From positions 64,001 to 128,000 of IMG/VR virus record IMGVR_UViG_3300029922_000013: DNA of 64,000 nt; one strand, given 5' to 3'. Shown piece by piece: positions 1 to 64,000 of this stretch. Both the position numbers and the translations under genes were made by a program. How positions within the stretch are numbered: position 1 is the first letter of the stretch; each line of letters starts with the position of its first letter. The stretch comes from a virus. The notes beneath the pieces are model-generated. The model was not told the origin of the DNA and did not search any database. It saw nothing but the letters and a program-made list of their open reading frames with translations.

Positions 1-1
1 C

Positions 2-775
2 TGTCATGGTGTGTTTTCTGAGGTTCCTTATAGATTATTCCTATCCGGTACCCAGACTCGAAATGATGGTGGCGTCAAATTATTACAAAGTATAGTTGGC
101 GAAACTGTTCATAGTTTGACCACGCAAGAAGCTGTCGGAGCTGGTTTTATTTGTCCTCATGATTACAGAATTGTATCCATACAGTCTTCTGACCCAAGTT
201 TTACAGATACCGACCCTCTGGAAACAAAAAGAATACATTTTTTACGCAATCATAATATAGCGGCTTTTATAGCTAAGTTTTCAACTATTATGGCTGAAAA
301 AGGGAATCAGACCCTTATTTTAGTAGAAGAACTGAATCAGATAGCTATGCTTAAGAAGTTATTGACAATACCTTTCGGATATGCGCACTCTGAAACAAAA
401 AAAGAACGACTTCTGGAATTAGGACTAGAAAAGGTGAATGTTGCAGAACAAATTGAACGCTTCAATCGTAACGAATTTAAAGTGTTCGCAGGGACTTCTT
501 GTCTACATGTTGGGGTGAATATATATCCCATGCGGAATACCTTTAATTGGATAGGGGGATCGTCTGAAATTAAGACCAAGCAAGGTCCTGTTGGGCGTTC
601 CATTCGTTTAGCTTCAGCCAATCCGTACGCTTCTAAATGTGACAAAAAAGACATCTGCACTATATGGGATTTCAATGTTATAAACAACGATACCTTAGAG
701 CGCCATTTGCGGAAAAGAATCGAATGCTATGCAGATTCTGGACCAGGCTTGATTAAGTTTGTTAAGTTAAAGTAA
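2..775 (+). CDS. SF2 helicase C-terminal part (UvsW/Rad25-like), 5'-partial
   Basis: Frame is open from the window edge; motif III (LSGT), motif V (VGVNIY) and motif VI (QGPVGRSIR), then IWDF. Confidence 0.8.
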   Translation, partial: CHGVFSEVPYRLFLSGTQTRNDGGVKLLQSIVGETVHSLTTQEAVGAGFICPHDYRIVSIQSSDPSFTDTDPLETKRIHFLRNHNIAAFIAKFSTIMAEKGNQTLILVEELNQIAMLKKLLTIPFGYAHSETKKERLLELGLEKVNVAEQIERFNRNEFKVFAGTSCLHVGVNIYPMRNTFNWIGGSSEIKTKQGPVGRSIRLASANPYASKCDKKDICTIWDFNVINNDTLERHLRKRIECYADSGPGLIKFVKLK

Positions 776-780
776 AATTA

Positions 781-789
781 TGATATATA
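781..789 (+). promoter_or_regulatory. TGATATA / extended -10-like element 6 nt before the sigma ATG
   Basis: TGATATATA; the same motif recurs upstream of 7 other genes. Confidence 0.5.
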
Positions 790-795
790 GGGGTT

Positions 796-1842
796 ATGAG
801 CAAAGGCCCCGCAAAGAAAAAACAATTTGAATCCTTCGACAACAGCTTTTATTGGCTTGCTACTTGTATAGCTGGGATACTTGCTGAAAATAAACTAGAC
901 AACACTACTCAAAAAGAACAAGTTGAAGAACTAGTATTGGCAGAGAAGCTCTTTAAAGAAGAAATACTAAAATACAAGTATTCTTCTCAAGTATATAAAC
1001 GGTTTATTCAAAAAATCAGAGTTGAAGACCATAACATATTATATTCTAAGCCTTATTTTAGAGAATCTTCTACTACCTTTTCCCAAAAAATTACTCCATG
1101 TCTAAAAAAAGAGGATATCGAAGGTCTCAAAAAGTTCGATATCAATTTTCAGCTCATAAAGTTCATTAAAACCAATTGGCGCGGTCCTCTGGGGGCTAAG
1201 GCTGAAAAGCTTTACCAACGAGTCTACAGGGCCAGGGAAGTTCTTATGGAGAACAATCTGCCCCTAGCTATCAATTGCGCTAAACTGTTTTACAGGAAAG
1301 TTCCCAAATCTAGTTTGACTCTATCGGACATGATTTCTTCGGCAGCCATGGGGTTGAGTTCTGCTGTAGATAAATACACTGGTAAATATACCGAAGTATT
1401 CAGGAGCGTCATTCTTGGTAGGGCTACAGGCAATCTAATCAGAGATTATTCAGCAACTGCCCTTCATTTTTATCCATCAGATCGAAGAGTCATGTATAAA
1501 GCGAATTCTATTCGTGGTAGACAAGGTATAACTGATATCTATGAGCTGACCGCTGCCGTTAATGAAAGTTTCCTAAATGACTCAAAAGAGGGTAAAAATG
1601 TTCCTAAAGGCCAAGTTCAGGTATCAGACTTGCAAGCCCTCATGAATGCCGCCTCTATAGTCTCAGTTGAAGCTACTATCTCTGAAGAGGGATTCGGAGC
1701 TTACGACTATACTCCAGACGAGAAGTCTAATGCCGAAGAATCCATGATTCATCTAGAAACTAATGAAAAGATTAGGAAATTGATTCTAGAGCTACCTCCA
1801 ATCCATAGAAAAGTGTTACGTTTAAAAGGCGTAAATTTTTAG
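796..1842 (+). CDS. Phage sigma70-family sigma factor lacking region 4.2
   Basis: Region 2 (LMENNLPLAINCAK...LSDMISSAAMGLSSAVDKY) is present; protein ends in the region 4.1-like ELPPIHRKVLRLKG. Confidence 0.8.
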   Translation: MSKGPAKKKQFESFDNSFYWLATCIAGILAENKLDNTTQKEQVEELVLAEKLFKEEILKYKYSSQVYKRFIQKIRVEDHNILYSKPYFRESSTTFSQKITPCLKKEDIEGLKKFDINFQLIKFIKTNWRGPLGAKAEKLYQRVYRAREVLMENNLPLAINCAKLFYRKVPKSSLTLSDMISSAAMGLSSAVDKYTGKYTEVFRSVILGRATGNLIRDYSATALHFYPSDRRVMYKANSIRGRQGITDIYELTAAVNESFLNDSKEGKNVPKGQVQVSDLQALMNAASIVSVEATISEEGFGAYDYTPDEKSNAEESMIHLETNEKIRKLILELPPIHRKVLRLKGVNF

Positions 1843-1870
1843 TTGACTTTTGGATAGTATCTGGTAGTAT
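1843..1870 (+). promoter_or_regulatory. Host sigma70-type promoter
   Basis: TTGACT-N16-TAGTAT with TG extension, followed by AGGAG SD. Confidence 0.6.
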
Positions 1871-1886
1871 ATAGGCAGGAGATATT

Positions 1887-2207
1887 ATGCAACAACCCAA
1901 TTCTTTTAATGGCAAATTGATTCTAGAAGCTTATAAGCACACTGATGTTAAGGCCGAAGTCCGCTCTGGATGGGCTATGCCAGGACAGCGTAATGCTTTA
2001 AAAGGACTTAAAGTACTGATTCAGGCCACACTTTCGGACGGAACCGTTGTACCCTATGGTTCAACAGCTTTTCTCAAAGAAGAATCTCTTCACGTTGCTC
2101 CCTGGGCAAAGAATAAGCTCAAGAGTGACACGTTGCCAGGCGAATTTATTATCGTAACCATGAACGAGGTAGAATACATCACTCCTCCTGAAGGTAACGT
2201 TGCTTGA
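1887..2207 (+). CDS. Hypothetical protein
   Basis: ORF with strong SD (AGGAG). Confidence 0.75.
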   Translation: MQQPNSFNGKLILEAYKHTDVKAEVRSGWAMPGQRNALKGLKVLIQATLSDGTVVPYGSTAFLKEESLHVAPWAKNKLKSDTLPGEFIIVTMNEVEYITPPEGNVA

Positions 2208-2374
2208 GAATAGGAAGACTAGAATTTGGCCTTATCAAGGGTACGCATGACTGGAGCTTTCACAGAGCTATATGTCAATGTGCAATCCTAAGCACAGGAC
2301 CGTTTTACTTCACTTGGCTAGATAAAAATTGCAAGTGCTTAGCATGTAAGAAATACGATTGTGAGTGCAAATGA
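2204..2374 (+). CDS. Small Cys-rich protein, 56 aa (not in ORF track)
   Basis: TTG start overlaps upstream TGA; stop overlaps downstream ATG (ATGA); C-terminus CKCLACKKYDCECK. Confidence 0.65.
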   Translation: MRIGRLEFGLIKGTHDWSFHRAICQCAILSTGPFYFTWLDKNCKCLACKKYDCECK

Positions 2375-3363
2375 TTAAGGTGCTATATGTGGGTGATCCA
2401 CATTTCAAATCATCTCAAAAAGATGAGATGGAACAGCTCATGATTTTTGTTCGTGACAGCGCTTTCGAACACAACGTAGACCAGATCGTAATTCTAGGCG
2501 ATTTAAACGATACATTTGGAGTTCTCAGGACAGACAATCAAGTTTTCTGGGAAAAATGGTTGACTGAACTAAGTGCAGGAAGACCAAAACTTTACGTATT
2601 AGTGGGCAATCACGACAAAAAGAATCAAGGTAATGATGATGATGATGAGAATTCATTGTCAGTGTTCAATTTGATAGATAACCACAATCTGGACATTGTT
2701 GAATCACCAATAATAGACGGCCCATTTGCTTTTGTCCCATACATTCACGATAAAAAGCGATTCGTAGAAGAGTGTAATGCACTCAAGGTTTATGGAGCAA
2801 AAACTTTAATTTGTCACAATGAGTTTGATGGTGGCCAGTATGATAACGGATTCTATATTCCAAATGGGGTGAAACCAGAGGAACTTAATTACGATCTAGT
2901 TATTTCGGGTCATATTCACACTCGATCTACTATCGGCAAAGTAAGACACCCAGGGTCACCCAGATGGATGACTGCCTCGGATGCTAACAAAGAAAAAGGG
3001 CTCTGGCTCGTAACTCATGACTCTAATACGGGCGCCATCTTGCACGAAGAGTTTTTGGACACTTCCCATGTTTGCACTCCCATCTATGCCTACGAGTATA
3101 AAGAAGGAGACAACTATCCAGAGATTCCGGAAGGTTCGAAAGCCTCAGTTCAGCTGATCGGCTCCTCGGAGTGGATTAGTAAAGAAAAGGCAAAACTTAA
3201 AGGTAAAGCTTCCATTAGCTGTAAGATTACTGATAAGACAAAACCTAAGAACCGCAAAACCGGAAATAGTTTAGAATACTTTGTAAATCAAGTGTTTGAG
3301 CCTATTAGCGGACTTAAAAAAGAGAAAATGGTTGATCTGATGAGGGAATTGGGAGTACTATGA
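2371..3363 (+). CDS. SbcD/Mre11 (gp47-like) nuclease
   Basis: GDPH, LGDL, GNHD and SGHIH metallophosphoesterase motifs; SbcC nearby. Confidence 0.85.
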   Translation: MIKVLYVGDPHFKSSQKDEMEQLMIFVRDSAFEHNVDQIVILGDLNDTFGVLRTDNQVFWEKWLTELSAGRPKLYVLVGNHDKKNQGNDDDDENSLSVFNLIDNHNLDIVESPIIDGPFAFVPYIHDKKRFVEECNALKVYGAKTLICHNEFDGGQYDNGFYIPNGVKPEELNYDLVISGHIHTRSTIGKVRHPGSPRWMTASDANKEKGLWLVTHDSNTGAILHEEFLDTSHVCTPIYAYEYKEGDNYPEIPEGSKASVQLIGSSEWISKEKAKLKGKASISCKITDKTKPKNRKTGNSLEYFVNQVFEPISGLKKEKMVDLMRELGVL

Positions 3364-3722
3364 CTGATAACACAACCAATGAAACTTTGAGAGAAATGGC
3401 TCGTCTTACTGCATTGTCAGGACGTATCTCTGATGTTCAATCAAAAAATCTTCAATATTTTCCATTGGTTTTCTTTGAATCTGTTAAACAGGTCAAAATT
3501 GATTACGATCTAGCCCCAACCAAATCTATGGGTGACGAGCCTACCCAAAGCAATTCCATAGTTTCCTATTTCATTGAGCTAGACGAATCTCAAAACTCAG
3601 ATCTGGACAAACGCTTTCTTGCTTTGGAGAAATCTGTTAAAACTCTATTTTGGACAGATCTGGTAGTAGAAATATATTTTAACGATCAAATCAAATATAA
3701 GAGTAAAAAACATGGGCTATGA
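3360..3722 (+). CDS. Hypothetical protein
   Basis: Translationally coupled ORF. Confidence 0.75.
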   Translation: MTDNTTNETLREMARLTALSGRISDVQSKNLQYFPLVFFESVKQVKIDYDLAPTKSMGDEPTQSNSIVSYFIELDESQNSDLDKRFLALEKSVKTLFWTDLVVEIYFNDQIKYKSKKHGL

Positions 3723-4437
3723 CAACAGTCTGACTATATTAGATAACGGTAAAGTCACAGATATCACCCCTAAAGAACTTCAGGTTATTAACAAGTTTAA
3801 AGAAGAAGGTATGCCAGGATTGGCCTCTCTAGATCCCATCGCTATGACAAAATCTTTAGATTTATACATGTCCGGTAAAACTTACCATGAGATAGCAACA
3901 ACTCTCAGGATTAAAAAAGATCTTGTTCTTTATCTAGGACAAAAGTTTAACTGGTATGCTACGAAAGTTGAGCACCTTGAAATTTTAGATGCTTCATTAA
4001 AAGAGCGCATTCTACATGCTAGCTTGGTAAACCAAGATTTTCTTCTACAAATTCAACAGTTTTTTCATAAAAAGATTGGTCGAAAAATGACCAAATTTAT
4101 AGCTAACAACGATGACGAAGCTGCCAATTCTGTGGATAAAAAAGATATCGAAATGTTCTTTAAAGCCGTGGATTTGTTGGATAAAATTTCATCCGAAAGA
4201 GTTCCCACTAATAACAGTAGGCCTACTGTAGGGCTTAATCTAGGAGATGGGGTTACAGTTAAAAAGGTCGGCGAAAATGAAGTTACCATTACTCCTAGGA
4301 ATAGAACGGTAGGAGAAATGCTTAATGAACTAGCCAATCTAAAACGTGAAGAAGAAAATAAAGCTAAAAATACAACTTATGATATAAACACAGTGAAAGA
4401 TGAAACTAAAAACGAAGGGGAAAGTAATGAGTCTTAA
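3712..4437 (+). CDS. HTH-containing protein (possibly small-terminase-like)
   Basis: LYMSGKTYHEIATTLRIKK...KFNW resembles an N-terminal HTH followed by helices. Confidence 0.45.
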   Translation: MGYDNSLTILDNGKVTDITPKELQVINKFKEEGMPGLASLDPIAMTKSLDLYMSGKTYHEIATTLRIKKDLVLYLGQKFNWYATKVEHLEILDASLKERILHASLVNQDFLLQIQQFFHKKIGRKMTKFIANNDDEAANSVDKKDIEMFFKAVDLLDKISSERVPTNNSRPTVGLNLGDGVTVKKVGENEVTITPRNRTVGEMLNELANLKREEENKAKNTTYDINTVKDETKNEGESNES

Positions 4438-5290
4438 TTTTAAAAGAGCTTTGGTTGGGTTGAGTGTGTTGGTTGCTATTGTTTTGTATCCGCTTGCATC
4501 AGTGGGTAAATCTACTGATAAGGGCGGTCTCGAATTCAATGAAGATAATTTGGTCACTATTCGAGGAGAAGTCAGCGAAGAAAGTGTGGCACAGGCTATT
4601 AATACGCTCAGAAGCCTAGATGCTCAAACTAGTCGTTTCGGTAAGAACAAGCCAATCTATTTGTTTCTGGATACTCCTGGTGGCGATATTCAGGCAGGAC
4701 TTGAGTTGATCGAAGCCGCAGAAGGTCTAAAACGTCCAGTTCACACCGTTACCTTGTTTGCCGCTAGCATGGGTTTCCAAATCGCCCAAAATATGGGTAA
4801 TAGATACATTCTTAAAAATGGCGTCCTCATGAGCCATAGAGCAGCTGGGGGATTCCAAGGATCTTTCGGTGGTAAGAATCCGAGTCAGCTAGATAGCCGT
4901 TACAGTTTTTGGCTCAAGCGCATTGAAGAACTAGATCAGCAAACTGTAAAACGTACCAACGGAAAGCAAACTCTGGAAAGTTATCGTAAACAATATGCTG
5001 ACGAAATGTGGCTTACAGGAACTCAATCAGTTGAACAAGGTTATGCAGACCAAGTTGTTTCTGTTAGATGCAGCGATACACTGAGCGGCAGCGATGGCCA
5101 CGATGTAAATTTTATGGGGTTCAGGGTCCATTATGAAACTAGCAAATGTCCTATCATTACTTCGCTCCAAAATATAGCCATCGGATCTCTTGATGGTAAA
5201 AATATTTTCACTGCTCCAACTCCAGCAGTAGTGGAAGAAGTGAAGCAAAAGTTTATTGATCAATTTACTCATGAAAAGACTTTGCGTTAA
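4427..5290 (+). CDS. ClpP-family (S14) serine protease with N-terminal signal peptide or anchor
   Basis: LFLDTPGG, AASMG (catalytic Ser), LMSH (His), EMWL..QSVEQGYADQV; N-terminus KRALVGLSVLVAIVLYPLA; SD GAAGGGG before ATG 4427. Confidence 0.85.
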   Translation: MSLNFKRALVGLSVLVAIVLYPLASVGKSTDKGGLEFNEDNLVTIRGEVSEESVAQAINTLRSLDAQTSRFGKNKPIYLFLDTPGGDIQAGLELIEAAEGLKRPVHTVTLFAASMGFQIAQNMGNRYILKNGVLMSHRAAGGFQGSFGGKNPSQLDSRYSFWLKRIEELDQQTVKRTNGKQTLESYRKQYADEMWLTGTQSVEQGYADQVVSVRCSDTLSGSDGHDVNFMGFRVHYETSKCPIITSLQNIAIGSLDGKNIFTAPTPAVVEEVKQKFIDQFTHEKTLR

Positions 5291-5535
5291 TGCCTCTCAT
5301 CTTTTATCTGTGTGGGTGTGGCAAGTCCAAGTCTAAATTCTTTAGAATAGCTAAAGAAGCACCCACCAGTTTTCAATGTGATTGTGGAGCAGACTTTAAG
5401 AAGCAACTTTCTGCACCTTCGAATGCAAGTAAGATCACGGTTGATAATGGGGTCCAAGGAAGGGCCGTAGAGGTAGATCTAAACATTATCCAGAGTAATT
5501 TAGACAACAGTATGAAAGATTTTAGTGAAGAATAG
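5290..5535 (+). CDS. FmdB-like zinc-ribbon protein
   Basis: MPLIFYLCGCG...CDCG...KKQLSAP. Confidence 0.6.
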   Translation: MPLIFYLCGCGKSKSKFFRIAKEAPTSFQCDCGADFKKQLSAPSNASKITVDNGVQGRAVEVDLNIIQSNLDNSMKDFSEE

Positions 5536-5546
5536 GAGTATTTATT

Positions 5547-5780
5547 ATGAAAAAACCATTTAAAGCTGGGGATAAAGTTCAAGCAGTGGATCTGGAAAAA
5601 TACTTGAAACATAAAATTAAGGAACCGGATTTGAATCACGCACAAGTTTATGAAGTATTGGATTGCTTTTATGATCAAGATTTTAAAAGGTTTGTTCTAA
5701 ACTTGGCCGGCAAAATACTTCGTGGATCTGACGGTTCAAAATTAATGGACGATGCTAATTATTATATAAAAGTTCAGTAA
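5547..5780 (+). CDS. Hypothetical protein
   Basis: ORF with AGGAG SD. Confidence 0.7.
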   Translation: MKKPFKAGDKVQAVDLEKYLKHKIKEPDLNHAQVYEVLDCFYDQDFKRFVLNLAGKILRGSDGSKLMDDANYYIKVQ

Positions 5781-5792
5781 ATAGGAGTATAT

Positions 5793-5975
5793 ATGGCAAA
5801 GAAAGCTACGAAGGCCACAGAAGAACAAACGACTAACGAATCCCGTGACAGAGAGATTGATGAAGCGCTTGCTCTAGTAAAACAGCATGAAGAAGTTATT
5901 GAAAATTTTAGGACTAGTTTTAAGAATCTGGAGCATTCCATAGCTCTTCTTAAAGAACGTAATCGTTTGCGATAG
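5793..5975 (+). CDS. Hypothetical coiled-coil protein
   Basis: ORF with AGGAG SD. Confidence 0.7.
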   Translation: MAKKATKATEEQTTNESRDREIDEALALVKQHEEVIENFRTSFKNLEHSIALLKERNRLR

Positions 5976-5978
5976 TTT

Positions 5979-6126
5979 TGTACGGTGACGAACCTAAGAG
6001 TCAGTTAATTAGTCGAGCCAGGGTCCAACCGGGTGTAGACAAAACAAAGCCGTACATTAAACGTAGGTTAAGCCACGGGTGAGGGCAATTAAAGGCGAAC
6101 TGTTAGTCCAGCCGCCTACGTTTTTT
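5979..6126 (+). ncRNA. Candidate structured RNA with two stem-closed domains and a U-tract
   Basis: TGTACGGT/GCCGTACA (5979-6056) and AAACGTAGGT/GCCTACGTTT (6059-6123). Confidence 0.45.
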
Positions 6127-6127
6127 C

Positions 6128-6156
6128 TTGACTTACCATAAAAATTAGCTTAAACT
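6128..6156 (+). promoter_or_regulatory. sigma70-type promoter for sbcC (near-leaderless)
   Basis: TTGACT-N17-TAAACT, ATG 8 nt downstream, no SD. Confidence 0.7.
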
Positions 6157-6164
6157 TCCTGTGA

Positions 6165-8345
6165 ATGCTAAAATTAAAAAAGCTCATAATTTGCAATATC
6201 GGTCGTTTTGTAGAAGAACAAACTATAGATTTCGATAGTTTGGGCAACATTGTTCAAGTTGATGCCGAAAACAGACTCACTGGTGGAAGTAGTGGAAGCG
6301 GAAAGTCCACCATATTCAATGCCTTGGACTGGCTATTAGGTTTTTCTAGTCTATCTTTAGGAGTCCTACAATCTCGTTTAACCAAAGATGCGGCCTTTGC
6401 TGAAGGTCACTTCGAGTGGGATGATAAGAAAGTCATCATAAAACGTGCCAAAAAGCTTTCTATAACTATAGATGGTATTGAAACTACGGGTTCAAGTAAA
6501 TTAACCGAAGAGTTGCTAGACCAAATCCTTGGTGTTCCCAGGGATCTGTTTCGTCCCCTCCTTCATAAAAAACAAGGGGAACATGGATTCTTTCTTCAGT
6601 TTACGCCTTCGCAAATGAACAATTTTCTTACAGATTCCTTGGGTCTATCTACTGTTCGTTCTAAAATTGATATAATTGATGAAAAAACTAAGGATTTAGC
6701 ATCCATTAAGATTGACAAATCGAGTTCTTTGGAAGCTGCTAAAGCTGCCCTAAAAGCCACCCAGGAAGCCCTGCAGTCGCTAGGAGCTGAACCAACTACC
6801 GATGCATCCGAAATCTTGTTGGAAGGCTGGAAGGGTCAATACGATGCCTCCAAAGCGATTTTGGTTGAGGTTCAATCCAGGCACAGACAAGAAAAAGACG
6901 CATTAGAGCAAAAAAAGCCTAAACTAATTTCCTTTACTTTGGACAGAGCCCACCTAAGCGCTTTGGAAGCCGAAAACAAAACTATTAACGACAAGATCAT
7001 TGGGATAATGAATGTCGAGAAAGATAGGCAATCTACCGTTAATAGAGAAATATCAAACTATAAAATTGAAATCAATACCCGTCAAAACGCTCTTAAGTTA
7101 GAAAATAGCAAAGAAAATTCAACCATTAAAAGTGAAATCGCGAAGCTTACCAACCAAGTCCAGTTGGGTAAAGCTTCTAAAGAAGAGGCTATAAAGATCG
7201 CTGGTCGCATTAAAACGCTGAGAAGCGGGGTCTGTCATACTTGCGAACAGTCTTGGGTGACTGATAATGCCAAAAATGAAGAGCAAATACTTCTTCAAGA
7301 AATTTCTAAACATAGAACTAATATTGAGCTTTCTAGTCAAGCTGAAACACAGATTAGTACACTGAAATGTACATTAGATGTTACAAATGAGCGTTATAAT
7401 GCACAACTCGCCCTTTTGGAGCAAGAGTCCAACAATCAGTTGGTAGTTTTGGCAGAAAAAAGTAGATCCCAAACTTCATTAGAAATTCACTCATTGAATA
7501 CCGAGATTAGCCGTATTTCTAAATTGCACGCCGAAGAAAGAGCCAAGGAAGATCTACATACAACCAATCAAAATCTTGAAAATCGCAAAGCCATGGAGAA
7601 TTTCTTTGTAGAGCAAAAAGCTCTTGCCGCTAAACACGAGGCGGAATTAAGCGAAATCAACAAGACAATTAACGAGAATCGTTCTCAATATGAAAGTGTT
7701 AGAGGATCTCTAATAGCTCACAAAGAAGCTTTGATGCGTTATGGAAGTTCTTCGAATGCTTCTAGGACCCAGGAATGGGAACTGAACCAAAAAGTAGATC
7801 AAATGAACCAAGAATTGGTGCAAACGAATGAGAGATTGGAGCTGATGGAAGAGGCCAAAAGGTGTTTAAAATCATATCTTTCTTGCTCTTTTGATGATGC
7901 TTTAGAGAGCATATCTGATTCCGCAACTCGAATCCTGCGCTCAATACCTACCATGGCCAATTCAACGATTAGGCTGGAAGGAACCAGGGAAACCGATAAG
8001 GGGGCTATAAAAGAACAGGTCACAGCAGAGATCGATAATGATGGTGAGATTTCCGTTCCAATCAAGAGTCTTTCTGGAGGAGAACGCTCAGCTGTGGATC
8101 TTGCTGTTGATTTTGCCGTTTGCGAGATGCTTCAGGAACGCAACAATGTTGGAATTGACACAATGATTCTAGATGAGCCCTTTAATGGGTTTGATTCTGT
8201 TGGTATTGAGCATGCCCTGGAAATGCTTAAGACTTTTGCTGTCAACAAGAGAGTTCTCATCGTGGAACATGACAGCGTGGCCAAGGAATTCATTAACGAC
8301 CGCATTACTGTTATTCGTGAAAACGAAACAAGTTTCATAAAATAA
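6165..8345 (+). CDS. SbcC/Rad50 (gp46-like) ABC ATPase
   Basis: Walker A GSSGSGKS, zinc hook CHTC, signature LSGGE, Walker B ILDEP, long coiled coil. Confidence 0.92.
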   Translation: MLKLKKLIICNIGRFVEEQTIDFDSLGNIVQVDAENRLTGGSSGSGKSTIFNALDWLLGFSSLSLGVLQSRLTKDAAFAEGHFEWDDKKVIIKRAKKLSITIDGIETTGSSKLTEELLDQILGVPRDLFRPLLHKKQGEHGFFLQFTPSQMNNFLTDSLGLSTVRSKIDIIDEKTKDLASIKIDKSSSLEAAKAALKATQEALQSLGAEPTTDASEILLEGWKGQYDASKAILVEVQSRHRQEKDALEQKKPKLISFTLDRAHLSALEAENKTINDKIIGIMNVEKDRQSTVNREISNYKIEINTRQNALKLENSKENSTIKSEIAKLTNQVQLGKASKEEAIKIAGRIKTLRSGVCHTCEQSWVTDNAKNEEQILLQEISKHRTNIELSSQAETQISTLKCTLDVTNERYNAQLALLEQESNNQLVVLAEKSRSQTSLEIHSLNTEISRISKLHAEERAKEDLHTTNQNLENRKAMENFFVEQKALAAKHEAELSEINKTINENRSQYESVRGSLIAHKEALMRYGSSSNASRTQEWELNQKVDQMNQELVQTNERLELMEEAKRCLKSYLSCSFDDALESISDSATRILRSIPTMANSTIRLEGTRETDKGAIKEQVTAEIDNDGEISVPIKSLSGGERSAVDLAVDFAVCEMLQERNNVGIDTMILDEPFNGFDSVGIEHALEMLKTFAVNKRVLIVEHDSVAKEFINDRITVIRENETSFIK

Positions 8346-8348
8346 AGG

Positions 8349-8377
8349 TTGACTTTTTGAAACATGAATAGTACTCT
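8349..8377 (+). promoter_or_regulatory. sigma70-type promoter
   Basis: TTGACT-N17-TACTCT. Confidence 0.55.
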
Positions 8378-8395
8378 TCTTATAGAGGCTAATAA

Positions 8396-8650
8396 ATGAC
8401 AACTTACTTGATTACCAAAAGTGATTTATTCAAAATTGTAAGTGATGCGAAAGTAAAAATGTCCAATATAAGTCTTCCTCTCTATCTTTCTGATCAAGAA
8501 GTAGAGCAAAGAGAACTGGCCAGTGTGGCCATTTTAGAGTCCGTAGTTATGTTTTTAAATAGTAAGGGTTTTTTAAACCAGCAACTTGGGCTGGATGTGA
8601 CTGATCCGGGATGTATGCACGATAACGAATTGCCTTTAGAACAGGAGTAA
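8396..8650 (+). CDS. Hypothetical protein
   Basis: ORF after promoter, SD GAGG. Confidence 0.7.
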   Translation: MTTYLITKSDLFKIVSDAKVKMSNISLPLYLSDQEVEQRELASVAILESVVMFLNSKGFLNQQLGLDVTDPGCMHDNELPLEQE

Positions 8651-8653
8651 AAT

Positions 8654-8956
8654 ATGGGACGACCGAAAAAAGAGCCACTGACTGAAATGCAAAAGATCGC
8701 TAAAAAAATTGGGAGTGATGCTGAGGAAGTTCTAAAAGAGCTAGAAGCTATGGATACTGCAGACTTAAACAAGCGAATTGCACAAGCTAATTCTGCCATA
8801 AGCGACACAAAAGCCGAACTAAACGAAAATCAGGCGTACATCGAAGCTAAAGAAAATGTGAAGCTCCTTTCGAGCGGATTTAGGGAAGTAAAGGCTAGAC
8901 AGAATGCAATTATTGCTGTAGCTGTACAACTCCGCAAGGACCGAGGAGAAGCTTGA
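8654..8956 (+). CDS. Hypothetical coiled-coil protein
   Basis: ORF with AGGAG SD. Confidence 0.75.
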   Translation: MGRPKKEPLTEMQKIAKKIGSDAEEVLKELEAMDTADLNKRIAQANSAISDTKAELNENQAYIEAKENVKLLSSGFREVKARQNAIIAVAVQLRKDRGEA

Positions 8957-9573
8957 AATCTGAACGGATACTAGCACTTGATATTAGCACCAAAACAGGT
9001 TACTGTGTGGCTATGTCTTCGGATGAAGGTATTCACCTAGAATCCCATGGTCAGATACCAAAAGTAGAGTGTCCGGACGAAAGATATCCAGATTCATATG
9101 TAAGTTGGGCTTATACGTGTTATGAAGCTATTGAAAAGTTGTTTAATGAATACGCACCTGATGTTTTGATAGTTGAAGAGACTACTAGAAGTAAGAACTC
9201 GTTTAGTCAAAAGATCCTGGAATTCTGCCATTTTTTGGTGGCTAAACTTATCAAAGAAACCGGTATTAAGTGCGTGTATTTCCAGACTGGAGACTGGCGT
9301 AAAGAAGTTGGCAGTTACATGAATGAAGAGGAACGTCAGCACAACAAGGAAGTCAAAGGTTACAAGAAGAAGAATAAAACAGCCGTAGCCTATGATATAA
9401 ATGGTAAAAGAGTTGGAATGATTGGTAAAAAACATGTAACTATTAGATTAATCAATCAAGTATTCGGTAAGTTTTTTAAGGAACCGATGCGTAAGAAAAA
9501 CGAAGATGAATGTGACGCCATGGCTTTAGCACTTTGTTACCACAAGAAACGTGAAAGAGGTTTATATGTCTAA
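8953..9573 (+). CDS. RuvC-like Holliday junction resolvase
   Basis: ILALDISTKTG, LIVEE and DECDA acidic motifs. Confidence 0.8.
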   Translation: MKSERILALDISTKTGYCVAMSSDEGIHLESHGQIPKVECPDERYPDSYVSWAYTCYEAIEKLFNEYAPDVLIVEETTRSKNSFSQKILEFCHFLVAKLIKETGIKCVYFQTGDWRKEVGSYMNEEERQHNKEVKGYKKKNKTAVAYDINGKRVGMIGKKHVTIRLINQVFGKFFKEPMRKKNEDECDAMALALCYHKKRERGLYV

Positions 9574-10495
9574 AAAATTCTGGGATGATGATAGCGGTTT
9601 TTCAGATAATCCTGTTCAATATAAAGATGGCAAGTGGCAAGAAGGTGACACCTATACACCAGTTCCTGACAATACTCTTAGGAATTCAAGACCTCAAGCG
9701 CATCAGCAACCTAAGCCTGTAGCGCCACAAGAAGTGAGTCTAGAAGAACTTATTGAACAAGTTTCTCAAGAAGATGATGAAGAAGACTTTGAATCCGTAC
9801 TTTCCGATGCCCGTCTGCGCCTAGAACAAGGCAAGCTCTACGAGATGGTCATGCAGCACGATCTCTTCAGCGGCCTAGAAGTTGATCCAAGAGCTACAAA
9901 AAGTGTTCAGAAACAAATTCGAAAGTTTGCCCAAGAACGCATGGAAATAATGCTTGGAATGCGTCAAGAAAAGGATGCTCAAAATACGATCGTTTCTTCG
10001 CCTTTCAATGATACAGAAGTTACTGTCCTAAAAATGCTTGCAGAAAAGGCTTCTGGTGGTCTAAGCAAATCTGAAGAAGCTAATAGGCCTCACCCTGTTC
10101 AAACAACTCAAGTGGCCAAGAAAACAACTATAAATACCATAGGGTCTAAGCCCAAAGCTCTGGTAAAGCCTGTTCAAAAGAAGGTTGAGCCTCTTCAGCG
10201 GCCTAAAGTTCAAGCTAAGCCTCTGTTGCCACCTGAAATGGAACCAGACTACGAGCCACTCGACAAGCCTATACATGAAATGACTGCGGCAGAACTTGCA
10301 GAGCGGGATAAACAGGCCTTGGAACGTCAAAAGAATAGAAAGTCAGCTATTCCAGCCGACAGAGCGCCGATGCCAGACTACGCTACAATGGAAATGATCG
10401 CGTCTAGCCAAGTGAATAAAGCTGTCGGGAATCCTCAAAAAGGTAATCTGTCAGCCATGATCATGGCCAATCTCAAGGGTGCCGGCAAGATATGA
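9566..10495 (+). CDS. Hypothetical protein (acidic N-terminus, Pro/Lys-rich C-terminus)
   Basis: Long ORF, SD GAGG before ATG 9566. Confidence 0.75.
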   Translation: MSKKFWDDDSGFSDNPVQYKDGKWQEGDTYTPVPDNTLRNSRPQAHQQPKPVAPQEVSLEELIEQVSQEDDEEDFESVLSDARLRLEQGKLYEMVMQHDLFSGLEVDPRATKSVQKQIRKFAQERMEIMLGMRQEKDAQNTIVSSPFNDTEVTVLKMLAEKASGGLSKSEEANRPHPVQTTQVAKKTTINTIGSKPKALVKPVQKKVEPLQRPKVQAKPLLPPEMEPDYEPLDKPIHEMTAAELAERDKQALERQKNRKSAIPADRAPMPDYATMEMIASSQVNKAVGNPQKGNLSAMIMANLKGAGKI

Positions 10496-10971
10496 AAAAA
10501 AAGATCGAAAGAACTAAGAAGAATACGAAATGTTTCTTTGAATGGTGTCAAAAAAATCGCTCAAAGTCTACCAATAGTGGTAGAAGTATATACTGTAATT
10601 CTCATCGGCAGAGAGCAACTATAAATACTTTTTTAAGTAGCCTGCATAGAGGTATGAAACGAAGAGTGGAAGGGAAAAATTCTCATAATAGAGGAAATTG
10701 GAAAGGCAAACCACTTCTTCCTAGAGATATTTTTATGACTTGGGCCAAAAATCATCCTGACTTTCTAAGTCTTTATAAAAGATATATTATGAATAAATTT
10801 GACAGAAAATTAGCGCCTTCTATTAATAGAATTGATTCCAACAAAGGTTACACTCTAGATAACATTGAGTGGATGACCAGTTCTCAAAATTCAGGATTAG
10901 CTGGCACAGTTAAAAAAATGAACAACAGAGAAAAGAAAGTAATTTATCAAGTATTGGGAGTAAAACAATGA
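10492..10971 (+). CDS. Putative His-Me-finger / HNH-like free-standing endonuclease
   Basis: APSINRIDSNKGYTLDNIEW matches the phage SIDRIDxxxGYxxxN motif; very basic; N-terminal Cys/His cluster. Confidence 0.6.
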   Translation: MKKKIERTKKNTKCFFEWCQKNRSKSTNSGRSIYCNSHRQRATINTFLSSLHRGMKRRVEGKNSHNRGNWKGKPLLPRDIFMTWAKNHPDFLSLYKRYIMNKFDRKLAPSINRIDSNKGYTLDNIEWMTSSQNSGLAGTVKKMNNREKKVIYQVLGVKQ

Positions 10972-11720
10972 AAAATAGTAAAAAGTTAGAAAAGATTCTT
11001 TTGATTCCAGATTCGCATTTTCCTTATGAAGATAAAAAAGCTTTTGAGCTTATGTTGAAGGTAGCAAAGAGTTTTAAACCTGACCATTCAATCATTCTAG
11101 GAGATTTCATCGATTGCTACTCGGTTAGTTCTCACTCCAAGCATCCTAACCGTGCCCTTAAGCTTAAAGACGAAGTTGAGGCCACCAGAGAAGCTTTGGA
11201 CAGAGTCAAAGCCATTGGTGCTAAAAACAATGTTTTTGTGTCTGGTAATCACGAAGATCGCCTAGAACGTTATTTGATGGATCGTGCTCCGGAACTGTTT
11301 GACTTCATTTCGACGCCCCACATTTTGGAACTGAAAGAAAAGGGGTTCAAGTATATACCTTACAAACAATCCTACAAGCTAGGCAAGTTGAACGTTACTC
11401 ACGATACTGGGGTAGCCGGCAGGTACGCTCACTATAAGTCGATGGATGCTTTCCAGCATAACATCGTTATTGGGCATACTCATCGTCTGGGCTATGCTGT
11501 AGAAGGCAACGCTCAGGGAGAACGGCATGTTACAGCCATGTTTGGCTGGCTCGGCGATGTAGAACAAATTGACTACATGCACCGGGTCAAGGCCATTAAA
11601 GACTGGAGTTTGGGCTTTGGAATTGGATACTTGGAACCCAAGACTGGAACTGTATATTTGGTTCCAATTCCAATTGTCAACTATACTTGTGTTGTAGAAG
11701 GTAAACTTTACAGTCTTTGA
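10968..11720 (+). CDS. Calcineurin-like metallophosphoesterase
   Basis: PDSH, LGDFID, GNHE, GHTH. Confidence 0.85.
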   Translation: MKNSKKLEKILLIPDSHFPYEDKKAFELMLKVAKSFKPDHSIILGDFIDCYSVSSHSKHPNRALKLKDEVEATREALDRVKAIGAKNNVFVSGNHEDRLERYLMDRAPELFDFISTPHILELKEKGFKYIPYKQSYKLGKLNVTHDTGVAGRYAHYKSMDAFQHNIVIGHTHRLGYAVEGNAQGERHVTAMFGWLGDVEQIDYMHRVKAIKDWSLGFGIGYLEPKTGTVYLVPIPIVNYTCVVEGKLYSL

Positions 11721-11730
11721 AAGTGATTTA

Positions 11731-12114
11731 ATGGGAAAACAAGAAGAACTCATAAAATTGGATAGGGCTATTAAAGATGCTGAAGTCAGGATTAGAACTT
11801 TTGCTACTAATGTAGACACTTTACAAAAAGAAATAGACTTCCTATTGAATATAGAGAGACAACTAGAAGAAAATATAGCCTATCTTAAAAATATCAAAAT
11901 AGTGGCTTTAGCTATGGAATACAAAAAAGCTAAGGAAGACTTAAAGAAAACTAAGACTAGGATATCTCAAGTTAGTGTAGATAGAACCAATAACGAGAAA
12001 GCTGTTAAAGAAATAGAGTTTCTGTTGCAAAAGAATAAAGAGGCATATGATCAACTTACAAAGAATAGCGAAAACAACGTCCTACAGGGAAAGTTTGGGA
12101 AGCCTCGTGATTAA
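11731..12114 (+). CDS. Hypothetical coiled-coil protein
   Basis: ORF in operon. Confidence 0.7.
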   Translation: MGKQEELIKLDRAIKDAEVRIRTFATNVDTLQKEIDFLLNIERQLEENIAYLKNIKIVALAMEYKKAKEDLKKTKTRISQVSVDRTNNEKAVKEIEFLLQKNKEAYDQLTKNSENNVLQGKFGKPRD

Positions 12115-12337
12115 GGAAGATTTCAAAAAAAGAATATTAGAAGACCCCGATTTCATTAAATGCTTTAAGTGCAGTAATTCACTCAGCAAGTTCTTGGCTA
12201 GTAGTTCAAAAACGCTTGAGAATTCAACGATTGCTAAACTTCTCATGTTAACTGAAAAAGAAGTTGAAGAAATATATCAAGAAGCTGTTGACAAATTAAA
12301 AGAAGGTGTGGTAGAGTCTGGTTCAGAGGATACGTAA
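12107..12337 (+). CDS. Hypothetical protein, possible region-4-like HTH
   Basis: GTG start; ENSTIAKLLMLTEKEVEEIYQEAVDKLK. Confidence 0.5.
   Translation: MIKEDFKKRILEDPDFIKCFKCSNSLSKFLASSSKTLENSTIAKLLMLTEKEVEEIYQEAVDKLKEGVVESGSEDT
12288..12317 (+). promoter_or_regulatory. sigma70-type promoter for the exonuclease-dnaE unit
   Basis: TTGACA-N18-TAGAGT with TG extension. Confidence 0.55.
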
Positions 12338-12338
12338 A

Positions 12339-12512
12339 ATGGAAAACGAAATATGTCTACAATGTTCCGGAACTGAATCAGTAATCAAGCCTAAAGAAGC
12401 TCATCAAAACGGATCTAGCTATATCTTTAATCTAACCTTGGATTGCGATTGCGCAGTAGAAAAAATTGCAGAAATGGATATTCATTCTGCTAAGTTTTTG
12501 AGGATGATCTGA
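12339..12512 (+). CDS. Small protein with CxxC...CxC, 57 aa (not in ORF track)
   Basis: MENEICLQCS...LDCDCA; fills the gap exactly; SD GAGG. Confidence 0.65.
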   Translation: MENEICLQCSGTESVIKPKEAHQNGSSYIFNLTLDCDCAVEKIAEMDIHSAKFLRMI

Positions 12513-12513
12513 A

Positions 12514-13149
12514 ATGTCTAATTTCTATCTAGCTTTTGACTCGGAAACTGGTGGTCTAAATCCTAAAAAAGCAGACATGCTGACTCTGTACATGGCTGTC
12601 ATAGATGAAGATTTTAAAGTTCTGGAAGAGTTGGATTTTAAGTTAAAGCCTGATGGGGATCGACTACCTATTGCTGAAGCTGGTGCGCTGAAGGTTAACG
12701 GCATAGATTTACGGAAACATCTGGAAGATCCAGAAATTATTACTTATTCTGAAGCAAAAGAAAAAGTAGTAGTTATGATTAAAAAATATCTTAAAAAGAA
12801 CGGAAGATATAGCAATATCAGACCTTTAGGACAGAACGTTCAATTCGATATAGATTATGTTCAGGAATATGTCCTACCTAAGGACGAATGGGATTCCATG
12901 GTCCATTATGGGAAAGTGGATACTAAGATTTGTGTGGATTTTCTAAAGGATTGTGGTTGGTTCCCCAAGGATATCGGTAATTTAGGATCTATCGTAAGTT
13001 ATCTAAACATACCTATGGGAAAAGCCCACACAGCAAAGGCCGATACATTGGCTTGTGTTGAAGTGTACAAGAAACTGCTAGAACTCATGAAAAGTAAAAA
13101 GGATAACAGTCAATCAGTTGACTTAATCTCCTTGCTGGAGGCTGAATGA
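12514..13149 (+). CDS. DEDDh 3'-5' exonuclease (DnaQ/epsilon-like)
   Basis: FDSETGGL, GQNVQFD, AHTAKAD. Confidence 0.88.
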   Translation: MSNFYLAFDSETGGLNPKKADMLTLYMAVIDEDFKVLEELDFKLKPDGDRLPIAEAGALKVNGIDLRKHLEDPEIITYSEAKEKVVVMIKKYLKKNGRYSNIRPLGQNVQFDIDYVQEYVLPKDEWDSMVHYGKVDTKICVDFLKDCGWFPKDIGNLGSIVSYLNIPMGKAHTAKADTLACVEVYKKLLELMKSKKDNSQSVDLISLLEAE

Positions 13150-13268
13150 GCGATAAGAAGCCCTCAGATATACCTAAGCCTATTTCTGATGGGCAACGTA
13201 AAACTAAGATCAATCGTCGTAAAACTGCTAAAAAGTCTAGGTTGGCCAATAAGAGGAAGGGTAAATGA
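13146..13268 (+). CDS. Small basic protein, 40 aa (not in ORF track)
   Basis: MSDKKPSE...RRKTAKKSRLANKRKGK; ATGA overlaps at both ends. Confidence 0.65.
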   Translation: MSDKKPSDIPKPISDGQRKTKINRRKTAKKSRLANKRKGK

Positions 13269-16200
13269 AAGTCTCTCCACACACTCATGTAGAATCCTTT
13301 TTGACAGCATCTAATCTGGATACCTTCATAGAACGTGCTGTGGCTCTTAAGCGCAGTTATTTCTCATGCACAGACCATGGATATCTATATTCTAGCTTTA
13401 AAGCTTATAAACAAGCCAAAGAAGCCAAACTTAAGCCTATTTTGGGTCTAGAGTTCTATTTTAAGGACCCCATGTGTCCTGCGACCTCTGGAACTAGAGC
13501 TGACCGATGTTCCTATTACTCAGCTACCGTTTATTGCGAAGACCAAGAAGCTTACCAAGCTTTGTGTAAATTGGTATCTAGAACAGACTTTCAAACTATC
13601 GAAGTTAGAGAAGAAAGCCAGAATCTTTTTACCTGGGCCGATCTTGAATTGCTGTCTAAGTACAATACCAACCTAGTCTTAGGCGGTCCTCATTGTATCG
13701 TGGGAAAAGCCTATCTAGCTTCTAGTGCAGAAATAGGTTTAAAAGTTTTCAATGAACTGCGCTCTTTATTCGAGGATCGTTTATACGTTGCCATGATTTG
13801 TGAGCCATGGGACAAAAAATACGCTAGAGTTATAAAAATTAAGTACACTGACGGCACTTCTGACTCTATTATGGGTTCTGATATCGTTAGTACTGACAAA
13901 GCCCGTAAGATCAAAGCCTCAGACCTTATAGAGCGTTCTGGACACTCTGTGATCGTTTCTAAGGTAGTTGGGGGTATGTTTACGAAGGTAGACAAAGATA
14001 TCGACACAGTTAAGCTACACACGGGATATTTGCCTTTGCCCTGCGATGTAACGTTAAAAATCAATAAGTTTTTGAAGCTTTTGGCTGATAGGTATAATGT
14101 ACCAGTTCTAGCTTCTGATTATGCCTATTACGCCCACAAGGAAGACAAAGTAGTCCAGCATGTGGTTTTGGAAGGTAAAGACAAGATTCGTGCCAATCAG
14201 CACATGAGAACCGAAGAAGAAATTTACCACTATCTTTATAATAAACTGAACTTGTCTCAAGAAGAAGCTGCAAAAGTTCTGGCCAATAATGACAAATGGG
14301 CTAGCCTATTTGACAATTTTAAGCTAGAGTATCAATGGCGGTTGGCAGATCCAGGCGGAGACCCGCTCAAGAAAGCTATGGACATCATCAAGCGCAATGG
14401 TCGCATGCGATGGGATGACCCGGTTTACGTGGATAGGCTTCGTACAGAAATTAAAGTCATTGCTAAAAATGGAATTAAAGATCTGACCCCCTATTTTCTA
14501 CCTATTGTGGAGATCTTAGATCATTATACAGAACAAAAGCAGCTTACTAGTGTCGGTCGTGGATCTGCAGGAGGCAGCCTATTTTGCTATTTATTGGGGA
14601 TAACCAATATAGATCCTATTCGTTATAACTTGCCTTTTAGTCGATTTTTCTCCAAGACTCGTATCGAGATGAAAAAACTTCCAGATATTGATACGGATTT
14701 GCCCCAGAAGATCACTTTAATCGGCGAAGATGGAAACTCCGGCTTTCTATATAAAAGATGGGGCAATTGTGCTGGACATATTTCAACTAGACAAACCGTT
14801 AGGTTACGTTCGTCCATCAAAGATGCTGATCGATATTTAAATGGAAAAGTATCTCAGGATATTGAACGGTTGACGGCTGGATTGCCACTGCCACCGCAAC
14901 TAGTTAGCGACAAAAACTTTGTGTTTGGATATGAAAACGAAGAAGAAGGCGGGGAACACATTCCTGGTCTAGTTGACACTAATGAAGATTTGCAGAAATA
15001 TATAAAAGACCGTCCCAAAGATTGGAACATAGTGTCCAAAGCTTTGGGGATAACTCGGGCTTTTGGTAAGCATGCCTGCGCCCAGGTCTTGTCCGACATT
15101 CCCCTAGATCAAATCATCCCTCTTAAAGAAGGGTACATTACACATTATACTCATAAAGAAGCGGAAGCCGCTGGTTTGGTTAAGTACGATTTTTTGACCA
15201 TCTCCCAACTTTTAGATATCCAGGTATGCCTGGAACTAATAAACAAGAAAAACGGAGATGATTTTCAACCCGGTTATTTTACACATAATGGAGTTAAAAC
15301 GTACATTTGGGATCTTCCAGAAGATCTTTTGACCTATAAAAGCATCTGGAGTGGAAACACGGTTTCTCTGTTCCAAATCAATTCCAAAGGAATGTCGGAC
15401 TTGGCTCAAAAGATCAAACCCACCAGATTGGAAGACTTAGCTTCAATTCTAGCACTGGAACGTCCCGGCCCTAAAGACTACATTGATCCAGTTACTGGAT
15501 TGAACATGGTGGAAGAATACGTGTTGCGTCGTAATGGTGAATCGGAGCCAGACATAAAAGAACTGGCTGAGATTCTTCCAGACACCTATGGGACTCTTTG
15601 CTATCAAGAAGATCTTGGGAAAGTTGCGAAACTACTGGCTGGATTTAGCGATGAAGATGCGGAATTGCTTAGAGAGAGCATGGCTAAAAAGAACATGCCT
15701 AAGCTTACAAAAATTAAGCCATCTTTTATAGCCGGAGCAGTTAAGAAGGTTTCTTTAGAAACTGCCGAAAAAATTTGGGAACAAATGGTGACTTTCGGAA
15801 GATATGGATTCTCCATTATCCATAGTTATGAATATGCTATGGTTACCTACGCTTGCATGTTTTTGCGTCATAATTACGAACTTGCCTGGTGGTCTGCCGT
15901 TCTCTCTAACGCTCAAGAAAAAGAAATCACGGGCAAATTTTGGCCGCACGTAAAGAACTTGGTTGCTCCTCCAGACATCAATTTAAGCACCGACACTATG
16001 GTTCCTGACTATGCTAATCATAAAATTAGGGCAAAACTTGGAGTGATTAGAGGCATCGGGGATGCCACTATCGATCCTATAGTAGCTAATCGTCCTTATA
16101 AAGACATACAAGATTTTGTTGATAAGGACGTAGCGGGCAGAACTTTGGCCCATAAACTAGTTCACGTCGGAATTTTAGACTCTTTGTTTAAGCCTAATAT

Positions 16201-16816
16201 GTCTTTAATAGAAAAATTAAAGGCGTACGAAGATGCTGTTGAAGTTAAAAAATTCCAGGATAGTAAAACTAAAGCAGATAAGACGGGGAAGAAAATTAGA
16301 GCTTTACAGCCCAAAGAGGGCACTGTACCAGAAAAGTATATTAACTTAGATCCACTTATCGATGCTGCTTTGAAAAAAGCAACTCTCCCCACAATCCCTA
16401 TAGATTTGCATACTCTGGGGGCTAAACATAGTAAAATTGCAGATAAAAACTCATCTTCACCCAAAGTGTATGATTCGGTTTGGGACAGGTCAATTTTTTT
16501 AGTTGATGGATCAACCATTGAAAAATTGGATCACTTGAAGGGTTATCAAGTTGAAAAAGATGTCTATGTTGCCGTCACATGCTATATAATCGAAGCTAAG
16601 GAATTTTCCTATTCCAAAGGTACTAAAAGAGCGTTGAAGCTAATCGTAGATTGTGGTAATTACATCTGTGAAAAAGTCCAGTGGCCCGACTACAATACTG
16701 GAGAATTAAGCTATGAAATTGGAGTCAAAAAGGGCGCTATTTGTACGATATTTATGCGTAAAAAAGCAGGGAAAGATGGCGAAATGAATGTCACCAGATT
16801 AGTTGTAGAAGTTTAG
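13265..16816 (+). CDS. dnaE: DNA polymerase III alpha subunit
   Basis: PHP domain (HTH, TDHG), GRGSAGGSL, PDIDTD, KHAC, KYDFL, LFQ, YQE, YGFSIIH. Confidence 0.96.
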   Translation: MKVSPHTHVESFLTASNLDTFIERAVALKRSYFSCTDHGYLYSSFKAYKQAKEAKLKPILGLEFYFKDPMCPATSGTRADRCSYYSATVYCEDQEAYQALCKLVSRTDFQTIEVREESQNLFTWADLELLSKYNTNLVLGGPHCIVGKAYLASSAEIGLKVFNELRSLFEDRLYVAMICEPWDKKYARVIKIKYTDGTSDSIMGSDIVSTDKARKIKASDLIERSGHSVIVSKVVGGMFTKVDKDIDTVKLHTGYLPLPCDVTLKINKFLKLLADRYNVPVLASDYAYYAHKEDKVVQHVVLEGKDKIRANQHMRTEEEIYHYLYNKLNLSQEEAAKVLANNDKWASLFDNFKLEYQWRLADPGGDPLKKAMDIIKRNGRMRWDDPVYVDRLRTEIKVIAKNGIKDLTPYFLPIVEILDHYTEQKQLTSVGRGSAGGSLFCYLLGITNIDPIRYNLPFSRFFSKTRIEMKKLPDIDTDLPQKITLIGEDGNSGFLYKRWGNCAGHISTRQTVRLRSSIKDADRYLNGKVSQDIERLTAGLPLPPQLVSDKNFVFGYENEEEGGEHIPGLVDTNEDLQKYIKDRPKDWNIVSKALGITRAFGKHACAQVLSDIPLDQIIPLKEGYITHYTHKEAEAAGLVKYDFLTISQLLDIQVCLELINKKNGDDFQPGYFTHNGVKTYIWDLPEDLLTYKSIWSGNTVSLFQINSKGMSDLAQKIKPTRLEDLASILALERPGPKDYIDPVTGLNMVEEYVLRRNGESEPDIKELAEILPDTYGTLCYQEDLGKVAKLLAGFSDEDAELLRESMAKKNMPKLTKIKPSFIAGAVKKVSLETAEKIWEQMVTFGRYGFSIIHSYEYAMVTYACMFLRHNYELAWWSAVLSNAQEKEITGKFWPHVKNLVAPPDINLSTDTMVPDYANHKIRAKLGVIRGIGDATIDPIVANRPYKDIQDFVDKDVAGRTLAHKLVHVGILDSLFKPNMSLIEKLKAYEDAVEVKKFQDSKTKADKTGKKIRALQPKEGTVPEKYINLDPLIDAALKKATLPTIPIDLHTLGAKHSKIADKNSSSPKVYDSVWDRSIFLVDGSTIEKLDHLKGYQVEKDVYVAVTCYIIEAKEFSYSKGTKRALKLIVDCGNYICEKVQWPDYNTGELSYEIGVKKGAICTIFMRKKAGKDGEMNVTRLVVEV

Positions 16817-16824
16817 GATTTATA

Positions 16825-16854
16825 TTGACAAACTCAAAATAGGTGTGTTAAAGT
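16825..16854 (+). promoter_or_regulatory. sigma70-type promoter, leaderless
   Basis: TTGACA-N18-TAAAGT with TG extension; ATG 6 nt downstream. Confidence 0.6.
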
Positions 16855-16860
16855 GTGAAT

Positions 16861-17568
16861 ATGAGATTTGCAATTTTCTTGTTGTTTCTTCTTATAACAC
16901 CAGCTATAGCTAAGGTTTATAAAGACCCCGTTAAAGTTGCTTTGGTTGATACCGGTCTTGATTTGAATGATCCTCGTCTTAAAGATCACTTGTGTCTTAC
17001 CGGACACAAAGATTTTACTGGAGATGGATTGAGAGATACGAATGGTCACGGAACTCACCTTGCCGGGCTAATACAGCAATATGCTGGCGAAGGTAACTAT
17101 TGTCTGTTAATTTATAAGTATTACTCTAGCAATGCGGACGGCTATACTAATTTAACGAACGAAATTAGAAGCTTCCGTGAAGCCATTAAAAATGGCGCTA
17201 CTTTGATAAATCTTTCAGGAGGTGGCCCAAGTTTTAGTAGGCAAGAATACAATGTCATTCACGACAATCAAAAAGTAACCTTCATTGTGGCTGCTGGAAA
17301 TGAAGGGGAAAACATAGAAACTCAAGAAGGTGGCTTTTATCCTGCCTCATTCTTCTTAAAGAATGAGATAATTGTTGGTAATCTAGATAAAGATGGATAC
17401 AGGGCTCCATCATCTAATTGGGCCTACAACCAAATTTCATGGGAAATAGGTCAGAATGTTTTGTCTGATCTTCCCGACGATACAATGGGGCGCATGTCTG
17501 GAACATCTCAAGCCACTGCAATCCATACAGGTAAGATACTAAAAAGGATTCTACATGGAACAAACTAA
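16861..17568 (+). CDS. Secreted subtilisin-like (S8) serine protease
   Basis: Signal peptide ending AIA; VDTG, NGHGTH, AAGN, SGTSQA. Confidence 0.9.
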   Translation: MRFAIFLLFLLITPAIAKVYKDPVKVALVDTGLDLNDPRLKDHLCLTGHKDFTGDGLRDTNGHGTHLAGLIQQYAGEGNYCLLIYKYYSSNADGYTNLTNEIRSFREAIKNGATLINLSGGGPSFSRQEYNVIHDNQKVTFIVAAGNEGENIETQEGGFYPASFFLKNEIIVGNLDKDGYRAPSSNWAYNQISWEIGQNVLSDLPDDTMGRMSGTSQATAIHTGKILKRILHGTN

Positions 17569-17800
17569 CCCATTTCAAAATAAGATCACTAAAACTAAAA
17601 AATTAGGCAAGGAAGCTTTTTTACAGGTAAGTATTAATGAAATATCTAAGCGGATTTTTGTTGACTTCTCATCTGTAGATGGTAAGATTAAAGTACAAAA
17701 GACATTTCAGAATAATTTTGAAGGTAAAAAAGAAGCAAAAGAGTTTGAAAAAAAGTTTAAGTCTATTAATGATCTCAAAAAGTATTTTGGCATAAAATGA
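17555..17800 (+). CDS. Hypothetical protein
   Basis: Overlapping ORF in operon. Confidence 0.7.
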   Translation: MEQTNPFQNKITKTKKLGKEAFLQVSINEISKRIFVDFSSVDGKIKVQKTFQNNFEGKKEAKEFEKKFKSINDLKKYFGIK

Positions 17801-18177
17801 AATATAAAAATATCGTTGTTTATGTAGACGGAGTGGACTATGAGCATGAAATTGGGGAAGCTTCAGATGGCAATAAGATTTTTCCCAGCATAAAAGCCCT
17901 CCAAGAAAACAACCGCTGCTGGGAAGGTTGCGGTGTGGTTAAGTGTGAGCTAGTGTTTAAGGAATGGGTTATCGAGTCCGATTATAGCGAAATGTTTAAA
18001 AATAGTAAACAGTATTCTTTAAAAGATATTCAGGAGAATCCTGAAATAATCAGACTGGAATCAGCCAAAAAAAGACTCACTTATTTAGAAGGATTAGTAG
18101 CTGGGGCAAAAGCAGAAATAAAAGTACGTAAAAAGTTGGTAGATAAAACAAAGGAGAAAAAGAATGTCGTTGAATAA
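17797..18177 (+). CDS. Hypothetical protein
   Basis: ATGA-coupled ORF. Confidence 0.7.
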   Translation: MKYKNIVVYVDGVDYEHEIGEASDGNKIFPSIKALQENNRCWEGCGVVKCELVFKEWVIESDYSEMFKNSKQYSLKDIQENPEIIRLESAKKRLTYLEGLVAGAKAEIKVRKKLVDKTKEKKNVVE

Positions 18178-18940
18178 AGTTCTAGAAGAAATTAAGAAAG
18201 TTAAGCCTCTCGTAGATGAGGACATTTCTGTAGGACCCAGAGAAACGTATGCTGGCCGTGAAGGAAGGCAGAGAAATGCTAAGGAAAGACTTAAAGGTCT
18301 TAAGGAACAGTATGTAGATGAATTGCGAACATCTGCAGCTTTCATTCTTGTGTCCGGCACACAAAAGGATAAGTTCTCAGATTTGGCCACACTAGAATTC
18401 AAGTGTTTCAGCGCTGACCCAGAAGGGTTCTATAAGGAACTTGCAAATAGGCTTCCAGAAGAACTTTATAAAAACAAAACGCCAGCAGCCACCCTGTTCG
18501 ATATCATGGGGCGCCATCTGGAAGATAAGGCCAGCGAAATGCAAATTGTTGGATATCCACAACTGATTATGAAGCAGCAATACCAACGTGCTCTTAGCGA
18601 CAAGAAAGACTTCGTGGCTTTAGTAAAACAAGCTATTAATGAGCAGGTAGGCTCTGAAATTGCTGGTATTCATGCTGTAAGGTCTATAGTTGATTTTGCA
18701 ATTAGTTCTGATCATGGGTCTAAGATCACCCCCATTGTCATGGTAACAGATGATGAATCGTTAGCACTAGATTTGTATCAAACACTGGGAAGAATTGGCT
18801 CCAGAGCGTTTTTGGTTGTAGCAGGCAAAGAAGCTAAAACCATTAAATCTAAAGAAGGAGTTTTTGTCGTTAAGGAGGTAACGAAAGAAAACGTAGAAAA
18901 TGCATTGACAAATATAAAATCACTATGTAAGAATAAATGA
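18164..18940 (+). CDS. Hypothetical protein
   Basis: ORF with AAGGAG SD. Confidence 0.75.
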   Translation: MSLNKVLEEIKKVKPLVDEDISVGPRETYAGREGRQRNAKERLKGLKEQYVDELRTSAAFILVSGTQKDKFSDLATLEFKCFSADPEGFYKELANRLPEELYKNKTPAATLFDIMGRHLEDKASEMQIVGYPQLIMKQQYQRALSDKKDFVALVKQAINEQVGSEIAGIHAVRSIVDFAISSDHGSKITPIVMVTDDESLALDLYQTLGRIGSRAFLVVAGKEAKTIKSKEGVFVVKEVTKENVENALTNIKSLCKNK

Positions 18941-18987
18941 TTGATGAAATTGAAAGAATATCTAAAATAAAAAGGGAAAGAAATAAC

Positions 18988-19962
18988 ATGTCTTTAAAAA
19001 TTGGTAAAGCTCGTTTTGGTGGCGGAACTCAACGTAAATATTTTAAGCTTAAGGAAGGCGATCAAGCCTTCCGAATTCTGCCTCCACTCGGTGATTTGGC
19101 AGATTCTGGGCGCTGGTCTGTTTTTTACAACGTCCATTACGGGTATAAGACCACTGATGGTAAGCAAAAGCCATTTGTGAGTCCGGAAGTTAAGAATCGT
19201 AAGAATGGTATGATTGAAGTTGCAGATGCCGCTAAGGAACGTATTGAGACTCTTAAGGCAGAACTTGAAAAGGCTAAGAAGTCAGGAAATAAAGCTGCCG
19301 TTGACTTGCTAAATGTGCTGGTTGGCCCTACTGGCATGTACAACCTAGACAATAATCACTACCTTAATGTTCTGGATTCCCAAGGTAATATTGGGGTTTT
19401 GAAGCTTCGCCATAAGGCAAAGCTCGCTTTGGAAGCTCAGATTAAGAATCTGCACGCTCAAAGTGTAGATCCACTGAGTGTAGAAGACGGCCGTTTCTTT
19501 GTCTTTAATCGCACTGGAATGGGCCGCGATACTACGTTCGCCGTCAGCATTCTCAAAGAAAAGCTAAATGTGCCGGGTGTCGGTTCAGTAGAACGGGATG
19601 TAGTACATAAGCTTGATAACGATACCCTTAATCGCCTAGAGACGGAAGCAGCTCAGCTGGACAAGCTTTTTAAGCGGTTGACTTCCGAAGAAGTCAAGAG
19701 TGTTGTGGACAGCTCTGAACTGAAAACAGGAACGTCCCCTTATTTGGACAAGATCTTCAATAAAAGTAACGTTTCTGAAGACACTACGGATGACACAGAT
19801 ACCCCTGATGTGACAGAAGAAGTTGCTGCGGCTCCTCCTACGCCGACGCCAACAGCAAGGGTTGCCCTGGTTACACCTAAGGCAGCTCCTGTAAAAACTA
19901 CTGCTCAATCTATTACGGAACAGTCAAATGAAGACTTCATGGCGTCTCTAGAGGCGCTTTAA
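18988..19962 (+). CDS. Single-stranded DNA-binding protein (T4 gp32-like)
   Basis: FKLKEG..FRILPP, DPLS..GR.F; acidic/hydrophobic C-terminal tail NEDFMASLEAL; next to RecA. Confidence 0.75.
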   Translation: MSLKIGKARFGGGTQRKYFKLKEGDQAFRILPPLGDLADSGRWSVFYNVHYGYKTTDGKQKPFVSPEVKNRKNGMIEVADAAKERIETLKAELEKAKKSGNKAAVDLLNVLVGPTGMYNLDNNHYLNVLDSQGNIGVLKLRHKAKLALEAQIKNLHAQSVDPLSVEDGRFFVFNRTGMGRDTTFAVSILKEKLNVPGVGSVERDVVHKLDNDTLNRLETEAAQLDKLFKRLTSEEVKSVVDSSELKTGTSPYLDKIFNKSNVSEDTTDDTDTPDVTEEVAAAPPTPTPTARVALVTPKAAPVKTTAQSITEQSNEDFMASLEAL

Positions 19963-19967
19963 AAAAG

Positions 19968-20064
19968 TTGACTGCGAGCGCAAACGTAGCGATCCGGTCG
20001 GTGTGTGGGTGCTGAAGGTTGTTCACGGGCTTAATGAGGAATGAAATCCTGCCCACACATTTTT
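19968..20064 (+). ncRNA. Candidate structured RNA or terminator-like element
   Basis: 10-bp stem GTGTGTGGGT/GCCCACACAT enclosing an AGGA-ATGAAA-TCCT hairpin, then a T-run. Confidence 0.4.
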
Positions 20065-20065
20065 C

Positions 20066-20095
20066 TTGACAAAGCAATATAAGGCATGTCATTAT
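20066..20095 (+). promoter_or_regulatory. sigma70-type promoter
   Basis: TTGACA-N18-CATTAT with TG extension. Confidence 0.5.
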
Positions 20096-20105
20096 AGGTG
20101 CAAGC

Positions 20106-20642
20106 ATGAATGAAGATAATAGACAAAATCCTAATCAGCACGCTATAACAGTGCCAGCATTTAAAAAATCGCCTCAGCTGCATTTAGATATGACTTTAGT
20201 TAGAGAAGCTGAAACCAGACTAGTAGAAGCTAAAACAGTGAACCCACTAACTTATTCTGATCTTTCTCATACTTTTAATGAAAGCTATCGCATTTTAAAG
20301 ACGCACCTATCTAACGTAGGGTACCAACTGTTACTGGCAGAAAAGGCTCTGGAGGAAGCTAAAGCAGATGTTATCTTGGGCGAGTATATGGAATATCTAA
20401 AAGATAAGCCAAAATCTGCGGGGAGTTCTGAGCTTAGGAATGCTTTTCTTATTAAGAACGCAGAATACAATGCAGCACTAGACAGAATTAATCAACTTAA
20501 AGCTATTCAATCAAATTTTGAAGGTAAGATCAAGGTTCTGGAAAATGTAAATAGATACATGAATCAAAAGATGTATCTAGTTTCGCGTTCAGGTTTAGGT
20601 AATGACAATTTGTATGTAACAAGCGGAAAGAAGGATAAGTAA
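20106..20642 (+). CDS. Putative recombination mediator (UvsY-like)
   Basis: All-helical coiled coil lying between SSB and RecA; inference from context. Confidence 0.45.
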   Translation: MNEDNRQNPNQHAITVPAFKKSPQLHLDMTLVREAETRLVEAKTVNPLTYSDLSHTFNESYRILKTHLSNVGYQLLLAEKALEEAKADVILGEYMEYLKDKPKSAGSSELRNAFLIKNAEYNAALDRINQLKAIQSNFEGKIKVLENVNRYMNQKMYLVSRSGLGNDNLYVTSGKKDK

Positions 20643-21734
20643 ATGAGTACCACAGATAAGCCAACCGACGACAAGAAAGACAAAAAGAAGGATAATCCAT
20701 GGCTCAAGCAGCTTAGAGGTTACGATGATGCTGTAGATTACGACTATGATAGTTTTGCACCTGAAAACTGCTTGTACACTCCAAGCCCCTATTTTAATTG
20801 GATTTTTGCAAATAAAGCCAACGGTGTCCCCAAGAACAGTTCCATCTTGTTCTTTTCTGAGCCTAAAGCTGGTAAATCGCTTTCTATCTATGCCATGATC
20901 AAGGAAATGCAGGCTAGAGATCCAGAAGGTATTTCTATCTATTTTAATACCGAAATGCGCGGTCAGCTGCAACACACAGCCATTCCTGGTATTGACCAAA
21001 CTCGTTCATTTATTTATGATACCAACCAGGCCACCGATATCTTTGACCGTGTTGAAGGAGACATCAAGAGCATGGTACAAGACGGAATGCCTCTTCGAAT
21101 GATCGCCATAGACTCCCTAAACGGTATTATGGGTATTAAACGTGGGGATGCCGACTCTGTTGCTAATCATCTAATGGGTGATCAGGCTCTAACCCTTAAG
21201 AACGGATTGGGTAAGTTGATCCCATTCTGCAAGCAGAACAAGATTCTACTCATTGGAACTGCTCAAATGGCAGCTAATCTAGAAGCAGGGTCTTATGGAC
21301 CTAAAGAAAAGATGTCAGCTTCATGGTTCACCAGGCATGCGTTTGAGTACTACATCTCTTTAAAGCGTGCGGGAGCTGCCGAAGATAAGCAAGATATCGA
21401 AGGCAAGACCTTTGAAGAGGAAGACCACAAGGACGCTCGTGGCAACAAACTGCTGAATGGTCACAAAGTCTTTGCCAAGATGGAGCAGTCTTCTATTGGT
21501 CAAGCTGGTCGTGCTGGAGTGTTTACCTTGTCTTATGACAGTGGCATCGTGAATCAGCACGAGGAGATCTTTTGGCTGGCCAAGAATTTGGGAATCCTAA
21601 AAACTGAAAATAATAGAACCTACTTCTATGGCGATCACAAGTTCAACGGTAAAAAAGAAGCCGCTTTTGCTATCCGAGACAACCAGGAATTGGCTAAAGC
21701 TCTTTTAGAAGAAGTTCGCAAGCTAGATAAATAA
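20643..21734 (+). CDS. recA: RecA/UvsX-like recombinase
   Basis: Walker A SEPKAGKS, YFNTE, Walker B IAIDSL, MGDQA. Confidence 0.85.
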   Translation: MSTTDKPTDDKKDKKKDNPWLKQLRGYDDAVDYDYDSFAPENCLYTPSPYFNWIFANKANGVPKNSSILFFSEPKAGKSLSIYAMIKEMQARDPEGISIYFNTEMRGQLQHTAIPGIDQTRSFIYDTNQATDIFDRVEGDIKSMVQDGMPLRMIAIDSLNGIMGIKRGDADSVANHLMGDQALTLKNGLGKLIPFCKQNKILLIGTAQMAANLEAGSYGPKEKMSASWFTRHAFEYYISLKRAGAAEDKQDIEGKTFEEEDHKDARGNKLLNGHKVFAKMEQSSIGQAGRAGVFTLSYDSGIVNQHEEIFWLAKNLGILKTENNRTYFYGDHKFNGKKEAAFAIRDNQELAKALLEEVRKLDK

Positions 21735-21741
21735 AACACAA

Positions 21742-21811
21742 GGCGGGAAGCTTTTCCTAAATGAAGCCCCTCGTTGAGAGGGAAGAAGTGGGTGTAAGGC
21801 CCACCCCGCCA
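21742..21811 (+). ncRNA. Degenerate tRNA-like cloverleaf (pseudo-tRNA or mimic)
   Basis: Stems GGCGGG/CCCGCC, CTTT/GAAG, CCCTC/GAGGG and GTGGG-7nt-CCCAC in tRNA order. Confidence 0.55.
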
Positions 21812-21828
21812 GCTAAAAAGAGTGCAAA

Positions 21829-22752
21829 ATGATTAAAGTTGATAGACCTACACCAGATAACAAAAGAATAAATCACAAGGATTCCTTTGAAGAATGCTAC
21901 CTCCGTCATCAGTATATACGTAGAGCTAAACATAACCCCACCATAGACGAAATGAAGCCCTATAATCATATTATAGAGAACTTTGCTAAAAATACCTATT
22001 TTGTGTACAAGAGCCTTTTCATGTTGGTTGGACTAGATTTGGACGATGTTACTAACGCCGCCCAGGTTCACTTGGTTAGCTATTTAGGTTTATTTGCTAT
22101 AGAACGTAAACCAGAAAAGTTGGCAAACTTTAAGCGTACTTTTAGAAGTCATAACTCTATAGTTTGTAAAAAAGAAGACATTCTAAATAAGAATAGAGCA
22201 GACTTCACTTGTTTTTTGAAACAACGCCTAGAGGACATGGTTAGAGTGTGTCGTCAAAAAGCAAGGAATATTAAAGGTTTGCATTCCGAAGAATTCATTG
22301 TTTTTTCAGGCACGAAACAACCCCCTAAAGATATTGAAGATTTGTTGGAGAATCATAGCAAGCACGGGTACAAGTCGTTGGGAACTTCTGCTTTCAAATC
22401 TCTTAAAAAGAAGATGAAAAATAAACAAGAAGGTCCTGTTTATCTAGACGACGGCGTTTGGTACGTTTGTGTGCCGATCAGAAAGAAAACACTGTCTTTT
22501 ACAGATTTTACTTGCAATAATGCAGATCCCTATGATAATCTACACAACATGACTCCCGAAGAAATTTTCGAGCGATCGGAATCAAGAAATTTTTGCAAGG
22601 ATAACTATTCGGAATTTAACTCTATTCCTGACAAGGATAAGATTAAAATTGTTAGATCTTTTGTTGAAGAAAATAAAGAAAATAAGTTTCTTAAAGAAGA
22701 AGTCGATACAGCCAAGAGACTTTTGGAGAATCTAAATGTCACCAACATTTGA
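21829..22752 (+). CDS. Hypothetical protein with sigma region-2-like segment
   Basis: IIENFAK...GLDLDDVTNAAQVHL...ADFTCFLKQRL. Confidence 0.4.
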   Translation: MIKVDRPTPDNKRINHKDSFEECYLRHQYIRRAKHNPTIDEMKPYNHIIENFAKNTYFVYKSLFMLVGLDLDDVTNAAQVHLVSYLGLFAIERKPEKLANFKRTFRSHNSIVCKKEDILNKNRADFTCFLKQRLEDMVRVCRQKARNIKGLHSEEFIVFSGTKQPPKDIEDLLENHSKHGYKSLGTSAFKSLKKKMKNKQEGPVYLDDGVWYVCVPIRKKTLSFTDFTCNNADPYDNLHNMTPEEIFERSESRNFCKDNYSEFNSIPDKDKIKIVRSFVEENKENKFLKEEVDTAKRLLENLNVTNI

Positions 22753-23266
22753 TGAAATAGTCAGGGCTTGGATACTTTTCTATGACGATCGTTTGCCCAA
22801 GGAAAGAAAAGATCGAATTAAAGCCTTTATAACTTTGTTGATTAATCTAGAGAAACATAGTTATACAAAAGAAGATTTGAATCTTTCAAAAAAAGAAAGA
22901 ATCGTCAGAGCTTGTGTAAATCCTTTCTACAAAAACGCTAAGCTTAAGCCATGGATGGCGCTTAACATGGATCTTTTGGAAAAAGCCATAGATTTACATT
23001 ATCCTGTAATGGAGATTGAAGAAGCCATACTAACTCCTGAACAGGATGCTAAACTCGATAATATGAAACGAAGAGCTGAGGAAACTAAAGCTCTGAGAAC
23101 TGCAGATAATTCTGAGTCCGAATATAATGACGGGACAATTGATTTAGCACAAAGTTTGCCAAATATGGGCGATGAAATAGAGCTTACACAGGAGATGTTA
23201 GACGCTATGGATGGTCCGGACGTAGTCTACGATGAAGATTTCGAAAAGAAATTAGGACTCAAATAG
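22736..23266 (+). CDS. Hypothetical protein with acidic C-terminus
   Basis: ORF with GGAG SD. Confidence 0.7.
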   Translation: MSPTFDEIVRAWILFYDDRLPKERKDRIKAFITLLINLEKHSYTKEDLNLSKKERIVRACVNPFYKNAKLKPWMALNMDLLEKAIDLHYPVMEIEEAILTPEQDAKLDNMKRRAEETKALRTADNSESEYNDGTIDLAQSLPNMGDEIELTQEMLDAMDGPDVVYDEDFEKKLGLK

Positions 23267-24424
23267 ATGAGTCAAGATGTTAATAAGCCCAAAAGTGAAG
23301 CTCTTCAGAAGTTACAAGAAGTTCTGGAACGAGATAAAGAACTCGATCTAAGAAAAAAAGAACTTCAGGAAAAAAAATTGTTAGTCGAAACCTATAGGTA
23401 TACTAACGAACTTGAAAAAATTACTAAAAATGAAGCCGACGTTAATCGGACAGATAAAGTCAATGTCGGTATAATGTCCGATGAAGAAATCGAAGTCATT
23501 AAAAATAAAAATCGTGCTTATTTAGAAAATGCAAAAAATGGTATGGACTTTCTAAATGCATGCTTTCGTAAACCGGTCCCATGTTGGGCCGGTAATGTTA
23601 TTCTGGTGGGTGGCAGAACCGGAGGTGGCAAATCATCAGCATCTGCCAATTTAATTTACACTACGATTAAACAAGTGAATCTGGTGACAGGTAAAAATCG
23701 GAAGGCTCTTATAATAAGTTGTGAAGAAGACACTCTTCAAGTTTTCAATAGACTTACCTGTCTCGTTCATGGTTGGGATTTTAATAACATTGAAGAATTT
23801 ACAGACGAACAAAAGGAAACACTGATTGAATTTTCTGGTAAATGGCCTAAAATGGGTGTCACTGTTATCGGAAAAGACGACCACGGGAGAACTGATAGTT
23901 TGGAAGGTATTCAGTCAATTTTTCAAAATCTACTGTCCTCTGGAGAACAGTATGACATGATCCTGGTGGATTATATTCAGAAGATTGTAAATAGTAAGAA
24001 ACACATGAACATGCAGCAATTTACAGTCATTAAAGAAGTTATGGGTGTTTTCGATTATTATAAAGATTTGTATCCAGCTGTCATTGTCGTAATGTCTCAG
24101 CTATCTTCTGCTAAGGCAGGAGATCCAGAAAATGAGATGGATTTTCAAGATCGGTTAAGAGGTTGCAAAGACATTATTACACCGTGTACCGTGGCTTTAG
24201 AAATGGTTCCCGACTATCAAAAACTTAGCACTAAGTGGATTATTAGAAAAAATCGTTATAAGGGGCATACCGTAGGTACATTCGTAGAAACAGCCTATGA
24301 TAGGGGTATGTTTAAGCCAATAAATGATCAGTGGCGAAAGGATGTTGCCGATGCCGCAGAAAAAGCTAGTCGTTATAACACCATCGGAAAACTTATTGAA
24401 GAGCCTAAGAAAGAAGAAAAGTGA
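23267..24424 (+). CDS. DnaB-like (SF4) replicative helicase
   Basis: GGRTGGGKS, ISCEE, LVDYIQ, MSQL, IRKNRY. Confidence 0.88.
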   Translation: MSQDVNKPKSEALQKLQEVLERDKELDLRKKELQEKKLLVETYRYTNELEKITKNEADVNRTDKVNVGIMSDEEIEVIKNKNRAYLENAKNGMDFLNACFRKPVPCWAGNVILVGGRTGGGKSSASANLIYTTIKQVNLVTGKNRKALIISCEEDTLQVFNRLTCLVHGWDFNNIEEFTDEQKETLIEFSGKWPKMGVTVIGKDDHGRTDSLEGIQSIFQNLLSSGEQYDMILVDYIQKIVNSKKHMNMQQFTVIKEVMGVFDYYKDLYPAVIVVMSQLSSAKAGDPENEMDFQDRLRGCKDIITPCTVALEMVPDYQKLSTKWIIRKNRYKGHTVGTFVETAYDRGMFKPINDQWRKDVADAAEKASRYNTIGKLIEEPKKEEK

Positions 24425-24723
24425 TGGAAATAACTTTTAAAGAAATCGAAATAGTTAAACTTGACTTAAAACCAGGAGATATCTTGTTGGTTAAAGTTAA
24501 AAGCGATGATATAGATGAATCAGTATTAGATCATCTGAAGAAAGGCCTTAAAAGTGCGTTGCCTGGCATAAAGGTGGCTTTATTTGGGATGTCTCTATTA
24601 GATGATATGGATTTTTCCATAGTCAGAGAAGACTCCGTGGAGTGTGGCACTCAAAGTTATTGCACAGATTGTAGTTGTGGTAAGAAAGAGCAAAACGAAG
24701 CAAAGGGAGAAGAAAATGTATAG
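24421..24723 (+). CDS. Hypothetical protein
   Basis: Coupled ORF; C-terminal CxxCxC. Confidence 0.7.
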   Translation: MMEITFKEIEIVKLDLKPGDILLVKVKSDDIDESVLDHLKKGLKSALPGIKVALFGMSLLDDMDFSIVREDSVECGTQSYCTDCSCGKKEQNEAKGEENV

Positions 24724-25129
24724 CAGAGAAACTATCAATGAGCTAAATCAGTTGTCCAAGGATGTGTACGGAGCTTCTAGCAAATGGCGAAAATTGGTCG
24801 AAAGGGGAGAAGTAAGACTTCTTACAGAAGAAGAAGTTCAATACGATTCTGAAGCTAATAATGGGGAGGGTGAAAGAAAAAATATCACGGTACCCGTTAT
24901 TTATCATGGACCTAATGGCGGAAAACTTCGTCAAAGTTATATGCACCGTTATGATGAAAAAACTGTAAAAGAGCATATGCTTAATATTAAAGATCAACGA
25001 GATAAGTTCATGGAAATGATTAAGAAACAGCAAGCAGATGCTCAAGCAGCTGATGTAGCCAAGAAAGTAGAAGAAGCCAACGCGGCTGTAGCAGAGGCTG
25101 TTTCAGCAGTTTCTGGTAGTGCAGTCTGA
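24716..25129 (+). CDS. Hypothetical protein
   Basis: ATG 24716 with GGAG SD. Confidence 0.7.
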   Translation: MYSRETINELNQLSKDVYGASSKWRKLVERGEVRLLTEEEVQYDSEANNGEGERKNITVPVIYHGPNGGKLRQSYMHRYDEKTVKEHMLNIKDQRDKFMEMIKKQQADAQAADVAKKVEEANAAVAEAVSAVSGSAV

Positions 25130-25137
25130 TATTTAGC

Positions 25138-25166
25138 TTGACTTATAATTATATTGGGTCTAGGAT
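25138..25166 (+). promoter_or_regulatory. sigma70-type promoter for primase (near-leaderless)
   Basis: TTGACT-N17-TAGGAT, ATG 8 nt downstream. Confidence 0.65.
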
Positions 25167-25174
25167 GGTGACAG

Positions 25175-26026
25175 ATGCAAGATCTAAAAAGCCTCCTAGA
25201 CCTAATGTTTTTACCAGAAGATACGGTGGTTGTTAGTAATAATAAATTCGCTACTCATAGTGTTTCAATAGAAACCGTTTTGTCTGGAGAAGTTACCTTA
25301 GTAAGCTCTAATCAAAAGGTTTCTAATCAAATTGTTAAAACATCTGAACTAATTTTTTTAGCTATCAATCCTATCAAAGGATTTCGTTTAGATTCAAATG
25401 CTTACAGACTCCAGAATTTTCTTTTAGAATGCGATACTGGGTCCATAACTTCTCAAGTAGAGTACCTAAAAAATCTAGGTATACCATATTCTGCAATCAT
25501 ATTTAGCGGTTCCAAGTCAGCCCACATTCTAGTGGCTTTAGACACTCCTCTTGATGAAAAAACCTACAGACTTTTATATGTGTGGATACTACGTATCGGC
25601 ACACTTTTTGATCAAAATTGCAAAAATCCTTCAAGATGTATTCGTATACCGGGCGCTACACGCCCAGAAACTGGAAAACAGCAGACTCTTTTAGAACTTA
25701 AAGAAAAGGTGAAACTAGAAGACTTGATGGTGTGGCTAAATCTATATGAGCATCTAAGACCTAAAGAGCGTGAACGAAAAAGCTTGACAAACGGAGCAGA
25801 CCATGACAAACTAAGTCCATGGGTAAAAACTGCACTAAAATATGGTATAAAATTCGATAAAGGAAGAAATCACACGTGGCATAGTATATTTTGCGACTTC
25901 GCTTTAGCTGGTTATCCTAAAGATCAAGCTATCGACTTTCTAAGTGTCTACTTCGTGGAGGAATTCGATTTTAAAGAAAAAGAATGGCTTAGAATAGCAC
26001 AGAGCGCATACGACAAGCATGGATAA
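25175..26026 (+). CDS. AEP/RepB-type primase with PriCT-like C-terminus
   Basis: LLECD, FSGSKSAH, D..CKNPSRCIRIPG, GRN. Confidence 0.8.
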   Translation: MQDLKSLLDLMFLPEDTVVVSNNKFATHSVSIETVLSGEVTLVSSNQKVSNQIVKTSELIFLAINPIKGFRLDSNAYRLQNFLLECDTGSITSQVEYLKNLGIPYSAIIFSGSKSAHILVALDTPLDEKTYRLLYVWILRIGTLFDQNCKNPSRCIRIPGATRPETGKQQTLLELKEKVKLEDLMVWLNLYEHLRPKERERKSLTNGADHDKLSPWVKTALKYGIKFDKGRNHTWHSIFCDFALAGYPKDQAIDFLSVYFVEEFDFKEKEWLRIAQSAYDKHG

Positions 26027-26038
26027 AAGGAGGGTATC

Positions 26039-26533
26039 TTGAAAAGAGATGAAGAATTGAAAAGATTAGTCAAGTACGCTCAAGCTATGAACGTACGCGT
26101 ATCTTTTAAGCCCCAGCATAACGTGGATGCCGACGCTGATTGGACAACCGATGGAAAAGAAATAAATATCTATGATTCTTCTAAAAAATCTAAGGTATTT
26201 TTAATTTTGTGTCTAATTCATGAGATTGGTCACCATTGTCAATTTATTCACGGGAACGATAGAAAAGTAGATGCGAAATTAGATGAAGCGTTAGCTTCAG
26301 AAGAAGAGAAAAAATCTTATAGAAAAAGAATTTATGATTGGGAAGTAAAAGGGACTGGTTGGTGGGAATCTATTTACAAAGACGCTGACTTAAAATTTCC
26401 GATCTATAAACTTTATATCGAACGTGATTCCGATCTTTGGATGTACCAAACTTATTATGAAACTGGAAAGTTTCCAACAAAGAAAGACAAAAGAGAGAAA
26501 CGAAAAGAATTAAAAAGGAAATATAGACCATGA
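26039..26533 (+). CDS. HExxH zinc metallopeptidase-like (ImmA/IrrE-like)
   Basis: LIHEIGH with downstream E (WEV). Confidence 0.65.
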   Translation: MKRDEELKRLVKYAQAMNVRVSFKPQHNVDADADWTTDGKEINIYDSSKKSKVFLILCLIHEIGHHCQFIHGNDRKVDAKLDEALASEEEKKSYRKRIYDWEVKGTGWWESIYKDADLKFPIYKLYIERDSDLWMYQTYYETGKFPTKKDKREKRKELKRKYRP

Positions 26534-27105
26534 GTCAAGAAAAGAAGTATCTTGAAATTGAAAGTAAGTATTCTGCTGATAACATCAGTAGGCTCGATTT
26601 TAAGTCACTTCTTTCGACATTGAATCCCAAGAACTTTCTCTATGTAGAATCTAAAGACGTGTACTACACCAAGGGTGAGAATGAGTTTCTTAGGCATAGG
26701 AACCGCCCCAATTTTGGGAGCGATGAGCGTTCTGAACTTACCTTTAAAAAGAAACACATAAGCACGAACAACATTGTCAGGACTGAAGTAAATTTGAGAG
26801 TGGACAAAAATAGTGCAGAATTAGTAGAAGCTTTTTGTAAGGGATTGGGATATGAAAAGAACTTCTCGGTGGAGAAATTTTGTGATATTTACTACTTTGA
26901 TGATGGGGACGTAGTGTACTATAGTGTTATAGATGAAGAAGGTAAAACCGCTAGTTTCTTAGAAATTGAATGCGATGAAGACGCTGATCTAACGGAAGAC
27001 CAAGCTAGAGAGGTCATCTCTAAATACGAAAAGCTTCTGGCTCCCATAGGAATTACTCCACAGAAAAGAATGAAGCTGAGTTTATTTGAAAGGTATAGAA
27101 AATGA
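26530..27105 (+). CDS. CYTH / triphosphate-tunnel metalloenzyme (class IV adenylyl cyclase-like)
   Basis: EIESK (ExExK), DVYY, LRHR, LTFK, RTE, FLEIE. Confidence 0.85.
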   Translation: MSQEKKYLEIESKYSADNISRLDFKSLLSTLNPKNFLYVESKDVYYTKGENEFLRHRNRPNFGSDERSELTFKKKHISTNNIVRTEVNLRVDKNSAELVEAFCKGLGYEKNFSVEKFCDIYYFDDGDVVYYSVIDEEGKTASFLEIECDEDADLTEDQAREVISKYEKLLAPIGITPQKRMKLSLFERYRK

Positions 27106-27350
27106 CTCCTGAAGAAATTGTAGGTTTAATAGGAAATATAGCCAATCGTCAAGATATTCGCGAGATTCAAGAACGACAGATTGAAGAAATTTACAGTCTC
27201 GTCAAAGAATTTGAAGATATTGCTAAGGAATGGCGAAAAGGCTATCTTGATCTAGAAATAAAACATAAAGTAAAGGTTGCCAATTTAGAGCAAACTATCG
27301 AAGAACTTGAAAAAGATTTTAAGGATCTTAAAATGGATTGGGATGAATAA
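27102..27350 (+). CDS. Hypothetical protein
   Basis: Coupled ORF. Confidence 0.65.
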   Translation: MTPEEIVGLIGNIANRQDIREIQERQIEEIYSLVKEFEDIAKEWRKGYLDLEIKHKVKVANLEQTIEELEKDFKDLKMDWDE

Positions 27351-27604
27351 TGGAAGATGAACAAAATAGTATATATAGAATAGCGGCCAAGGTGAAAAAC
27401 TTGGCTAGAGGTGATGACGCTCATCTCACGCCCGTAGGTGAAGCTATGTGTAACTACTATATTATAGTATTAAAAGATTTTTATGATTTCGCGGAAGATC
27501 TGCCAGGATCGTATAAACAAGAGCTAATAGCCTTGATAGAGCATCACTACGATATGCCTGGTAAGTTGATTAGAGCTGTAAAGCCTAAAAAATCAACTAG
27601 CTAA
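27350..27604 (+). CDS. Hypothetical protein
   Basis: Coupled ORF (TAATG). Confidence 0.65.
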   Translation: MEDEQNSIYRIAAKVKNLARGDDAHLTPVGEAMCNYYIIVLKDFYDFAEDLPGSYKQELIALIEHHYDMPGKLIRAVKPKKSTS

Positions 27605-27650
27605 AGCGTCAAAGACAAATTTAACTAGCATGTATATTTCCATATAAAAT

Positions 27651-27678
27651 ACTCCTAGGAGCATCATAACTCCTAGGA
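27651..27678. terminator. Palindromic direct repeat / hairpin at the convergence of the two arms
   Basis: ACTCCTAGGA twice; TCCTAGGAG-N8-CTCCTAGGA stem. Confidence 0.45.
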
Positions 27679-27698
27679 ATGCTAATCCGCGATTCACA

Positions 27699-30600
27699 TT
27701 AGTTACCGATTCTGTAGATGCTTATGGTTGCGGCTACTGGAGCAATAGTAACTGAGCTATTTTGGAAAAGAGAAACTGTATCCCCAGCATTTAGTTTTAA
27801 AATCGTACCGCCTTGAGCGTATCTATTCACTGCTTGCGTAGTTTCGGCTCTAGAACCACCCAAGAGATTGGTAGTCGGTGTAGCTCCACCAGCATTAACT
27901 GAAGCGTATCCCTCATAATTTCCATTCACAGCAAAAGCAGTCGCACTAGAAATCAAAGTACCGTCTGCATGATAAGTGCCACTTTGTGGACAAGTCCAAA
28001 CGCCAGTGCTCGTATTATACGAATTGGTGGTATCCTCGATCTTGTTCGTAAGGATAATTATTCCCGCACTCACGGAAGAACTCGTCGTGTTATACTTCAT
28101 GGCTACTGTATTGGACCCTGAAGAAGAACTTGAAGACGATCCTCCACCAGAAATGAGTTCAAACGTTACATAGTTATTCGTAGATGTATTATCTAGAGTA
28201 ATCGTGTTGCCGGTGCCGTTAGTAACTGTAAGCCACAATAAATCTCCGGCCTGAGCGTAGAAGGTCGTAGACCCATTAGGGAAAGCTCCAACTGCTGACG
28301 TAGTTTGAGCAGAGAATTCCCCAAGTGTAGATGTCGTAGAAACAGACCCAGACTGATTGGCGGTGAGCTTTATTTGCTGAGACACGGTCATAGTCCCAGT
28401 GTTTTGAGTTGTGACAATACCGGTGACCTTCCAATAACCCGTGATCGGAACCGTATATTTACCAGTACTAGTCGAATATCCTGCGTTCGTATCGTAAACA
28501 GAAGCAGAAAATATAACATTGGTTGTTGCAGTTGTGGCAATGGAAGTATTCGAAGTTGTGGCTTTTGCAGCTATAGCCCCACTTCCGGAACCTCCCCCAC
28601 TGCTTCCGCCAGTACCTGCACCGTAGAATTCTTCCACGATGATGATACCTGCAGCTCCAGTACCCCCAACATATCCAGATCCAGCACCACCACTACCGTT
28701 AGTGCCACCTGAACCAATGGCCATCGTATATGTGGGCAATGGATTTGACACAATAGCGACAGTCATACCACCGCCACCACCACCTGCTCCCGCCGCGAAG
28801 CCAGCCACGTTAGCGAGTGCACCGCTACCACCACCGCCGCTATTAGCGGTGGCATTTAAGCCGTGCCCAGTAACTGCACTAGAATTTAGTCCACCGCCAG
28901 CATAAAGTGGTGAACTACCACCTATACCTCCAGATAAAACGGGTACTGAACCTGATGTTATCACTTGTTTAGCGCCGCCAACTTGACCACTGAGATTTAA
29001 ATAACCACCGGTTCCTGCACCGCCAGCTCCGCCATCGTTTGTTCCAGCAGCACTTCCGCCCGTAGCTGATAACGAAACAGTTCCGCCAGAAAACGTACTG
29101 GTACCGCCTCCAGAACCGCCCACCGTTGATGTTGTGCCTGATCCGCCACCGCCACCACCACCGCCGACCACAGTAACCCTCAGGTAAGAAGGCGAAGGAT
29201 TGGATGGGGCCGTATAGGTAGTCCCAGACGTAAGAACTTGAACTGTTGGAGCTTGTGAGGCAGATGCGGCAGCACTAGTTCCAGGACCAACGTAGAAATC
29301 GTCAAGATACAGAGCGAATCCGCCAGCGGGACCAGCTGTTGGATTATAAACTGCTATCTGAAAACTACCCATATTTGCTGGAGTTTGGAATGATCCCGTA
29401 CAATAGCCTACACCAGAAATTTGAGTGAAATTGAATACTCCTACGGGAATGATCCAAGCATTATTTTGGAGATCGTAAATGGCTACCCCAAAAGTATTGC
29501 TAGAAGTTCCGGAAAAATTTGTGCCAGTGGAGGTCACGGCACTGTATGCAAAACTAAACTGCAAAGTTTTGGATTGATCACAAATGTTTATAGCGACAGC
29601 CGGAGAAATGTACATATCCCCAGCATTGGTAGCTCCCGAGGCAGAAAAAGACATGGAATATTGACCAGAAAGCTGGCCAGAACTTACAACTGCAGGGGCG
29701 TGAGTGTTGGCATTCGCACCAGATCCACCATTAGAAGCAGAAAAGGCAGCATTCCCCGTTCCCACAGAAGTGGGTAGATTTGTAGAACTAAGAGAGGAAT
29801 GGGCCAAAGTCCATCCACTGACGTTGTCGTCTTCGAAAGTATTTCCGATAGCCAAATAGTTTCTACCCAAAACTGGTAAGTTCAACAACTGCCAGTTCCC
29901 AGCTTGATAATCGGCTTCAAAACTTACTGAGGAAGAAGTGAACGAAGAAGTTAGAGCGATCCAAACATCTTTGTTATAGGTGACACAATTTCCGATAACG
30001 TACGGGAAACTTGCAGCCCAAGGATTTAATCCCCCGCTACTTCCTGAACCACCAGTCAGCAACCAGGCCCCATTTCCGCTATCAGCAGCAGTATCATACG
30101 TAAAGATGAAGGTACTGCCCACTGGCATTGTTACGTTTGCCCCGGTTCCAGTTAAAATGTTGGTCGGACCAGTAGGAGAATGGTTATTTACGATGGTAGC
30201 AAGATTAGAACTTTGATTTGAAATAGTGATCGTTTGTCCATTGGTACCGGTAGGAATGCCGCTAAAAGTTGTTCCAGATGCAACAGTAGTCAAACGAACA
30301 AAGTTGTAGTTCTGGTCCCCAGAAGTTAGGGTCTGATTGGTTCCGCTATAGGAAGTAGCATCAGTAAAGGCATTGATAATAGTGGAAGCAAGAGCTACCC
30401 AAACGCCATTAGTGGTCGTGTTACTTTCCAGTTTTACTATGATAGATGCGCTAGGTTTTACGGTAAAAAGAGTGGTACCGCCATTATTGTTGATAGTCAA
30501 AATTCCAGTTGAAGTATTGTAGAATTCAAACTTTGCCCCACCTGGATTGCCGGAAGGGGCAGTTGGAAGAGAAAAGGTTGTAGCGTCTGGCAACTGAAAT

Positions 30601-30725
30601 ATTTGGGTTGTTGATCCCGTTAGAATCTCAATCTGCGGAGAAAAGTTAGTAAGGGTTGTGGTACCTGCTGCTGCGGTAATAGTTGTAATTCTCTCGATCA
30701 GACCGCCATATTGAAAAGTTGCCAT
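27699..30725 (-). CDS. Tail fibre / receptor-binding protein, Gly-rich, with C1q-like C-terminal domains
   Basis: T/S/G-rich; VVGGGGGG Gly-rich domain; two YxTSTGxxTxPxxGxY C1q-like repeats; CBM-like WAASFPYVIGNCVTY. Confidence 0.75.
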   Translation of the reverse strand: MATFQYGGLIERITTITAAAGTTTLTNFSPQIEILTGSTTQIFQLPDATTFSLPTAPSGNPGGAKFEFYNTSTGILTINNNGGTTLFTVKPSASIIVKLESNTTTNGVWVALASTIINAFTDATSYSGTNQTLTSGDQNYNFVRLTTVASGTTFSGIPTGTNGQTITISNQSSNLATIVNNHSPTGPTNILTGTGANVTMPVGSTFIFTYDTAADSGNGAWLLTGGSGSSGGLNPWAASFPYVIGNCVTYNKDVWIALTSSFTSSSVSFEADYQAGNWQLLNLPVLGRNYLAIGNTFEDDNVSGWTLAHSSLSSTNLPTSVGTGNAAFSASNGGSGANANTHAPAVVSSGQLSGQYSMSFSASGATNAGDMYISPAVAINICDQSKTLQFSFAYSAVTSTGTNFSGTSSNTFGVAIYDLQNNAWIIPVGVFNFTQISGVGYCTGSFQTPANMGSFQIAVYNPTAGPAGGFALYLDDFYVGPGTSAAASASQAPTVQVLTSGTTYTAPSNPSPSYLRVTVVGGGGGGGGSGTTSTVGGSGGGTSTFSGGTVSLSATGGSAAGTNDGGAGGAGTGGYLNLSGQVGGAKQVITSGSVPVLSGGIGGSSPLYAGGGLNSSAVTGHGLNATANSGGGGSGALANVAGFAAGAGGGGGGMTVAIVSNPLPTYTMAIGSGGTNGSGGAGSGYVGGTGAAGIIIVEEFYGAGTGGSSGGGSGSGAIAAKATTSNTSIATTATTNVIFSASVYDTNAGYSTSTGKYTVPITGYWKVTGIVTTQNTGTMTVSQQIKLTANQSGSVSTTSTLGEFSAQTTSAVGAFPNGSTTFYAQAGDLLWLTVTNGTGNTITLDNTSTNNYVTFELISGGGSSSSSSSGSNTVAMKYNTTSSSVSAGIIILTNKIEDTTNSYNTSTGVWTCPQSGTYHADGTLISSATAFAVNGNYEGYASVNAGGATPTTNLLGGSRAETTQAVNRYAQGGTILKLNAGDTVSLFQNSSVTIAPVAATISIYRIGN

Positions 30726-30752
30726 TTTATTCTCCTAAACCTTTATATATCA

Positions 30753-30760
30753 TAAAGATT
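30753..30760 (-). promoter_or_regulatory. AATCTTTA putative late promoter
   Basis: Recurrent octamer upstream of structural genes. Confidence 0.65.
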
Positions 30761-30814
30761 GCCGGTTTATCTTTTAACGCTAAATTGCTTACTTTACTAA
30801 ATAAATTCACATAC

Positions 30815-31912
30815 TTATGGTTGATAACTTGCCAACTGCCACGAAAGTTTGTAATTGGAGGTGTCTAGTGGCATATTCCAGTCAACTGTAAAAAAGGAAG
30901 AGCTTTTGTTCCTAATCAAAATAGGTTGAAATTGTGGGTTGCTATCTGTACTATTTGTGAATTCTGCCAAAACCACATAATCTCCTGTGGCTAGAGGGGT
31001 AGGCAGAGAAATGGTAAGCGTTGTCGCTCCACTTCCTATAGGATACTCCCCTATTTGAGATATAGCTGCGCTTACCACATAATCTATCGCGTAATCTCCG
31101 GTATTTGTAGGATAGTTCCAGGTAGCCGTAAAGCTACTAGTAAGATGTCCAGAGGTCTTAGCGGTTATGGTAATAGGCTGGTATTCCACTCCGCTGAAAG
31201 GATCTAAAAGATTCGTGAATTGGGCCAATACTACAAAACTATTACTGATTTGGTCCACCGATAGTGGCACTGTCACGGAAGTAGCACCTAGGCCAACTGG
31301 GAAAGTACCGGCTACCCTAGCTGGGGTAACTGAAGTCCCGCTTGAGCTACCACCACCGACCAATTGTGTTATGTTACTTTGAGTTAGACCTGAGACCGTT
31401 CCAGCATTGTTGAATACGGTTATGTATGCAAATGGAAGAGTATTTGCCGTTGGGAGAGGTAGTTCAGAAGTTTCATTAACTGCAGCTGCGAGAGAGCCAG
31501 CCGAAAAAGAAGGCCCGACAGATATTCCCACGTTAGAGGAAGTATCCAACCACAGTAAAACCTGCTGATATTGGCCACTAGTAACTGACAGGGCTACGCT
31601 AGCACCAGTAGAAGTGGTAACATTTCCAGTAGGTGAAGTTGGTATTGTTGCAGTTGCTGACGATAAAAAAGGTACCGTATTATTAATGTAAGAGATGCTT
31701 CTCTGGATATTTGAATCTGGATTAGAAGGTAGACTCGTGGCTATAAGAACTTCGTGACCCAGGTTTATAAAGGGGACCACATTTAGAGGTGGCTCTAATT
31801 GAAAATTAATAGAAGTAAGAACTTCTTGAAGAGTCAAACCTGCAGTCGCGGCTATTTCTGAGAGAAGACCTCTTAATACTATTTGGCGACTATCGATTGG
31901 TTTAAATGCCAT
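30815..31912 (-). CDS. Fibre-associated protein with two H-lectin/gp53-like C-terminal domains
   Basis: Duplicated VVLAxFTN...QPI...FTxxWNxP...Y module. Confidence 0.65.
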   Translation of the reverse strand: MAFKPIDSRQIVLRGLLSEIAATAGLTLQEVLTSINFQLEPPLNVVPFINLGHEVLIATSLPSNPDSNIQRSISYINNTVPFLSSATATIPTSPTGNVTTSTGASVALSVTSGQYQQVLLWLDTSSNVGISVGPSFSAGSLAAAVNETSELPLPTANTLPFAYITVFNNAGTVSGLTQSNITQLVGGGSSSGTSVTPARVAGTFPVGLGATSVTVPLSVDQISNSFVVLAQFTNLLDPFSGVEYQPITITAKTSGHLTSSFTATWNYPTNTGDYAIDYVVSAAISQIGEYPIGSGATTLTISLPTPLATGDYVVLAEFTNSTDSNPQFQPILIRNKSSSFFTVDWNMPLDTSNYKLSWQLASYQP

Positions 31913-31923
31913 ATATTACCCTA

Positions 31924-34900
31924 TTAATTATTCAGTATTGCTGTCCAAGACAAGACATAATTTGCCGTATCCGTTGGCATATTCCATTTCAAAGTAAATC
32001 CAGTAGTAGCCTGAGCTGTTACGTCGATAGGTTGGAATTGCGGATTCGTATCCGTGGTATTTAAGAAATTGGCAGTCACAGAATAGGCGGTACTAGCGTA
32101 TGCCGTACTGAGCGTGATAGCCTTACTGGTTGCACCACTCGTCAAAGTCGTTTTACCACTAAATATCCCTAACATCGTTAGAACTTGAGCAGCAGTTAGA
32201 TCTGCAGCATTAGCCGTACTACCAGTATTGTTACCTTTGATAGTATCAGCCGGCATTTGAGCCAAGTTAGTATTGGTAATGACGTTGGTTCCAGATACAC
32301 TTGCAGCAGTCCCAGACGTATTCGCCGCGTTATTCGGAATGTCCCCCGAAGCTAAAGCTCCCCATGCTGGAGCGGCAGATACCGATCCCGTTCCAGTTTG
32401 AGTTAGGAATTGTTTTGTGGCCGTGGTATTACCTGCAAGTCTGGCTGGTGCTGGAGTTGCATTTTCATATATAATATCACCCAATGTGGTCATTGGGTTA
32501 GTGAACGGAGTAGACCAAGTCATGGCCGTTGAACCGCCAGCCTGGGATGTTAGGACTTGGCCAGCACTACCAACGGTTGTTGGGAGATTGAAATTGTATG
32601 CGGAAGTTGCACCACCGTTTTGTACGGTGATGGATGCTCCACCTACTCCTGTAACAGCGAAACTAAGTTGACCTGTTTGGACAGCATTGATACCTAAAGT
32701 AGGAGTTGCTGTAAACGAAGGATCTGAACTAGTTCCTTGACCAGCAAGAAGTGTTCCAGCAGCAGCCGCAGCCAGTTGAGTAATGGCAGAGGTTCCAGCA
32801 CCAATCAGGACACCGTGATTTGTCAGTGTCGTTTGGCCAGTACCGCCATGATTCACAGCGATGGTGGTAGCATTCCACGTACCAGTTGTGATAGTTCCAA
32901 CGGACACCAGAGCCGAAGCCGTAGTTAGCCCACTAAGAGTGGTAAGGGTGGAATTAGTAGTCGCTACTAGTGAAGTTACCCCAGTATTCGAGATGGTCAC
33001 GTCTCCAGTTACAGCAGTTGCTGTAGCAACATTTGATCCATTACCGAGCAAGATATCCGCACTTGGAAGAGATGCTAATTTGGAGAAAGCAATTGCTGCA
33101 GAGCCAGATACCTGAGTATTTGTAATTCCACCAGCCTTGACTTCTAGCTGATCACTGCCATTGATATCTATAGTAGAATTATCAACATTAACTGAAATTT
33201 TTGTACCACTTCCACCTGAAATAGCGCCGGTAGTGGAGAATGCAGTGGAAGCGATTTGTGTTTCAGTAATTCCCGCATTTTTAACGGAGAAAACTCCACT
33301 TACTAATTGAAGTGTTATTCCATCTGCCGAGTATGCTCCTGCTGAAGAAAACTGGACCCAAGTGATAGCAGTCGTGCCAAGTGTCCCGCCTGGTTGGGAA
33401 GTGCAGACAAAACCTAAATCGGCATTGACAGTACCTTCTTGTACAAATACAGCAGCCGCTGGGACTTCAGCCCAAGTATTCATATCTGAAGAACGTGCCC
33501 ACGCTCCAGAAGCGGAAACGTATATCCCGTTATTTGCTGCTGTGGACTGATTTTTAACTAAAACACGAGAAGAGCTTGTGGTGAACCCATCAATTGTTTG
33601 CTCACCGGACAGGGTAATGTTAGCCGTAGTAGCTACCAAAACTGCATTTTTCCAAGAAGTAGCGTTGATAAAATTGTCAACATAGCTTTTGTTGACCAAA
33701 TCATTTGGATTAACAGGAGTGCTACTATTTGTAGGTGTAAATCCGCCAAGATTGATAGCGCCAGACATCGTTCCACCAGCAAGAGGTAGATATATAGCCG
33801 ACAAGCTTGGAATGTCTGCGGAAACGAGAGACCTAAAGGTAGGCTGAGCTGCCGATCCAGTAGATGGCCCCGCAAACACAGTATTGGCAGTTTGAGTACT
33901 AAGGGTAAAAGTTAAAGTTCCGGAACTAGTTACCGGACTTCCAGAAATAGAATAAATGGGTGTTGAACTTCCGTCCGAGAGGGCGACAGAAGTAACGGTA
34001 CCACTAGTGGCAGGACTTGCCCAAGATGGGATTCCGCCAGACACTGTAAGTATTTGTCCTGTGGAACCAATGCCCAACTTGGACAACACGTTGGTCGCGC
34101 TAGCGTACAAAGTGTCACCAGTTGTGTACGAACTTAGTCCGGTACCACCATGTGTTGGTCCTATTGCAGTTCCATTCCACACACCGGTCGTAATGGTTCC
34201 GATAGACGCAAGACTAGAAGCTGTGGTAAGAGCAGACAGACTAGTGAGAGTTCCGTTAGAAGTAGCCACTAAACTGGTAGCTAATGACCCAGCAGTAGTC
34301 GTTACGTCACCAGTTAATGTTGGGAATTGACCTGCTTGCAAAGTTCCAGATGCTTGTGTTGTAAGAGAAACTGTGCCAGAAAGTTGAGAAGTTGGCAGAC
34401 TCAAAGAAGAAAGGGTGGTTAGCGTGGAATTGGAGGTAGCTGTGATATTAGCAGCATTCCCAGAAATATTTCCAGATACTTGCGATCCAGGCAAAGAAAG
34501 GCTTGAAAGAGTAGTAAGGGTACTGTTACTAGTAGCAGTGATATTGGCAGCTGTACCCGTTGTATTTTGATTTAACGTAGGAATATCAGCTACAACAATA
34601 GTTCTAAATGTAGGTGCTCCTGATGATCCATTAGGTGCAGCCAAAAACGTATTTGCGGCTTGATTTTGAAAACTAGAAAGAGTTAGGTTACCAGTGCTAG
34701 TAATCGGAGTATTTGTAACATTAAACAATCCAGTAGAATCAACTAACCCAACTGAAGTGACCCCAGTACTTGGAATCGAATAGTAACCTAACGTTCCCGA
34801 ACCGTTCGTACCATAATATTTCGTATTACCTGGGGTTGCGGAATCGTTAACTAAAGTTACCGTTCCACCAGTATTTACTAAAGAATCTGAGAAGACTAAT

Positions 34901-35754
34901 GCCGAACCGCCTGCTTGCCAGGTAGGAAGGGCTCCGGGACCGTTTGAAGTGAGAACATATCCGCTAGTACCTAAACCTGAAACCTGCTGTAGGGCGCCTG
35001 TAGAAGTCAACCCACCTGCTAGTACCGCGTAAGGTGTAAAAGAAGTGTTTCCAGTACCGCCTTCAGAAACTGAAGCTGGATTTGGACCAGCGCCACTTGG
35101 GACGTTCCCAACACCCATCATTTGGCCATCGATCCAAATTTGAGTAGTGCTCATCACTATACCAATTTTTAGATCGGATTCGTTAGTACCAGTTGGGGCA
35201 GTCGTACTAAAAGCTCCTGCGGAAGTCAGCCAAACTGGCTTGCCGATATCGCCTGTGGCAAAATCAGTATCACTGGAGCCTAGAGTGTAAGAACCGAATG
35301 AGTAAACCGTTATGCCTTGTCCAGCGGATACGCTGGTGGTAGAGAAAGCTATACCAATCGCCCAAAACTCGTCTGCCGTAACAGTATTGTAATCGGCTTT
35401 GTAAACTTCATCTGTTGATTCTGAGAGAGAGTTCATTCCCCATCGAACAATGTAAGAAGTATCTGCCGTGAAAGATTCACCAGCAATAAAAGTATTTGAT
35501 ATTGCAGAAGAAGTGGCCACTGAAGACCAACTTAAGTTCCCAGAGCCATCGTTTTTAAGAAATGTCCCGGCTGTTCCCTGGGCATTTGGCCAGAACACAG
35601 CATAGCTGGTAGTAGTGGCGGAAGCAAATTGGGTAAGATTTCCAGAAGTAGCTCCGTCAACTTGTAATCCCAACACACTTAGGGTGTTGAGAGATAGATC
35701 TACAGTTCTAGGGGCACCGTTTTGGAGTTGTAGAAATTTCGAATAAACACTCAT
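31924..35754 (-). CDS. Long fibre protein, 1276 aa
   Basis: WKNAVLVATTANITLSG...RVLVKNQ...NGIY tail-fibre domain; repeated GTVTSV, LTGDVT and GGTG modules. Confidence 0.8.
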   Translation of the reverse strand: MSVYSKFLQLQNGAPRTVDLSLNTLSVLGLQVDGATSGNLTQFASATTTSYAVFWPNAQGTAGTFLKNDGSGNLSWSSVATSSAISNTFIAGESFTADTSYIVRWGMNSLSESTDEVYKADYNTVTADEFWAIGIAFSTTSVSAGQGITVYSFGSYTLGSSDTDFATGDIGKPVWLTSAGAFSTTAPTGTNESDLKIGIVMSTTQIWIDGQMMGVGNVPSGAGPNPASVSEGGTGNTSFTPYAVLAGGLTSTGALQQVSGLGTSGYVLTSNGPGALPTWQAGGSALVFSDSLVNTGGTVTLVNDSATPGNTKYYGTNGSGTLGYYSIPSTGVTSVGLVDSTGLFNVTNTPITSTGNLTLSSFQNQAANTFLAAPNGSSGAPTFRTIVVADIPTLNQNTTGTAANITATSNSTLTTLSSLSLPGSQVSGNISGNAANITATSNSTLTTLSSLSLPTSQLSGTVSLTTQASGTLQAGQFPTLTGDVTTTAGSLATSLVATSNGTLTSLSALTTASSLASIGTITTGVWNGTAIGPTHGGTGLSSYTTGDTLYASATNVLSKLGIGSTGQILTVSGGIPSWASPATSGTVTSVALSDGSSTPIYSISGSPVTSSGTLTFTLSTQTANTVFAGPSTGSAAQPTFRSLVSADIPSLSAIYLPLAGGTMSGAINLGGFTPTNSSTPVNPNDLVNKSYVDNFINATSWKNAVLVATTANITLSGEQTIDGFTTSSSRVLVKNQSTAANNGIYVSASGAWARSSDMNTWAEVPAAAVFVQEGTVNADLGFVCTSQPGGTLGTTAITWVQFSSAGAYSADGITLQLVSGVFSVKNAGITETQIASTAFSTTGAISGGSGTKISVNVDNSTIDINGSDQLEVKAGGITNTQVSGSAAIAFSKLASLPSADILLGNGSNVATATAVTGDVTISNTGVTSLVATTNSTLTTLSGLTTASALVSVGTITTGTWNATTIAVNHGGTGQTTLTNHGVLIGAGTSAITQLAAAAAGTLLAGQGTSSDPSFTATPTLGINAVQTGQLSFAVTGVGGASITVQNGGATSAYNFNLPTTVGSAGQVLTSQAGGSTAMTWSTPFTNPMTTLGDIIYENATPAPARLAGNTTATKQFLTQTGTGSVSAAPAWGALASGDIPNNAANTSGTAASVSGTNVITNTNLAQMPADTIKGNNTGSTANAADLTAAQVLTMLGIFSGKTTLTSGATSKAITLSTAYASTAYSVTANFLNTTDTNPQFQPIDVTAQATTGFTLKWNMPTDTANYVLSWTAILNN
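34393..34551 (-). repeat. Two identical 21-aa repeats (AANITATSNSTLTTLSSLSLP)
   Basis: Copies at 34489-34551 and 34393-34455; 16 of 21 codons differ synonymously. Confidence 0.85.
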
Positions 35755-35815
35755 GTTATCTTCCTCTTAACTGCATTAATCTTTTTTGAGAAATTCGTCA
35801 TCTATCAACCCTAGT

Positions 35816-35823
35816 TAAAGATT
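35816..35823 (-). promoter_or_regulatory. AATCTTTA putative late promoter
   Basis: CGGCAATCTTTA, same 12-mer as at 30753. Confidence 0.65.
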
Positions 35824-35860
35824 GCCGTTTTCGAGGCGTTCAAAGGGTTTATATCATAAT

Positions 35861-35892
35861 AAAAAGGGTTGACCACCAATGGCAGTCAACCC
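35861..35892 (-). terminator. Rho-independent terminator after the 770-aa fibre gene
   Basis: GGGTTGAC/GTCAACCC stem followed by a T5 run on the minus strand. Confidence 0.75.
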
Positions 35893-35922
35893 CTTAATAT
35901 CATTAATTAATTGGGGTAAATG

Positions 35923-38235
35923 TTAATTTATTCCCATAGTTTGAACTTGGACCATGATGTTATTGGCATCTTTAACCATACCAACCTTAACAACAGCCGA
36001 AAGAGTTGCTGTAGGAGCGGTAGTGGTACAAGCGCCAGATGCACCCAGATAGAGTGGAAGTCCTGGGGTGAATCCATGCGAAGGTACATTGATATAACCT
36101 TCTTCGGTCACAGTGACTGCTCCACCAGCAGAAACTGCACCTGCTGGGTAAGCTAGACCGATAACGTAGAAGTTATCGTTAGTGGTGGTATCGTTATCAG
36201 CTTTCCACATATGGCCAGCAGTGCCGCCGCCATCAGTTGTACGTTCATATCTCAAGGCATACAAAGTACTTGCCGACAAAGCCTGATCTGAAATTTCAGA
36301 AGTGGCATTTTTAGGAGAAGACAACACTTCGATAGTGCTTCCAGCTCCATTTTGATCGGTAGTAATTCCGTCCGTGACAGCGCCGAGTTTAGCAGCAGTT
36401 ACGGCAGCATTGTTGATCTTAGAAGTAGTAACAGCATTTGCAGCAATCGTAGTTGCAAAACTACCAGTACCGGAACCAGTTACATCACCAGTCAAGGTGA
36501 TCGTTTGGTCGCCAGTGTTGGTTCCGCTTGAACTTCCGGAGAAGTTAGAAGCAGAAATTGCACCAGAGAAGTTCGCAGCAGCAGCCGTAATGGTTCCAGT
36601 GAGAGTAGGGCTTGCACTGAAAACAACGTTTCCAGTACCAGTCGTACCGGTAACCGTGTTACCTTGGATGGCTGCGATAGTAGCAGCTTCAGATTGCGAC
36701 TGAGTAGCAGCAGAAGTCGTAACGTCACCAGTTAACTGATTGATAGCGTTAACAGTAACAGCGCCAGTTGCACCGTTTACGGAAACAACGCCGTCAGCAA
36801 GAGGGGAACGCTGCCAAATAGTGCCATTGTAGATGACGAAATCGCCAACATAGTAGCTTTGTGAACCGCTACCAAGATTTTGGGTACCAGCGACAGATAC
36901 GCGATAAACCCAACCAGCAGTTCCGGTGCCGTCAGCAAGAGTTGGAGTGTTGGTAGAAGCATCCCATGCTCCTTTGTACTCCATGACGCTAGAAGGCAAT
37001 TGGCTAAGAGGAACTTTACCGGAACCATCCAAAGAAGCTACGCCGTTAGCAGAACCAACTTCGGTTTGGGTTACGTAAGTAGCAGACAAATCTGGGATAT
37101 CTGCAGAAACCAAAGATCTGAATCCTGGTTGAGCAGCAGATCCGCTAGATGGACCAGCAAATACTTTATTTGCAGACTGAGTGTTAAGAGTAAAGGTCAG
37201 ATTACCAGTGCTGGTAACAGGACTGTTAGAGATGGTGTAGATTGGTGTACTAGAACCATCAGCTAAACCGACAGAAGTTACGGTACCGCTCGTTGCAGGG
37301 GCTACCCACGATGCGGTCGACCCATTGGAAGTAAGAACGTACCCAGAAGTACCTATAGCAAGGTTGCCGTAAGTATTGGTACCGGTTCCTAAGATCAATC
37401 CACCAGTTGCAGTAGCTGGGGCAAGTGCGTTAAATGCAGCTGCAGCTGAAGTCTGGCCAGTACCGCCGTTTGCTATTGCAATCGTAGTACCATTCCAAGT
37501 ACCGCTGGTGATTGTCCCAACGGAAGTTAAGCTGGAAGAGAGTACGTTAGATGCCAAAGTAGAGCCAGTGAGAGTTCCAGCAGGAGCAACTACGGCATTA
37601 CCGCTAGCAGCAGTGATCAATCCCTTAGCATTTACAGTAAAGGTGGGAATGGATGTTGAAGAACCGAAACTGCCCACATTTAGGTTGACAGTCGCCAAAG
37701 TAAAGGCAGCGGCTCCCGGACCACTCGCTGTGCCATCTCCGGTCAAGCTAGTGATAGCACTCGTGGAAAGGTTGGCGAGGGCGTTATCGATACCAGCCAA
37801 TGCGCCCATGACTGTTGGAGCAGTAGGGGTGAAAAAGTTATAAGTAGCCGTATCTCCAATGAGAGAAGACCCTGCATCAACCCCACTAGTAAGAGTGGTT
37901 GTTCCTGCAGTTGGGGTTTGTGACCCACTACCGCTAGTCAGGGTGGCCATGTTGTTGGAGTGTGCTAGGTTCCAAGCAGCGATTTGAGCTGCAATCGTAG
38001 TCGAACCATTGAACACTAGGGCAATTGAGTTGCCGGCTGCTCCAGGGTTATTTGCCGTAATCGTTACGGAAGTAGACGTTCCAGGAATCGTCCCAGTAAA
38101 GGAGCTATAGGCTCCTGTTTGTGAGAGAAGTGTTGTTCCAACTTCGAGAGCTTGGACCTGGAGAGTATTTGCTGACAAGTCAATAGTTCGTGCTACGCCA
38201 TTGACTAATTCTAAAAACTTACTGTAAGTAGACAT
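35923..38235 (-). CDS. Fibre protein, 770 aa, paralogous to the 1276-aa fibre
   Basis: Near-identical N-terminus and shared ~75-aa module; YKGAWDA and GVVSVNGATGAV motifs. Confidence 0.8.
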   Translation of the reverse strand: MSTYSKFLELVNGVARTIDLSANTLQVQALEVGTTLLSQTGAYSSFTGTIPGTSTSVTITANNPGAAGNSIALVFNGSTTIAAQIAAWNLAHSNNMATLTSGSGSQTPTAGTTTLTSGVDAGSSLIGDTATYNFFTPTAPTVMGALAGIDNALANLSTSAITSLTGDGTASGPGAAAFTLATVNLNVGSFGSSTSIPTFTVNAKGLITAASGNAVVAPAGTLTGSTLASNVLSSSLTSVGTITSGTWNGTTIAIANGGTGQTSAAAAFNALAPATATGGLILGTGTNTYGNLAIGTSGYVLTSNGSTASWVAPATSGTVTSVGLADGSSTPIYTISNSPVTSTGNLTFTLNTQSANKVFAGPSSGSAAQPGFRSLVSADIPDLSATYVTQTEVGSANGVASLDGSGKVPLSQLPSSVMEYKGAWDASTNTPTLADGTGTAGWVYRVSVAGTQNLGSGSQSYYVGDFVIYNGTIWQRSPLADGVVSVNGATGAVTVNAINQLTGDVTTSAATQSQSEAATIAAIQGNTVTGTTGTGNVVFSASPTLTGTITAAAANFSGAISASNFSGSSSGTNTGDQTITLTGDVTGSGTGSFATTIAANAVTTSKINNAAVTAAKLGAVTDGITTDQNGAGSTIEVLSSPKNATSEISDQALSASTLYALRYERTTDGGGTAGHMWKADNDTTTNDNFYVIGLAYPAGAVSAGGAVTVTEEGYINVPSHGFTPGLPLYLGASGACTTTAPTATLSAVVKVGMVKDANNIMVQVQTMGIN

Positions 38236-38270
38236 GTTGTGTTACCTCTTTTTTTAATTATGTGTTGCTT

Positions 38271-38278
38271 TAAAGATT
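38271..38278 (-). promoter_or_regulatory. AATCTTTA putative late promoter
   Basis: Octamer about 35 nt upstream of ATG. Confidence 0.6.
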
Positions 38279-38322
38279 ATCCCTTGTTTTATAAACCAAT
38301 ACAATTTATTGATATTAAAGGA

Positions 38323-38769
38323 CTATAATTCACCGAAGACTTGCGAGAGTATCTGAAGGTCTTGATTTGATGGATTAACTATGTTTGGGACAATTGTCCC
38401 ACAAAACACTATAAAATCGCCCATCCCAAAACCTGTGACACCATCATCTGGACGAACATTCTGGAGTGATCCAGATATGCTCATGTAAATAGGATCTCCT
38501 AGACTAAAACTATATCCGGTCAAATTTTCTAACCGACCACCCGAAATGACTGGTCCGGTAGCATTCGCGGCAATCCGGACTTGCGCGTAACCAACAAAAC
38601 TGGCCACAGAAACGTCGCTACTCACATTGGTGGGATAAACAAAGCTACCAGTTATGCTTAATGGGGTTCCTTGCGGAATAGCTGTAGGATTACCATTAGT
38701 ATAGTTAGTCACAAGTGCTATACTTGATCCATTCGCTTGGCTACCAACAAAATTTGGATTATAGCTCAT
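38323..38769 (-). CDS. Structural protein, stand-alone cement/DUF2190-like domain
   Basis: GPVISGG...FSLGDPIYMSISGSL resembles the domain in both fibres. Confidence 0.55.
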   Translation of the reverse strand: MSYNPNFVGSQANGSSIALVTNYTNGNPTAIPQGTPLSITGSFVYPTNVSSDVSVASFVGYAQVRIAANATGPVISGGRLENLTGYSFSLGDPIYMSISGSLQNVRPDDGVTGFGMGDFIVFCGTIVPNIVNPSNQDLQILSQVFGEL

Positions 38770-38787
38770 ATTATAAGATTCCCCTCA

Positions 38788-41514
38788 TTAGAAGAGGTAC
38801 CAACCAGTTCCAGTGCTAATTATTGAGAATGATTCGTATTGAACCATAGTGGATACGGTGCTCAGACCGTCAATCAAGTCTCCGCCGTTACCCTGAATAA
38901 CCATCGCATTGGCTGAAGAATCGATTTTTTTCATATAAAAAATCCTCCCTGTGTTGCCGCTCGCTGTAGGTAACGTAAATGTCAGAGTTCCAGTTGTCGC
39001 ATCTGCTGCTAAGAAACAGTCCGTGGTTAAAACAGAGTATGAACTGGTCTTAACAGAAACTGGCACGGGACCGCCAGCTGCATTAAAGCCAGGCGCACCC
39101 GTAGGACCGGCGACTCCTGGAGGACCTTGAGGACCGGGAGTGCCTCCGCCACCAGCTCCACCGCCACCACCACTTAATCTAAGTTCAAGCTCATCGCCCA
39201 CCACAAGACCGTAATGGATCTGAATTTCGTTACTTGGAGCATCTAATGTGCCGACTTCGGTATAGGCGCCGCTCTCTAAGTCTAGGAACTGGCCATTTAA
39301 GAAAACTTGTAGAGTTCCTTTTCCTACCGTGTAATACTGGACTGCATTGGATTCTCTAGTATTGTTCGGAAGGAAAATATTCGTGCCAGGGGTAACTGGA
39401 CCAGTTATAGATGTTGGGGGAGTAGCTCCTGAAGCAACGATCTCTACTACTTCGTCATAAGTAGGATTATCTAGCGATTCTATAATGCTTGATATTTCTT
39501 GATCTAACTTTTTAATAGCTAGAGTTAGATTATCACCATCTTGAATGATGAAGTTTCCAACACCAGTTCCGGATGTGGAAACAAAAATTGCAAACGGAGG
39601 GCCAATATTAAAATCGGCTGGAGAAAACGTAGTACCAGCAGAGTTGTTGGTAATAGTAACTGCGTTAGCAATGTTAGTTGCAGTGAAATCTTTGAAAAAA
39701 GTTCCATTTAAAGCTGTGACCAACGCGGCAGCGGTTTGAGTAGATGTTTGCCCAGTAGCTACATCCCACTCAATTCCAGTGGCGTTGGCAACTGGCATTG
39801 GATTTATGCCGGTTCCATCTTTGTTAACCCAAACGTAATACTCTCTGCCGCCAGCAGAATAAATTAAGAAATACTGATCAGATGTCAATGTACTAGCATC
39901 GCCAGTTGTAACGTCGGTAACTTGTTTTGAGACCGTAGGACCGTTACCTTCATATATATTGTAGGCAGATACGTAAAAAGGAGTAGTGGAAGACTCAATT
40001 TGGCTACCAACGTAGGTCAAGACATTTTGGAGCTGTGGACCAGAAATTTCTTCGGAATCACCTTGTTGAAGATCAGTTCCTAGCCATTTAACATAAACTC
40101 TAGGAATTGCTCCGCCATCATCTTCTCGAACAAATAGCCAGAAGGTGCTTGGGCTGATTGGTACCGCACCGCGACCTGCAAGTTGAATATCTCTCAAGCC
40201 ACCCGTAACGCCTGGCAAAGTATATGAGCCGTAGGCGTACAAAGAGGGAGCACCTGAAGAGCTTGTACTAGATCCTGTAAATACTTGAGTTAAAGTTACT
40301 TGAGAAGAAGAGTTAATGGTTTGAATCTGGTAATATCCAGCATGAGTGCTAGAAGCCAGACGAATCCAATCACCAAATCCATTTGCTGTGACGCTATAAA
40401 GTCCAGAAGTCCAAGCAACATTTCCAACCGAAGTTACGACAGCGCTTGAGTTGGTCCAAATCAGATTTGGCGCAACGGGAACATCTCTGGTAAGTTCTAT
40501 GTAGGCTACTTCATTATCACTTAAAGTGACAGTAGTACCAGAAGGATTGGTTGCGATTTGATAACTTAAATTTGCACCAATTATCTTCAGATTTATTGGA
40601 CTAGACCAGTTTATGAGGCCGGCTGTAGTAGCGCTATGAGTGATGGCACCAGTTCCAGTCATTACAGTTGCTGTAGCATCTTCTCTAAGAAGAGGAACCG
40701 ACCCAACGTTACTGGATGTGAATGAGTACCAATAAGGGCCACCATTAAGGCCCAGCAATTGGGTCATTACGGCGTCCATCCAATCCTTGAGATCTGTTAT
40801 GCCTTTATCGCCACCAAAAAATGGATTGCTGGAATTGGAAGTAGTGGTAGTGTTATTTTCGGTCTGACCTTCAGGCCATGGAAACGTGTGGAATGGGTTT
40901 GGACTTGCTCCACCAGTTCCTAAGCGTAATAGAAGTGGTCTTGAATCAGTAATAGAAACGACGTTATTGCTAGAATCTGTTTGGATTATAGCCAAAGGCA
41001 AAACATTTGTTGCCCAAAGGGTGGCCGTGATCACGAACTTGTAGTTCATGGTTATGGCCGCTGGAGCTATACCCTCGTCTTCTTCGTCACTGGTGGGGTC
41101 CCAAAAATAACGCTGAGTATCGGTCGTAGCATCTTGAAAACGGTAATAGTCTATCCCAACATAGTTGTTGGCATTAGGGACAAAAGACCCAATCACGTTG
41201 GCGACTGTGGCAGCATTCAGGGTGACATTAGGAGTACCAGTTGGGACTAGAAAGAAAGTACCTGATTGAGAAGCGGTGGTATGTAGTAGTGAGCTATTGG
41301 CAACGATGACCTGCAAATTAGAGGCGGCGCCCGTAATAGGGGCAGCAGACATGTTTATAGCGAAACCATTGATAATATAGGGGGTATCTGGTCCAGATAT
41401 GAGAGCCTCTGCGACTAGATCAAAGTCTGCAGACGCAGCGCTTTCGATCGCACGCATGTCCGAGACTTCTTCTCGCATTTGAGAAAGCTGATTAACTCTC
41501 CTAATAATAGCCAT
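38788..41514 (-). CDS. Baseplate or fibre protein with short collagen-like segment
   Basis: Structural module context; GTPGPQGPPGVAGPTGAPG; C-terminal TLPTA...GRIFYMKKID fibre domain. Confidence 0.65.
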   Translation of the reverse strand: MAIIRRVNQLSQMREEVSDMRAIESAASADFDLVAEALISGPDTPYIINGFAINMSAAPITGAASNLQVIVANSSLLHTTASQSGTFFLVPTGTPNVTLNAATVANVIGSFVPNANNYVGIDYYRFQDATTDTQRYFWDPTSDEEDEGIAPAAITMNYKFVITATLWATNVLPLAIIQTDSSNNVVSITDSRPLLLRLGTGGASPNPFHTFPWPEGQTENNTTTTSNSSNPFFGGDKGITDLKDWMDAVMTQLLGLNGGPYWYSFTSSNVGSVPLLREDATATVMTGTGAITHSATTAGLINWSSPINLKIIGANLSYQIATNPSGTTVTLSDNEVAYIELTRDVPVAPNLIWTNSSAVVTSVGNVAWTSGLYSVTANGFGDWIRLASSTHAGYYQIQTINSSSQVTLTQVFTGSSTSSSGAPSLYAYGSYTLPGVTGGLRDIQLAGRGAVPISPSTFWLFVREDDGGAIPRVYVKWLGTDLQQGDSEEISGPQLQNVLTYVGSQIESSTTPFYVSAYNIYEGNGPTVSKQVTDVTTGDASTLTSDQYFLIYSAGGREYYVWVNKDGTGINPMPVANATGIEWDVATGQTSTQTAAALVTALNGTFFKDFTATNIANAVTITNNSAGTTFSPADFNIGPPFAIFVSTSGTGVGNFIIQDGDNLTLAIKKLDQEISSIIESLDNPTYDEVVEIVASGATPPTSITGPVTPGTNIFLPNNTRESNAVQYYTVGKGTLQVFLNGQFLDLESGAYTEVGTLDAPSNEIQIHYGLVVGDELELRLSGGGGGAGGGGTPGPQGPPGVAGPTGAPGFNAAGGPVPVSVKTSSYSVLTTDCFLAADATTGTLTFTLPTASGNTGRIFYMKKIDSSANAMVIQGNGGDLIDGLSTVSTMVQYESFSIISTGTGWYLF

Positions 41515-41579
41515 TATTTCACCAACTTATGTAAGTTTATTAGAAAAGACATACTAGCCCTCTAGGATACACTCTAAGG

Positions 41580-41587
41580 TAAAGATT
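41580..41587 (-). promoter_or_regulatory. AATCTTTA putative late promoter
   Basis: Octamer upstream of the 908-aa gene. Confidence 0.6.
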
Positions 41588-41606
41588 CCTATTTGTTTTA
41601 TATCAC

Positions 41607-41636
41607 TTGACTTCCAATCTTTACCTATGATAGAGT
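41607..41636 (+). promoter_or_regulatory. sigma70 promoter (leaderless) with AATCTTTA inside its spacer
   Basis: TTGACT-N18-TAGAGT; AATCTTTA at 41616-41623; ATG 6 nt downstream. Confidence 0.6.
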
Positions 41637-41642
41637 CAAGAC

Positions 41643-42035
41643 ATGAGGTATTCCACAGTGGGGAAATCCAAGGACCGTACTGGTGAAATTAGTAGGGAAC
41701 AGAGATTTGTTAAGGAAAATCAAGCACTTAAGCGTGAAAATAGTCGCCTTCGTAAACTATTAGCTCGCATAGATCTAGATCGTTATGATCAAGTACGTGA
41801 AATCATAGAAGAACATTATTCCGAAAGGAAAAATGAGGGACAAGAGATTCTTGATAAAATGAAAGAAGAGTGGCGTTGCCACCAGTGTAGAACCGGTTTG
41901 TTGGAGATTTTTCTATTTAATAAAATAAATGAAACCTATTATTATCGTAAATGTAATGGTTGCACAAATCGTACCAAAAGCAAGAAATACACTCCGAGTG
42001 TTCGTGGGATCATAAAGAAAGAAGAAAGTAAATAA
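41643..42035 (+). CDS. Coiled-coil plus zinc-ribbon protein
   Basis: CHQC...CNGC. Confidence 0.7.
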   Translation: MRYSTVGKSKDRTGEISREQRFVKENQALKRENSRLRKLLARIDLDRYDQVREIIEEHYSERKNEGQEILDKMKEEWRCHQCRTGLLEIFLFNKINETYYYRKCNGCTNRTKSKKYTPSVRGIIKKEESK

Positions 42036-42253
42036 TGGAATTTGTAGAAGGCCAAGTTGTTATTTGTGGAACAGGACAATGTGGAACTATAGCCCAAAAA
42101 TCGGGCAAAGAGATCTGGATATTATTGAGAAACGGAGACCTTTTTGTAGGTCAGGACTACCAAATCAGGGTTCCTCAATCCCAAGAAGATCTAGATTCCT
42201 GCCCTTTAAACGTAGATCGTGTTGAGACCAAAAGAGAAACTAGGGAGCGTTAA
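42035..42253 (+). CDS. Hypothetical small beta-rich protein
   Basis: Coupled ORF. Confidence 0.65.
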   Translation: MEFVEGQVVICGTGQCGTIAQKSGKEIWILLRNGDLFVGQDYQIRVPQSQEDLDSCPLNVDRVETKRETRER

Positions 42254-43002
42254 GTCACCCACCACTTCGAATACGGATTTTGGTCCAATCCTTTAGGATT
42301 GTAGTAGATCGCAGCCACATCGTTCATCTTATTGGGGTAATCCTTAGCCAGTCTGCGAAGCCATATCAAAGAAGCTAACAAACACATAAAGCTAGTTTTC
42401 TTAGTGTTGTTTTGCAAATGCCATGCTAAACGTCTAGAATCGGTATCTCCAGTAGGAGTTCCTATGCAAGAAATGGCAATAGAACCTGCAGCTACAAAGT
42501 AAACTGGAAAAGACAGGATTCTAATCAACCAGTGAAAAGGATTTAGCAATGATGGGAAAGCTGCAGATACCATAGCAGCCACCAACTGCGGCTGTCTAAC
42601 AAGAAAACTTTGCAAAGTCTTCGTTCCAGGATTCACATTATTCAAAAAACCTAGGTATTTTATGCAAGCCCAAAATAGTGTTCTGGGGATATCGGTATTT
42701 TTTAATTCAATGCAACCATTAAGTACCGCTAAAATATTATCTGGACCGTCTTGACCGTCATTTTGACCTACAGGAACACGATTGAGCAAACCTTCAGGCC
42801 CAATACACCTATCTATCATATGTTCAAAGCTAAGTTCGTCTGATACAGTAAGTTGACCATTTTTCTTAAGAATAATATACATCTCAGAGGTATACATTGT
42901 ACCATTATCTGACCCACTTTGATTTGATGCCCAAGATCCGGGCTGGGGCGAATTTAGTCCATTACCGTCAATATAGCTCTTAAAATCATCTATAATATCC
43001 AT
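42250..43002 (-). CDS. Hypothetical protein with hydrophobic segments
   Basis: 250-aa ORF starting 5 nt after AATCTTTA. Confidence 0.7.
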   Translation of the reverse strand: MDIIDDFKSYIDGNGLNSPQPGSWASNQSGSDNGTMYTSEMYIILKKNGQLTVSDELSFEHMIDRCIGPEGLLNRVPVGQNDGQDGPDNILAVLNGCIELKNTDIPRTLFWACIKYLGFLNNVNPGTKTLQSFLVRQPQLVAAMVSAAFPSLLNPFHWLIRILSFPVYFVAAGSIAISCIGTPTGDTDSRRLAWHLQNNTKKTSFMCLLASLIWLRRLAKDYPNKMNDVAAIYYNPKGLDQNPYSKWWVT

Positions 43003-43007
43003 ATCTG

Positions 43008-43015
43008 TAAAGATT
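43008..43015 (-). promoter_or_regulatory. AATCTTTA putative late promoter (leaderless)
   Basis: GCAATCTTTA-cagat-ATG. Confidence 0.65.
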
Positions 43016-43026
43016 GCGCTTTTTTG

Positions 43027-43055
43027 TTGACTTTTTGCTAGAAGCTTGGTAGTCT
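43027..43055 (+). promoter_or_regulatory. sigma70-type promoter
   Basis: TTGACT-N17-TAGTCT, TG extension, AGGAGG SD. Confidence 0.7.
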
Positions 43056-43073
43056 GGTTATAGGAGGATACAT

Positions 43074-43541
43074 ATGACCTATTTATCCATTATGGCAGCG
43101 GCAGCAAAGGCAGCTCATGTATCAACAACACTACTTTATGCAATTTGTGCACACGAATCCAAAGATTTTTCATTAGATTTCGCAGAATACGACAATGGTA
43201 GCCCATCGTATGGGGTGTGCCAAGTTAAAGAAGACACAGCTAGATTTTTAGGTTTTAAAGGAAAATCTATGGAACTTAGAAATCCTATGATTGGAGCAAA
43301 GTACGCCGCTCTATATTTAAAATATCAACTAGATCGTTATAGCGGAAATGTATATAAAGCAGTTGCGGCCTATAACGCAGGTTCGTTTATTGAAAGCAAG
43401 AAACGTCCTGGTTTTGCTGCGAATCATAAATACATCAATCTCGTAAAACAAAAGCTTGACAAACGTCTGCAACACGTACTAGATAGTAACAACACGAATT
43501 ATTTTATTGACAAAATGGAGTTAAGCTATGAAAGTCGTTAA
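43074..43541 (+). CDS. Lytic transglycosylase (SLT domain)
   Basis: AICAHES (catalytic Glu), YGVCQV, YLK, AAYNAG. Confidence 0.88.
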   Translation: MTYLSIMAAAAKAAHVSTTLLYAICAHESKDFSLDFAEYDNGSPSYGVCQVKEDTARFLGFKGKSMELRNPMIGAKYAALYLKYQLDRYSGNVYKAVAAYNAGSFIESKKRPGFAANHKYINLVKQKLDKRLQHVLDSNNTNYFIDKMELSYESR

Positions 43542-43902
43542 ATTAACTAAAAAAATGCTTGCTATGTATCCGGACGATCTGCTAGTTAAACTAGGAGCAG
43601 TTAATAATAGCAAAACAGTCGTGTATCCGTGTCATGTTTATTTTTCTGAGAAGGACTATGAAACTTTGAAAAATTCTTTAAAGAAAAAAATAAAAAAGGA
43701 AATGGTTTGGGCTACTGAAAAACATATCAAGACCGTTGTAGAATTTGAGCTACTTAATGTTGGTCCAAACGAAGGGTTGAAAAAAGCTATCAAACCTGGA
43801 TTTGCTATTATAGATGTGGAATCTATTAGAAATGAAAATATGGACAAAGAATTGACTAAATCTCTAGAATATTATAAAAGAGAAAATAGTGAAATTCAAT
43901 AA
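43528..43902 (+). CDS. Hypothetical protein
   Basis: Overlapping ORF with GGAG SD. Confidence 0.65.
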   Translation: MKVVKLTKKMLAMYPDDLLVKLGAVNNSKTVVYPCHVYFSEKDYETLKNSLKKKIKKEMVWATEKHIKTVVEFELLNVGPNEGLKKAIKPGFAIIDVESIRNENMDKELTKSLEYYKRENSEIQ

Positions 43903-44328
43903 TTAAGAACGGTCTAGTGCAAAATACGGAACGATGCCCTTAAATGAAAAGTTAAGGCGATAAGTCCCCTTTGTAGGAACGGTATGATCTTCAGAAGTAA
44001 CCTTGCACTGTGGAATAAATACGATATCTTCTGCCGTGCTACGATCGGTGACTCTTAAACTGACGTAAGGTGCAGCTGACACATCAGTAAAAAGGGGGCG
44101 TAGAGTTTTACCTTGAAGGCCACCACTCATCTTTAAACGAAAGCCGCGAATATTTCCGCTAACTGAGATTTTACCACCGGCAATTTCTTGAGGATACGGA
44201 CTATCGATACCCCAAATCTCTTCCTCCCCATACGATATGGTAAAAGAAACGTCGGCTACTTCTTTATATAAAGCATTATTCCAATAAATGGTGATTAATG
44301 CCCCTGTTATCGTTACTGGCGCTGCCAT
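43903..44328 (-). CDS. Tail tube-fold protein
   Basis: 141 aa, beta-rich, EEIWGIDSPYPQEI; baseplate context. Confidence 0.55.
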   Translation of the reverse strand: MAAPVTITGALITIYWNNALYKEVADVSFTISYGEEEIWGIDSPYPQEIAGGKISVSGNIRGFRLKMSGGLQGKTLRPLFTDVSAAPYVSLRVTDRSTAEDIVFIPQCKVTSEDHTVPTKGTYRLNFSFKGIVPYFALDRS

Positions 44329-44339
44329 ATTAAATCCCT

Positions 44340-46283
44340 TTACGTACTAAATTGTGGCCAAATCAAATTGTTCCCGGCTACAGGATCTGCGCCGTACAGA
44401 TAGGCTATTTCCGAATACTGTGTCCCAGCTTTTCCCGTGCCAATATCATTGGGGTACAAAATGGTAAACACAATCGAGATACCAGCTGCGGTTATTTGGC
44501 GTATCAAATCTTGTGCATAAACTCTGCCATCAGCTACATTGGTGAGGAAGAACTCGTAATCCGTCCCATTTAGAGCCAGACTAACGGGTGCTTTTTTAGA
44601 CACTAGTCTTATTTCTTGTCCTGCGGGGTGATCAAATTGCAAGTTATTTACCGGACTTAAAAGTATAGTTGTACTTGAAGGAACTACTATATAGCTAGCG
44701 ATTTCTTGAGTAGGTCCGCCGTAATCAAATACCACGTAACCAGGGCTATTGGGGAATCCCACGCTATTTTCTACTTGGATGAGATCTCCAGTGGAAGCAT
44801 TGAAATCTTGCTCAATCGTAGAATGTTCAGCACCAACCGTGAAAGATTGAGTTGTGTCGTAAACATAAGGACCAGGCTGGTTGGGCTCCAGTGAAATATT
44901 GGACCCTAAAGGACCGCTAGCCGTTATGCCAGCTATGCCGGTGTAAGAAACTGTGAGCGTATTTGACAAGGCGTTATTTTGGATATAAACAGTGTCAACA
45001 CCATTTACAACGTTCGTCAATCCAACTAGACCGGTGTTCGTGGCGTTTATAGCTGCTGCCATATTGGCGACCGTTTGTGGTATCGTCGCCCCAATAACAA
45101 AGTTCGTTCCAGCAACTAATGTTATAAGCGATGTTACGGCAAATTGATCACCTGAATTAGGTTGAGAGTTGAAACCATACGTTCCACTGGGTGGATCGTG
45201 TAGGTGAGCTGATCCAGCTCTTCCCCGTCTAATAACTGTCGTGGTAGCCGGCAAGAATATGTGAATTACGTTGGTAGTAGTTTGATATAGAGCCGCGTAA
45301 TACCCGTTACTTTGGATAGTTCTCTTGATTGGACTAAAGAATAGGACTGCCGTATTACTTCCTTGAGTCACAATTCCCGTGGTTCCCAAAGGATTGTAGA
45401 CTTCAAAGTAAGAACTGCCGATCACTCCACCTTGAGAATCTGTCACCGTATAAGTGCCCACATTAGAAGAAGAAGAGAATCCTCCTCCATAAATGTTGAC
45501 ATAATCGTTTGGTATTAATTTGCCTAAGTTTGGATTTGCTCCGCCAGACCAAGTAAATCTAATTTTACCAGCGGATTGTACGCTAAGGGTCCATTGGGTT
45601 GAGGCATTTCCACCGGCTGCTGCTGGGGAGGGGAAGATCAGTACGTTTTGGGCGCTACCACCCAATACGGTAACAGAGGATCTGGGTCCTATGGTATTAC
45701 TTACAAGTTCTACATAATTACCAGAACCATCATTTTTTATTGTGGCCAGCCCAGTTAGATTTTGGCTAGTCAAATAAGCAACGATAGCATCGGCAACCTC
45801 GATAGCTTTGGCGCTATTTATATTTGTGAAGCTTGCGGCCTGAAAAGGAATAGTAACCGTTTTACCACCATCAAAATTCACAATTAACGTATCGCCATCC
45901 TGGAGATTGTATGGCTCAATCATCGTACAAGAATCGGTTGCCTTACAGAATTCATCTCCAAAAATGATGTCGAGAAGATTATTTATAAGATCCCTAACTT
46001 GCTTACGATTCTTGACTTGAAGACCAATTTCTCTGAACACATCGTCACCCAAACCAAGGCTGGGCGGGCGAGTTATTCCGTATTGGGCCAACAAAAGATC
46101 GAGATATTGAGCGGAAGCGGTAGTAATGAAAAGGTTTTGATTTACGGCGTAAACTGAATTGACCAAATAACTGGTAGAACTTGCAATAGAATTTAAGACA
46201 GCATCAGTATTTTTCCCATGGATGGCAGGATTTAGATAACTGCGAAGTCTTTCATATTCGGACTGTTGTGTTGCTATTGCCAT
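44340..46283 (-). CDS. Baseplate wedge protein
   Basis: TASAQYLD..L..YGITRP..LGDDVFR (gpI-like N-terminus); C-terminal ITAAGI; follows baseplate J. Confidence 0.7.
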   Translation of the reverse strand: MAIATQQSEYERLRSYLNPAIHGKNTDAVLNSIASSTSYLVNSVYAVNQNLFITTASAQYLDLLLAQYGITRPPSLGLGDDVFREIGLQVKNRKQVRDLINNLLDIIFGDEFCKATDSCTMIEPYNLQDGDTLIVNFDGGKTVTIPFQAASFTNINSAKAIEVADAIVAYLTSQNLTGLATIKNDGSGNYVELVSNTIGPRSSVTVLGGSAQNVLIFPSPAAAGGNASTQWTLSVQSAGKIRFTWSGGANPNLGKLIPNDYVNIYGGGFSSSSNVGTYTVTDSQGGVIGSSYFEVYNPLGTTGIVTQGSNTAVLFFSPIKRTIQSNGYYAALYQTTTNVIHIFLPATTTVIRRGRAGSAHLHDPPSGTYGFNSQPNSGDQFAVTSLITLVAGTNFVIGATIPQTVANMAAAINATNTGLVGLTNVVNGVDTVYIQNNALSNTLTVSYTGIAGITASGPLGSNISLEPNQPGPYVYDTTQSFTVGAEHSTIEQDFNASTGDLIQVENSVGFPNSPGYVVFDYGGPTQEIASYIVVPSSTTILLSPVNNLQFDHPAGQEIRLVSKKAPVSLALNGTDYEFFLTNVADGRVYAQDLIRQITAAGISIVFTILYPNDIGTGKAGTQYSEIAYLYGADPVAGNNLIWPQFST

Positions 46284-46293
46284 ATATATCCCT

Positions 46294-49200
46294 TTACGTA
46301 ATCAAAGAGACTGAAATATTCTGGCTTGGGTCCAAAATAAAAGTTTGTTCACTAGGCTGTACTACGATCAAATCGTTGTTCTCATTATAAAGTGGACTAG
46401 AAATTGCAACACTTATAACCCCAGGTATCGTAGTGCATACAGCTATTATATTTGATATCGCTATGGATTGCCCAACGGGATTTGAGCTTATCAAAGCAGC
46501 CACGTTATTTCTAACTTGTTGTGAAATGGATGAGAATGGAGCCCCAGTTTGAAGTCTCACTTCCAAAGCCAGATTAACTACCAGCGCTAAAGGCTCTCTC
46601 ACAAACACATCAGTTCCGGCAGCGACTACTCCGGGAAATGTCAAAGGATCTGTAGGATCTCCATATAAAATTCTATTGGCTTCCTGAATGAGTCCAGTAT
46701 TATACTTATATCCATCCAATCCCTGGCTAACCGTAGTCGGGAAGTTTAGCTTGTCTAGAGAGGTTACTACTACTCCGGCAGCCTGATTTATCTTTTCGTA
46801 TTGAGCAACTGTATCAAAAAGAATCTCGTTTAAAGCAGGTGATCCAGGTTGTGGCGCTACTAGATAGGTATGCTTGTAACCAGAGTAGGGAACGCCTTCT
46901 TCGATATAGAAGGACGATAACAAGCCAGTAAGATTTACCGTGCTGGCAGCTGTTAGGACACCTTTGACAATGATGTTATTTTCATCGATTAGTTGGGTGA
47001 CCGGATAAGTCCCAGCATTGGAAGTGCCTATGGAACTTGTAAAAGCAGTAAAAGTAATGGTTGCATCTCCGGTACCGCTAGTTTTTGTCAAAGTACCCGT
47101 ATTCGTTGGAGTTCCAGTACCCGCAGTCACCAACGTATTGGCGCCCGCGATGGTATTAGTTACCACAAAAGTCTGACTATTGTTTGTGTAAGTAGCCCCT
47201 TCAGTAGCACTCGCCGTGGTCACCGTGAAAGTGTATTGTTGACCATCAAAAGCCGTGCCAGATATGACCAAATCGTCCCCTACTACAGTATCTTCATATT
47301 CATAAAAAGTAAGAGATCCGGAACTCAATACGACTTCTTCTTCTAAAGCGTCGGCATTTTGAATCCAGAAACTATCATTGAACGTTCTTATAACTCTGTA
47401 AGATCCCTGATTAGGTCCTGAGAACGGGCCAGCTACTACTACCGTATCACCTTCCATAACACCAGTAGAAGCCTGAAAAGTAACCCCAGCAGTTACCATT
47501 TCAGCTCCCGTAGCCACGGCATTAGGGTTGGTTACCTGTAATATATTGGAACTAACCCCAGTTACAATAAAAGTACCGCTGTTAGGAGCTGATGATGGCA
47601 TATCTATCGTAACCAATTCGCCGATCGATAAGCCGCTAAAAACAGTACTGCCCAGTAAAATAGTGTATTTAGAATCATTAGTTCCAGGAACCAAGGCTAC
47701 ATTAAAAATGTCTCCATTTGTACTATTAAAATTGACTGGAACTGTCAAAAACTGAGGACTACTAGTAGAACCTACATAGCTAAAACAAACTAAATTCCCC
47801 TGATTTTCTACCCTGAATGTAAGTCCTGTCAATCCACTAATCACACGGGGCTGTCCAAAGTATCTCTGAGTTGAGTTTATTCCAGACAAAGAAATTTGAC
47901 TAAATCCAGCAGATGGCGTATTAGGTAGAATTGTTACATCAGTATTGTTGCCAAACAAAGTGTCTTTTTGTTGTGTGTACGTAGCTTGTAACCTAAACCA
48001 TTGGTCGCTTAGCACATAACCAGAAGGAATGATGGATGCCGATATCGCTGCGTAAGTATTATCTATATTTAAAGCGCCGTTGATAACAGGGAAAGTATAT
48101 CCATTTGCAGCACCTCCAACAACATCTACGTATCCACCAGAACCGAAGGTATCAGAGGATATTTCTAGTTCGGAATCTCTATTGGCTGTATTGATAAGGC
48201 TCGTCGTTGTTATTCCGCTTACGGGAAGAACATTCACAAATTGATATACTTGATCTATGGTAGTAGGCGAGAACATGATAGTTTCGCCATTATTGAAAGC
48301 GTATCCCACATCTGTCGGCAAAGAAAGCGGATTCTTCAATACAAACTGAGGTGAGCCGGTATTCACAAACGTTAGTGTAGTTTGAGTATTGTTACCAGTA
48401 GCAGCTGGAGAAATAGTAACAGCAGGCCCATTAACACTCACTACTGTTGTGCCGCCTGAAATGCCAGCACCGGATACTGCGGCACCAGGCCTAATTCCAT
48501 TGGTTGGAGATATGTCAGTTAAAATGTTGCTACCAGTAGAAGTGGTTCCATCGACAACAGTAGTATTATTGATTAAATTGCTATACAAAAGCCAATTCAT
48601 GCCATCGAGGAGCTGAGCACTTGCGTTAGCCGTGATGATACCTGCTCCCGGTGTTCCTCCAGAACCATCGTCAACAACAGTAGCCGTAATATATGTGGGC
48701 AAATTAGTGGTTACATATGCTGCAACTGCTGTAGCCGTAGTGGCGGGTGGGACAGTAATCGTAATATTTACAGTATTTGTTATAGTGACAGAATTGGTAA
48801 TAGAACTTGCGGCACCATTGAAAATATAGCTGACTATAATTTCTTGACCCGTTGTGCCCCATGGAACGGACCTATACAAGATAGAGCTTTGTTGGGTAGT
48901 GCTACTCAAAGTTTTCTTGGCTTGCATCAAAACTCTGTAGTTATTGAAAACAAAATTTGGACCAAAGGAAGTGGCGAAGTTACCGGTTGGTGCGTAATCC
49001 TTATCGTAAGCATTGAAATTGTGGGAATTAACCGCATAAGAGGTGTTGGTTAAAGCTCTTCTGTAGAGAGGTACCTGGAACGTATTGTTGACTGGGTTAT
49101 TGTCAATAATAGCTACCAACGAGTCATTGTTCCCAAATGACAGCGGGTTGGACAAGAAATACCGATCATTAGTTCTGAGTCTTCTTACGTCTGGATCGTA

Positions 49201-52017
49201 AGTAATAGAAATCGATGTTCCGGCTATGACCGTTTCTTGAACCACTTCATTATCGGGCTGCTCATCATCTATGCCACCGTATGGGTTAAGAAAAGTGACT
49301 ATTTCGTCTGGTTCTCTGCCAGCAACGCTGATTTGAGACGTAAATGTTGTAAGGGAAGTATCAGGTGGATAGGCAACGGTATCAGATGTGATCTTGCTAT
49401 GGAAGAAAGCAGGCAAATAAGCACTTGCTGTGTCTTGATGAGCTATGATAGGATAGCTACTAGTGCTAGTTTGAGCTACGGTAAAGCCTAGTTGACCCCC
49501 AACATTATCGAAAGTAACTACGGTAACAGAACCGTCCGTATTAAGAGTGTTAGTTCCAATTAATAGGAACTGCTCTGCATAAACGCTGAAGTTCAAAGAA
49601 TCGGTTTGTAGCTGTAGATATGCCGCAATAGCATCCAAAGTCAGGGTGCCTGCAGGAACATTGAATTTTTGAGGTACATAGGACGTTCTAACTATTACAA
49701 AACCAGCCTTGTACAAAACGTTAGTTTGAGGGACCACAGCTGCTGCTTCGGCAGCAGTAACTAGAACGGTCAGAGTATCATTAGTTAGTGTGGTAGTAGA
49801 GATAGAATGAACTCTACCTTCCAATCTATTGGGGGCGTCCAACTCCAAGGACCAGACGATCAGGTAGTCTCCGGGATTTACATTTGAAAAAGAATTTGCT
49901 ATAGATGAGGTGTAACTAACTGTATGCGCACCCGTATTGGCAGTTACGGACAATAGTCCTCCAGGAGAAGCCCCAGAAGGAATAAATGTTACGGGTTCAT
50001 CTATAGAAAGCCAGATATATCCTTCGGAAGCAAGGGTCACTGAAGAGCCTGCAAAAGAAGAGCTTTCTATGGTACCCTTAGTATTGGTGCTCCCAGCAAC
50101 GAGATTGTCACCGGCAACCAAAGGGGTGGCTAATTGTATTTGTGCAGTATTTCTGTCAAGTGTATAATCTGCTGCTGCGCCGTGAGAAGACAGGGCTTGG
50201 GAACCACCGAACATGCTTTTGGTAACTAAAGTAGAACCGGAACCTATAGTAACTTGGGCTCTATTATTCTTGCCGAGATTGCTCGACAATTCGATTTCTG
50301 TGCCTACTACGGTAGCCGTTACGCCTGTAATTTTGTTATTGAAAACTTCTGCCCACGAAGCCAACGAATTGGATGGGCTCACCGTGGTGTATAAACCAGT
50401 AGCGATAAAATCGGTATCCAAAATAGTGTAGGTGATCGGTGCAGTTCCGTCCACTGAAACAATCAGGGTATCGCCATTGGCGATGGAATTAGACCACAAC
50501 CCTTGTGGCTGAGAAAACACAGAGGCCGTATTCCCATCTTCGCTAAGAAGTGTGCTATTTTTGTAAAGTCTTAGTGTCTCATTCAATGTTGTAGGAAATC
50601 CTAAGAAATTATTCGCGTCTGTGAGGGTAGAGGGATCTGGAGTTGCGATTTGAATTTCTTCATTTGATTCTGCTATCGCTCTTATGACTACATAGGCTCC
50701 ACTTCCAGCAGTAGTAGCTTCGTAATTCAAATTAAAATCAGCATTTATAGAGGCACAAATTTCGTATGCCGTAGCAGCACCAGGAGCCTGGAAGTCACTG
50801 GTCAAAAATGTATGTTGAGTGGTGACTCCACCAACTGTTACCGCTAGAACATATCCCCCTAGAACGGCAAATGGACTTGCATCTGTTGATTGCAAAAAAG
50901 CTTTTGCAACTGGGGCTTGGGTACCGCCTGTAGCCAATTGAAAGTAATCCTCTCCTCCAATAGCGGAATCTATGATGTGCTCGATAGCTACACCTGCCGT
51001 CTTAGCTTCATAAGGAAGACTAGATCCCGTATTAATGAATACCGTAGAAGATCCATCTGCATTTGTAATCAGGGAATCTGATGCAATTGTAGCGGATTCT
51101 TCTGTAGAACTAGCGCCTATAAGCGAATTTTTAATTGCAGTAGCCGTACCGAGTCCAATTGATGATAAAACTAGTTTAATTTGAGTTCTGAGCTGATCGG
51201 CTGTTTCTGGATCTTTTCCGCCGCTAGTCGCAAGTGAATTTGTAACTACGGCGCCGTTAAATGGGGCACTTGAAAAAGTGCTAATAGCAGAAGGAGAGAC
51301 ATTCCCGTTGGCACCTGGAACGAGAGCTGTGATAGGCACGTTATTTACCGTGACTTCACCGTCTAATATTACGCCTTGCTGTGTAACTGAATACTGGGTA
51401 TCTGGCTGCAAACCATTTGAAGGAGCGATAACTACGGTGTTAACTCCAACAATCCGATTACCTCCCTGCGATAAAATAATGGATTCGTTTACATTATGAA
51501 ATTTTTGGGTAGGACTTGAAAGATTAAATTGAAAATAGTTACCAATCGGTACGATGGAGGTGTAAGGAAGTGGGCCTTCTGAGTCATTCGTTCCTCTACC
51601 AACATAAATACTGCCCGTTGCGGGAAAACCTACATTTGACCCTGCATAAACTATGACAGATCCTTGGTTAACAGCAGCTGCGCCAGGGTAAACTGAGGTT
51701 GAAACTTTTAGGAAGGAAGAGTCCGTAACATTTACGAACCCAGTGGCCGGTTGTTCAATGGTGGGAGTTATACCAAACTCAGCTGCTATGGCTTGAAGCG
51801 AATTTCCCGTGGCATAATCAATACTTGCATTCAATATGGTCTGAAAAACGTCACCGCTTGAACGACTAACAGCAAGAGCCACGGTTTCCAATAGTGAAAG
51901 GGAGGCGGACCCAACTGATACGGAAGGGATTCCGGTCTTACTAGCGAATGTTGCCAGCATTGCTCCCAAAATTGCATCGTATGACTGTGGCTGTGGGAGA
52001 GTAGGTGTCGTTGCCAT
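46294..52017 (-). CDS. Baseplate J/gp6-like wedge protein, 1907 aa, with large insertion
   Basis: ATGNSL...PATG; A..PGANGN...GGKDPETADQLR; C-terminal VGQSIAISNII...IPGV. Confidence 0.8.
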   Translation of the reverse strand: MATTPTLPQPQSYDAILGAMLATFASKTGIPSVSVGSASLSLLETVALAVSRSSGDVFQTILNASIDYATGNSLQAIAAEFGITPTIEQPATGFVNVTDSSFLKVSTSVYPGAAAVNQGSVIVYAGSNVGFPATGSIYVGRGTNDSEGPLPYTSIVPIGNYFQFNLSSPTQKFHNVNESIILSQGGNRIVGVNTVVIAPSNGLQPDTQYSVTQQGVILDGEVTVNNVPITALVPGANGNVSPSAISTFSSAPFNGAVVTNSLATSGGKDPETADQLRTQIKLVLSSIGLGTATAIKNSLIGASSTEESATIASDSLITNADGSSTVFINTGSSLPYEAKTAGVAIEHIIDSAIGGEDYFQLATGGTQAPVAKAFLQSTDASPFAVLGGYVLAVTVGGVTTQHTFLTSDFQAPGAATAYEICASINADFNLNYEATTAGSGAYVVIRAIAESNEEIQIATPDPSTLTDANNFLGFPTTLNETLRLYKNSTLLSEDGNTASVFSQPQGLWSNSIANGDTLIVSVDGTAPITYTILDTDFIATGLYTTVSPSNSLASWAEVFNNKITGVTATVVGTEIELSSNLGKNNRAQVTIGSGSTLVTKSMFGGSQALSSHGAAADYTLDRNTAQIQLATPLVAGDNLVAGSTNTKGTIESSSFAGSSVTLASEGYIWLSIDEPVTFIPSGASPGGLLSVTANTGAHTVSYTSSIANSFSNVNPGDYLIVWSLELDAPNRLEGRVHSISTTTLTNDTLTVLVTAAEAAAVVPQTNVLYKAGFVIVRTSYVPQKFNVPAGTLTLDAIAAYLQLQTDSLNFSVYAEQFLLIGTNTLNTDGSVTVVTFDNVGGQLGFTVAQTSTSSYPIIAHQDTASAYLPAFFHSKITSDTVAYPPDTSLTTFTSQISVAGREPDEIVTFLNPYGGIDDEQPDNEVVQETVIAGTSISITYDPDVRRLRTNDRYFLSNPLSFGNNDSLVAIIDNNPVNNTFQVPLYRRALTNTSYAVNSHNFNAYDKDYAPTGNFATSFGPNFVFNNYRVLMQAKKTLSSTTQQSSILYRSVPWGTTGQEIIVSYIFNGAASSITNSVTITNTVNITITVPPATTATAVAAYVTTNLPTYITATVVDDGSGGTPGAGIITANASAQLLDGMNWLLYSNLINNTTVVDGTTSTGSNILTDISPTNGIRPGAAVSGAGISGGTTVVSVNGPAVTISPAATGNNTQTTLTFVNTGSPQFVLKNPLSLPTDVGYAFNNGETIMFSPTTIDQVYQFVNVLPVSGITTTSLINTANRDSELEISSDTFGSGGYVDVVGGAANGYTFPVINGALNIDNTYAAISASIIPSGYVLSDQWFRLQATYTQQKDTLFGNNTDVTILPNTPSAGFSQISLSGINSTQRYFGQPRVISGLTGLTFRVENQGNLVCFSYVGSTSSPQFLTVPVNFNSTNGDIFNVALVPGTNDSKYTILLGSTVFSGLSIGELVTIDMPSSAPNSGTFIVTGVSSNILQVTNPNAVATGAEMVTAGVTFQASTGVMEGDTVVVAGPFSGPNQGSYRVIRTFNDSFWIQNADALEEEVVLSSGSLTFYEYEDTVVGDDLVISGTAFDGQQYTFTVTTASATEGATYTNNSQTFVVTNTIAGANTLVTAGTGTPTNTGTLTKTSGTGDATITFTAFTSSIGTSNAGTYPVTQLIDENNIIVKGVLTAASTVNLTGLLSSFYIEEGVPYSGYKHTYLVAPQPGSPALNEILFDTVAQYEKINQAAGVVVTSLDKLNFPTTVSQGLDGYKYNTGLIQEANRILYGDPTDPLTFPGVVAAGTDVFVREPLALVVNLALEVRLQTGAPFSSISQQVRNNVAALISSNPVGQSIAISNIIAVCTTIPGVISVAISSPLYNENNDLIVVQPSEQTFILDPSQNISVSLIT

Positions 52018-52042
52018 TTAGATATCCTCTTATTTACCTTTA

Positions 52043-52049
52043 TATATCA
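52043..52049 (-). promoter_or_regulatory. TGATATA element upstream of baseplate J
   Basis: ATGATATATAAAGG, also present at 30740-30753. Confidence 0.5.
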
Positions 52050-52054
52050 TTACT

Positions 52055-54703
52055 TTAAGCAGCCAACTGGAATGAAACCGGAAGAGTTCCTTGCATATTT
52101 GGCAATGAAACTCCTAACGATATCGTTAGGTTAGGTGGATTAGCTTGAATTTGCAAAGAAGTAACGCTCGCGAACCTCGGATCTTGAGTAACCTGACTAT
52201 TTATTTGCTTAAATAATTCTTGAACATTAAGATCGCTGATGGAAGTTCCTGGTTGCACGCCAAGACCATACTCTGGGTGTATTAGAAAAGAATTCAGAGT
52301 AGTTGTAAATAAAATTCTTAATGCTTGGATAAGATTAGTCAACCCATAACTAATTAAAAAATCACCGTAGCTATTCAATGCCAAATCGCCGTCGTCTGTA
52401 AGTAGCAGATCGGTTCCCGACAATCCTGTCAAAGGGTCGGAAGCGGCAACAGAAGGTGGTAAAATATTCAATTGCCCAGGATAAGTCGGGGGGGCCAAAT
52501 CCGATGGAATGAAAATCTTTTGCTGAGAATTGGTTGTATTAGGAAGATAGGCTTGTACATAAGCCCCATCAGCAGTTACAAAAATACCTAGATTAGGTTC
52601 TCCGTTTAATGTTAACAAATAGCCATTGCCATTGGGTAGAGGGGTAATGTTCGTAATATTTCTAGCAACCTGAATCTGAGTAGAACTTTTTAAAATAACA
52701 GTTTGCCCCAAATATAGGTTTGCGTTACTGGAAACTATTACCTGTCTACCTATAGCATTGCTGAGCAATGTCAACTGAAAGCCATTTTCATCTATATACG
52801 GTTCTTCTAGATTATTCAAAGTCGCAATCTCTAACCATCTAGTCGCATCTCCCAAATAACGGGCCGCTATTTGTTCAATATTTGCATTATAGGGGACTGG
52901 AACTATTACCTTAGATGTTGGAATATTGAAAGTTATATTGGATTGATTAGCTAATCCTGCAATAAACTCTAAAGAATTTTGCAATGCCACATCAGTTACT
53001 TGAGTAGTGGCCGTTAAAAAATTTATCCCCTGAATAGCTTCATAAAGAACATCAAGAATTAAATACTGATTGATTGTCATGGGCTGAATCAATGTAGGTG
53101 GAGGGGTTAGTCCATATGTGCTGTTGTACAGAGCGTTGCCAGCTCCATAGTAGTCGCTCAACTGAACCGTTAATGTCAACAGAACGTTGGCGTTATTTTT
53201 AAGTTGAGTAACAGTCAATGACGTATTAGATAAAATCTGATTTAATTTCTTCTGTTGTGCTGCGTTTAAAGCTAACTCATTAACGGGAACTTGATCGAAT
53301 AAATCAACATTTGAGTTGGGATTATTAGTAACTGAAGTAGCATTGCTAACTTGCTGAGCATTAGCTGCTGTTGGTCCGAGCGCACCACCCGAAACGGCGG
53401 TGGTAGAAAGTCCATTATTTCTGTTTGAGCCTGACTTAATAGCTATTGCAGCGGCAGCACCAGCAGCAGTAGTGACGGCTCCTAGAATCGTTGCAGCATT
53501 TTGAGCAGTGTAGGCTTGGGTAGCAGAAGCAAAATCTTGCTGAATACTAGACGGCAGATCAGAAGCGGTGGCTATTACACCCAGCGCATCTTTTACAAAG
53601 AGAGCTGTTTGTCTTAATACATTGAAAACGCCGTCTACGTCTGATCTAACAGCTCCGATAACCGCTATAGCAGAACTACAAATCAGCCTAGCTTCCATGA
53701 TACTGGCCAGAACTCTTTGTAAGATACCTGGAGTCACGGTGTACGCTTGAGCTGGAGAAGGTTTTTGCGGAACTTCGTTTAGATTTATTCTTCTCCAAGC
53801 CTTGAACTGCATTTGATAAGTAATTTCCATAGGTCTGTTCACGGACTGTTGCCACGTAAACTGCATTGGAGTTACTACGAAGGATTGGTTTTGCTTAGGG
53901 ATATCAAAAACTAAACGCCAACCATAGTTTTTAGGATCTTTCTTTGCTTCTGCATATTGTTCCAAAAATTGCTGGAGATACATGGCTTGATAATAGCCAG
54001 TGCTGCTTCCGCCAAACTGAGATCCCAAATCGGTTGGGCTAATCGTGGATGGTTTACTAACTGGATAGTTATTCGTAAAACTATTCACAGTAGTAACAAC
54101 TTGACTAATCAATCCTGATGCAGCCTGAATCGTTCCACCTAGTACAGATTGCAGAATCCCTGCGCTACCAGGAGCTTTGGATACGCTTTCTCTGTAGGGC
54201 CACACACCCATAGTTCCAGAAGCGCTAATCATCTTAAATTTGATGCCATTATGCTCTTCTACCACTCCTCTTAGGGTGGCGGAAGTGTTTATCGCAAATT
54301 GATCAACAATACTCATCTGTTGTGGAGTTATGGGTAAATTAAATACCCAATTATAGCCTAGTGGCTCGAAAATTAACGTGGGAGTTCCTTGCCCAACTGG
54401 GGTGACTATTTTAACGGTACTATTTGTACTAAAGTTACCCACCAGCCTATTACCTTGGCTAGTATCGATCACCAATAGTCTGTAGGGGTAAAGCTGATTC
54501 CATCTGTTTGGATCTATGTCAACATAAGTATAAAATGGACTATTGACCGGAAATCCACCCGCTGCACTCCAAGGTACTGGGTTAGGACTTTTAACAGTTT
54601 GTAAACCGGAAATGATCTGTGCTCCGTTTTTAGCAGCATTAGATAAGCTGTCTACAACGTCTCCATACCCCAAATTTCCAGTGCCATTGTCAAAAATTCC
54701 CAT
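52055..54703 (-). CDS. Baseplate protein with LysM-like segment and C-terminal gp25/gpW-like domain
   Basis: IEQIAARYLGDATRWLEIATLNNL; GLTNLIQAL...HPEYG...DPRF; start moved to MGIFDN (SD GAGGG, promoter at 54719). Confidence 0.7.
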   Translation of the reverse strand: MGIFDNGTGNLGYGDVVDSLSNAAKNGAQIISGLQTVKSPNPVPWSAAGGFPVNSPFYTYVDIDPNRWNQLYPYRLLVIDTSQGNRLVGNFSTNSTVKIVTPVGQGTPTLIFEPLGYNWVFNLPITPQQMSIVDQFAINTSATLRGVVEEHNGIKFKMISASGTMGVWPYRESVSKAPGSAGILQSVLGGTIQAASGLISQVVTTVNSFTNNYPVSKPSTISPTDLGSQFGGSSTGYYQAMYLQQFLEQYAEAKKDPKNYGWRLVFDIPKQNQSFVVTPMQFTWQQSVNRPMEITYQMQFKAWRRINLNEVPQKPSPAQAYTVTPGILQRVLASIMEARLICSSAIAVIGAVRSDVDGVFNVLRQTALFVKDALGVIATASDLPSSIQQDFASATQAYTAQNAATILGAVTTAAGAAAAIAIKSGSNRNNGLSTTAVSGGALGPTAANAQQVSNATSVTNNPNSNVDLFDQVPVNELALNAAQQKKLNQILSNTSLTVTQLKNNANVLLTLTVQLSDYYGAGNALYNSTYGLTPPPTLIQPMTINQYLILDVLYEAIQGINFLTATTQVTDVALQNSLEFIAGLANQSNITFNIPTSKVIVPVPYNANIEQIAARYLGDATRWLEIATLNNLEEPYIDENGFQLTLLSNAIGRQVIVSSNANLYLGQTVILKSSTQIQVARNITNITPLPNGNGYLLTLNGEPNLGIFVTADGAYVQAYLPNTTNSQQKIFIPSDLAPPTYPGQLNILPPSVAASDPLTGLSGTDLLLTDDGDLALNSYGDFLISYGLTNLIQALRILFTTTLNSFLIHPEYGLGVQPGTSISDLNVQELFKQINSQVTQDPRFASVTSLQIQANPPNLTISLGVSLPNMQGTLPVSFQLAA

Positions 54704-54718
54704 TAAAACCCTCATAGC

Positions 54719-54726
54719 TAAAGATT
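54719..54726 (-). promoter_or_regulatory. AATCTTTA putative late promoter
   Basis: GCAATCTTTA 15 nt before ATG 54703. Confidence 0.65.
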
Positions 54727-54760
54727 GCAGTTTAGGGATTATGATATAAATATAGGTAAT

Positions 54761-55330
54761 ATGACTAATTTTCTTACCGTAGTGTTTGTTTTTATTGGAT
54801 TTTTTTGTGGAGCGCACTTGCTCTCCCATCAAAATCGACCTAAAAAAGCTCCAGAATACGTAGGGGTCGCTCCAGCCGCTAAACCATACTATGATGAGTA
54901 TAAAAGGCTAGCCAAAAATGAGGGCATAACTTTTAAACATGATATAACTATTGGATTTAAAAGGATTAATATGGGAGATGCGATAGGGCTAACCACTTAT
55001 GGAAGAAACTGGAGAGAAATAGACGTAGACAGTGACTATTGGGAAGATGCAACTGACGAGTCCAAAACCATGGTTCTGTACCACGAACTCACACATGCTT
55101 TTTGTGACAGAGGCCACGACTATGGGGACGGCGTGCCGTATCCAGTAAGCGAGGAAGCCAGGAGTGACCAAAAAAAGAAATGCCGGAAGGAAAGCTGCAT
55201 AACTCCTGGATATTATAAAGATGAGTGCCCTTTATCTCTTCTATATCCCGCTATTTTTGACGATTACTGTTTCTTAATTCATCGCGACGATTATTTAAAA
55301 GAAATGTTTCAAAGGTGTATCCCATACTAA
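54761..55330 (+). CDS. Membrane-anchored or exported HExxH metallopeptidase
   Basis: N-terminal hydrophobic helix; LYHELTH...RGH; CPLSLL. Confidence 0.7.
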   Translation: MTNFLTVVFVFIGFFCGAHLLSHQNRPKKAPEYVGVAPAAKPYYDEYKRLAKNEGITFKHDITIGFKRINMGDAIGLTTYGRNWREIDVDSDYWEDATDESKTMVLYHELTHAFCDRGHDYGDGVPYPVSEEARSDQKKKCRKESCITPGYYKDECPLSLLYPAIFDDYCFLIHRDDYLKEMFQRCIPY

Positions 55331-55331
55331 A

Positions 55332-55691
55332 ATGCTAACTACAGAACAAATTAAAAATATCACTTACGTTTACAATAAACTCATGGAAACCGAAGACAAA
55401 GGTTGGGATACTGTAGACGATCTATTGGAAATAATGGAGTGGCTAAGCGACGACCAGCTTTATAGAGAATGCGAGGTACTATATTCTTATCACAAAAGTA
55501 AAAATATGGGCTGTCCTCATATGCATAAGCCAAGCACTGCGTGTTTTGTAGAAAATATACTAGAAGCGGTCGAATCAATCCTGGAACTTTATGAAGAAAC
55601 TAACAATCTGCACACCAAAAATAGGTACATACTAGACTATTATGTAGTGCTTTGTCAAAATGGGTATATAGTAGAATCACTGAATCCGTAA
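55332..55691 (+). CDS. Hypothetical protein
   Basis: ORF following the peptidase. Confidence 0.65.
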   Translation: MLTTEQIKNITYVYNKLMETEDKGWDTVDDLLEIMEWLSDDQLYRECEVLYSYHKSKNMGCPHMHKPSTACFVENILEAVESILELYEETNNLHTKNRYILDYYVVLCQNGYIVESLNP

Positions 55692-55940
55692 CGAAAAAAC
55701 CCTAAAAGTAGACAAGCATTTTATCGCGTCTCTCTTTTGTTTATCAGTCCCATTGCTGATGGCGTACAGAATTTTATTCAATATACTATTGTAGTATTTG
55801 TTGACCTGACTTTCACTAAATGTAAAATTTCCATCCTTATTGTAAAAGTCATTCCCAAGCTGGATGACAAAAGAATTCCTTTCAATCTTAAGTACTTCTT
55901 CTACGGTAAACCCTTTAAATGGACTTTTTTGTTTTATCAT
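55677..55940 (-). CDS. Hypothetical protein
   Basis: ORF directly downstream of 55944-56483. Confidence 0.6.
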   Translation of the reverse strand: MIKQKSPFKGFTVEEVLKIERNSFVIQLGNDFYNKDGNFTFSESQVNKYYNSILNKILYAISNGTDKQKRDAIKCLSTFRVFSLRIQ

Positions 55941-55943
55941 AAA

Positions 55944-56483
55944 TTATTGTGCCGATATAGGTATTGGGATAGGGGTTAGTGCAGGTGGGGCCGCTAAACC
56001 AATACAAAGAAAGGTGAACGCAAGGGTAGCGTCTCTAATCGATGTAGCAAATTGAAGTGTTTTGTCGCTGGCAGTGGGAACGCTCACTAATCCAGCACTG
56101 AGCGCCGCTGTTGCAGCTGGGATTGTGATAATTGTGGCCGCAGCCGTAGGGAGTGTGTTGGAGTCCAAGCTTGCTGATCCTATCCATATAGGGTTCATTA
56201 CGGTGCCGGGAGTTATAATACTAGCGGTTACAGCAGTGGTCCAATTAGTGACAAAAATTGGTATCCAAGAATTGTCCGGTACTGGTAGCATGGCTAGCAT
56301 TAAGGGAATCATTACGGCATTATTAAATGTAAATATACCGGGACTTCCTGTGCTTCCTGCCTGTGTTTGATTCATGAATCCAGCTAAAGCTCCAACAAAA
56401 GCTGCGGCCCCCGATGCTGGATCAGTTGTTGGGCTTAAAGCTAGTAGTTGACTTTTAAAGTCAGCAGCAGTGGATAACGTCAT
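55944..56483 (-). CDS. Spike-associated structural protein
   Basis: Ala/Pro-rich ORF coupled to the spike gene. Confidence 0.6.
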   Translation of the reverse strand: MTLSTAADFKSQLLALSPTTDPASGAAAFVGALAGFMNQTQAGSTGSPGIFTFNNAVMIPLMLAMLPVPDNSWIPIFVTNWTTAVTASIITPGTVMNPIWIGSASLDSNTLPTAAATIITIPAATAALSAGLVSVPTASDKTLQFATSIRDATLAFTFLCIGLAAPPALTPIPIPISAQ

Positions 56484-57442
56484 TCAGTAAATACCTTTGT
56501 ACTCAATGTATTAGGAGGCATAGGAACTATAGGAGGAGAGCTGGGTCCTAAAACTGTGGCATGTGTATGTGTATTAAAATAGGCCATAAAAGAAGTACCC
56601 TTAATCACAGACTCTACCGCGTTAGCACCTAAATCTATTAGAGTCCCGTCTATCACAGTATTGCCGCTGGAAGTGATGCTAGTGTTTCCGGTAGTTGTAA
56701 TCGTAGTATTGCCTTGTGCAGTGATATTGATATTGCCTTGTACGGTAAGTGTCCAATCCCCAGCAGAAGTTACATTGACTTCTTGATTGGTATTGTCCAG
56801 CTTAAACATAATTGCATTATTGGTAATTGTGAAGGTCCCGTCTACATCTATGGCCAGGACGGTGGTTCCATGAGAATCGTCTATTACCTTGCCGTCATTA
56901 TCGGTAGCGCTATTCCACGTAAGGGCCGTAGAACCATCGCTATTGACTACTATATTGACACCGTTATATTCACCCTCAAGATGAGGATCGGTATCTTTTA
57001 ATGTAGTATCCCTGTCAGGATGTGGATAGCCACCCAGAATAACAGCTTTGTTAGTAAAACCATCCAAACAAAGGATAAGAACTATAGCGCCGTTCTGATC
57101 TGATGTATTTGCTTCACCATTTTTATTATTGTCTTGGATCTGATAACGCAAATTCTTTTCAAAAAAATCAGCTACAGAACCCAGTCCATCTGATGAAAGA
57201 CAGTTTCTGTAGATAATATTGGTGCAGCTAATATTTTCATTTTGTTCAAAAACTTGTACATCATATTCGGTTGACAAACGAGAGAAATTATTGGGATCAC
57301 CCACTGCGTAAGACTTCAGGACCACACCCATTCTCATTTGTGTATTTTTATAGGATTTATTAAAAGCAGCCGTTTCGGACTCTACATCTAGTCCCAAAAC
57401 TCCAAACGGCAAAACTGTTCCATTTTCAAGATGATTGCTCAT
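56480..57442 (-). CDS. Baseplate central spike (gpV/gp5-like)
   Basis: OB-like N-terminus (GAIVLILCLDG..AVILG), beta-helix repeats (ITAQGNTTITTTGN), apex FNTHTH. Confidence 0.8.
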   Translation of the reverse strand: MSNHLENGTVLPFGVLGLDVESETAAFNKSYKNTQMRMGVVLKSYAVGDPNNFSRLSTEYDVQVFEQNENISCTNIIYRNCLSSDGLGSVADFFEKNLRYQIQDNNKNGEANTSDQNGAIVLILCLDGFTNKAVILGGYPHPDRDTTLKDTDPHLEGEYNGVNIVVNSDGSTALTWNSATDNDGKVIDDSHGTTVLAIDVDGTFTITNNAIMFKLDNTNQEVNVTSAGDWTLTVQGNINITAQGNTTITTTGNTSITSSGNTVIDGTLIDLGANAVESVIKGTSFMAYFNTHTHATVLGPSSPPIVPMPPNTLSTKVFTE

Positions 57443-57444
57443 TT

Positions 57445-59334
57445 TCAGCTCTCTGGGTCAGTGGGTTGAGGAAAGGGAAAGTTTTTAATTTGGCTAGGAT
57501 CTATATCAATATTATTGCTTCTATCAAGAACATCCTGCGATTCAGATACCCCAGGCAGTATTTGGTCCAAATTGTTGTAGTCATTTTGTCTGTCTAAGTA
57601 GCCACTAGTATTAGTCATTTCAGAGTATTGTGTCACACTGCTAGGACTATCCAAGGCCACTCCTTGGCTTAATTTCAAAGTAGTCTTGAATCTTTTTATA
57701 CCGCTACTTGGGTCTATGTTACAAGAATGAATGATGCTTTCTATATGAAACACAACGCCTTCAAATTGTAAGTTATCCCCAATGCAGATTGGTTGGGACA
57801 CGCCAAGCATTTCTATGGTGCCGTTCAATTTGAGCTGACCACCTATGGTGGCATCCCCCATAATTTTGGCCCACGACGGGCTAAGTGGGCCTGTTTGTAC
57901 ATAAGGATCGAACATGTTGCTTACTATTGACGGTCTTAGACCACTTCTGGTTACATCTTCGGAATCAAATGCGTAATTACCAGCACCCACTTCTTGGGCC
58001 GGTCCCGATCCCTGTTTGTCATTTATGGCAGCTCTGGAATAATACTGATAAAAATTGATTCTAGCCACCTCGTCTCTTCCAATATCGTAACTATAAACCA
58101 AAGCAGAGTCCACTTTCCAGCGTGGGATCGTTAAAAATTGTGTCACAGGTATGGTAACATTTGTTCTAGCTTTAAAATCTTGAGTAGTGAACGGAATTTG
58201 TCTAAAAACTACAGTAGGGTAAATCTTATTATCTGTTCCTAATTTATAGCAAGTAAAAATTTCATTAAGCGGTGCATTAGTATATTGATTGAGAATGGAC
58301 CAAGCTTTTACGGAATTCCAATACTCTGGCATGAAAAATGACAGACCCTGCAGTTGGGTAGGAGTAAAATGAAAGCCAGGACCACTGAAATTAGAGTTGA
58401 ATTTTGGATTCAAGCCTTGGGCCATTGTCTGGTTACTGCTTCCCGAATACCCCTGAACTCCAAAATTGTAGTTGTAGATATCTTTTGCGGCTTTTGCGTT
58501 AGATATTCCCATTAGCTTGCCTACCAAAGCAGGTATTAAAAATTGCGTGTTGGCTGTAGGTAAAAAAGCTTTAAAATCATCACTGTAATTTGTGGTGTTT
58601 ATTCCATTTCCGATAAAACTGGTGATCAGAAGGGCTACTATATCACGTAATTGAAAATAACCTTTACTATTAGCCAACTGAGCCCAATCAGAAGATAGCT
58701 TTCTTATGAAGATACCAAAATTAGACTCTGACCCTGATGCCAGTAGATTTTGATTGAAATAGATGGTATTATTAAATTCTGTAAAACCATAACCATCTAT
58801 TTTATAGATGACTTGTTTAGTGCCCGATTGCTCGTTAATAGAAATATTTTTACTGACTCTTTGTATCTTGTAAAGACCCTTAAAACCATCATCTGGTCCA
58901 TTTATTGGAGAACCATTTCTGGCATTTTGGGCTACTCTGCGGGCATCAGACTCCCAGTTTAGGATGTTTACGAATACAAAGTCACCTGGGGCTACAGCGG
59001 TCAGATAATTGACATCGGTTTCTTTGAATGTAGCTTCCATAGAAGGAGTCAAAGTGCCTTTATTCATACCTGTTGTTACAGCTATGCAATCACTTTCAAT
59101 GACTAAAGGATCGTTTTGTTTAACTTCTAGAGCCGAATTGTTATTATTTCTAAAAGTGTCTCTATTCTCAAATCTAATGAAGGTTAGAACCCAAGTAGGA
59201 CTGCTTTGGTTCACAAATGATTCAGGATCATTAGATGTAGAATCGTTTGAAAAATTAGGATTGATGGCCGAATCAACCACAGCTTGCTGGGAATTAGGCA
59301 GTAAGTCTACGGTGTATGCACTTACTCCATTCAT
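57445..59334 (-). CDS. Baseplate hub protein (gp27/gpD-like)
   Basis: Lies between TMP and spike; NGTIEMLG...IGDN...HIESIIH...TTLKLSQG. Confidence 0.65.
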   Translation of the reverse strand: MNGVSAYTVDLLPNSQQAVVDSAINPNFSNDSTSNDPESFVNQSSPTWVLTFIRFENRDTFRNNNNSALEVKQNDPLVIESDCIAVTTGMNKGTLTPSMEATFKETDVNYLTAVAPGDFVFVNILNWESDARRVAQNARNGSPINGPDDGFKGLYKIQRVSKNISINEQSGTKQVIYKIDGYGFTEFNNTIYFNQNLLASGSESNFGIFIRKLSSDWAQLANSKGYFQLRDIVALLITSFIGNGINTTNYSDDFKAFLPTANTQFLIPALVGKLMGISNAKAAKDIYNYNFGVQGYSGSSNQTMAQGLNPKFNSNFSGPGFHFTPTQLQGLSFFMPEYWNSVKAWSILNQYTNAPLNEIFTCYKLGTDNKIYPTVVFRQIPFTTQDFKARTNVTIPVTQFLTIPRWKVDSALVYSYDIGRDEVARINFYQYYSRAAINDKQGSGPAQEVGAGNYAFDSEDVTRSGLRPSIVSNMFDPYVQTGPLSPSWAKIMGDATIGGQLKLNGTIEMLGVSQPICIGDNLQFEGVVFHIESIIHSCNIDPSSGIKRFKTTLKLSQGVALDSPSSVTQYSEMTNTSGYLDRQNDYNNLDQILPGVSESQDVLDRSNNIDIDPSQIKNFPFPQPTDPES

Positions 59335-61691
59335 TACCATTTACCACCAGATGGCCCAATCATGGGTGAGCTTTTGCCAGCAGATGAAGAATTGGCTTGA
59401 GGCTGAGATTTGCCCAGTTTAGCTGCCATGGCATTGTAGTCTTCGGCTTTCATTTTTCCTTCTTTAACGGCTGCTGCGGCGGCGCCCAACGTAAGTATAG
59501 ATACAGTAAGTTTGTCTACATCTGTGGCTGTTGGAACTAAATTTTTACCGAAAGATTCGAAATTTTGTATAAATTTTAATTGACCTGCCGCTATGGCAGC
59601 ATTCTCTTGATCCGCCAATTTGGGCGTTTTAGGTTCTTCTGGAGCTAGTGGGCGAGGGAAGAAACCCTTACCTTTTGGAGTAAGAGATGCACCAGCCGCA
59701 TTCATTTCCTGTGCTTTAGTTATTTCTGGAGCAGCGCCTGTACCGGTAGCCGTATACCACAAACCTGTTTGTCTGGCAGCAGATTCTATTTCGGCAGGAA
59801 TATCGGCTCCCAAACGTTTAGCCTCAGACATAGAGTTGTATCCGGCTTTTTCTAACCAGGATCTAACTGCCTTGGCATTCTCTTGTGTATGTCCCGTGAT
59901 ATCTGAACCGGCAGCAGTTGTGGAATCCTTCATTCCCATTATATCTTGTGCCGTGACTTGCTTGCCACCGCGCTTATTGAGCTGATACATGGCTTCCTGA
60001 ACAACTGGATGCTGTTCTGTTAAATCTGCTGGTGATATCTTTTTCAACTGCTCAAATAGCATGGCCCCTTCGTCGCCCATGCCCGCTAGGCGTCTGCCTA
60101 CAGGATTTCTCAACATCGCAGCTCTTTGCATTACGCTAAAAGGACCACCCTGCTGACTACCGAGTTTTTGATAAGCCTCATAAGCAGTCTTTGCGGCTTC
60201 CATACCTGCAGACGTATTTTCTACAAATCCTCTGCCGAATTGCTCGCTAATGCGAGAAACATCTCCTGGGGTTTTAGCACCACTTCTAGATACATATTCA
60301 CTAGTAGTTTGCGTAAAATCTCTTAATAAGTCAACTAAGTCGCTATCATTCAGACCTATCTTAAAAGCTTCTCCGATAATCTTGGCGGAAGCTTCTTTAG
60401 TCTCTTGTGCTCCACCCATAGTCTTACTAATATTGGCCAGCATCTGGGGAGCGTTAGTTAAATTATAATCTTTTTGCAACTGAAGCCCGTAACCCGATTC
60501 TCTGCCAACTCTAGCAGATCCACCAGCTCCCATTATAGCTTGCTGCATTTGAGTAACTTGCTCTTCAGTAAATTGAGTAGTTCCCCCATATGACATATTT
60601 CTTTGCAGGAAACCACTCTTACCCATAAAACCTTGATCAGAAAGGCCTAACCCTCTTTGAGCACCAAGATTTCTTTGATAATTATGAGCATTATACTCTG
60701 CAGCCGCTTTTTTAAGAGGGTCAGCATTCTCTTCGGCTTCTTGCGACCGTTTTACGAACTCGGCTAAATCCTGAGAGGAAAGCTTTTCATAAGATTCCGT
60801 ATCGCCGAGTGTCTTGGCTCTTTGTTTCGAATCGAGCAATTTCATGCCAATACCGCCAGCGGCTACTCCTAGGCCGCCTGCCACCAATCCTGCTGGAATC
60901 CCTACGCCAGTTGCACCTAAAAGTCCCGCAGCTCCCAAGCCGACTGCACCTGCCCCTACCAAAGCATTTCCAGCCCACTGTTGGGCGGTGTCGAAAGTTC
61001 TTTGGCCTTGCCAAGCCTTCCTAGCATTAGCCATTGCTGCCGCTCTTTCAGGCATAAAAGCTAAGTGATAAGGATCAGCGGCGGCTTTTAATTGATCGCC
61101 AACAAGCGCATTGTTGGAACTCCCCATAGCAGAAGCCGCATCTAATGGAAGCCTACTTATTCCAGCCACAGCAGCCCCAACACCAGTGATTATGGCAGCT
61201 ATCGCGGCTCCCATTTTAGGTATATCTGCCGCAGAATTTCTAATTTTTTTATTGGATTCTTCATCCATACTAGCAATTCTTGTTGTAATAGCAGCAGCTT
61301 TAGCCATTGTCTCCGTTATTTGTTCTTGTATCTTCAGCTTTTTTTCATCGTTGCCCAAAGCCTGCTTCGCTTCGTAACTCATCTCCTTTTCTTTTTGGAG
61401 AATCTTGTTTTTTTCATTCAAAAGTTCAGTATACTTGCCCTTAGTTAAATTGAGATCTTTAACCAAATCATCTCTATATTTCTTCTGAGATTGTTCGTAT
61501 TGCTGTTGAGAAGGGGCTCCAGGCATCGTACCTAGCCCATGCTGTTGCATTTTTTGCGATATTTGCCTAAGTTGGGTCATTTGCTGAGGACCAGAATACA
61601 TTTGATTCAGCTGTTCCTGCATTTTTTTGATAGTAGCATTGAACTGCTTATCGTCTAGATCAAGTGATATTTTGAGTTTTTTCTCAGCCAT
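59334..61691 (-). CDS. Tail tape measure protein
   Basis: MAEKKLKISLDLDDKQF N-terminus; helical and Ala/Gly-rich with hydrophobic segments; upstream of hub. Confidence 0.78.
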   Translation of the reverse strand: MAEKKLKISLDLDDKQFNATIKKMQEQLNQMYSGPQQMTQLRQISQKMQQHGLGTMPGAPSQQQYEQSQKKYRDDLVKDLNLTKGKYTELLNEKNKILQKEKEMSYEAKQALGNDEKKLKIQEQITETMAKAAAITTRIASMDEESNKKIRNSAADIPKMGAAIAAIITGVGAAVAGISRLPLDAASAMGSSNNALVGDQLKAAADPYHLAFMPERAAAMANARKAWQGQRTFDTAQQWAGNALVGAGAVGLGAAGLLGATGVGIPAGLVAGGLGVAAGGIGMKLLDSKQRAKTLGDTESYEKLSSQDLAEFVKRSQEAEENADPLKKAAAEYNAHNYQRNLGAQRGLGLSDQGFMGKSGFLQRNMSYGGTTQFTEEQVTQMQQAIMGAGGSARVGRESGYGLQLQKDYNLTNAPQMLANISKTMGGAQETKEASAKIIGEAFKIGLNDSDLVDLLRDFTQTTSEYVSRSGAKTPGDVSRISEQFGRGFVENTSAGMEAAKTAYEAYQKLGSQQGGPFSVMQRAAMLRNPVGRRLAGMGDEGAMLFEQLKKISPADLTEQHPVVQEAMYQLNKRGGKQVTAQDIMGMKDSTTAAGSDITGHTQENAKAVRSWLEKAGYNSMSEAKRLGADIPAEIESAARQTGLWYTATGTGAAPEITKAQEMNAAGASLTPKGKGFFPRPLAPEEPKTPKLADQENAAIAAGQLKFIQNFESFGKNLVPTATDVDKLTVSILTLGAAAAAVKEGKMKAEDYNAMAAKLGKSQPQANSSSAGKSSPMIGPSGGKW

Positions 61692-61743
61692 TTCAAGACC
61701 TTACGTTTAGTAAACAATTAATAAAAATAGGAACATCCTAGGT

Positions 61744-61751
61744 TAAAGATT
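61744..61751 (-). promoter_or_regulatory. AATCTTTA putative late promoter within an inverted repeat
   Basis: GGTTAAAG-ATTCCGA-CTTTAACC. Confidence 0.6.
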
Positions 61752-61985
61752 CCGACTTTAACCCTAGATATCCCTATTATATCATTAAACTAAATAAGTC
61801 TATAAAATCACGTATCTACAAACGAAACCAAATTCTAAGGGGGCCTCCCAGAGCTGCCACAAATCCTATGTAAAGAAAATATAAAGGGGCGAATTCCTGC
61901 TGGAACGCGAGCGCAAAGATAAGATAAAAAAAGCCTAAAAAGCTCAATATATAGTATAATGCTCCGAAATAGGCTCTTAAAAAAT

Positions 61986-62171
61986 TCATACACCCTCTTT
62001 TAGTCTACTCTCAAGTTTCTTTAATTGACCCCTAAACAGTAAATCCAGAGGAGAGTCATCGTTAGTAATATTTCTTTTCGTTAATTCTATCATGGCCATT
62101 ATATGAAGAGTTTCATTGGAAGGTTTTGGAGTTAGTTTCTTTTTAGACTTTTTGATTTTCTTTTTAGTCAT
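61986..62171 (-). CDS. Small basic hypothetical protein
   Basis: ORF following the PagL-like gene. Confidence 0.6.
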   Translation of the reverse strand: MTKKKIKKSKKKLTPKPSNETLHIMAMIELTKRNITNDDSPLDLLFRGQLKKLESRLKEGV

Positions 62172-62174
62172 ATC

Positions 62175-62663
62175 CTACCATTTCATACTTAGTTGCAACG
62201 TTAAAAAGTCTCTACCCACATTTTGATCAAATATACCGGCACTTGATGTGTGACTGTAATCCAACCCAATCCCATTTCCGTGCCTATCTCTAACACCAGC
62301 GTAAAAATCTGTACTGAATTGTGGAAATCTACCCCCAAGATAGCTGTCTGGGCTGGAGATAATAGTCAACCCAGAACCACTCCTAAGTTCTACTGGATGG
62401 AGATCGACTTCCAATCCAATTCCTGATGACGCGTAAAGACTACTACTTCTAGTTGGATCATTGCTTCCGTCTTTCCAGAAACCTATTTTGTTTTGCCAAT
62501 AAAGTCCATCCCACAAAAAATTTCTTAGTCCAAGTTCTGCCACTTTAGTTTCGGCGAAGAAAGTTGAAGCGCTAGGACCCATTCCTACGCCATAACCAAC
62601 GAATCCTTCGTCTGATTGGCATATAGTAGAAAACAATAGCAAAAGACATATAAATAACTTCAT
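62175..62663 (-). CDS. PagL-like (lipid A 3-O-deacylase / acyloxyacyl hydrolase) outer-membrane beta-barrel
   Basis: Signal peptide; amphipathic strands; QF...G...YSHTSSAGI...NVGRD; terminal aromatic W. Confidence 0.7.
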   Translation of the reverse strand: MKLFICLLLLFSTICQSDEGFVGYGVGMGPSASTFFAETKVAELGLRNFLWDGLYWQNKIGFWKDGSNDPTRSSSLYASSGIGLEVDLHPVELRSGSGLTIISSPDSYLGGRFPQFSTDFYAGVRDRHGNGIGLDYSHTSSAGIFDQNVGRDFLTLQLSMKW

Positions 62664-62666
62664 TTA

Positions 62667-62813
62667 TTACCGACGATTATAGTTATAGTTTGGCAATTCT
62701 TCACATTCGTATAAATCGTTACCAATGGCCACGCAATTCTTTGCTTTGATCTTTGTCACACTAGAACAAGCAACTACAAAAAGTAGTGCGATAAAAATAA
62801 TAACATTTTTCAT
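62667..62813 (-). CDS. Small lipoprotein
   Basis: MKNVIIFIALLFVVAC lipobox; two further Cys. Confidence 0.7.
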   Translation of the reverse strand: MKNVIIFIALLFVVACSSVTKIKAKNCVAIGNDLYECEELPNYNYNRR

Positions 62814-63187
62814 ATTTTTTCCTTTTCTATAACACCGTCTAAAATCCACTGATTGAAAAGCTCTTTTTTAACTCTTCTAGGTTGAGATCGGTGCATCCAT
62901 TGTCCCGATAATGTGTTGGTTACATATAAATCATTCGTTGCTTTACAAAAGACTTCTGCTTCACAAACATAGTACGTTACAGCGTCCAGTTGTATTCTGA
63001 GTCGATAACAATCATTACTGGGGACTGGAGTCAAAACAGATACTCCATTTCTATCTTTTAATGAATGGAGCACTTGTTCAAATCCTCTACCAATCACAAA
63101 ATGAAGCGGATTTCCGTAATAGATTTCTCCCTTTTTAGGGGGTACAAGCAACAATTTGATCTTATTTATCCACTTAAAAGACATCAA
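62810..63187 (-). CDS. Hypothetical protein
   Basis: Coupled ORF. Confidence 0.65.
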   Translation of the reverse strand: MMSFKWINKIKLLLVPPKKGEIYYGNPLHFVIGRGFEQVLHSLKDRNGVSVLTPVPSNDCYRLRIQLDAVTYYVCEAEVFCKATNDLYVTNTLSGQWMHRSQPRRVKKELFNQWILDGVIEKEKI

Positions 63188-63522
63188 ATCACCGTATTGG
63201 TGTAGGCATCCACAATAGATTGGCGAAGTTTGTTGAGTGAGCTAAGGTCACCAGCATCAAGCCCTTCGGTGAGCTTATTCAAAGCCCTGGCTACTGCATA
63301 GGTTGTAACAGAACCATTATCCTTATTCAGGATAAGACCACCTCCGCGCCCACGCCTCACATTCACAAGTCCTGCAAGACGCAGTTTACGTGTGATCTGT
63401 TGAAGAAAATGAAAGGAAACGTTTAGCTTCCTAGAAATCTCTACAACTGTCACTGGATTTTCCTTGTCCTTAAGATAACTTACTGTTTCTACTGCAATTT
63501 CCAAATCTCGTCCCAATTTCAT
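63184..63522 (-). CDS. Rrf2-family transcription regulator, Cys-less
   Basis: EISRKLNVSFHFLQQITRKLRLAGLVNVRRGRGGG. Confidence 0.88.
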   Translation of the reverse strand: MKLGRDLEIAVETVSYLKDKENPVTVVEISRKLNVSFHFLQQITRKLRLAGLVNVRRGRGGGLILNKDNGSVTTYAVARALNKLTEGLDAGDLSSLNKLRQSIVDAYTNTVI

Positions 63523-63554
63523 ACTATTCTCCTTTGTTTAATTACCTATCTCAC

Positions 63555-63583
63555 ACTCTACTTGGTCTTTTTCAAGATGTCAA
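63555..63583 (-). promoter_or_regulatory. sigma70-type promoter for the Rrf2-lipoprotein-PagL operon
   Basis: TTGACA-N17-TAGAGT, then AAGGAG SD. Confidence 0.7.
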
Positions 63584-63965
63584 GGGATTTCTTTACATCT
63601 GATTCGGTTAGTCCAATAAAAGAATTCGTTTGAACTAGATGATCTAGCACTTTATCCATATCTGCCTTGTTGTCTAGGATAACGAAAGCTTCTGGCTTAT
63701 GGTCCTTGATCCATCTTTCGATGTGATGCCCTCTGTTGTTTCTTTTTGCTCCATCTGTGGTGTCAACGACTCGTTCTGAATCTACACCCTGTTTTTCCAA
63801 CATCCCTTTGCAGAATTTCAAACCTCTATGGCGCCAACTAGAGGAAACGACGATCTTAAGATCAGGTTCCTTCTTAAGAAGCCTATTTAGATTCTTTATA
63901 GCAGATGGAGAAAACTTGTCTCCGATTCGTAGGACACCGTCAAAATCACAGAAGCATATTTTCAT
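63558..63965 (-). CDS. HAD-domain protein (Swiss-Army-Knife RNA repair-like)
   Basis: FCDFDGVL, IVVSSSWR, FVILDN, GLT. Confidence 0.85.
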   Translation of the reverse strand: MKICFCDFDGVLRIGDKFSPSAIKNLNRLLKKEPDLKIVVSSSWRHRGLKFCKGMLEKQGVDSERVVDTTDGAKRNNRGHHIERWIKDHKPEAFVILDNKADMDKVLDHLVQTNSFIGLTESDVKKSLDILKKTK

Positions 63966-64000
63966 ATCGCATCTCCAGGGTAAGTGTCGGGTTTTCCCAA

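Follow-up and report, generated by a model that had tools for sequence, protein, structure and literature searches.

The window analyzed here, the whole stretch of 64,000 nucleotides covering positions 64,001 to 128,000 of the IMG/VR virus record IMGVR_UViG_3300029922_000013, contains a replication and repair block on the plus strand (1-27604) and a virion block on the minus strand. An octamer, AATCTTTA, recurs ahead of genes of the virion block. The sequence-only reading had taken it for a late promoter without -35 element, read by a truncated sigma factor in the manner of T4 gp55. The features of the window on which the argument is built are as follows.

781..787 (+): host-type extended -10 (TGATATA), placing the A of the sigma-gene ATG at +1
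796..1842 (+): putative sigma factor of the phage (348 aa), spanning regions 1.2 to 4.1 and lacking the helix-turn-helix of region 4.2
12107..12337 (+): acidic protein of 76 aa, one per genome in all ten genomes compared
27699-30725 (-): fibre gene, 1008 aa with a C1q domain, behind the 30753 element
30753..30760 (-): AATCTTTA, putative promoter element, intergenic and sense; predicted start ~30748
35816..35823 (-): AATCTTTA, putative promoter element for gene 31924-35754 (1276 aa); predicted start ~35811
35863..35895 (-): terminator-like hairpin, 15-bp stem and T run
38271..38278 (-): AATCTTTA, putative promoter element for tail gene 35923-38235; predicted start ~38266
38773..38780 (-): variant AATCTTAT with an unaltered AATCTT core; the ATG of 38323-38769 comes 3 nt further on
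41580..41587 (-): AATCTTTA, putative promoter element for gene 38788-41514; predicted start ~41575
41616..41623 (+): AATCTTTA, putative promoter element for gene 41643-42035, partner of 41580
43008..43015 (-): AATCTTTA, putative promoter element 5 nt before the ATG of 42250-43002 (offset 13)
54719..54726 (-): AATCTTTA, putative promoter element for a baseplate-like gene ending at 52055
61744..61751 (-): AATCTTTA, putative promoter element heading the operon 61691 to ~55944; predicted start ~61739

All the AATCTTTA copies above, on both strands, and the variant at 38773-38780 had been reported from the sequence and are indeed present; two more copies lie inside genes, at 3851 (+) and 24061 (-). 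By number alone, the copies in the window do not reach significance (10 versus 5.66 expected, with at least 10 in 4 of 100 shuffles). Their placement is far more telling. Throughout the whole genome (G000, 150,858 bp), 19 of the 27 copies lie upstream of genes in intergenic DNA and in the sense direction; only 3.47% of the two strands together falls in this compartment (binomial P = 3e-22). Two further copies are scored as coding only because the ORF caller takes the longest start. This strong enrichment in upstream intergenic over coding DNA agrees with the association first noticed in the window. The octamer is also the top-ranked 8-mer of G000 upstream sense DNA, with 19 regions versus 0.94 expected. 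Within the window, a sense AATCTT is found in none of the 14 intergenic gaps of the replication and repair block versus 7 of the 11 gaps of the virion block (Fisher P ~7e-4, calculated by hand on the window only). The units headed by AATCTTTA encode fibres, tail, baseplate, endolysin and head protease, together with some homing endonucleases. One-mismatch variants of the octamer show no intergenic enrichment in G000 (25 of 285), an intolerance that is stricter than that of most -10 elements and speaks somewhat against the promoter reading.

The minus-strand copies at 30753, 35816, 38271, 41580, 43008 and 61744 are separated from their start codons by 27, 61, 35, 65, 5 and 52 nt respectively, and the plus-strand copy at 41616 by 19 nt. 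The copy at 30753 is kept as an exact octamer in the G001 orthologue. The one at 35816 is located about 40 nt downstream of the hairpin, which ends the upstream unit, and the gene served by the 38271 copy matches a phrog tail protein. The variant AATCTTAT is possibly an internal promoter with a leaderless start, a weaker case whose offset departs by one position from the 12 nt usually seen (described below). The copies at 41580 and 41616 form a back-to-back divergent pair constituting a 12-bp inverted repeat; the exact octamer of the former is kept with diverged flanks in the orthologues of G001, G002, G003 and G005, and that of the latter in G001 and G002. The 41616 copy serves a plus-strand gene embedded in a minus-strand block, as do the copies at G000 57752 and 141928. 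Gene 42250-43002, behind the 43008 copy, is devoid of a Shine-Dalgarno sequence and is predicted to be translated from a leaderless mRNA. The baseplate-like gene probably starts at one of two ATGs, at 54715 or at 54703 (the latter with a GAGGG Shine-Dalgarno), respectively 3 and 15 nt downstream of the octamer, and not at the TTG at 54832. The operon behind 61744 encodes products of 785, 631, 320 and 179 aa, with a baseplate assembly match; the core of this site is kept in all five relatives first compared, as the exact octamer in G001 and G005 and as AATCTTAA in G002, G003 and G004.

The position of the element relative to start codons is informative. Measured from the first A of AATCTT, the ATGs of long ORFs spike at an offset of 12 (11 cases), with 3 cases at 13, none at 9-11 and the next cluster beginning at about 21. 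The host-type motif TG[AG]TATA, typical of the TGATATAA promoters of these genomes, shows a comparable ATG spike 15 nt from its TG (21 cases). Taken together, these two spikes place both hexamers at -12 to -7 with the A of the ATG at +1. AATCTT would thus occupy positions -12 to -7 and transcription would start 5 nt past the octamer, several mRNAs being leaderless. At 84% of the sites a purine is found five bases past the octamer, and in Myxococcus phage Mx1 the distance from AATCTT to the deposited CDS start is exactly 6 nt in two cases (36563 and 75289). The 5-nt spacing noted at 43008 fits this -10-type distance. A at -11 and T at -7, the second and sixth bases of AATCTT, are invariant at all sites in the ten genomes. 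The reported lack of a -35 partner was confirmed, information content upstream of -20 being at most 0.2 bit per column. The statement that the octamer is often preceded by GC or GG stood in part: the base directly before it is a pyrimidine (C or T), hardly ever A, and the second base before it is mixed. The motif logo also displays an A-rich patch at -19 to -17. An N4-like hairpin (TAAAG..CTTTA around the motif) was considered and dropped, because the loops differ in length and nothing but this patch appears in the logo. A generic sigma70 promoter scan of 27600-47500 gave no excess (31 found versus 34 expected).

The analysis was extended to ten genomes, namely this one and nine relatives including the cultured phage Mx1. 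In the orthologous upstream regions of the nine relatives, the core AATCTT is kept while the flanks have diverged. G001 carries the octamer at 13 of 15 orthologues of motif genes versus 2 of 80 others (Fisher P = 3e-12), and AATCTTTA is the top 8-mer of its upstream sense DNA (18 regions versus 1.0 expected). The octamer is enriched likewise in G002, G005, G006 and G007, and AATCTT ranks first to fourth among 6-mers in G000, G003, G004, G009 and Mx1. AATCTT is enriched in all ten genomes and kept at orthologous sites. The family-wide invariant part is the hexamer, and the TA completing the octamer is specific to this lineage. The core is unchanged across phages of 34% to 61% GC, Mx1 included, whereas their host-type promoters differ (TGATATAA versus TGGTATAAT), which points to a reader carried by the phages themselves. 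A DNA search of the phage collection for distant relatives of the fibre region yielded only short tail-protein similarity to Gordonia phages, a literature search for the octamer returned only primer-type matches among the papers listed, and the Mx1 genome note and two later papers mentioning Mx1 contain nothing on its promoters or sigma function.

The gene at 796-1842 is the candidate for such a reader. The best Foldseek hits of its predicted structure (pLDDT 75) are all sigmaA/sigma70 (E = 9e-5). By VIA, the model matches sigmaS 5ipl_F with Z = 14.2 (rmsd 21.5 A over 201 aligned residues) and a sub-domain matches WhiG 7lq4_A with Z = 12.6 (rmsd 2.4 A over 111 residues). Residues 12-348 of the model align with residues 92-566 of the 613 of E. 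coli sigma70 and with residues 53-281 of sigmaS, and the alignment with FliA ends at residue 198 of 239. These comparisons support a sigma70/sigmaS-like fold that runs from region 1.2 to 4.1, contains domains sigma2 and sigma3 and ends before the 4.2 helix-turn-helix. The truncated sigma proposed from the sequence is thus borne out: the fold is that of the sigma70 family and does not go beyond region 4.1. The same end point is shared by 25 aligned homologues and by the orthologues of the nine relatives, and all 120 matches listed are of similar length. Each of the ten genomes has one homologue (WNM70309.1 in Mx1), and this truncated protein is its sole sigma-like gene. Pfam Sigma70_r2 does not match the protein at E <= 1, the family being too diverged for the model, and phrog_351 is the only family match (E = 1.8e-6). 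The six frames of the genome contain no match to Pfam r4 or r4_2. A single-protein query of IMG/VR found no match and an alignment query was needed; public data hold 726 homologues, on contigs of 150-177 kb. The 106-aa ORF that comes after the sigma gene (1887-2207) has no family match. Given the extended -10 at 781..787, the host holoenzyme would transcribe the sigma gene itself, and the mRNA would be leaderless.

It is concluded with good confidence that AATCTTTA is a promoter -10 element. Very probably, the ~150-kb Mx1-related phages have a promoter class of their own in which it is the single element recognized. In the proposed mechanism, the AATCTT core would take the place of the -10 hexamer of the sigma70 family while keeping A at -11 and T at -7, and the TA at -6/-5 would be an extension used in this lineage. 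Transcription would begin 5 nt past the octamer, usually at a purine, and an ATG at that very spot would produce a leaderless mRNA. The host RNA polymerase core associated with the 796-1842 sigma is most probably what reads AATCTTTA. The absence of a -35-reading helix-turn-helix in this sigma would explain why a -35 element is neither needed nor present, and the host-type promoter ahead of its gene would set up a two-step cascade. The assignment of this protein as the reader is judged reasonably likely from its co-occurrence with the motif in 10/10 genomes and from the fit between a sigma without -35 reader and promoters without -35 element; all ten genomes compared have both, which leaves no negative set. 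A probability of about 0.62 is given to the whole explanation, a phage-specific, -10-only promoter class read by the core with the phage sigma. The initial promoter reading is well supported by the sequence, on account of the enrichment, the orientation, the conservation in ten genomes, the missing -35 and the -10-type distance; its "gp55-like" part holds by analogy only, with no detectable homology. Fibres, tail, baseplate, endolysin and head protease among the genes served make the "late" label plausible; it is not a clean one, since the motif ahead of the terminase and portal genes is of the host type and not AATCTT.

One alternative retains the promoter and gives it to a primary or alternative host sigma, perhaps aided by a phage co-factor, the truncated protein acting otherwise, for instance by blocking the binding of the host sigma. 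AATCTT does have the A -11 and T -7 of the general -10 pattern, the sigma is linked to the motif by co-occurrence only, and the Pfam sigma models miss it. A host reader would nevertheless have to accommodate a core that is invariant from 34% to 61% GC while host-type promoters vary from TGATATAA to TGGTATAAT, as well as a weak -10 with neither TG extension nor -35 to offset it; the truncated protein is, moreover, the sole sigma-like gene of each genome. This possibility is accordingly rated unlikely. Chance or a compositional artefact would agree with the window count, which falls within the shuffle range, and is refuted by the placement (P = 3e-22) and by the orthologous conservation in ten genomes; its probability is practically nil.

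Alternatively, the motif could function at the RNA level, either as a site of processing or as part of the 5' UTR of longer transcripts, with cleavage a few bases further downstream yielding the leaderless mRNAs. The strict sense orientation would suit an RNA element equally well. In addition, TGATATAA is located 10-30 nt upstream of the copies at 35816, 41580 and 61744, so that read-through from closely placed host-type promoters could include the motif in the 5' UTR there. Yet the 35816 copy comes right after a strong terminator, other copies head plus-strand genes within minus-strand blocks, no conserved secondary structure surrounds the motif, and leaderless ATGs are as far from the motif as they are from the canonical -10 hexamer of these genomes, all of which make an RNA role improbable. 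The exact conservation of 8 bp is typical of regulator sites and the 41580/41616 pair is an inverted repeat, as expected of an operator for a phage repressor or activator binding double-stranded DNA. The majority of the copies are, however, single and asymmetric, and an ATG only 4-5 nt downstream leaves no room for a separate -10 between site and start. Activator sites usually lie near -40 or further upstream. An operator in place of a -10 element is thus held to be very improbable.

Coming back to the phage-specific promoter read by the phage sigma, one extension concerns the 76-aa acidic protein. Neither Pfam, PDB profile search, Foldseek nor VIA matched this ORF to sigma-4. It is possibly a flap-binding remnant of sigma region 4.2. 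As a tentative and rather doubtful conjecture, Mx1-like phages may possess a split primary-type sigma, in which the 348-aa piece reads AATCTT and the 76-aa remnant caps the beta flap without contacting DNA, resulting in a -35-blind holoenzyme with many mRNAs starting at AUG.

With these results, a very large and almost unstudied phage group gains a defined promoter together with a candidate sigma, and transcription units and start codons, leaderless ones included, become annotatable in its genomes. If true, this would be a third, independent phage sigma working without a -35 reader, this time with regions 1.2, 3 and 4.1 kept, and a sigma extending from region 1.2 to 4.1 would bear on how a rewiring of -10 recognition is possible. 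Mx1 grows on Myxococcus xanthus DK1050, which makes these inferences testable at the bench.

T4 late transcription relies on gp55, gp33 and the gp45 clamp acting on an 8-bp late promoter. The system described here shares with it a single 8-bp element in the -10 region, the lack of a -35 and a sigma without -35 reader. The motif differs, however, the present sigma keeps regions 1.2, 3 and 4.1, and no relation to gp55 is detectable (hhalign probability 0.5%, E = 0.11). In T4, gp55 and the separate, flap-binding gp33 have been described as a split sigma (PMC2988020); here the part of gp33 could be played by the conserved small acidic protein.

The gp36 protein of phiEco32, which has no working region 4, recognizes a single element of about 9 bp (tAATGTAtA) at middle and late promoters devoid of -35, with start sites 6-8 bp downstream (PMC8948821). 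Its consensus agrees with the present octamer at 6 of 8 positions (AATGTATA versus AATCTTTA). By analogy, gp36 is a nearer functional counterpart than T4 gp55, but the two sigmas have no detectable homology (hhalign probability 0.1%) and differ in size, 214 aa for gp36 versus 348 aa with regions 1.2 to 4.1 here, and this phage, a myovirus type with a ~150-kb genome, is unrelated to phiEco32. Finally, the element resembles the extended -10 (TGnTATAAT) of primary sigmas, in that recognition takes place within the -10 region with the hexamer at the same position; the same genomes use the extended -10 TGATATAA for other genes, at an equal distance to leaderless starts. It differs in having no TG at -15/-14, in departing from TATAAT at -12, -9 and -8, and in being specific to this phage family.

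The virus genome from which the window derives is a single genome of 150,858 bp and 41% GC (G000), the window being bases 64001-128000. The plus-strand half of the window (1-27604) carries helicase, sigma, SbcCD-like, ClpP-like and replication-type genes, and the minus-strand half carries fibre, tail and baseplate genes. Shortly after the sigma gene (796-1842, +), positions 2365-8345 encode a metallophosphoesterase (SbcD-like), a ClpP-like protease and an SbcC/Rad50-like ATPase. The 1008-aa fibre protein at 27699-30725 contains a C1q domain near its C-terminus (Pfam E = 7e-8).

The sequence-only reading had listed copies of the octamer AATCTTTA upstream of structural genes as a candidate late promoter, and all of them are present where it placed them. 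Their count alone is unremarkable, since 5.66 copies would be expected in the window, which holds 10, and 4 of 100 shuffles yield at least that many. In the whole genome, 19 of the 27 copies lie in the sense orientation in intergenic DNA directly preceding a gene; such DNA makes up 3.47% of the two strands (P = 3e-22). The copies at window position 54719 and at G000 position 26545 count as coding only through the ORF caller's choice of the longest possible start. An unbiased ranking of every 8-mer found in the upstream sense DNA of G000 puts the octamer at the top, with 19 regions where 0.94 would be expected. Next comes TTATGATATAA, accompanied by TTGACTTT farther upstream; this second class is a host-type extended -10 promoter. 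AATCTTTA is also the top 8-mer in G001 (18 against 1.0 expected). Within the window, the sense core hexamer AATCTT occurs in 0 of 14 gaps of the replication block and 7 of 11 of the virion block. Inside G000 genes, only 5-6 octamers are found, against about 12 predicted for the coding part by dinucleotide shuffles of the window, which may reflect the avoidance of internal promoters.

The logos of 62 octamer sites and 178 hexamer sites contain no information in the -35 region. They display an A-rich patch 5-7 nt upstream of the motif and a C or T directly before it, and in 84% of sites a purine occupies the fifth position past the octamer. The closest octamer-ATG pairs of G000 (two cases), G001, G002 and G003 are all separated by exactly 4 nt. 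When the ATGs opening ORFs of at least 60 codons are counted over all ten genomes (G000 and nine relatives), they form a spike of 11 cases at offset 12, measured from the motif's first A, with 3 more at 13 and none at 9-11; the next cluster starts at about offset 21, where genes led by a Shine-Dalgarno sequence begin. Such a sequence has no room at offsets 12-13, because only 4-5 nt precede the ATG. Two deposited CDS starts of Myxococcus phage Mx1, 36563 and 75289, follow AATCTT at a distance of 6 nt.

The host-type class TG[AG]TATA provides a calibration in the same genomes. Counted from its T, the ATG spike of this class falls at offset 15, with 21 cases there and 35 at 14-16; this corresponds to +1 if TG occupies -15/-14 and the hexamer -12 to -7. 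The distance from hexamer to leaderless start is equal in both classes, so AATCTT maps to -12 to -7 (A at -11, T at -7) and transcription is predicted to start 5 nt after the octamer. This shared spacing is the main argument for a -10-type promoter element. An operator just upstream of these genes would leave no room for a separate -10 element between motif and ATG, and an RNA signal is difficult to reconcile with a hexamer-to-start distance shared with host-type -10 sequences. A 15-bp terminator hairpin immediately upstream of the 35816 copy fits with re-initiation there. At 41580-41623 the two divergent copies, separated by 28 bp that include TGATATAA, make up a 12-bp inverted repeat (GGTAAAGATT.. 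/ ..AATCTTTACC); as back-to-back promoters, they could also be under common regulation.

Using an alignment of sigma homologues as query, 54 IMG/VR loci were retrieved, and eight complete relatives plus Mx1 were then compared. Mx1, the sole named relative (sigma identity 35%), shares with G000 the order helicase, sigma, unknown ORF, phosphoesterase. AATCTTTA is enriched in G002, G005, G006 and G007; G003 and G009 have the version AATCTTAA, and only AATCTT is kept in the GC-rich G004 and Mx1, as the second-ranked 6-mer (9 against 0.8 expected) and the top 6-mer (12 against 2.8), respectively. Among orthologues defined by reciprocal best hits, the motif stands at the same positions in unalignable flanks; the exact octamer precedes 13 of 15 G001 orthologues of motif genes versus 2 of 80 others (P = 3e-12). 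AATCTT is therefore the element shared by the whole family, and the TA behind it is a lineage trait. These two bases are TA in G000, G001, G005 and G007, AA in G003 and G009, mixed in G002 and G006, and without preference in Mx1 and G004, differences that might track changes in sigma region 1.2.

The motif heads genes for fibres, tail and baseplate proteins, endolysin and head maturation protease, together with two paralogous homing-endonuclease-like genes. Terminase and portal genes have host-type motifs, the portal ATG lying at offset 19, and a late-type copy stands between the two.

Predicted leaderless starts behind the two promoter classes
G000 59701-60720 (L143:702-1721), minus strand: homing-endonuclease-like gene, phrog_20046 / phrog_3339 pair, AATCTTTA 4-5 nt before leaderless ATG
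G000 25511-26539 (L098:5511-6539), minus strand: homing-endonuclease-like paralogue, same phrog pair, AATCTTTA 4-5 nt before leaderless ATG
Window 781-787; G000 50378, 45787, 22673, 14808 and others: host-type TTATGATATAA with the A of ATG at +1, many genes including sigma and terminase

The mobile homing-endonuclease-like cassettes may carry their own late-type promoter along. Leaderless mRNAs, predicted from both promoter classes, appear to be heavily used in this phage group.

The 348-aa sigma ORF has no Pfam match; it matches phrog_351 and, weakly, FliA residues 14-198 of 239. Its homologues number 726, with lengths of 302-357 aa in all 120 matches listed, and 25 of 25 aligned sequences share the C-terminal end ...KVLRLKG(I/V)N(F/L); the ten orthologues, Mx1 included, terminate at one and the same column. 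Its AlphaFold model (pLDDT 75) matched only sigmaA, sigma70 and sigmaS chains (Foldseek E = 9e-5; VIA against sigmaS 5ipl_F, Z = 14.2, rmsd 21.5 A over 201 residues), residues 12-348 aligning with E. coli sigma70 92-566 of 613 and sigmaS 53-281. This alignment and the shared end indicate that the protein comprises regions 1.2, 2, 3 and 4.1 without the -35-reading helix-turn-helix. Region-4 models found no match in any frame of the genome. A 76-aa acidic protein (window 12107-12337) is conserved at one copy per genome throughout the ten. On visual inspection, the helix at its C-terminus is similar to sigma region 4.2, Glu replacing the DNA-contacting Arg at DNA-reading positions; no sigma-4 match was obtained for it with Pfam, a PDB profile search, Foldseek or VIA.

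Exactly one sigma gene is present in each of the ten genomes. The one at 796-1842 is preceded at 8 nt by TGATATA, at the leaderless offset, so that the host holoenzyme could express it first. From co-occurrence and fit, we infer that this sigma reads AATCTT, as the sequence-only reading had proposed for the octamer: a -35-less promoter class occurs beside a sigma without a -35 reader, the core is invariant across phages differing in host-type promoters and GC content, and these genomes lack any other sigma-like gene.

Comparable systems have been described. The phiEco32 gp36 protein, without region-4 homology, recognises tAATGTAtA as its single element, transcription starting 6-8 bp downstream (PMC8948821). 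T4 gp55 reads a late promoter of 8 bp that has no -35 element, and gp33 is a flap-binding stand-in for sigma domain 4 that reads no DNA (PMC2988020). No relationship of the present sigma to gp36 or gp55 is detectable (hhalign probability 0.1% and 0.5%, respectively), and the searchable literature holds no description of its lineage, architecture, motif or phage group. The system is thus of a known kind, its novelty lying in the lineage and architecture of the sigma, in the motif and in the phage group.
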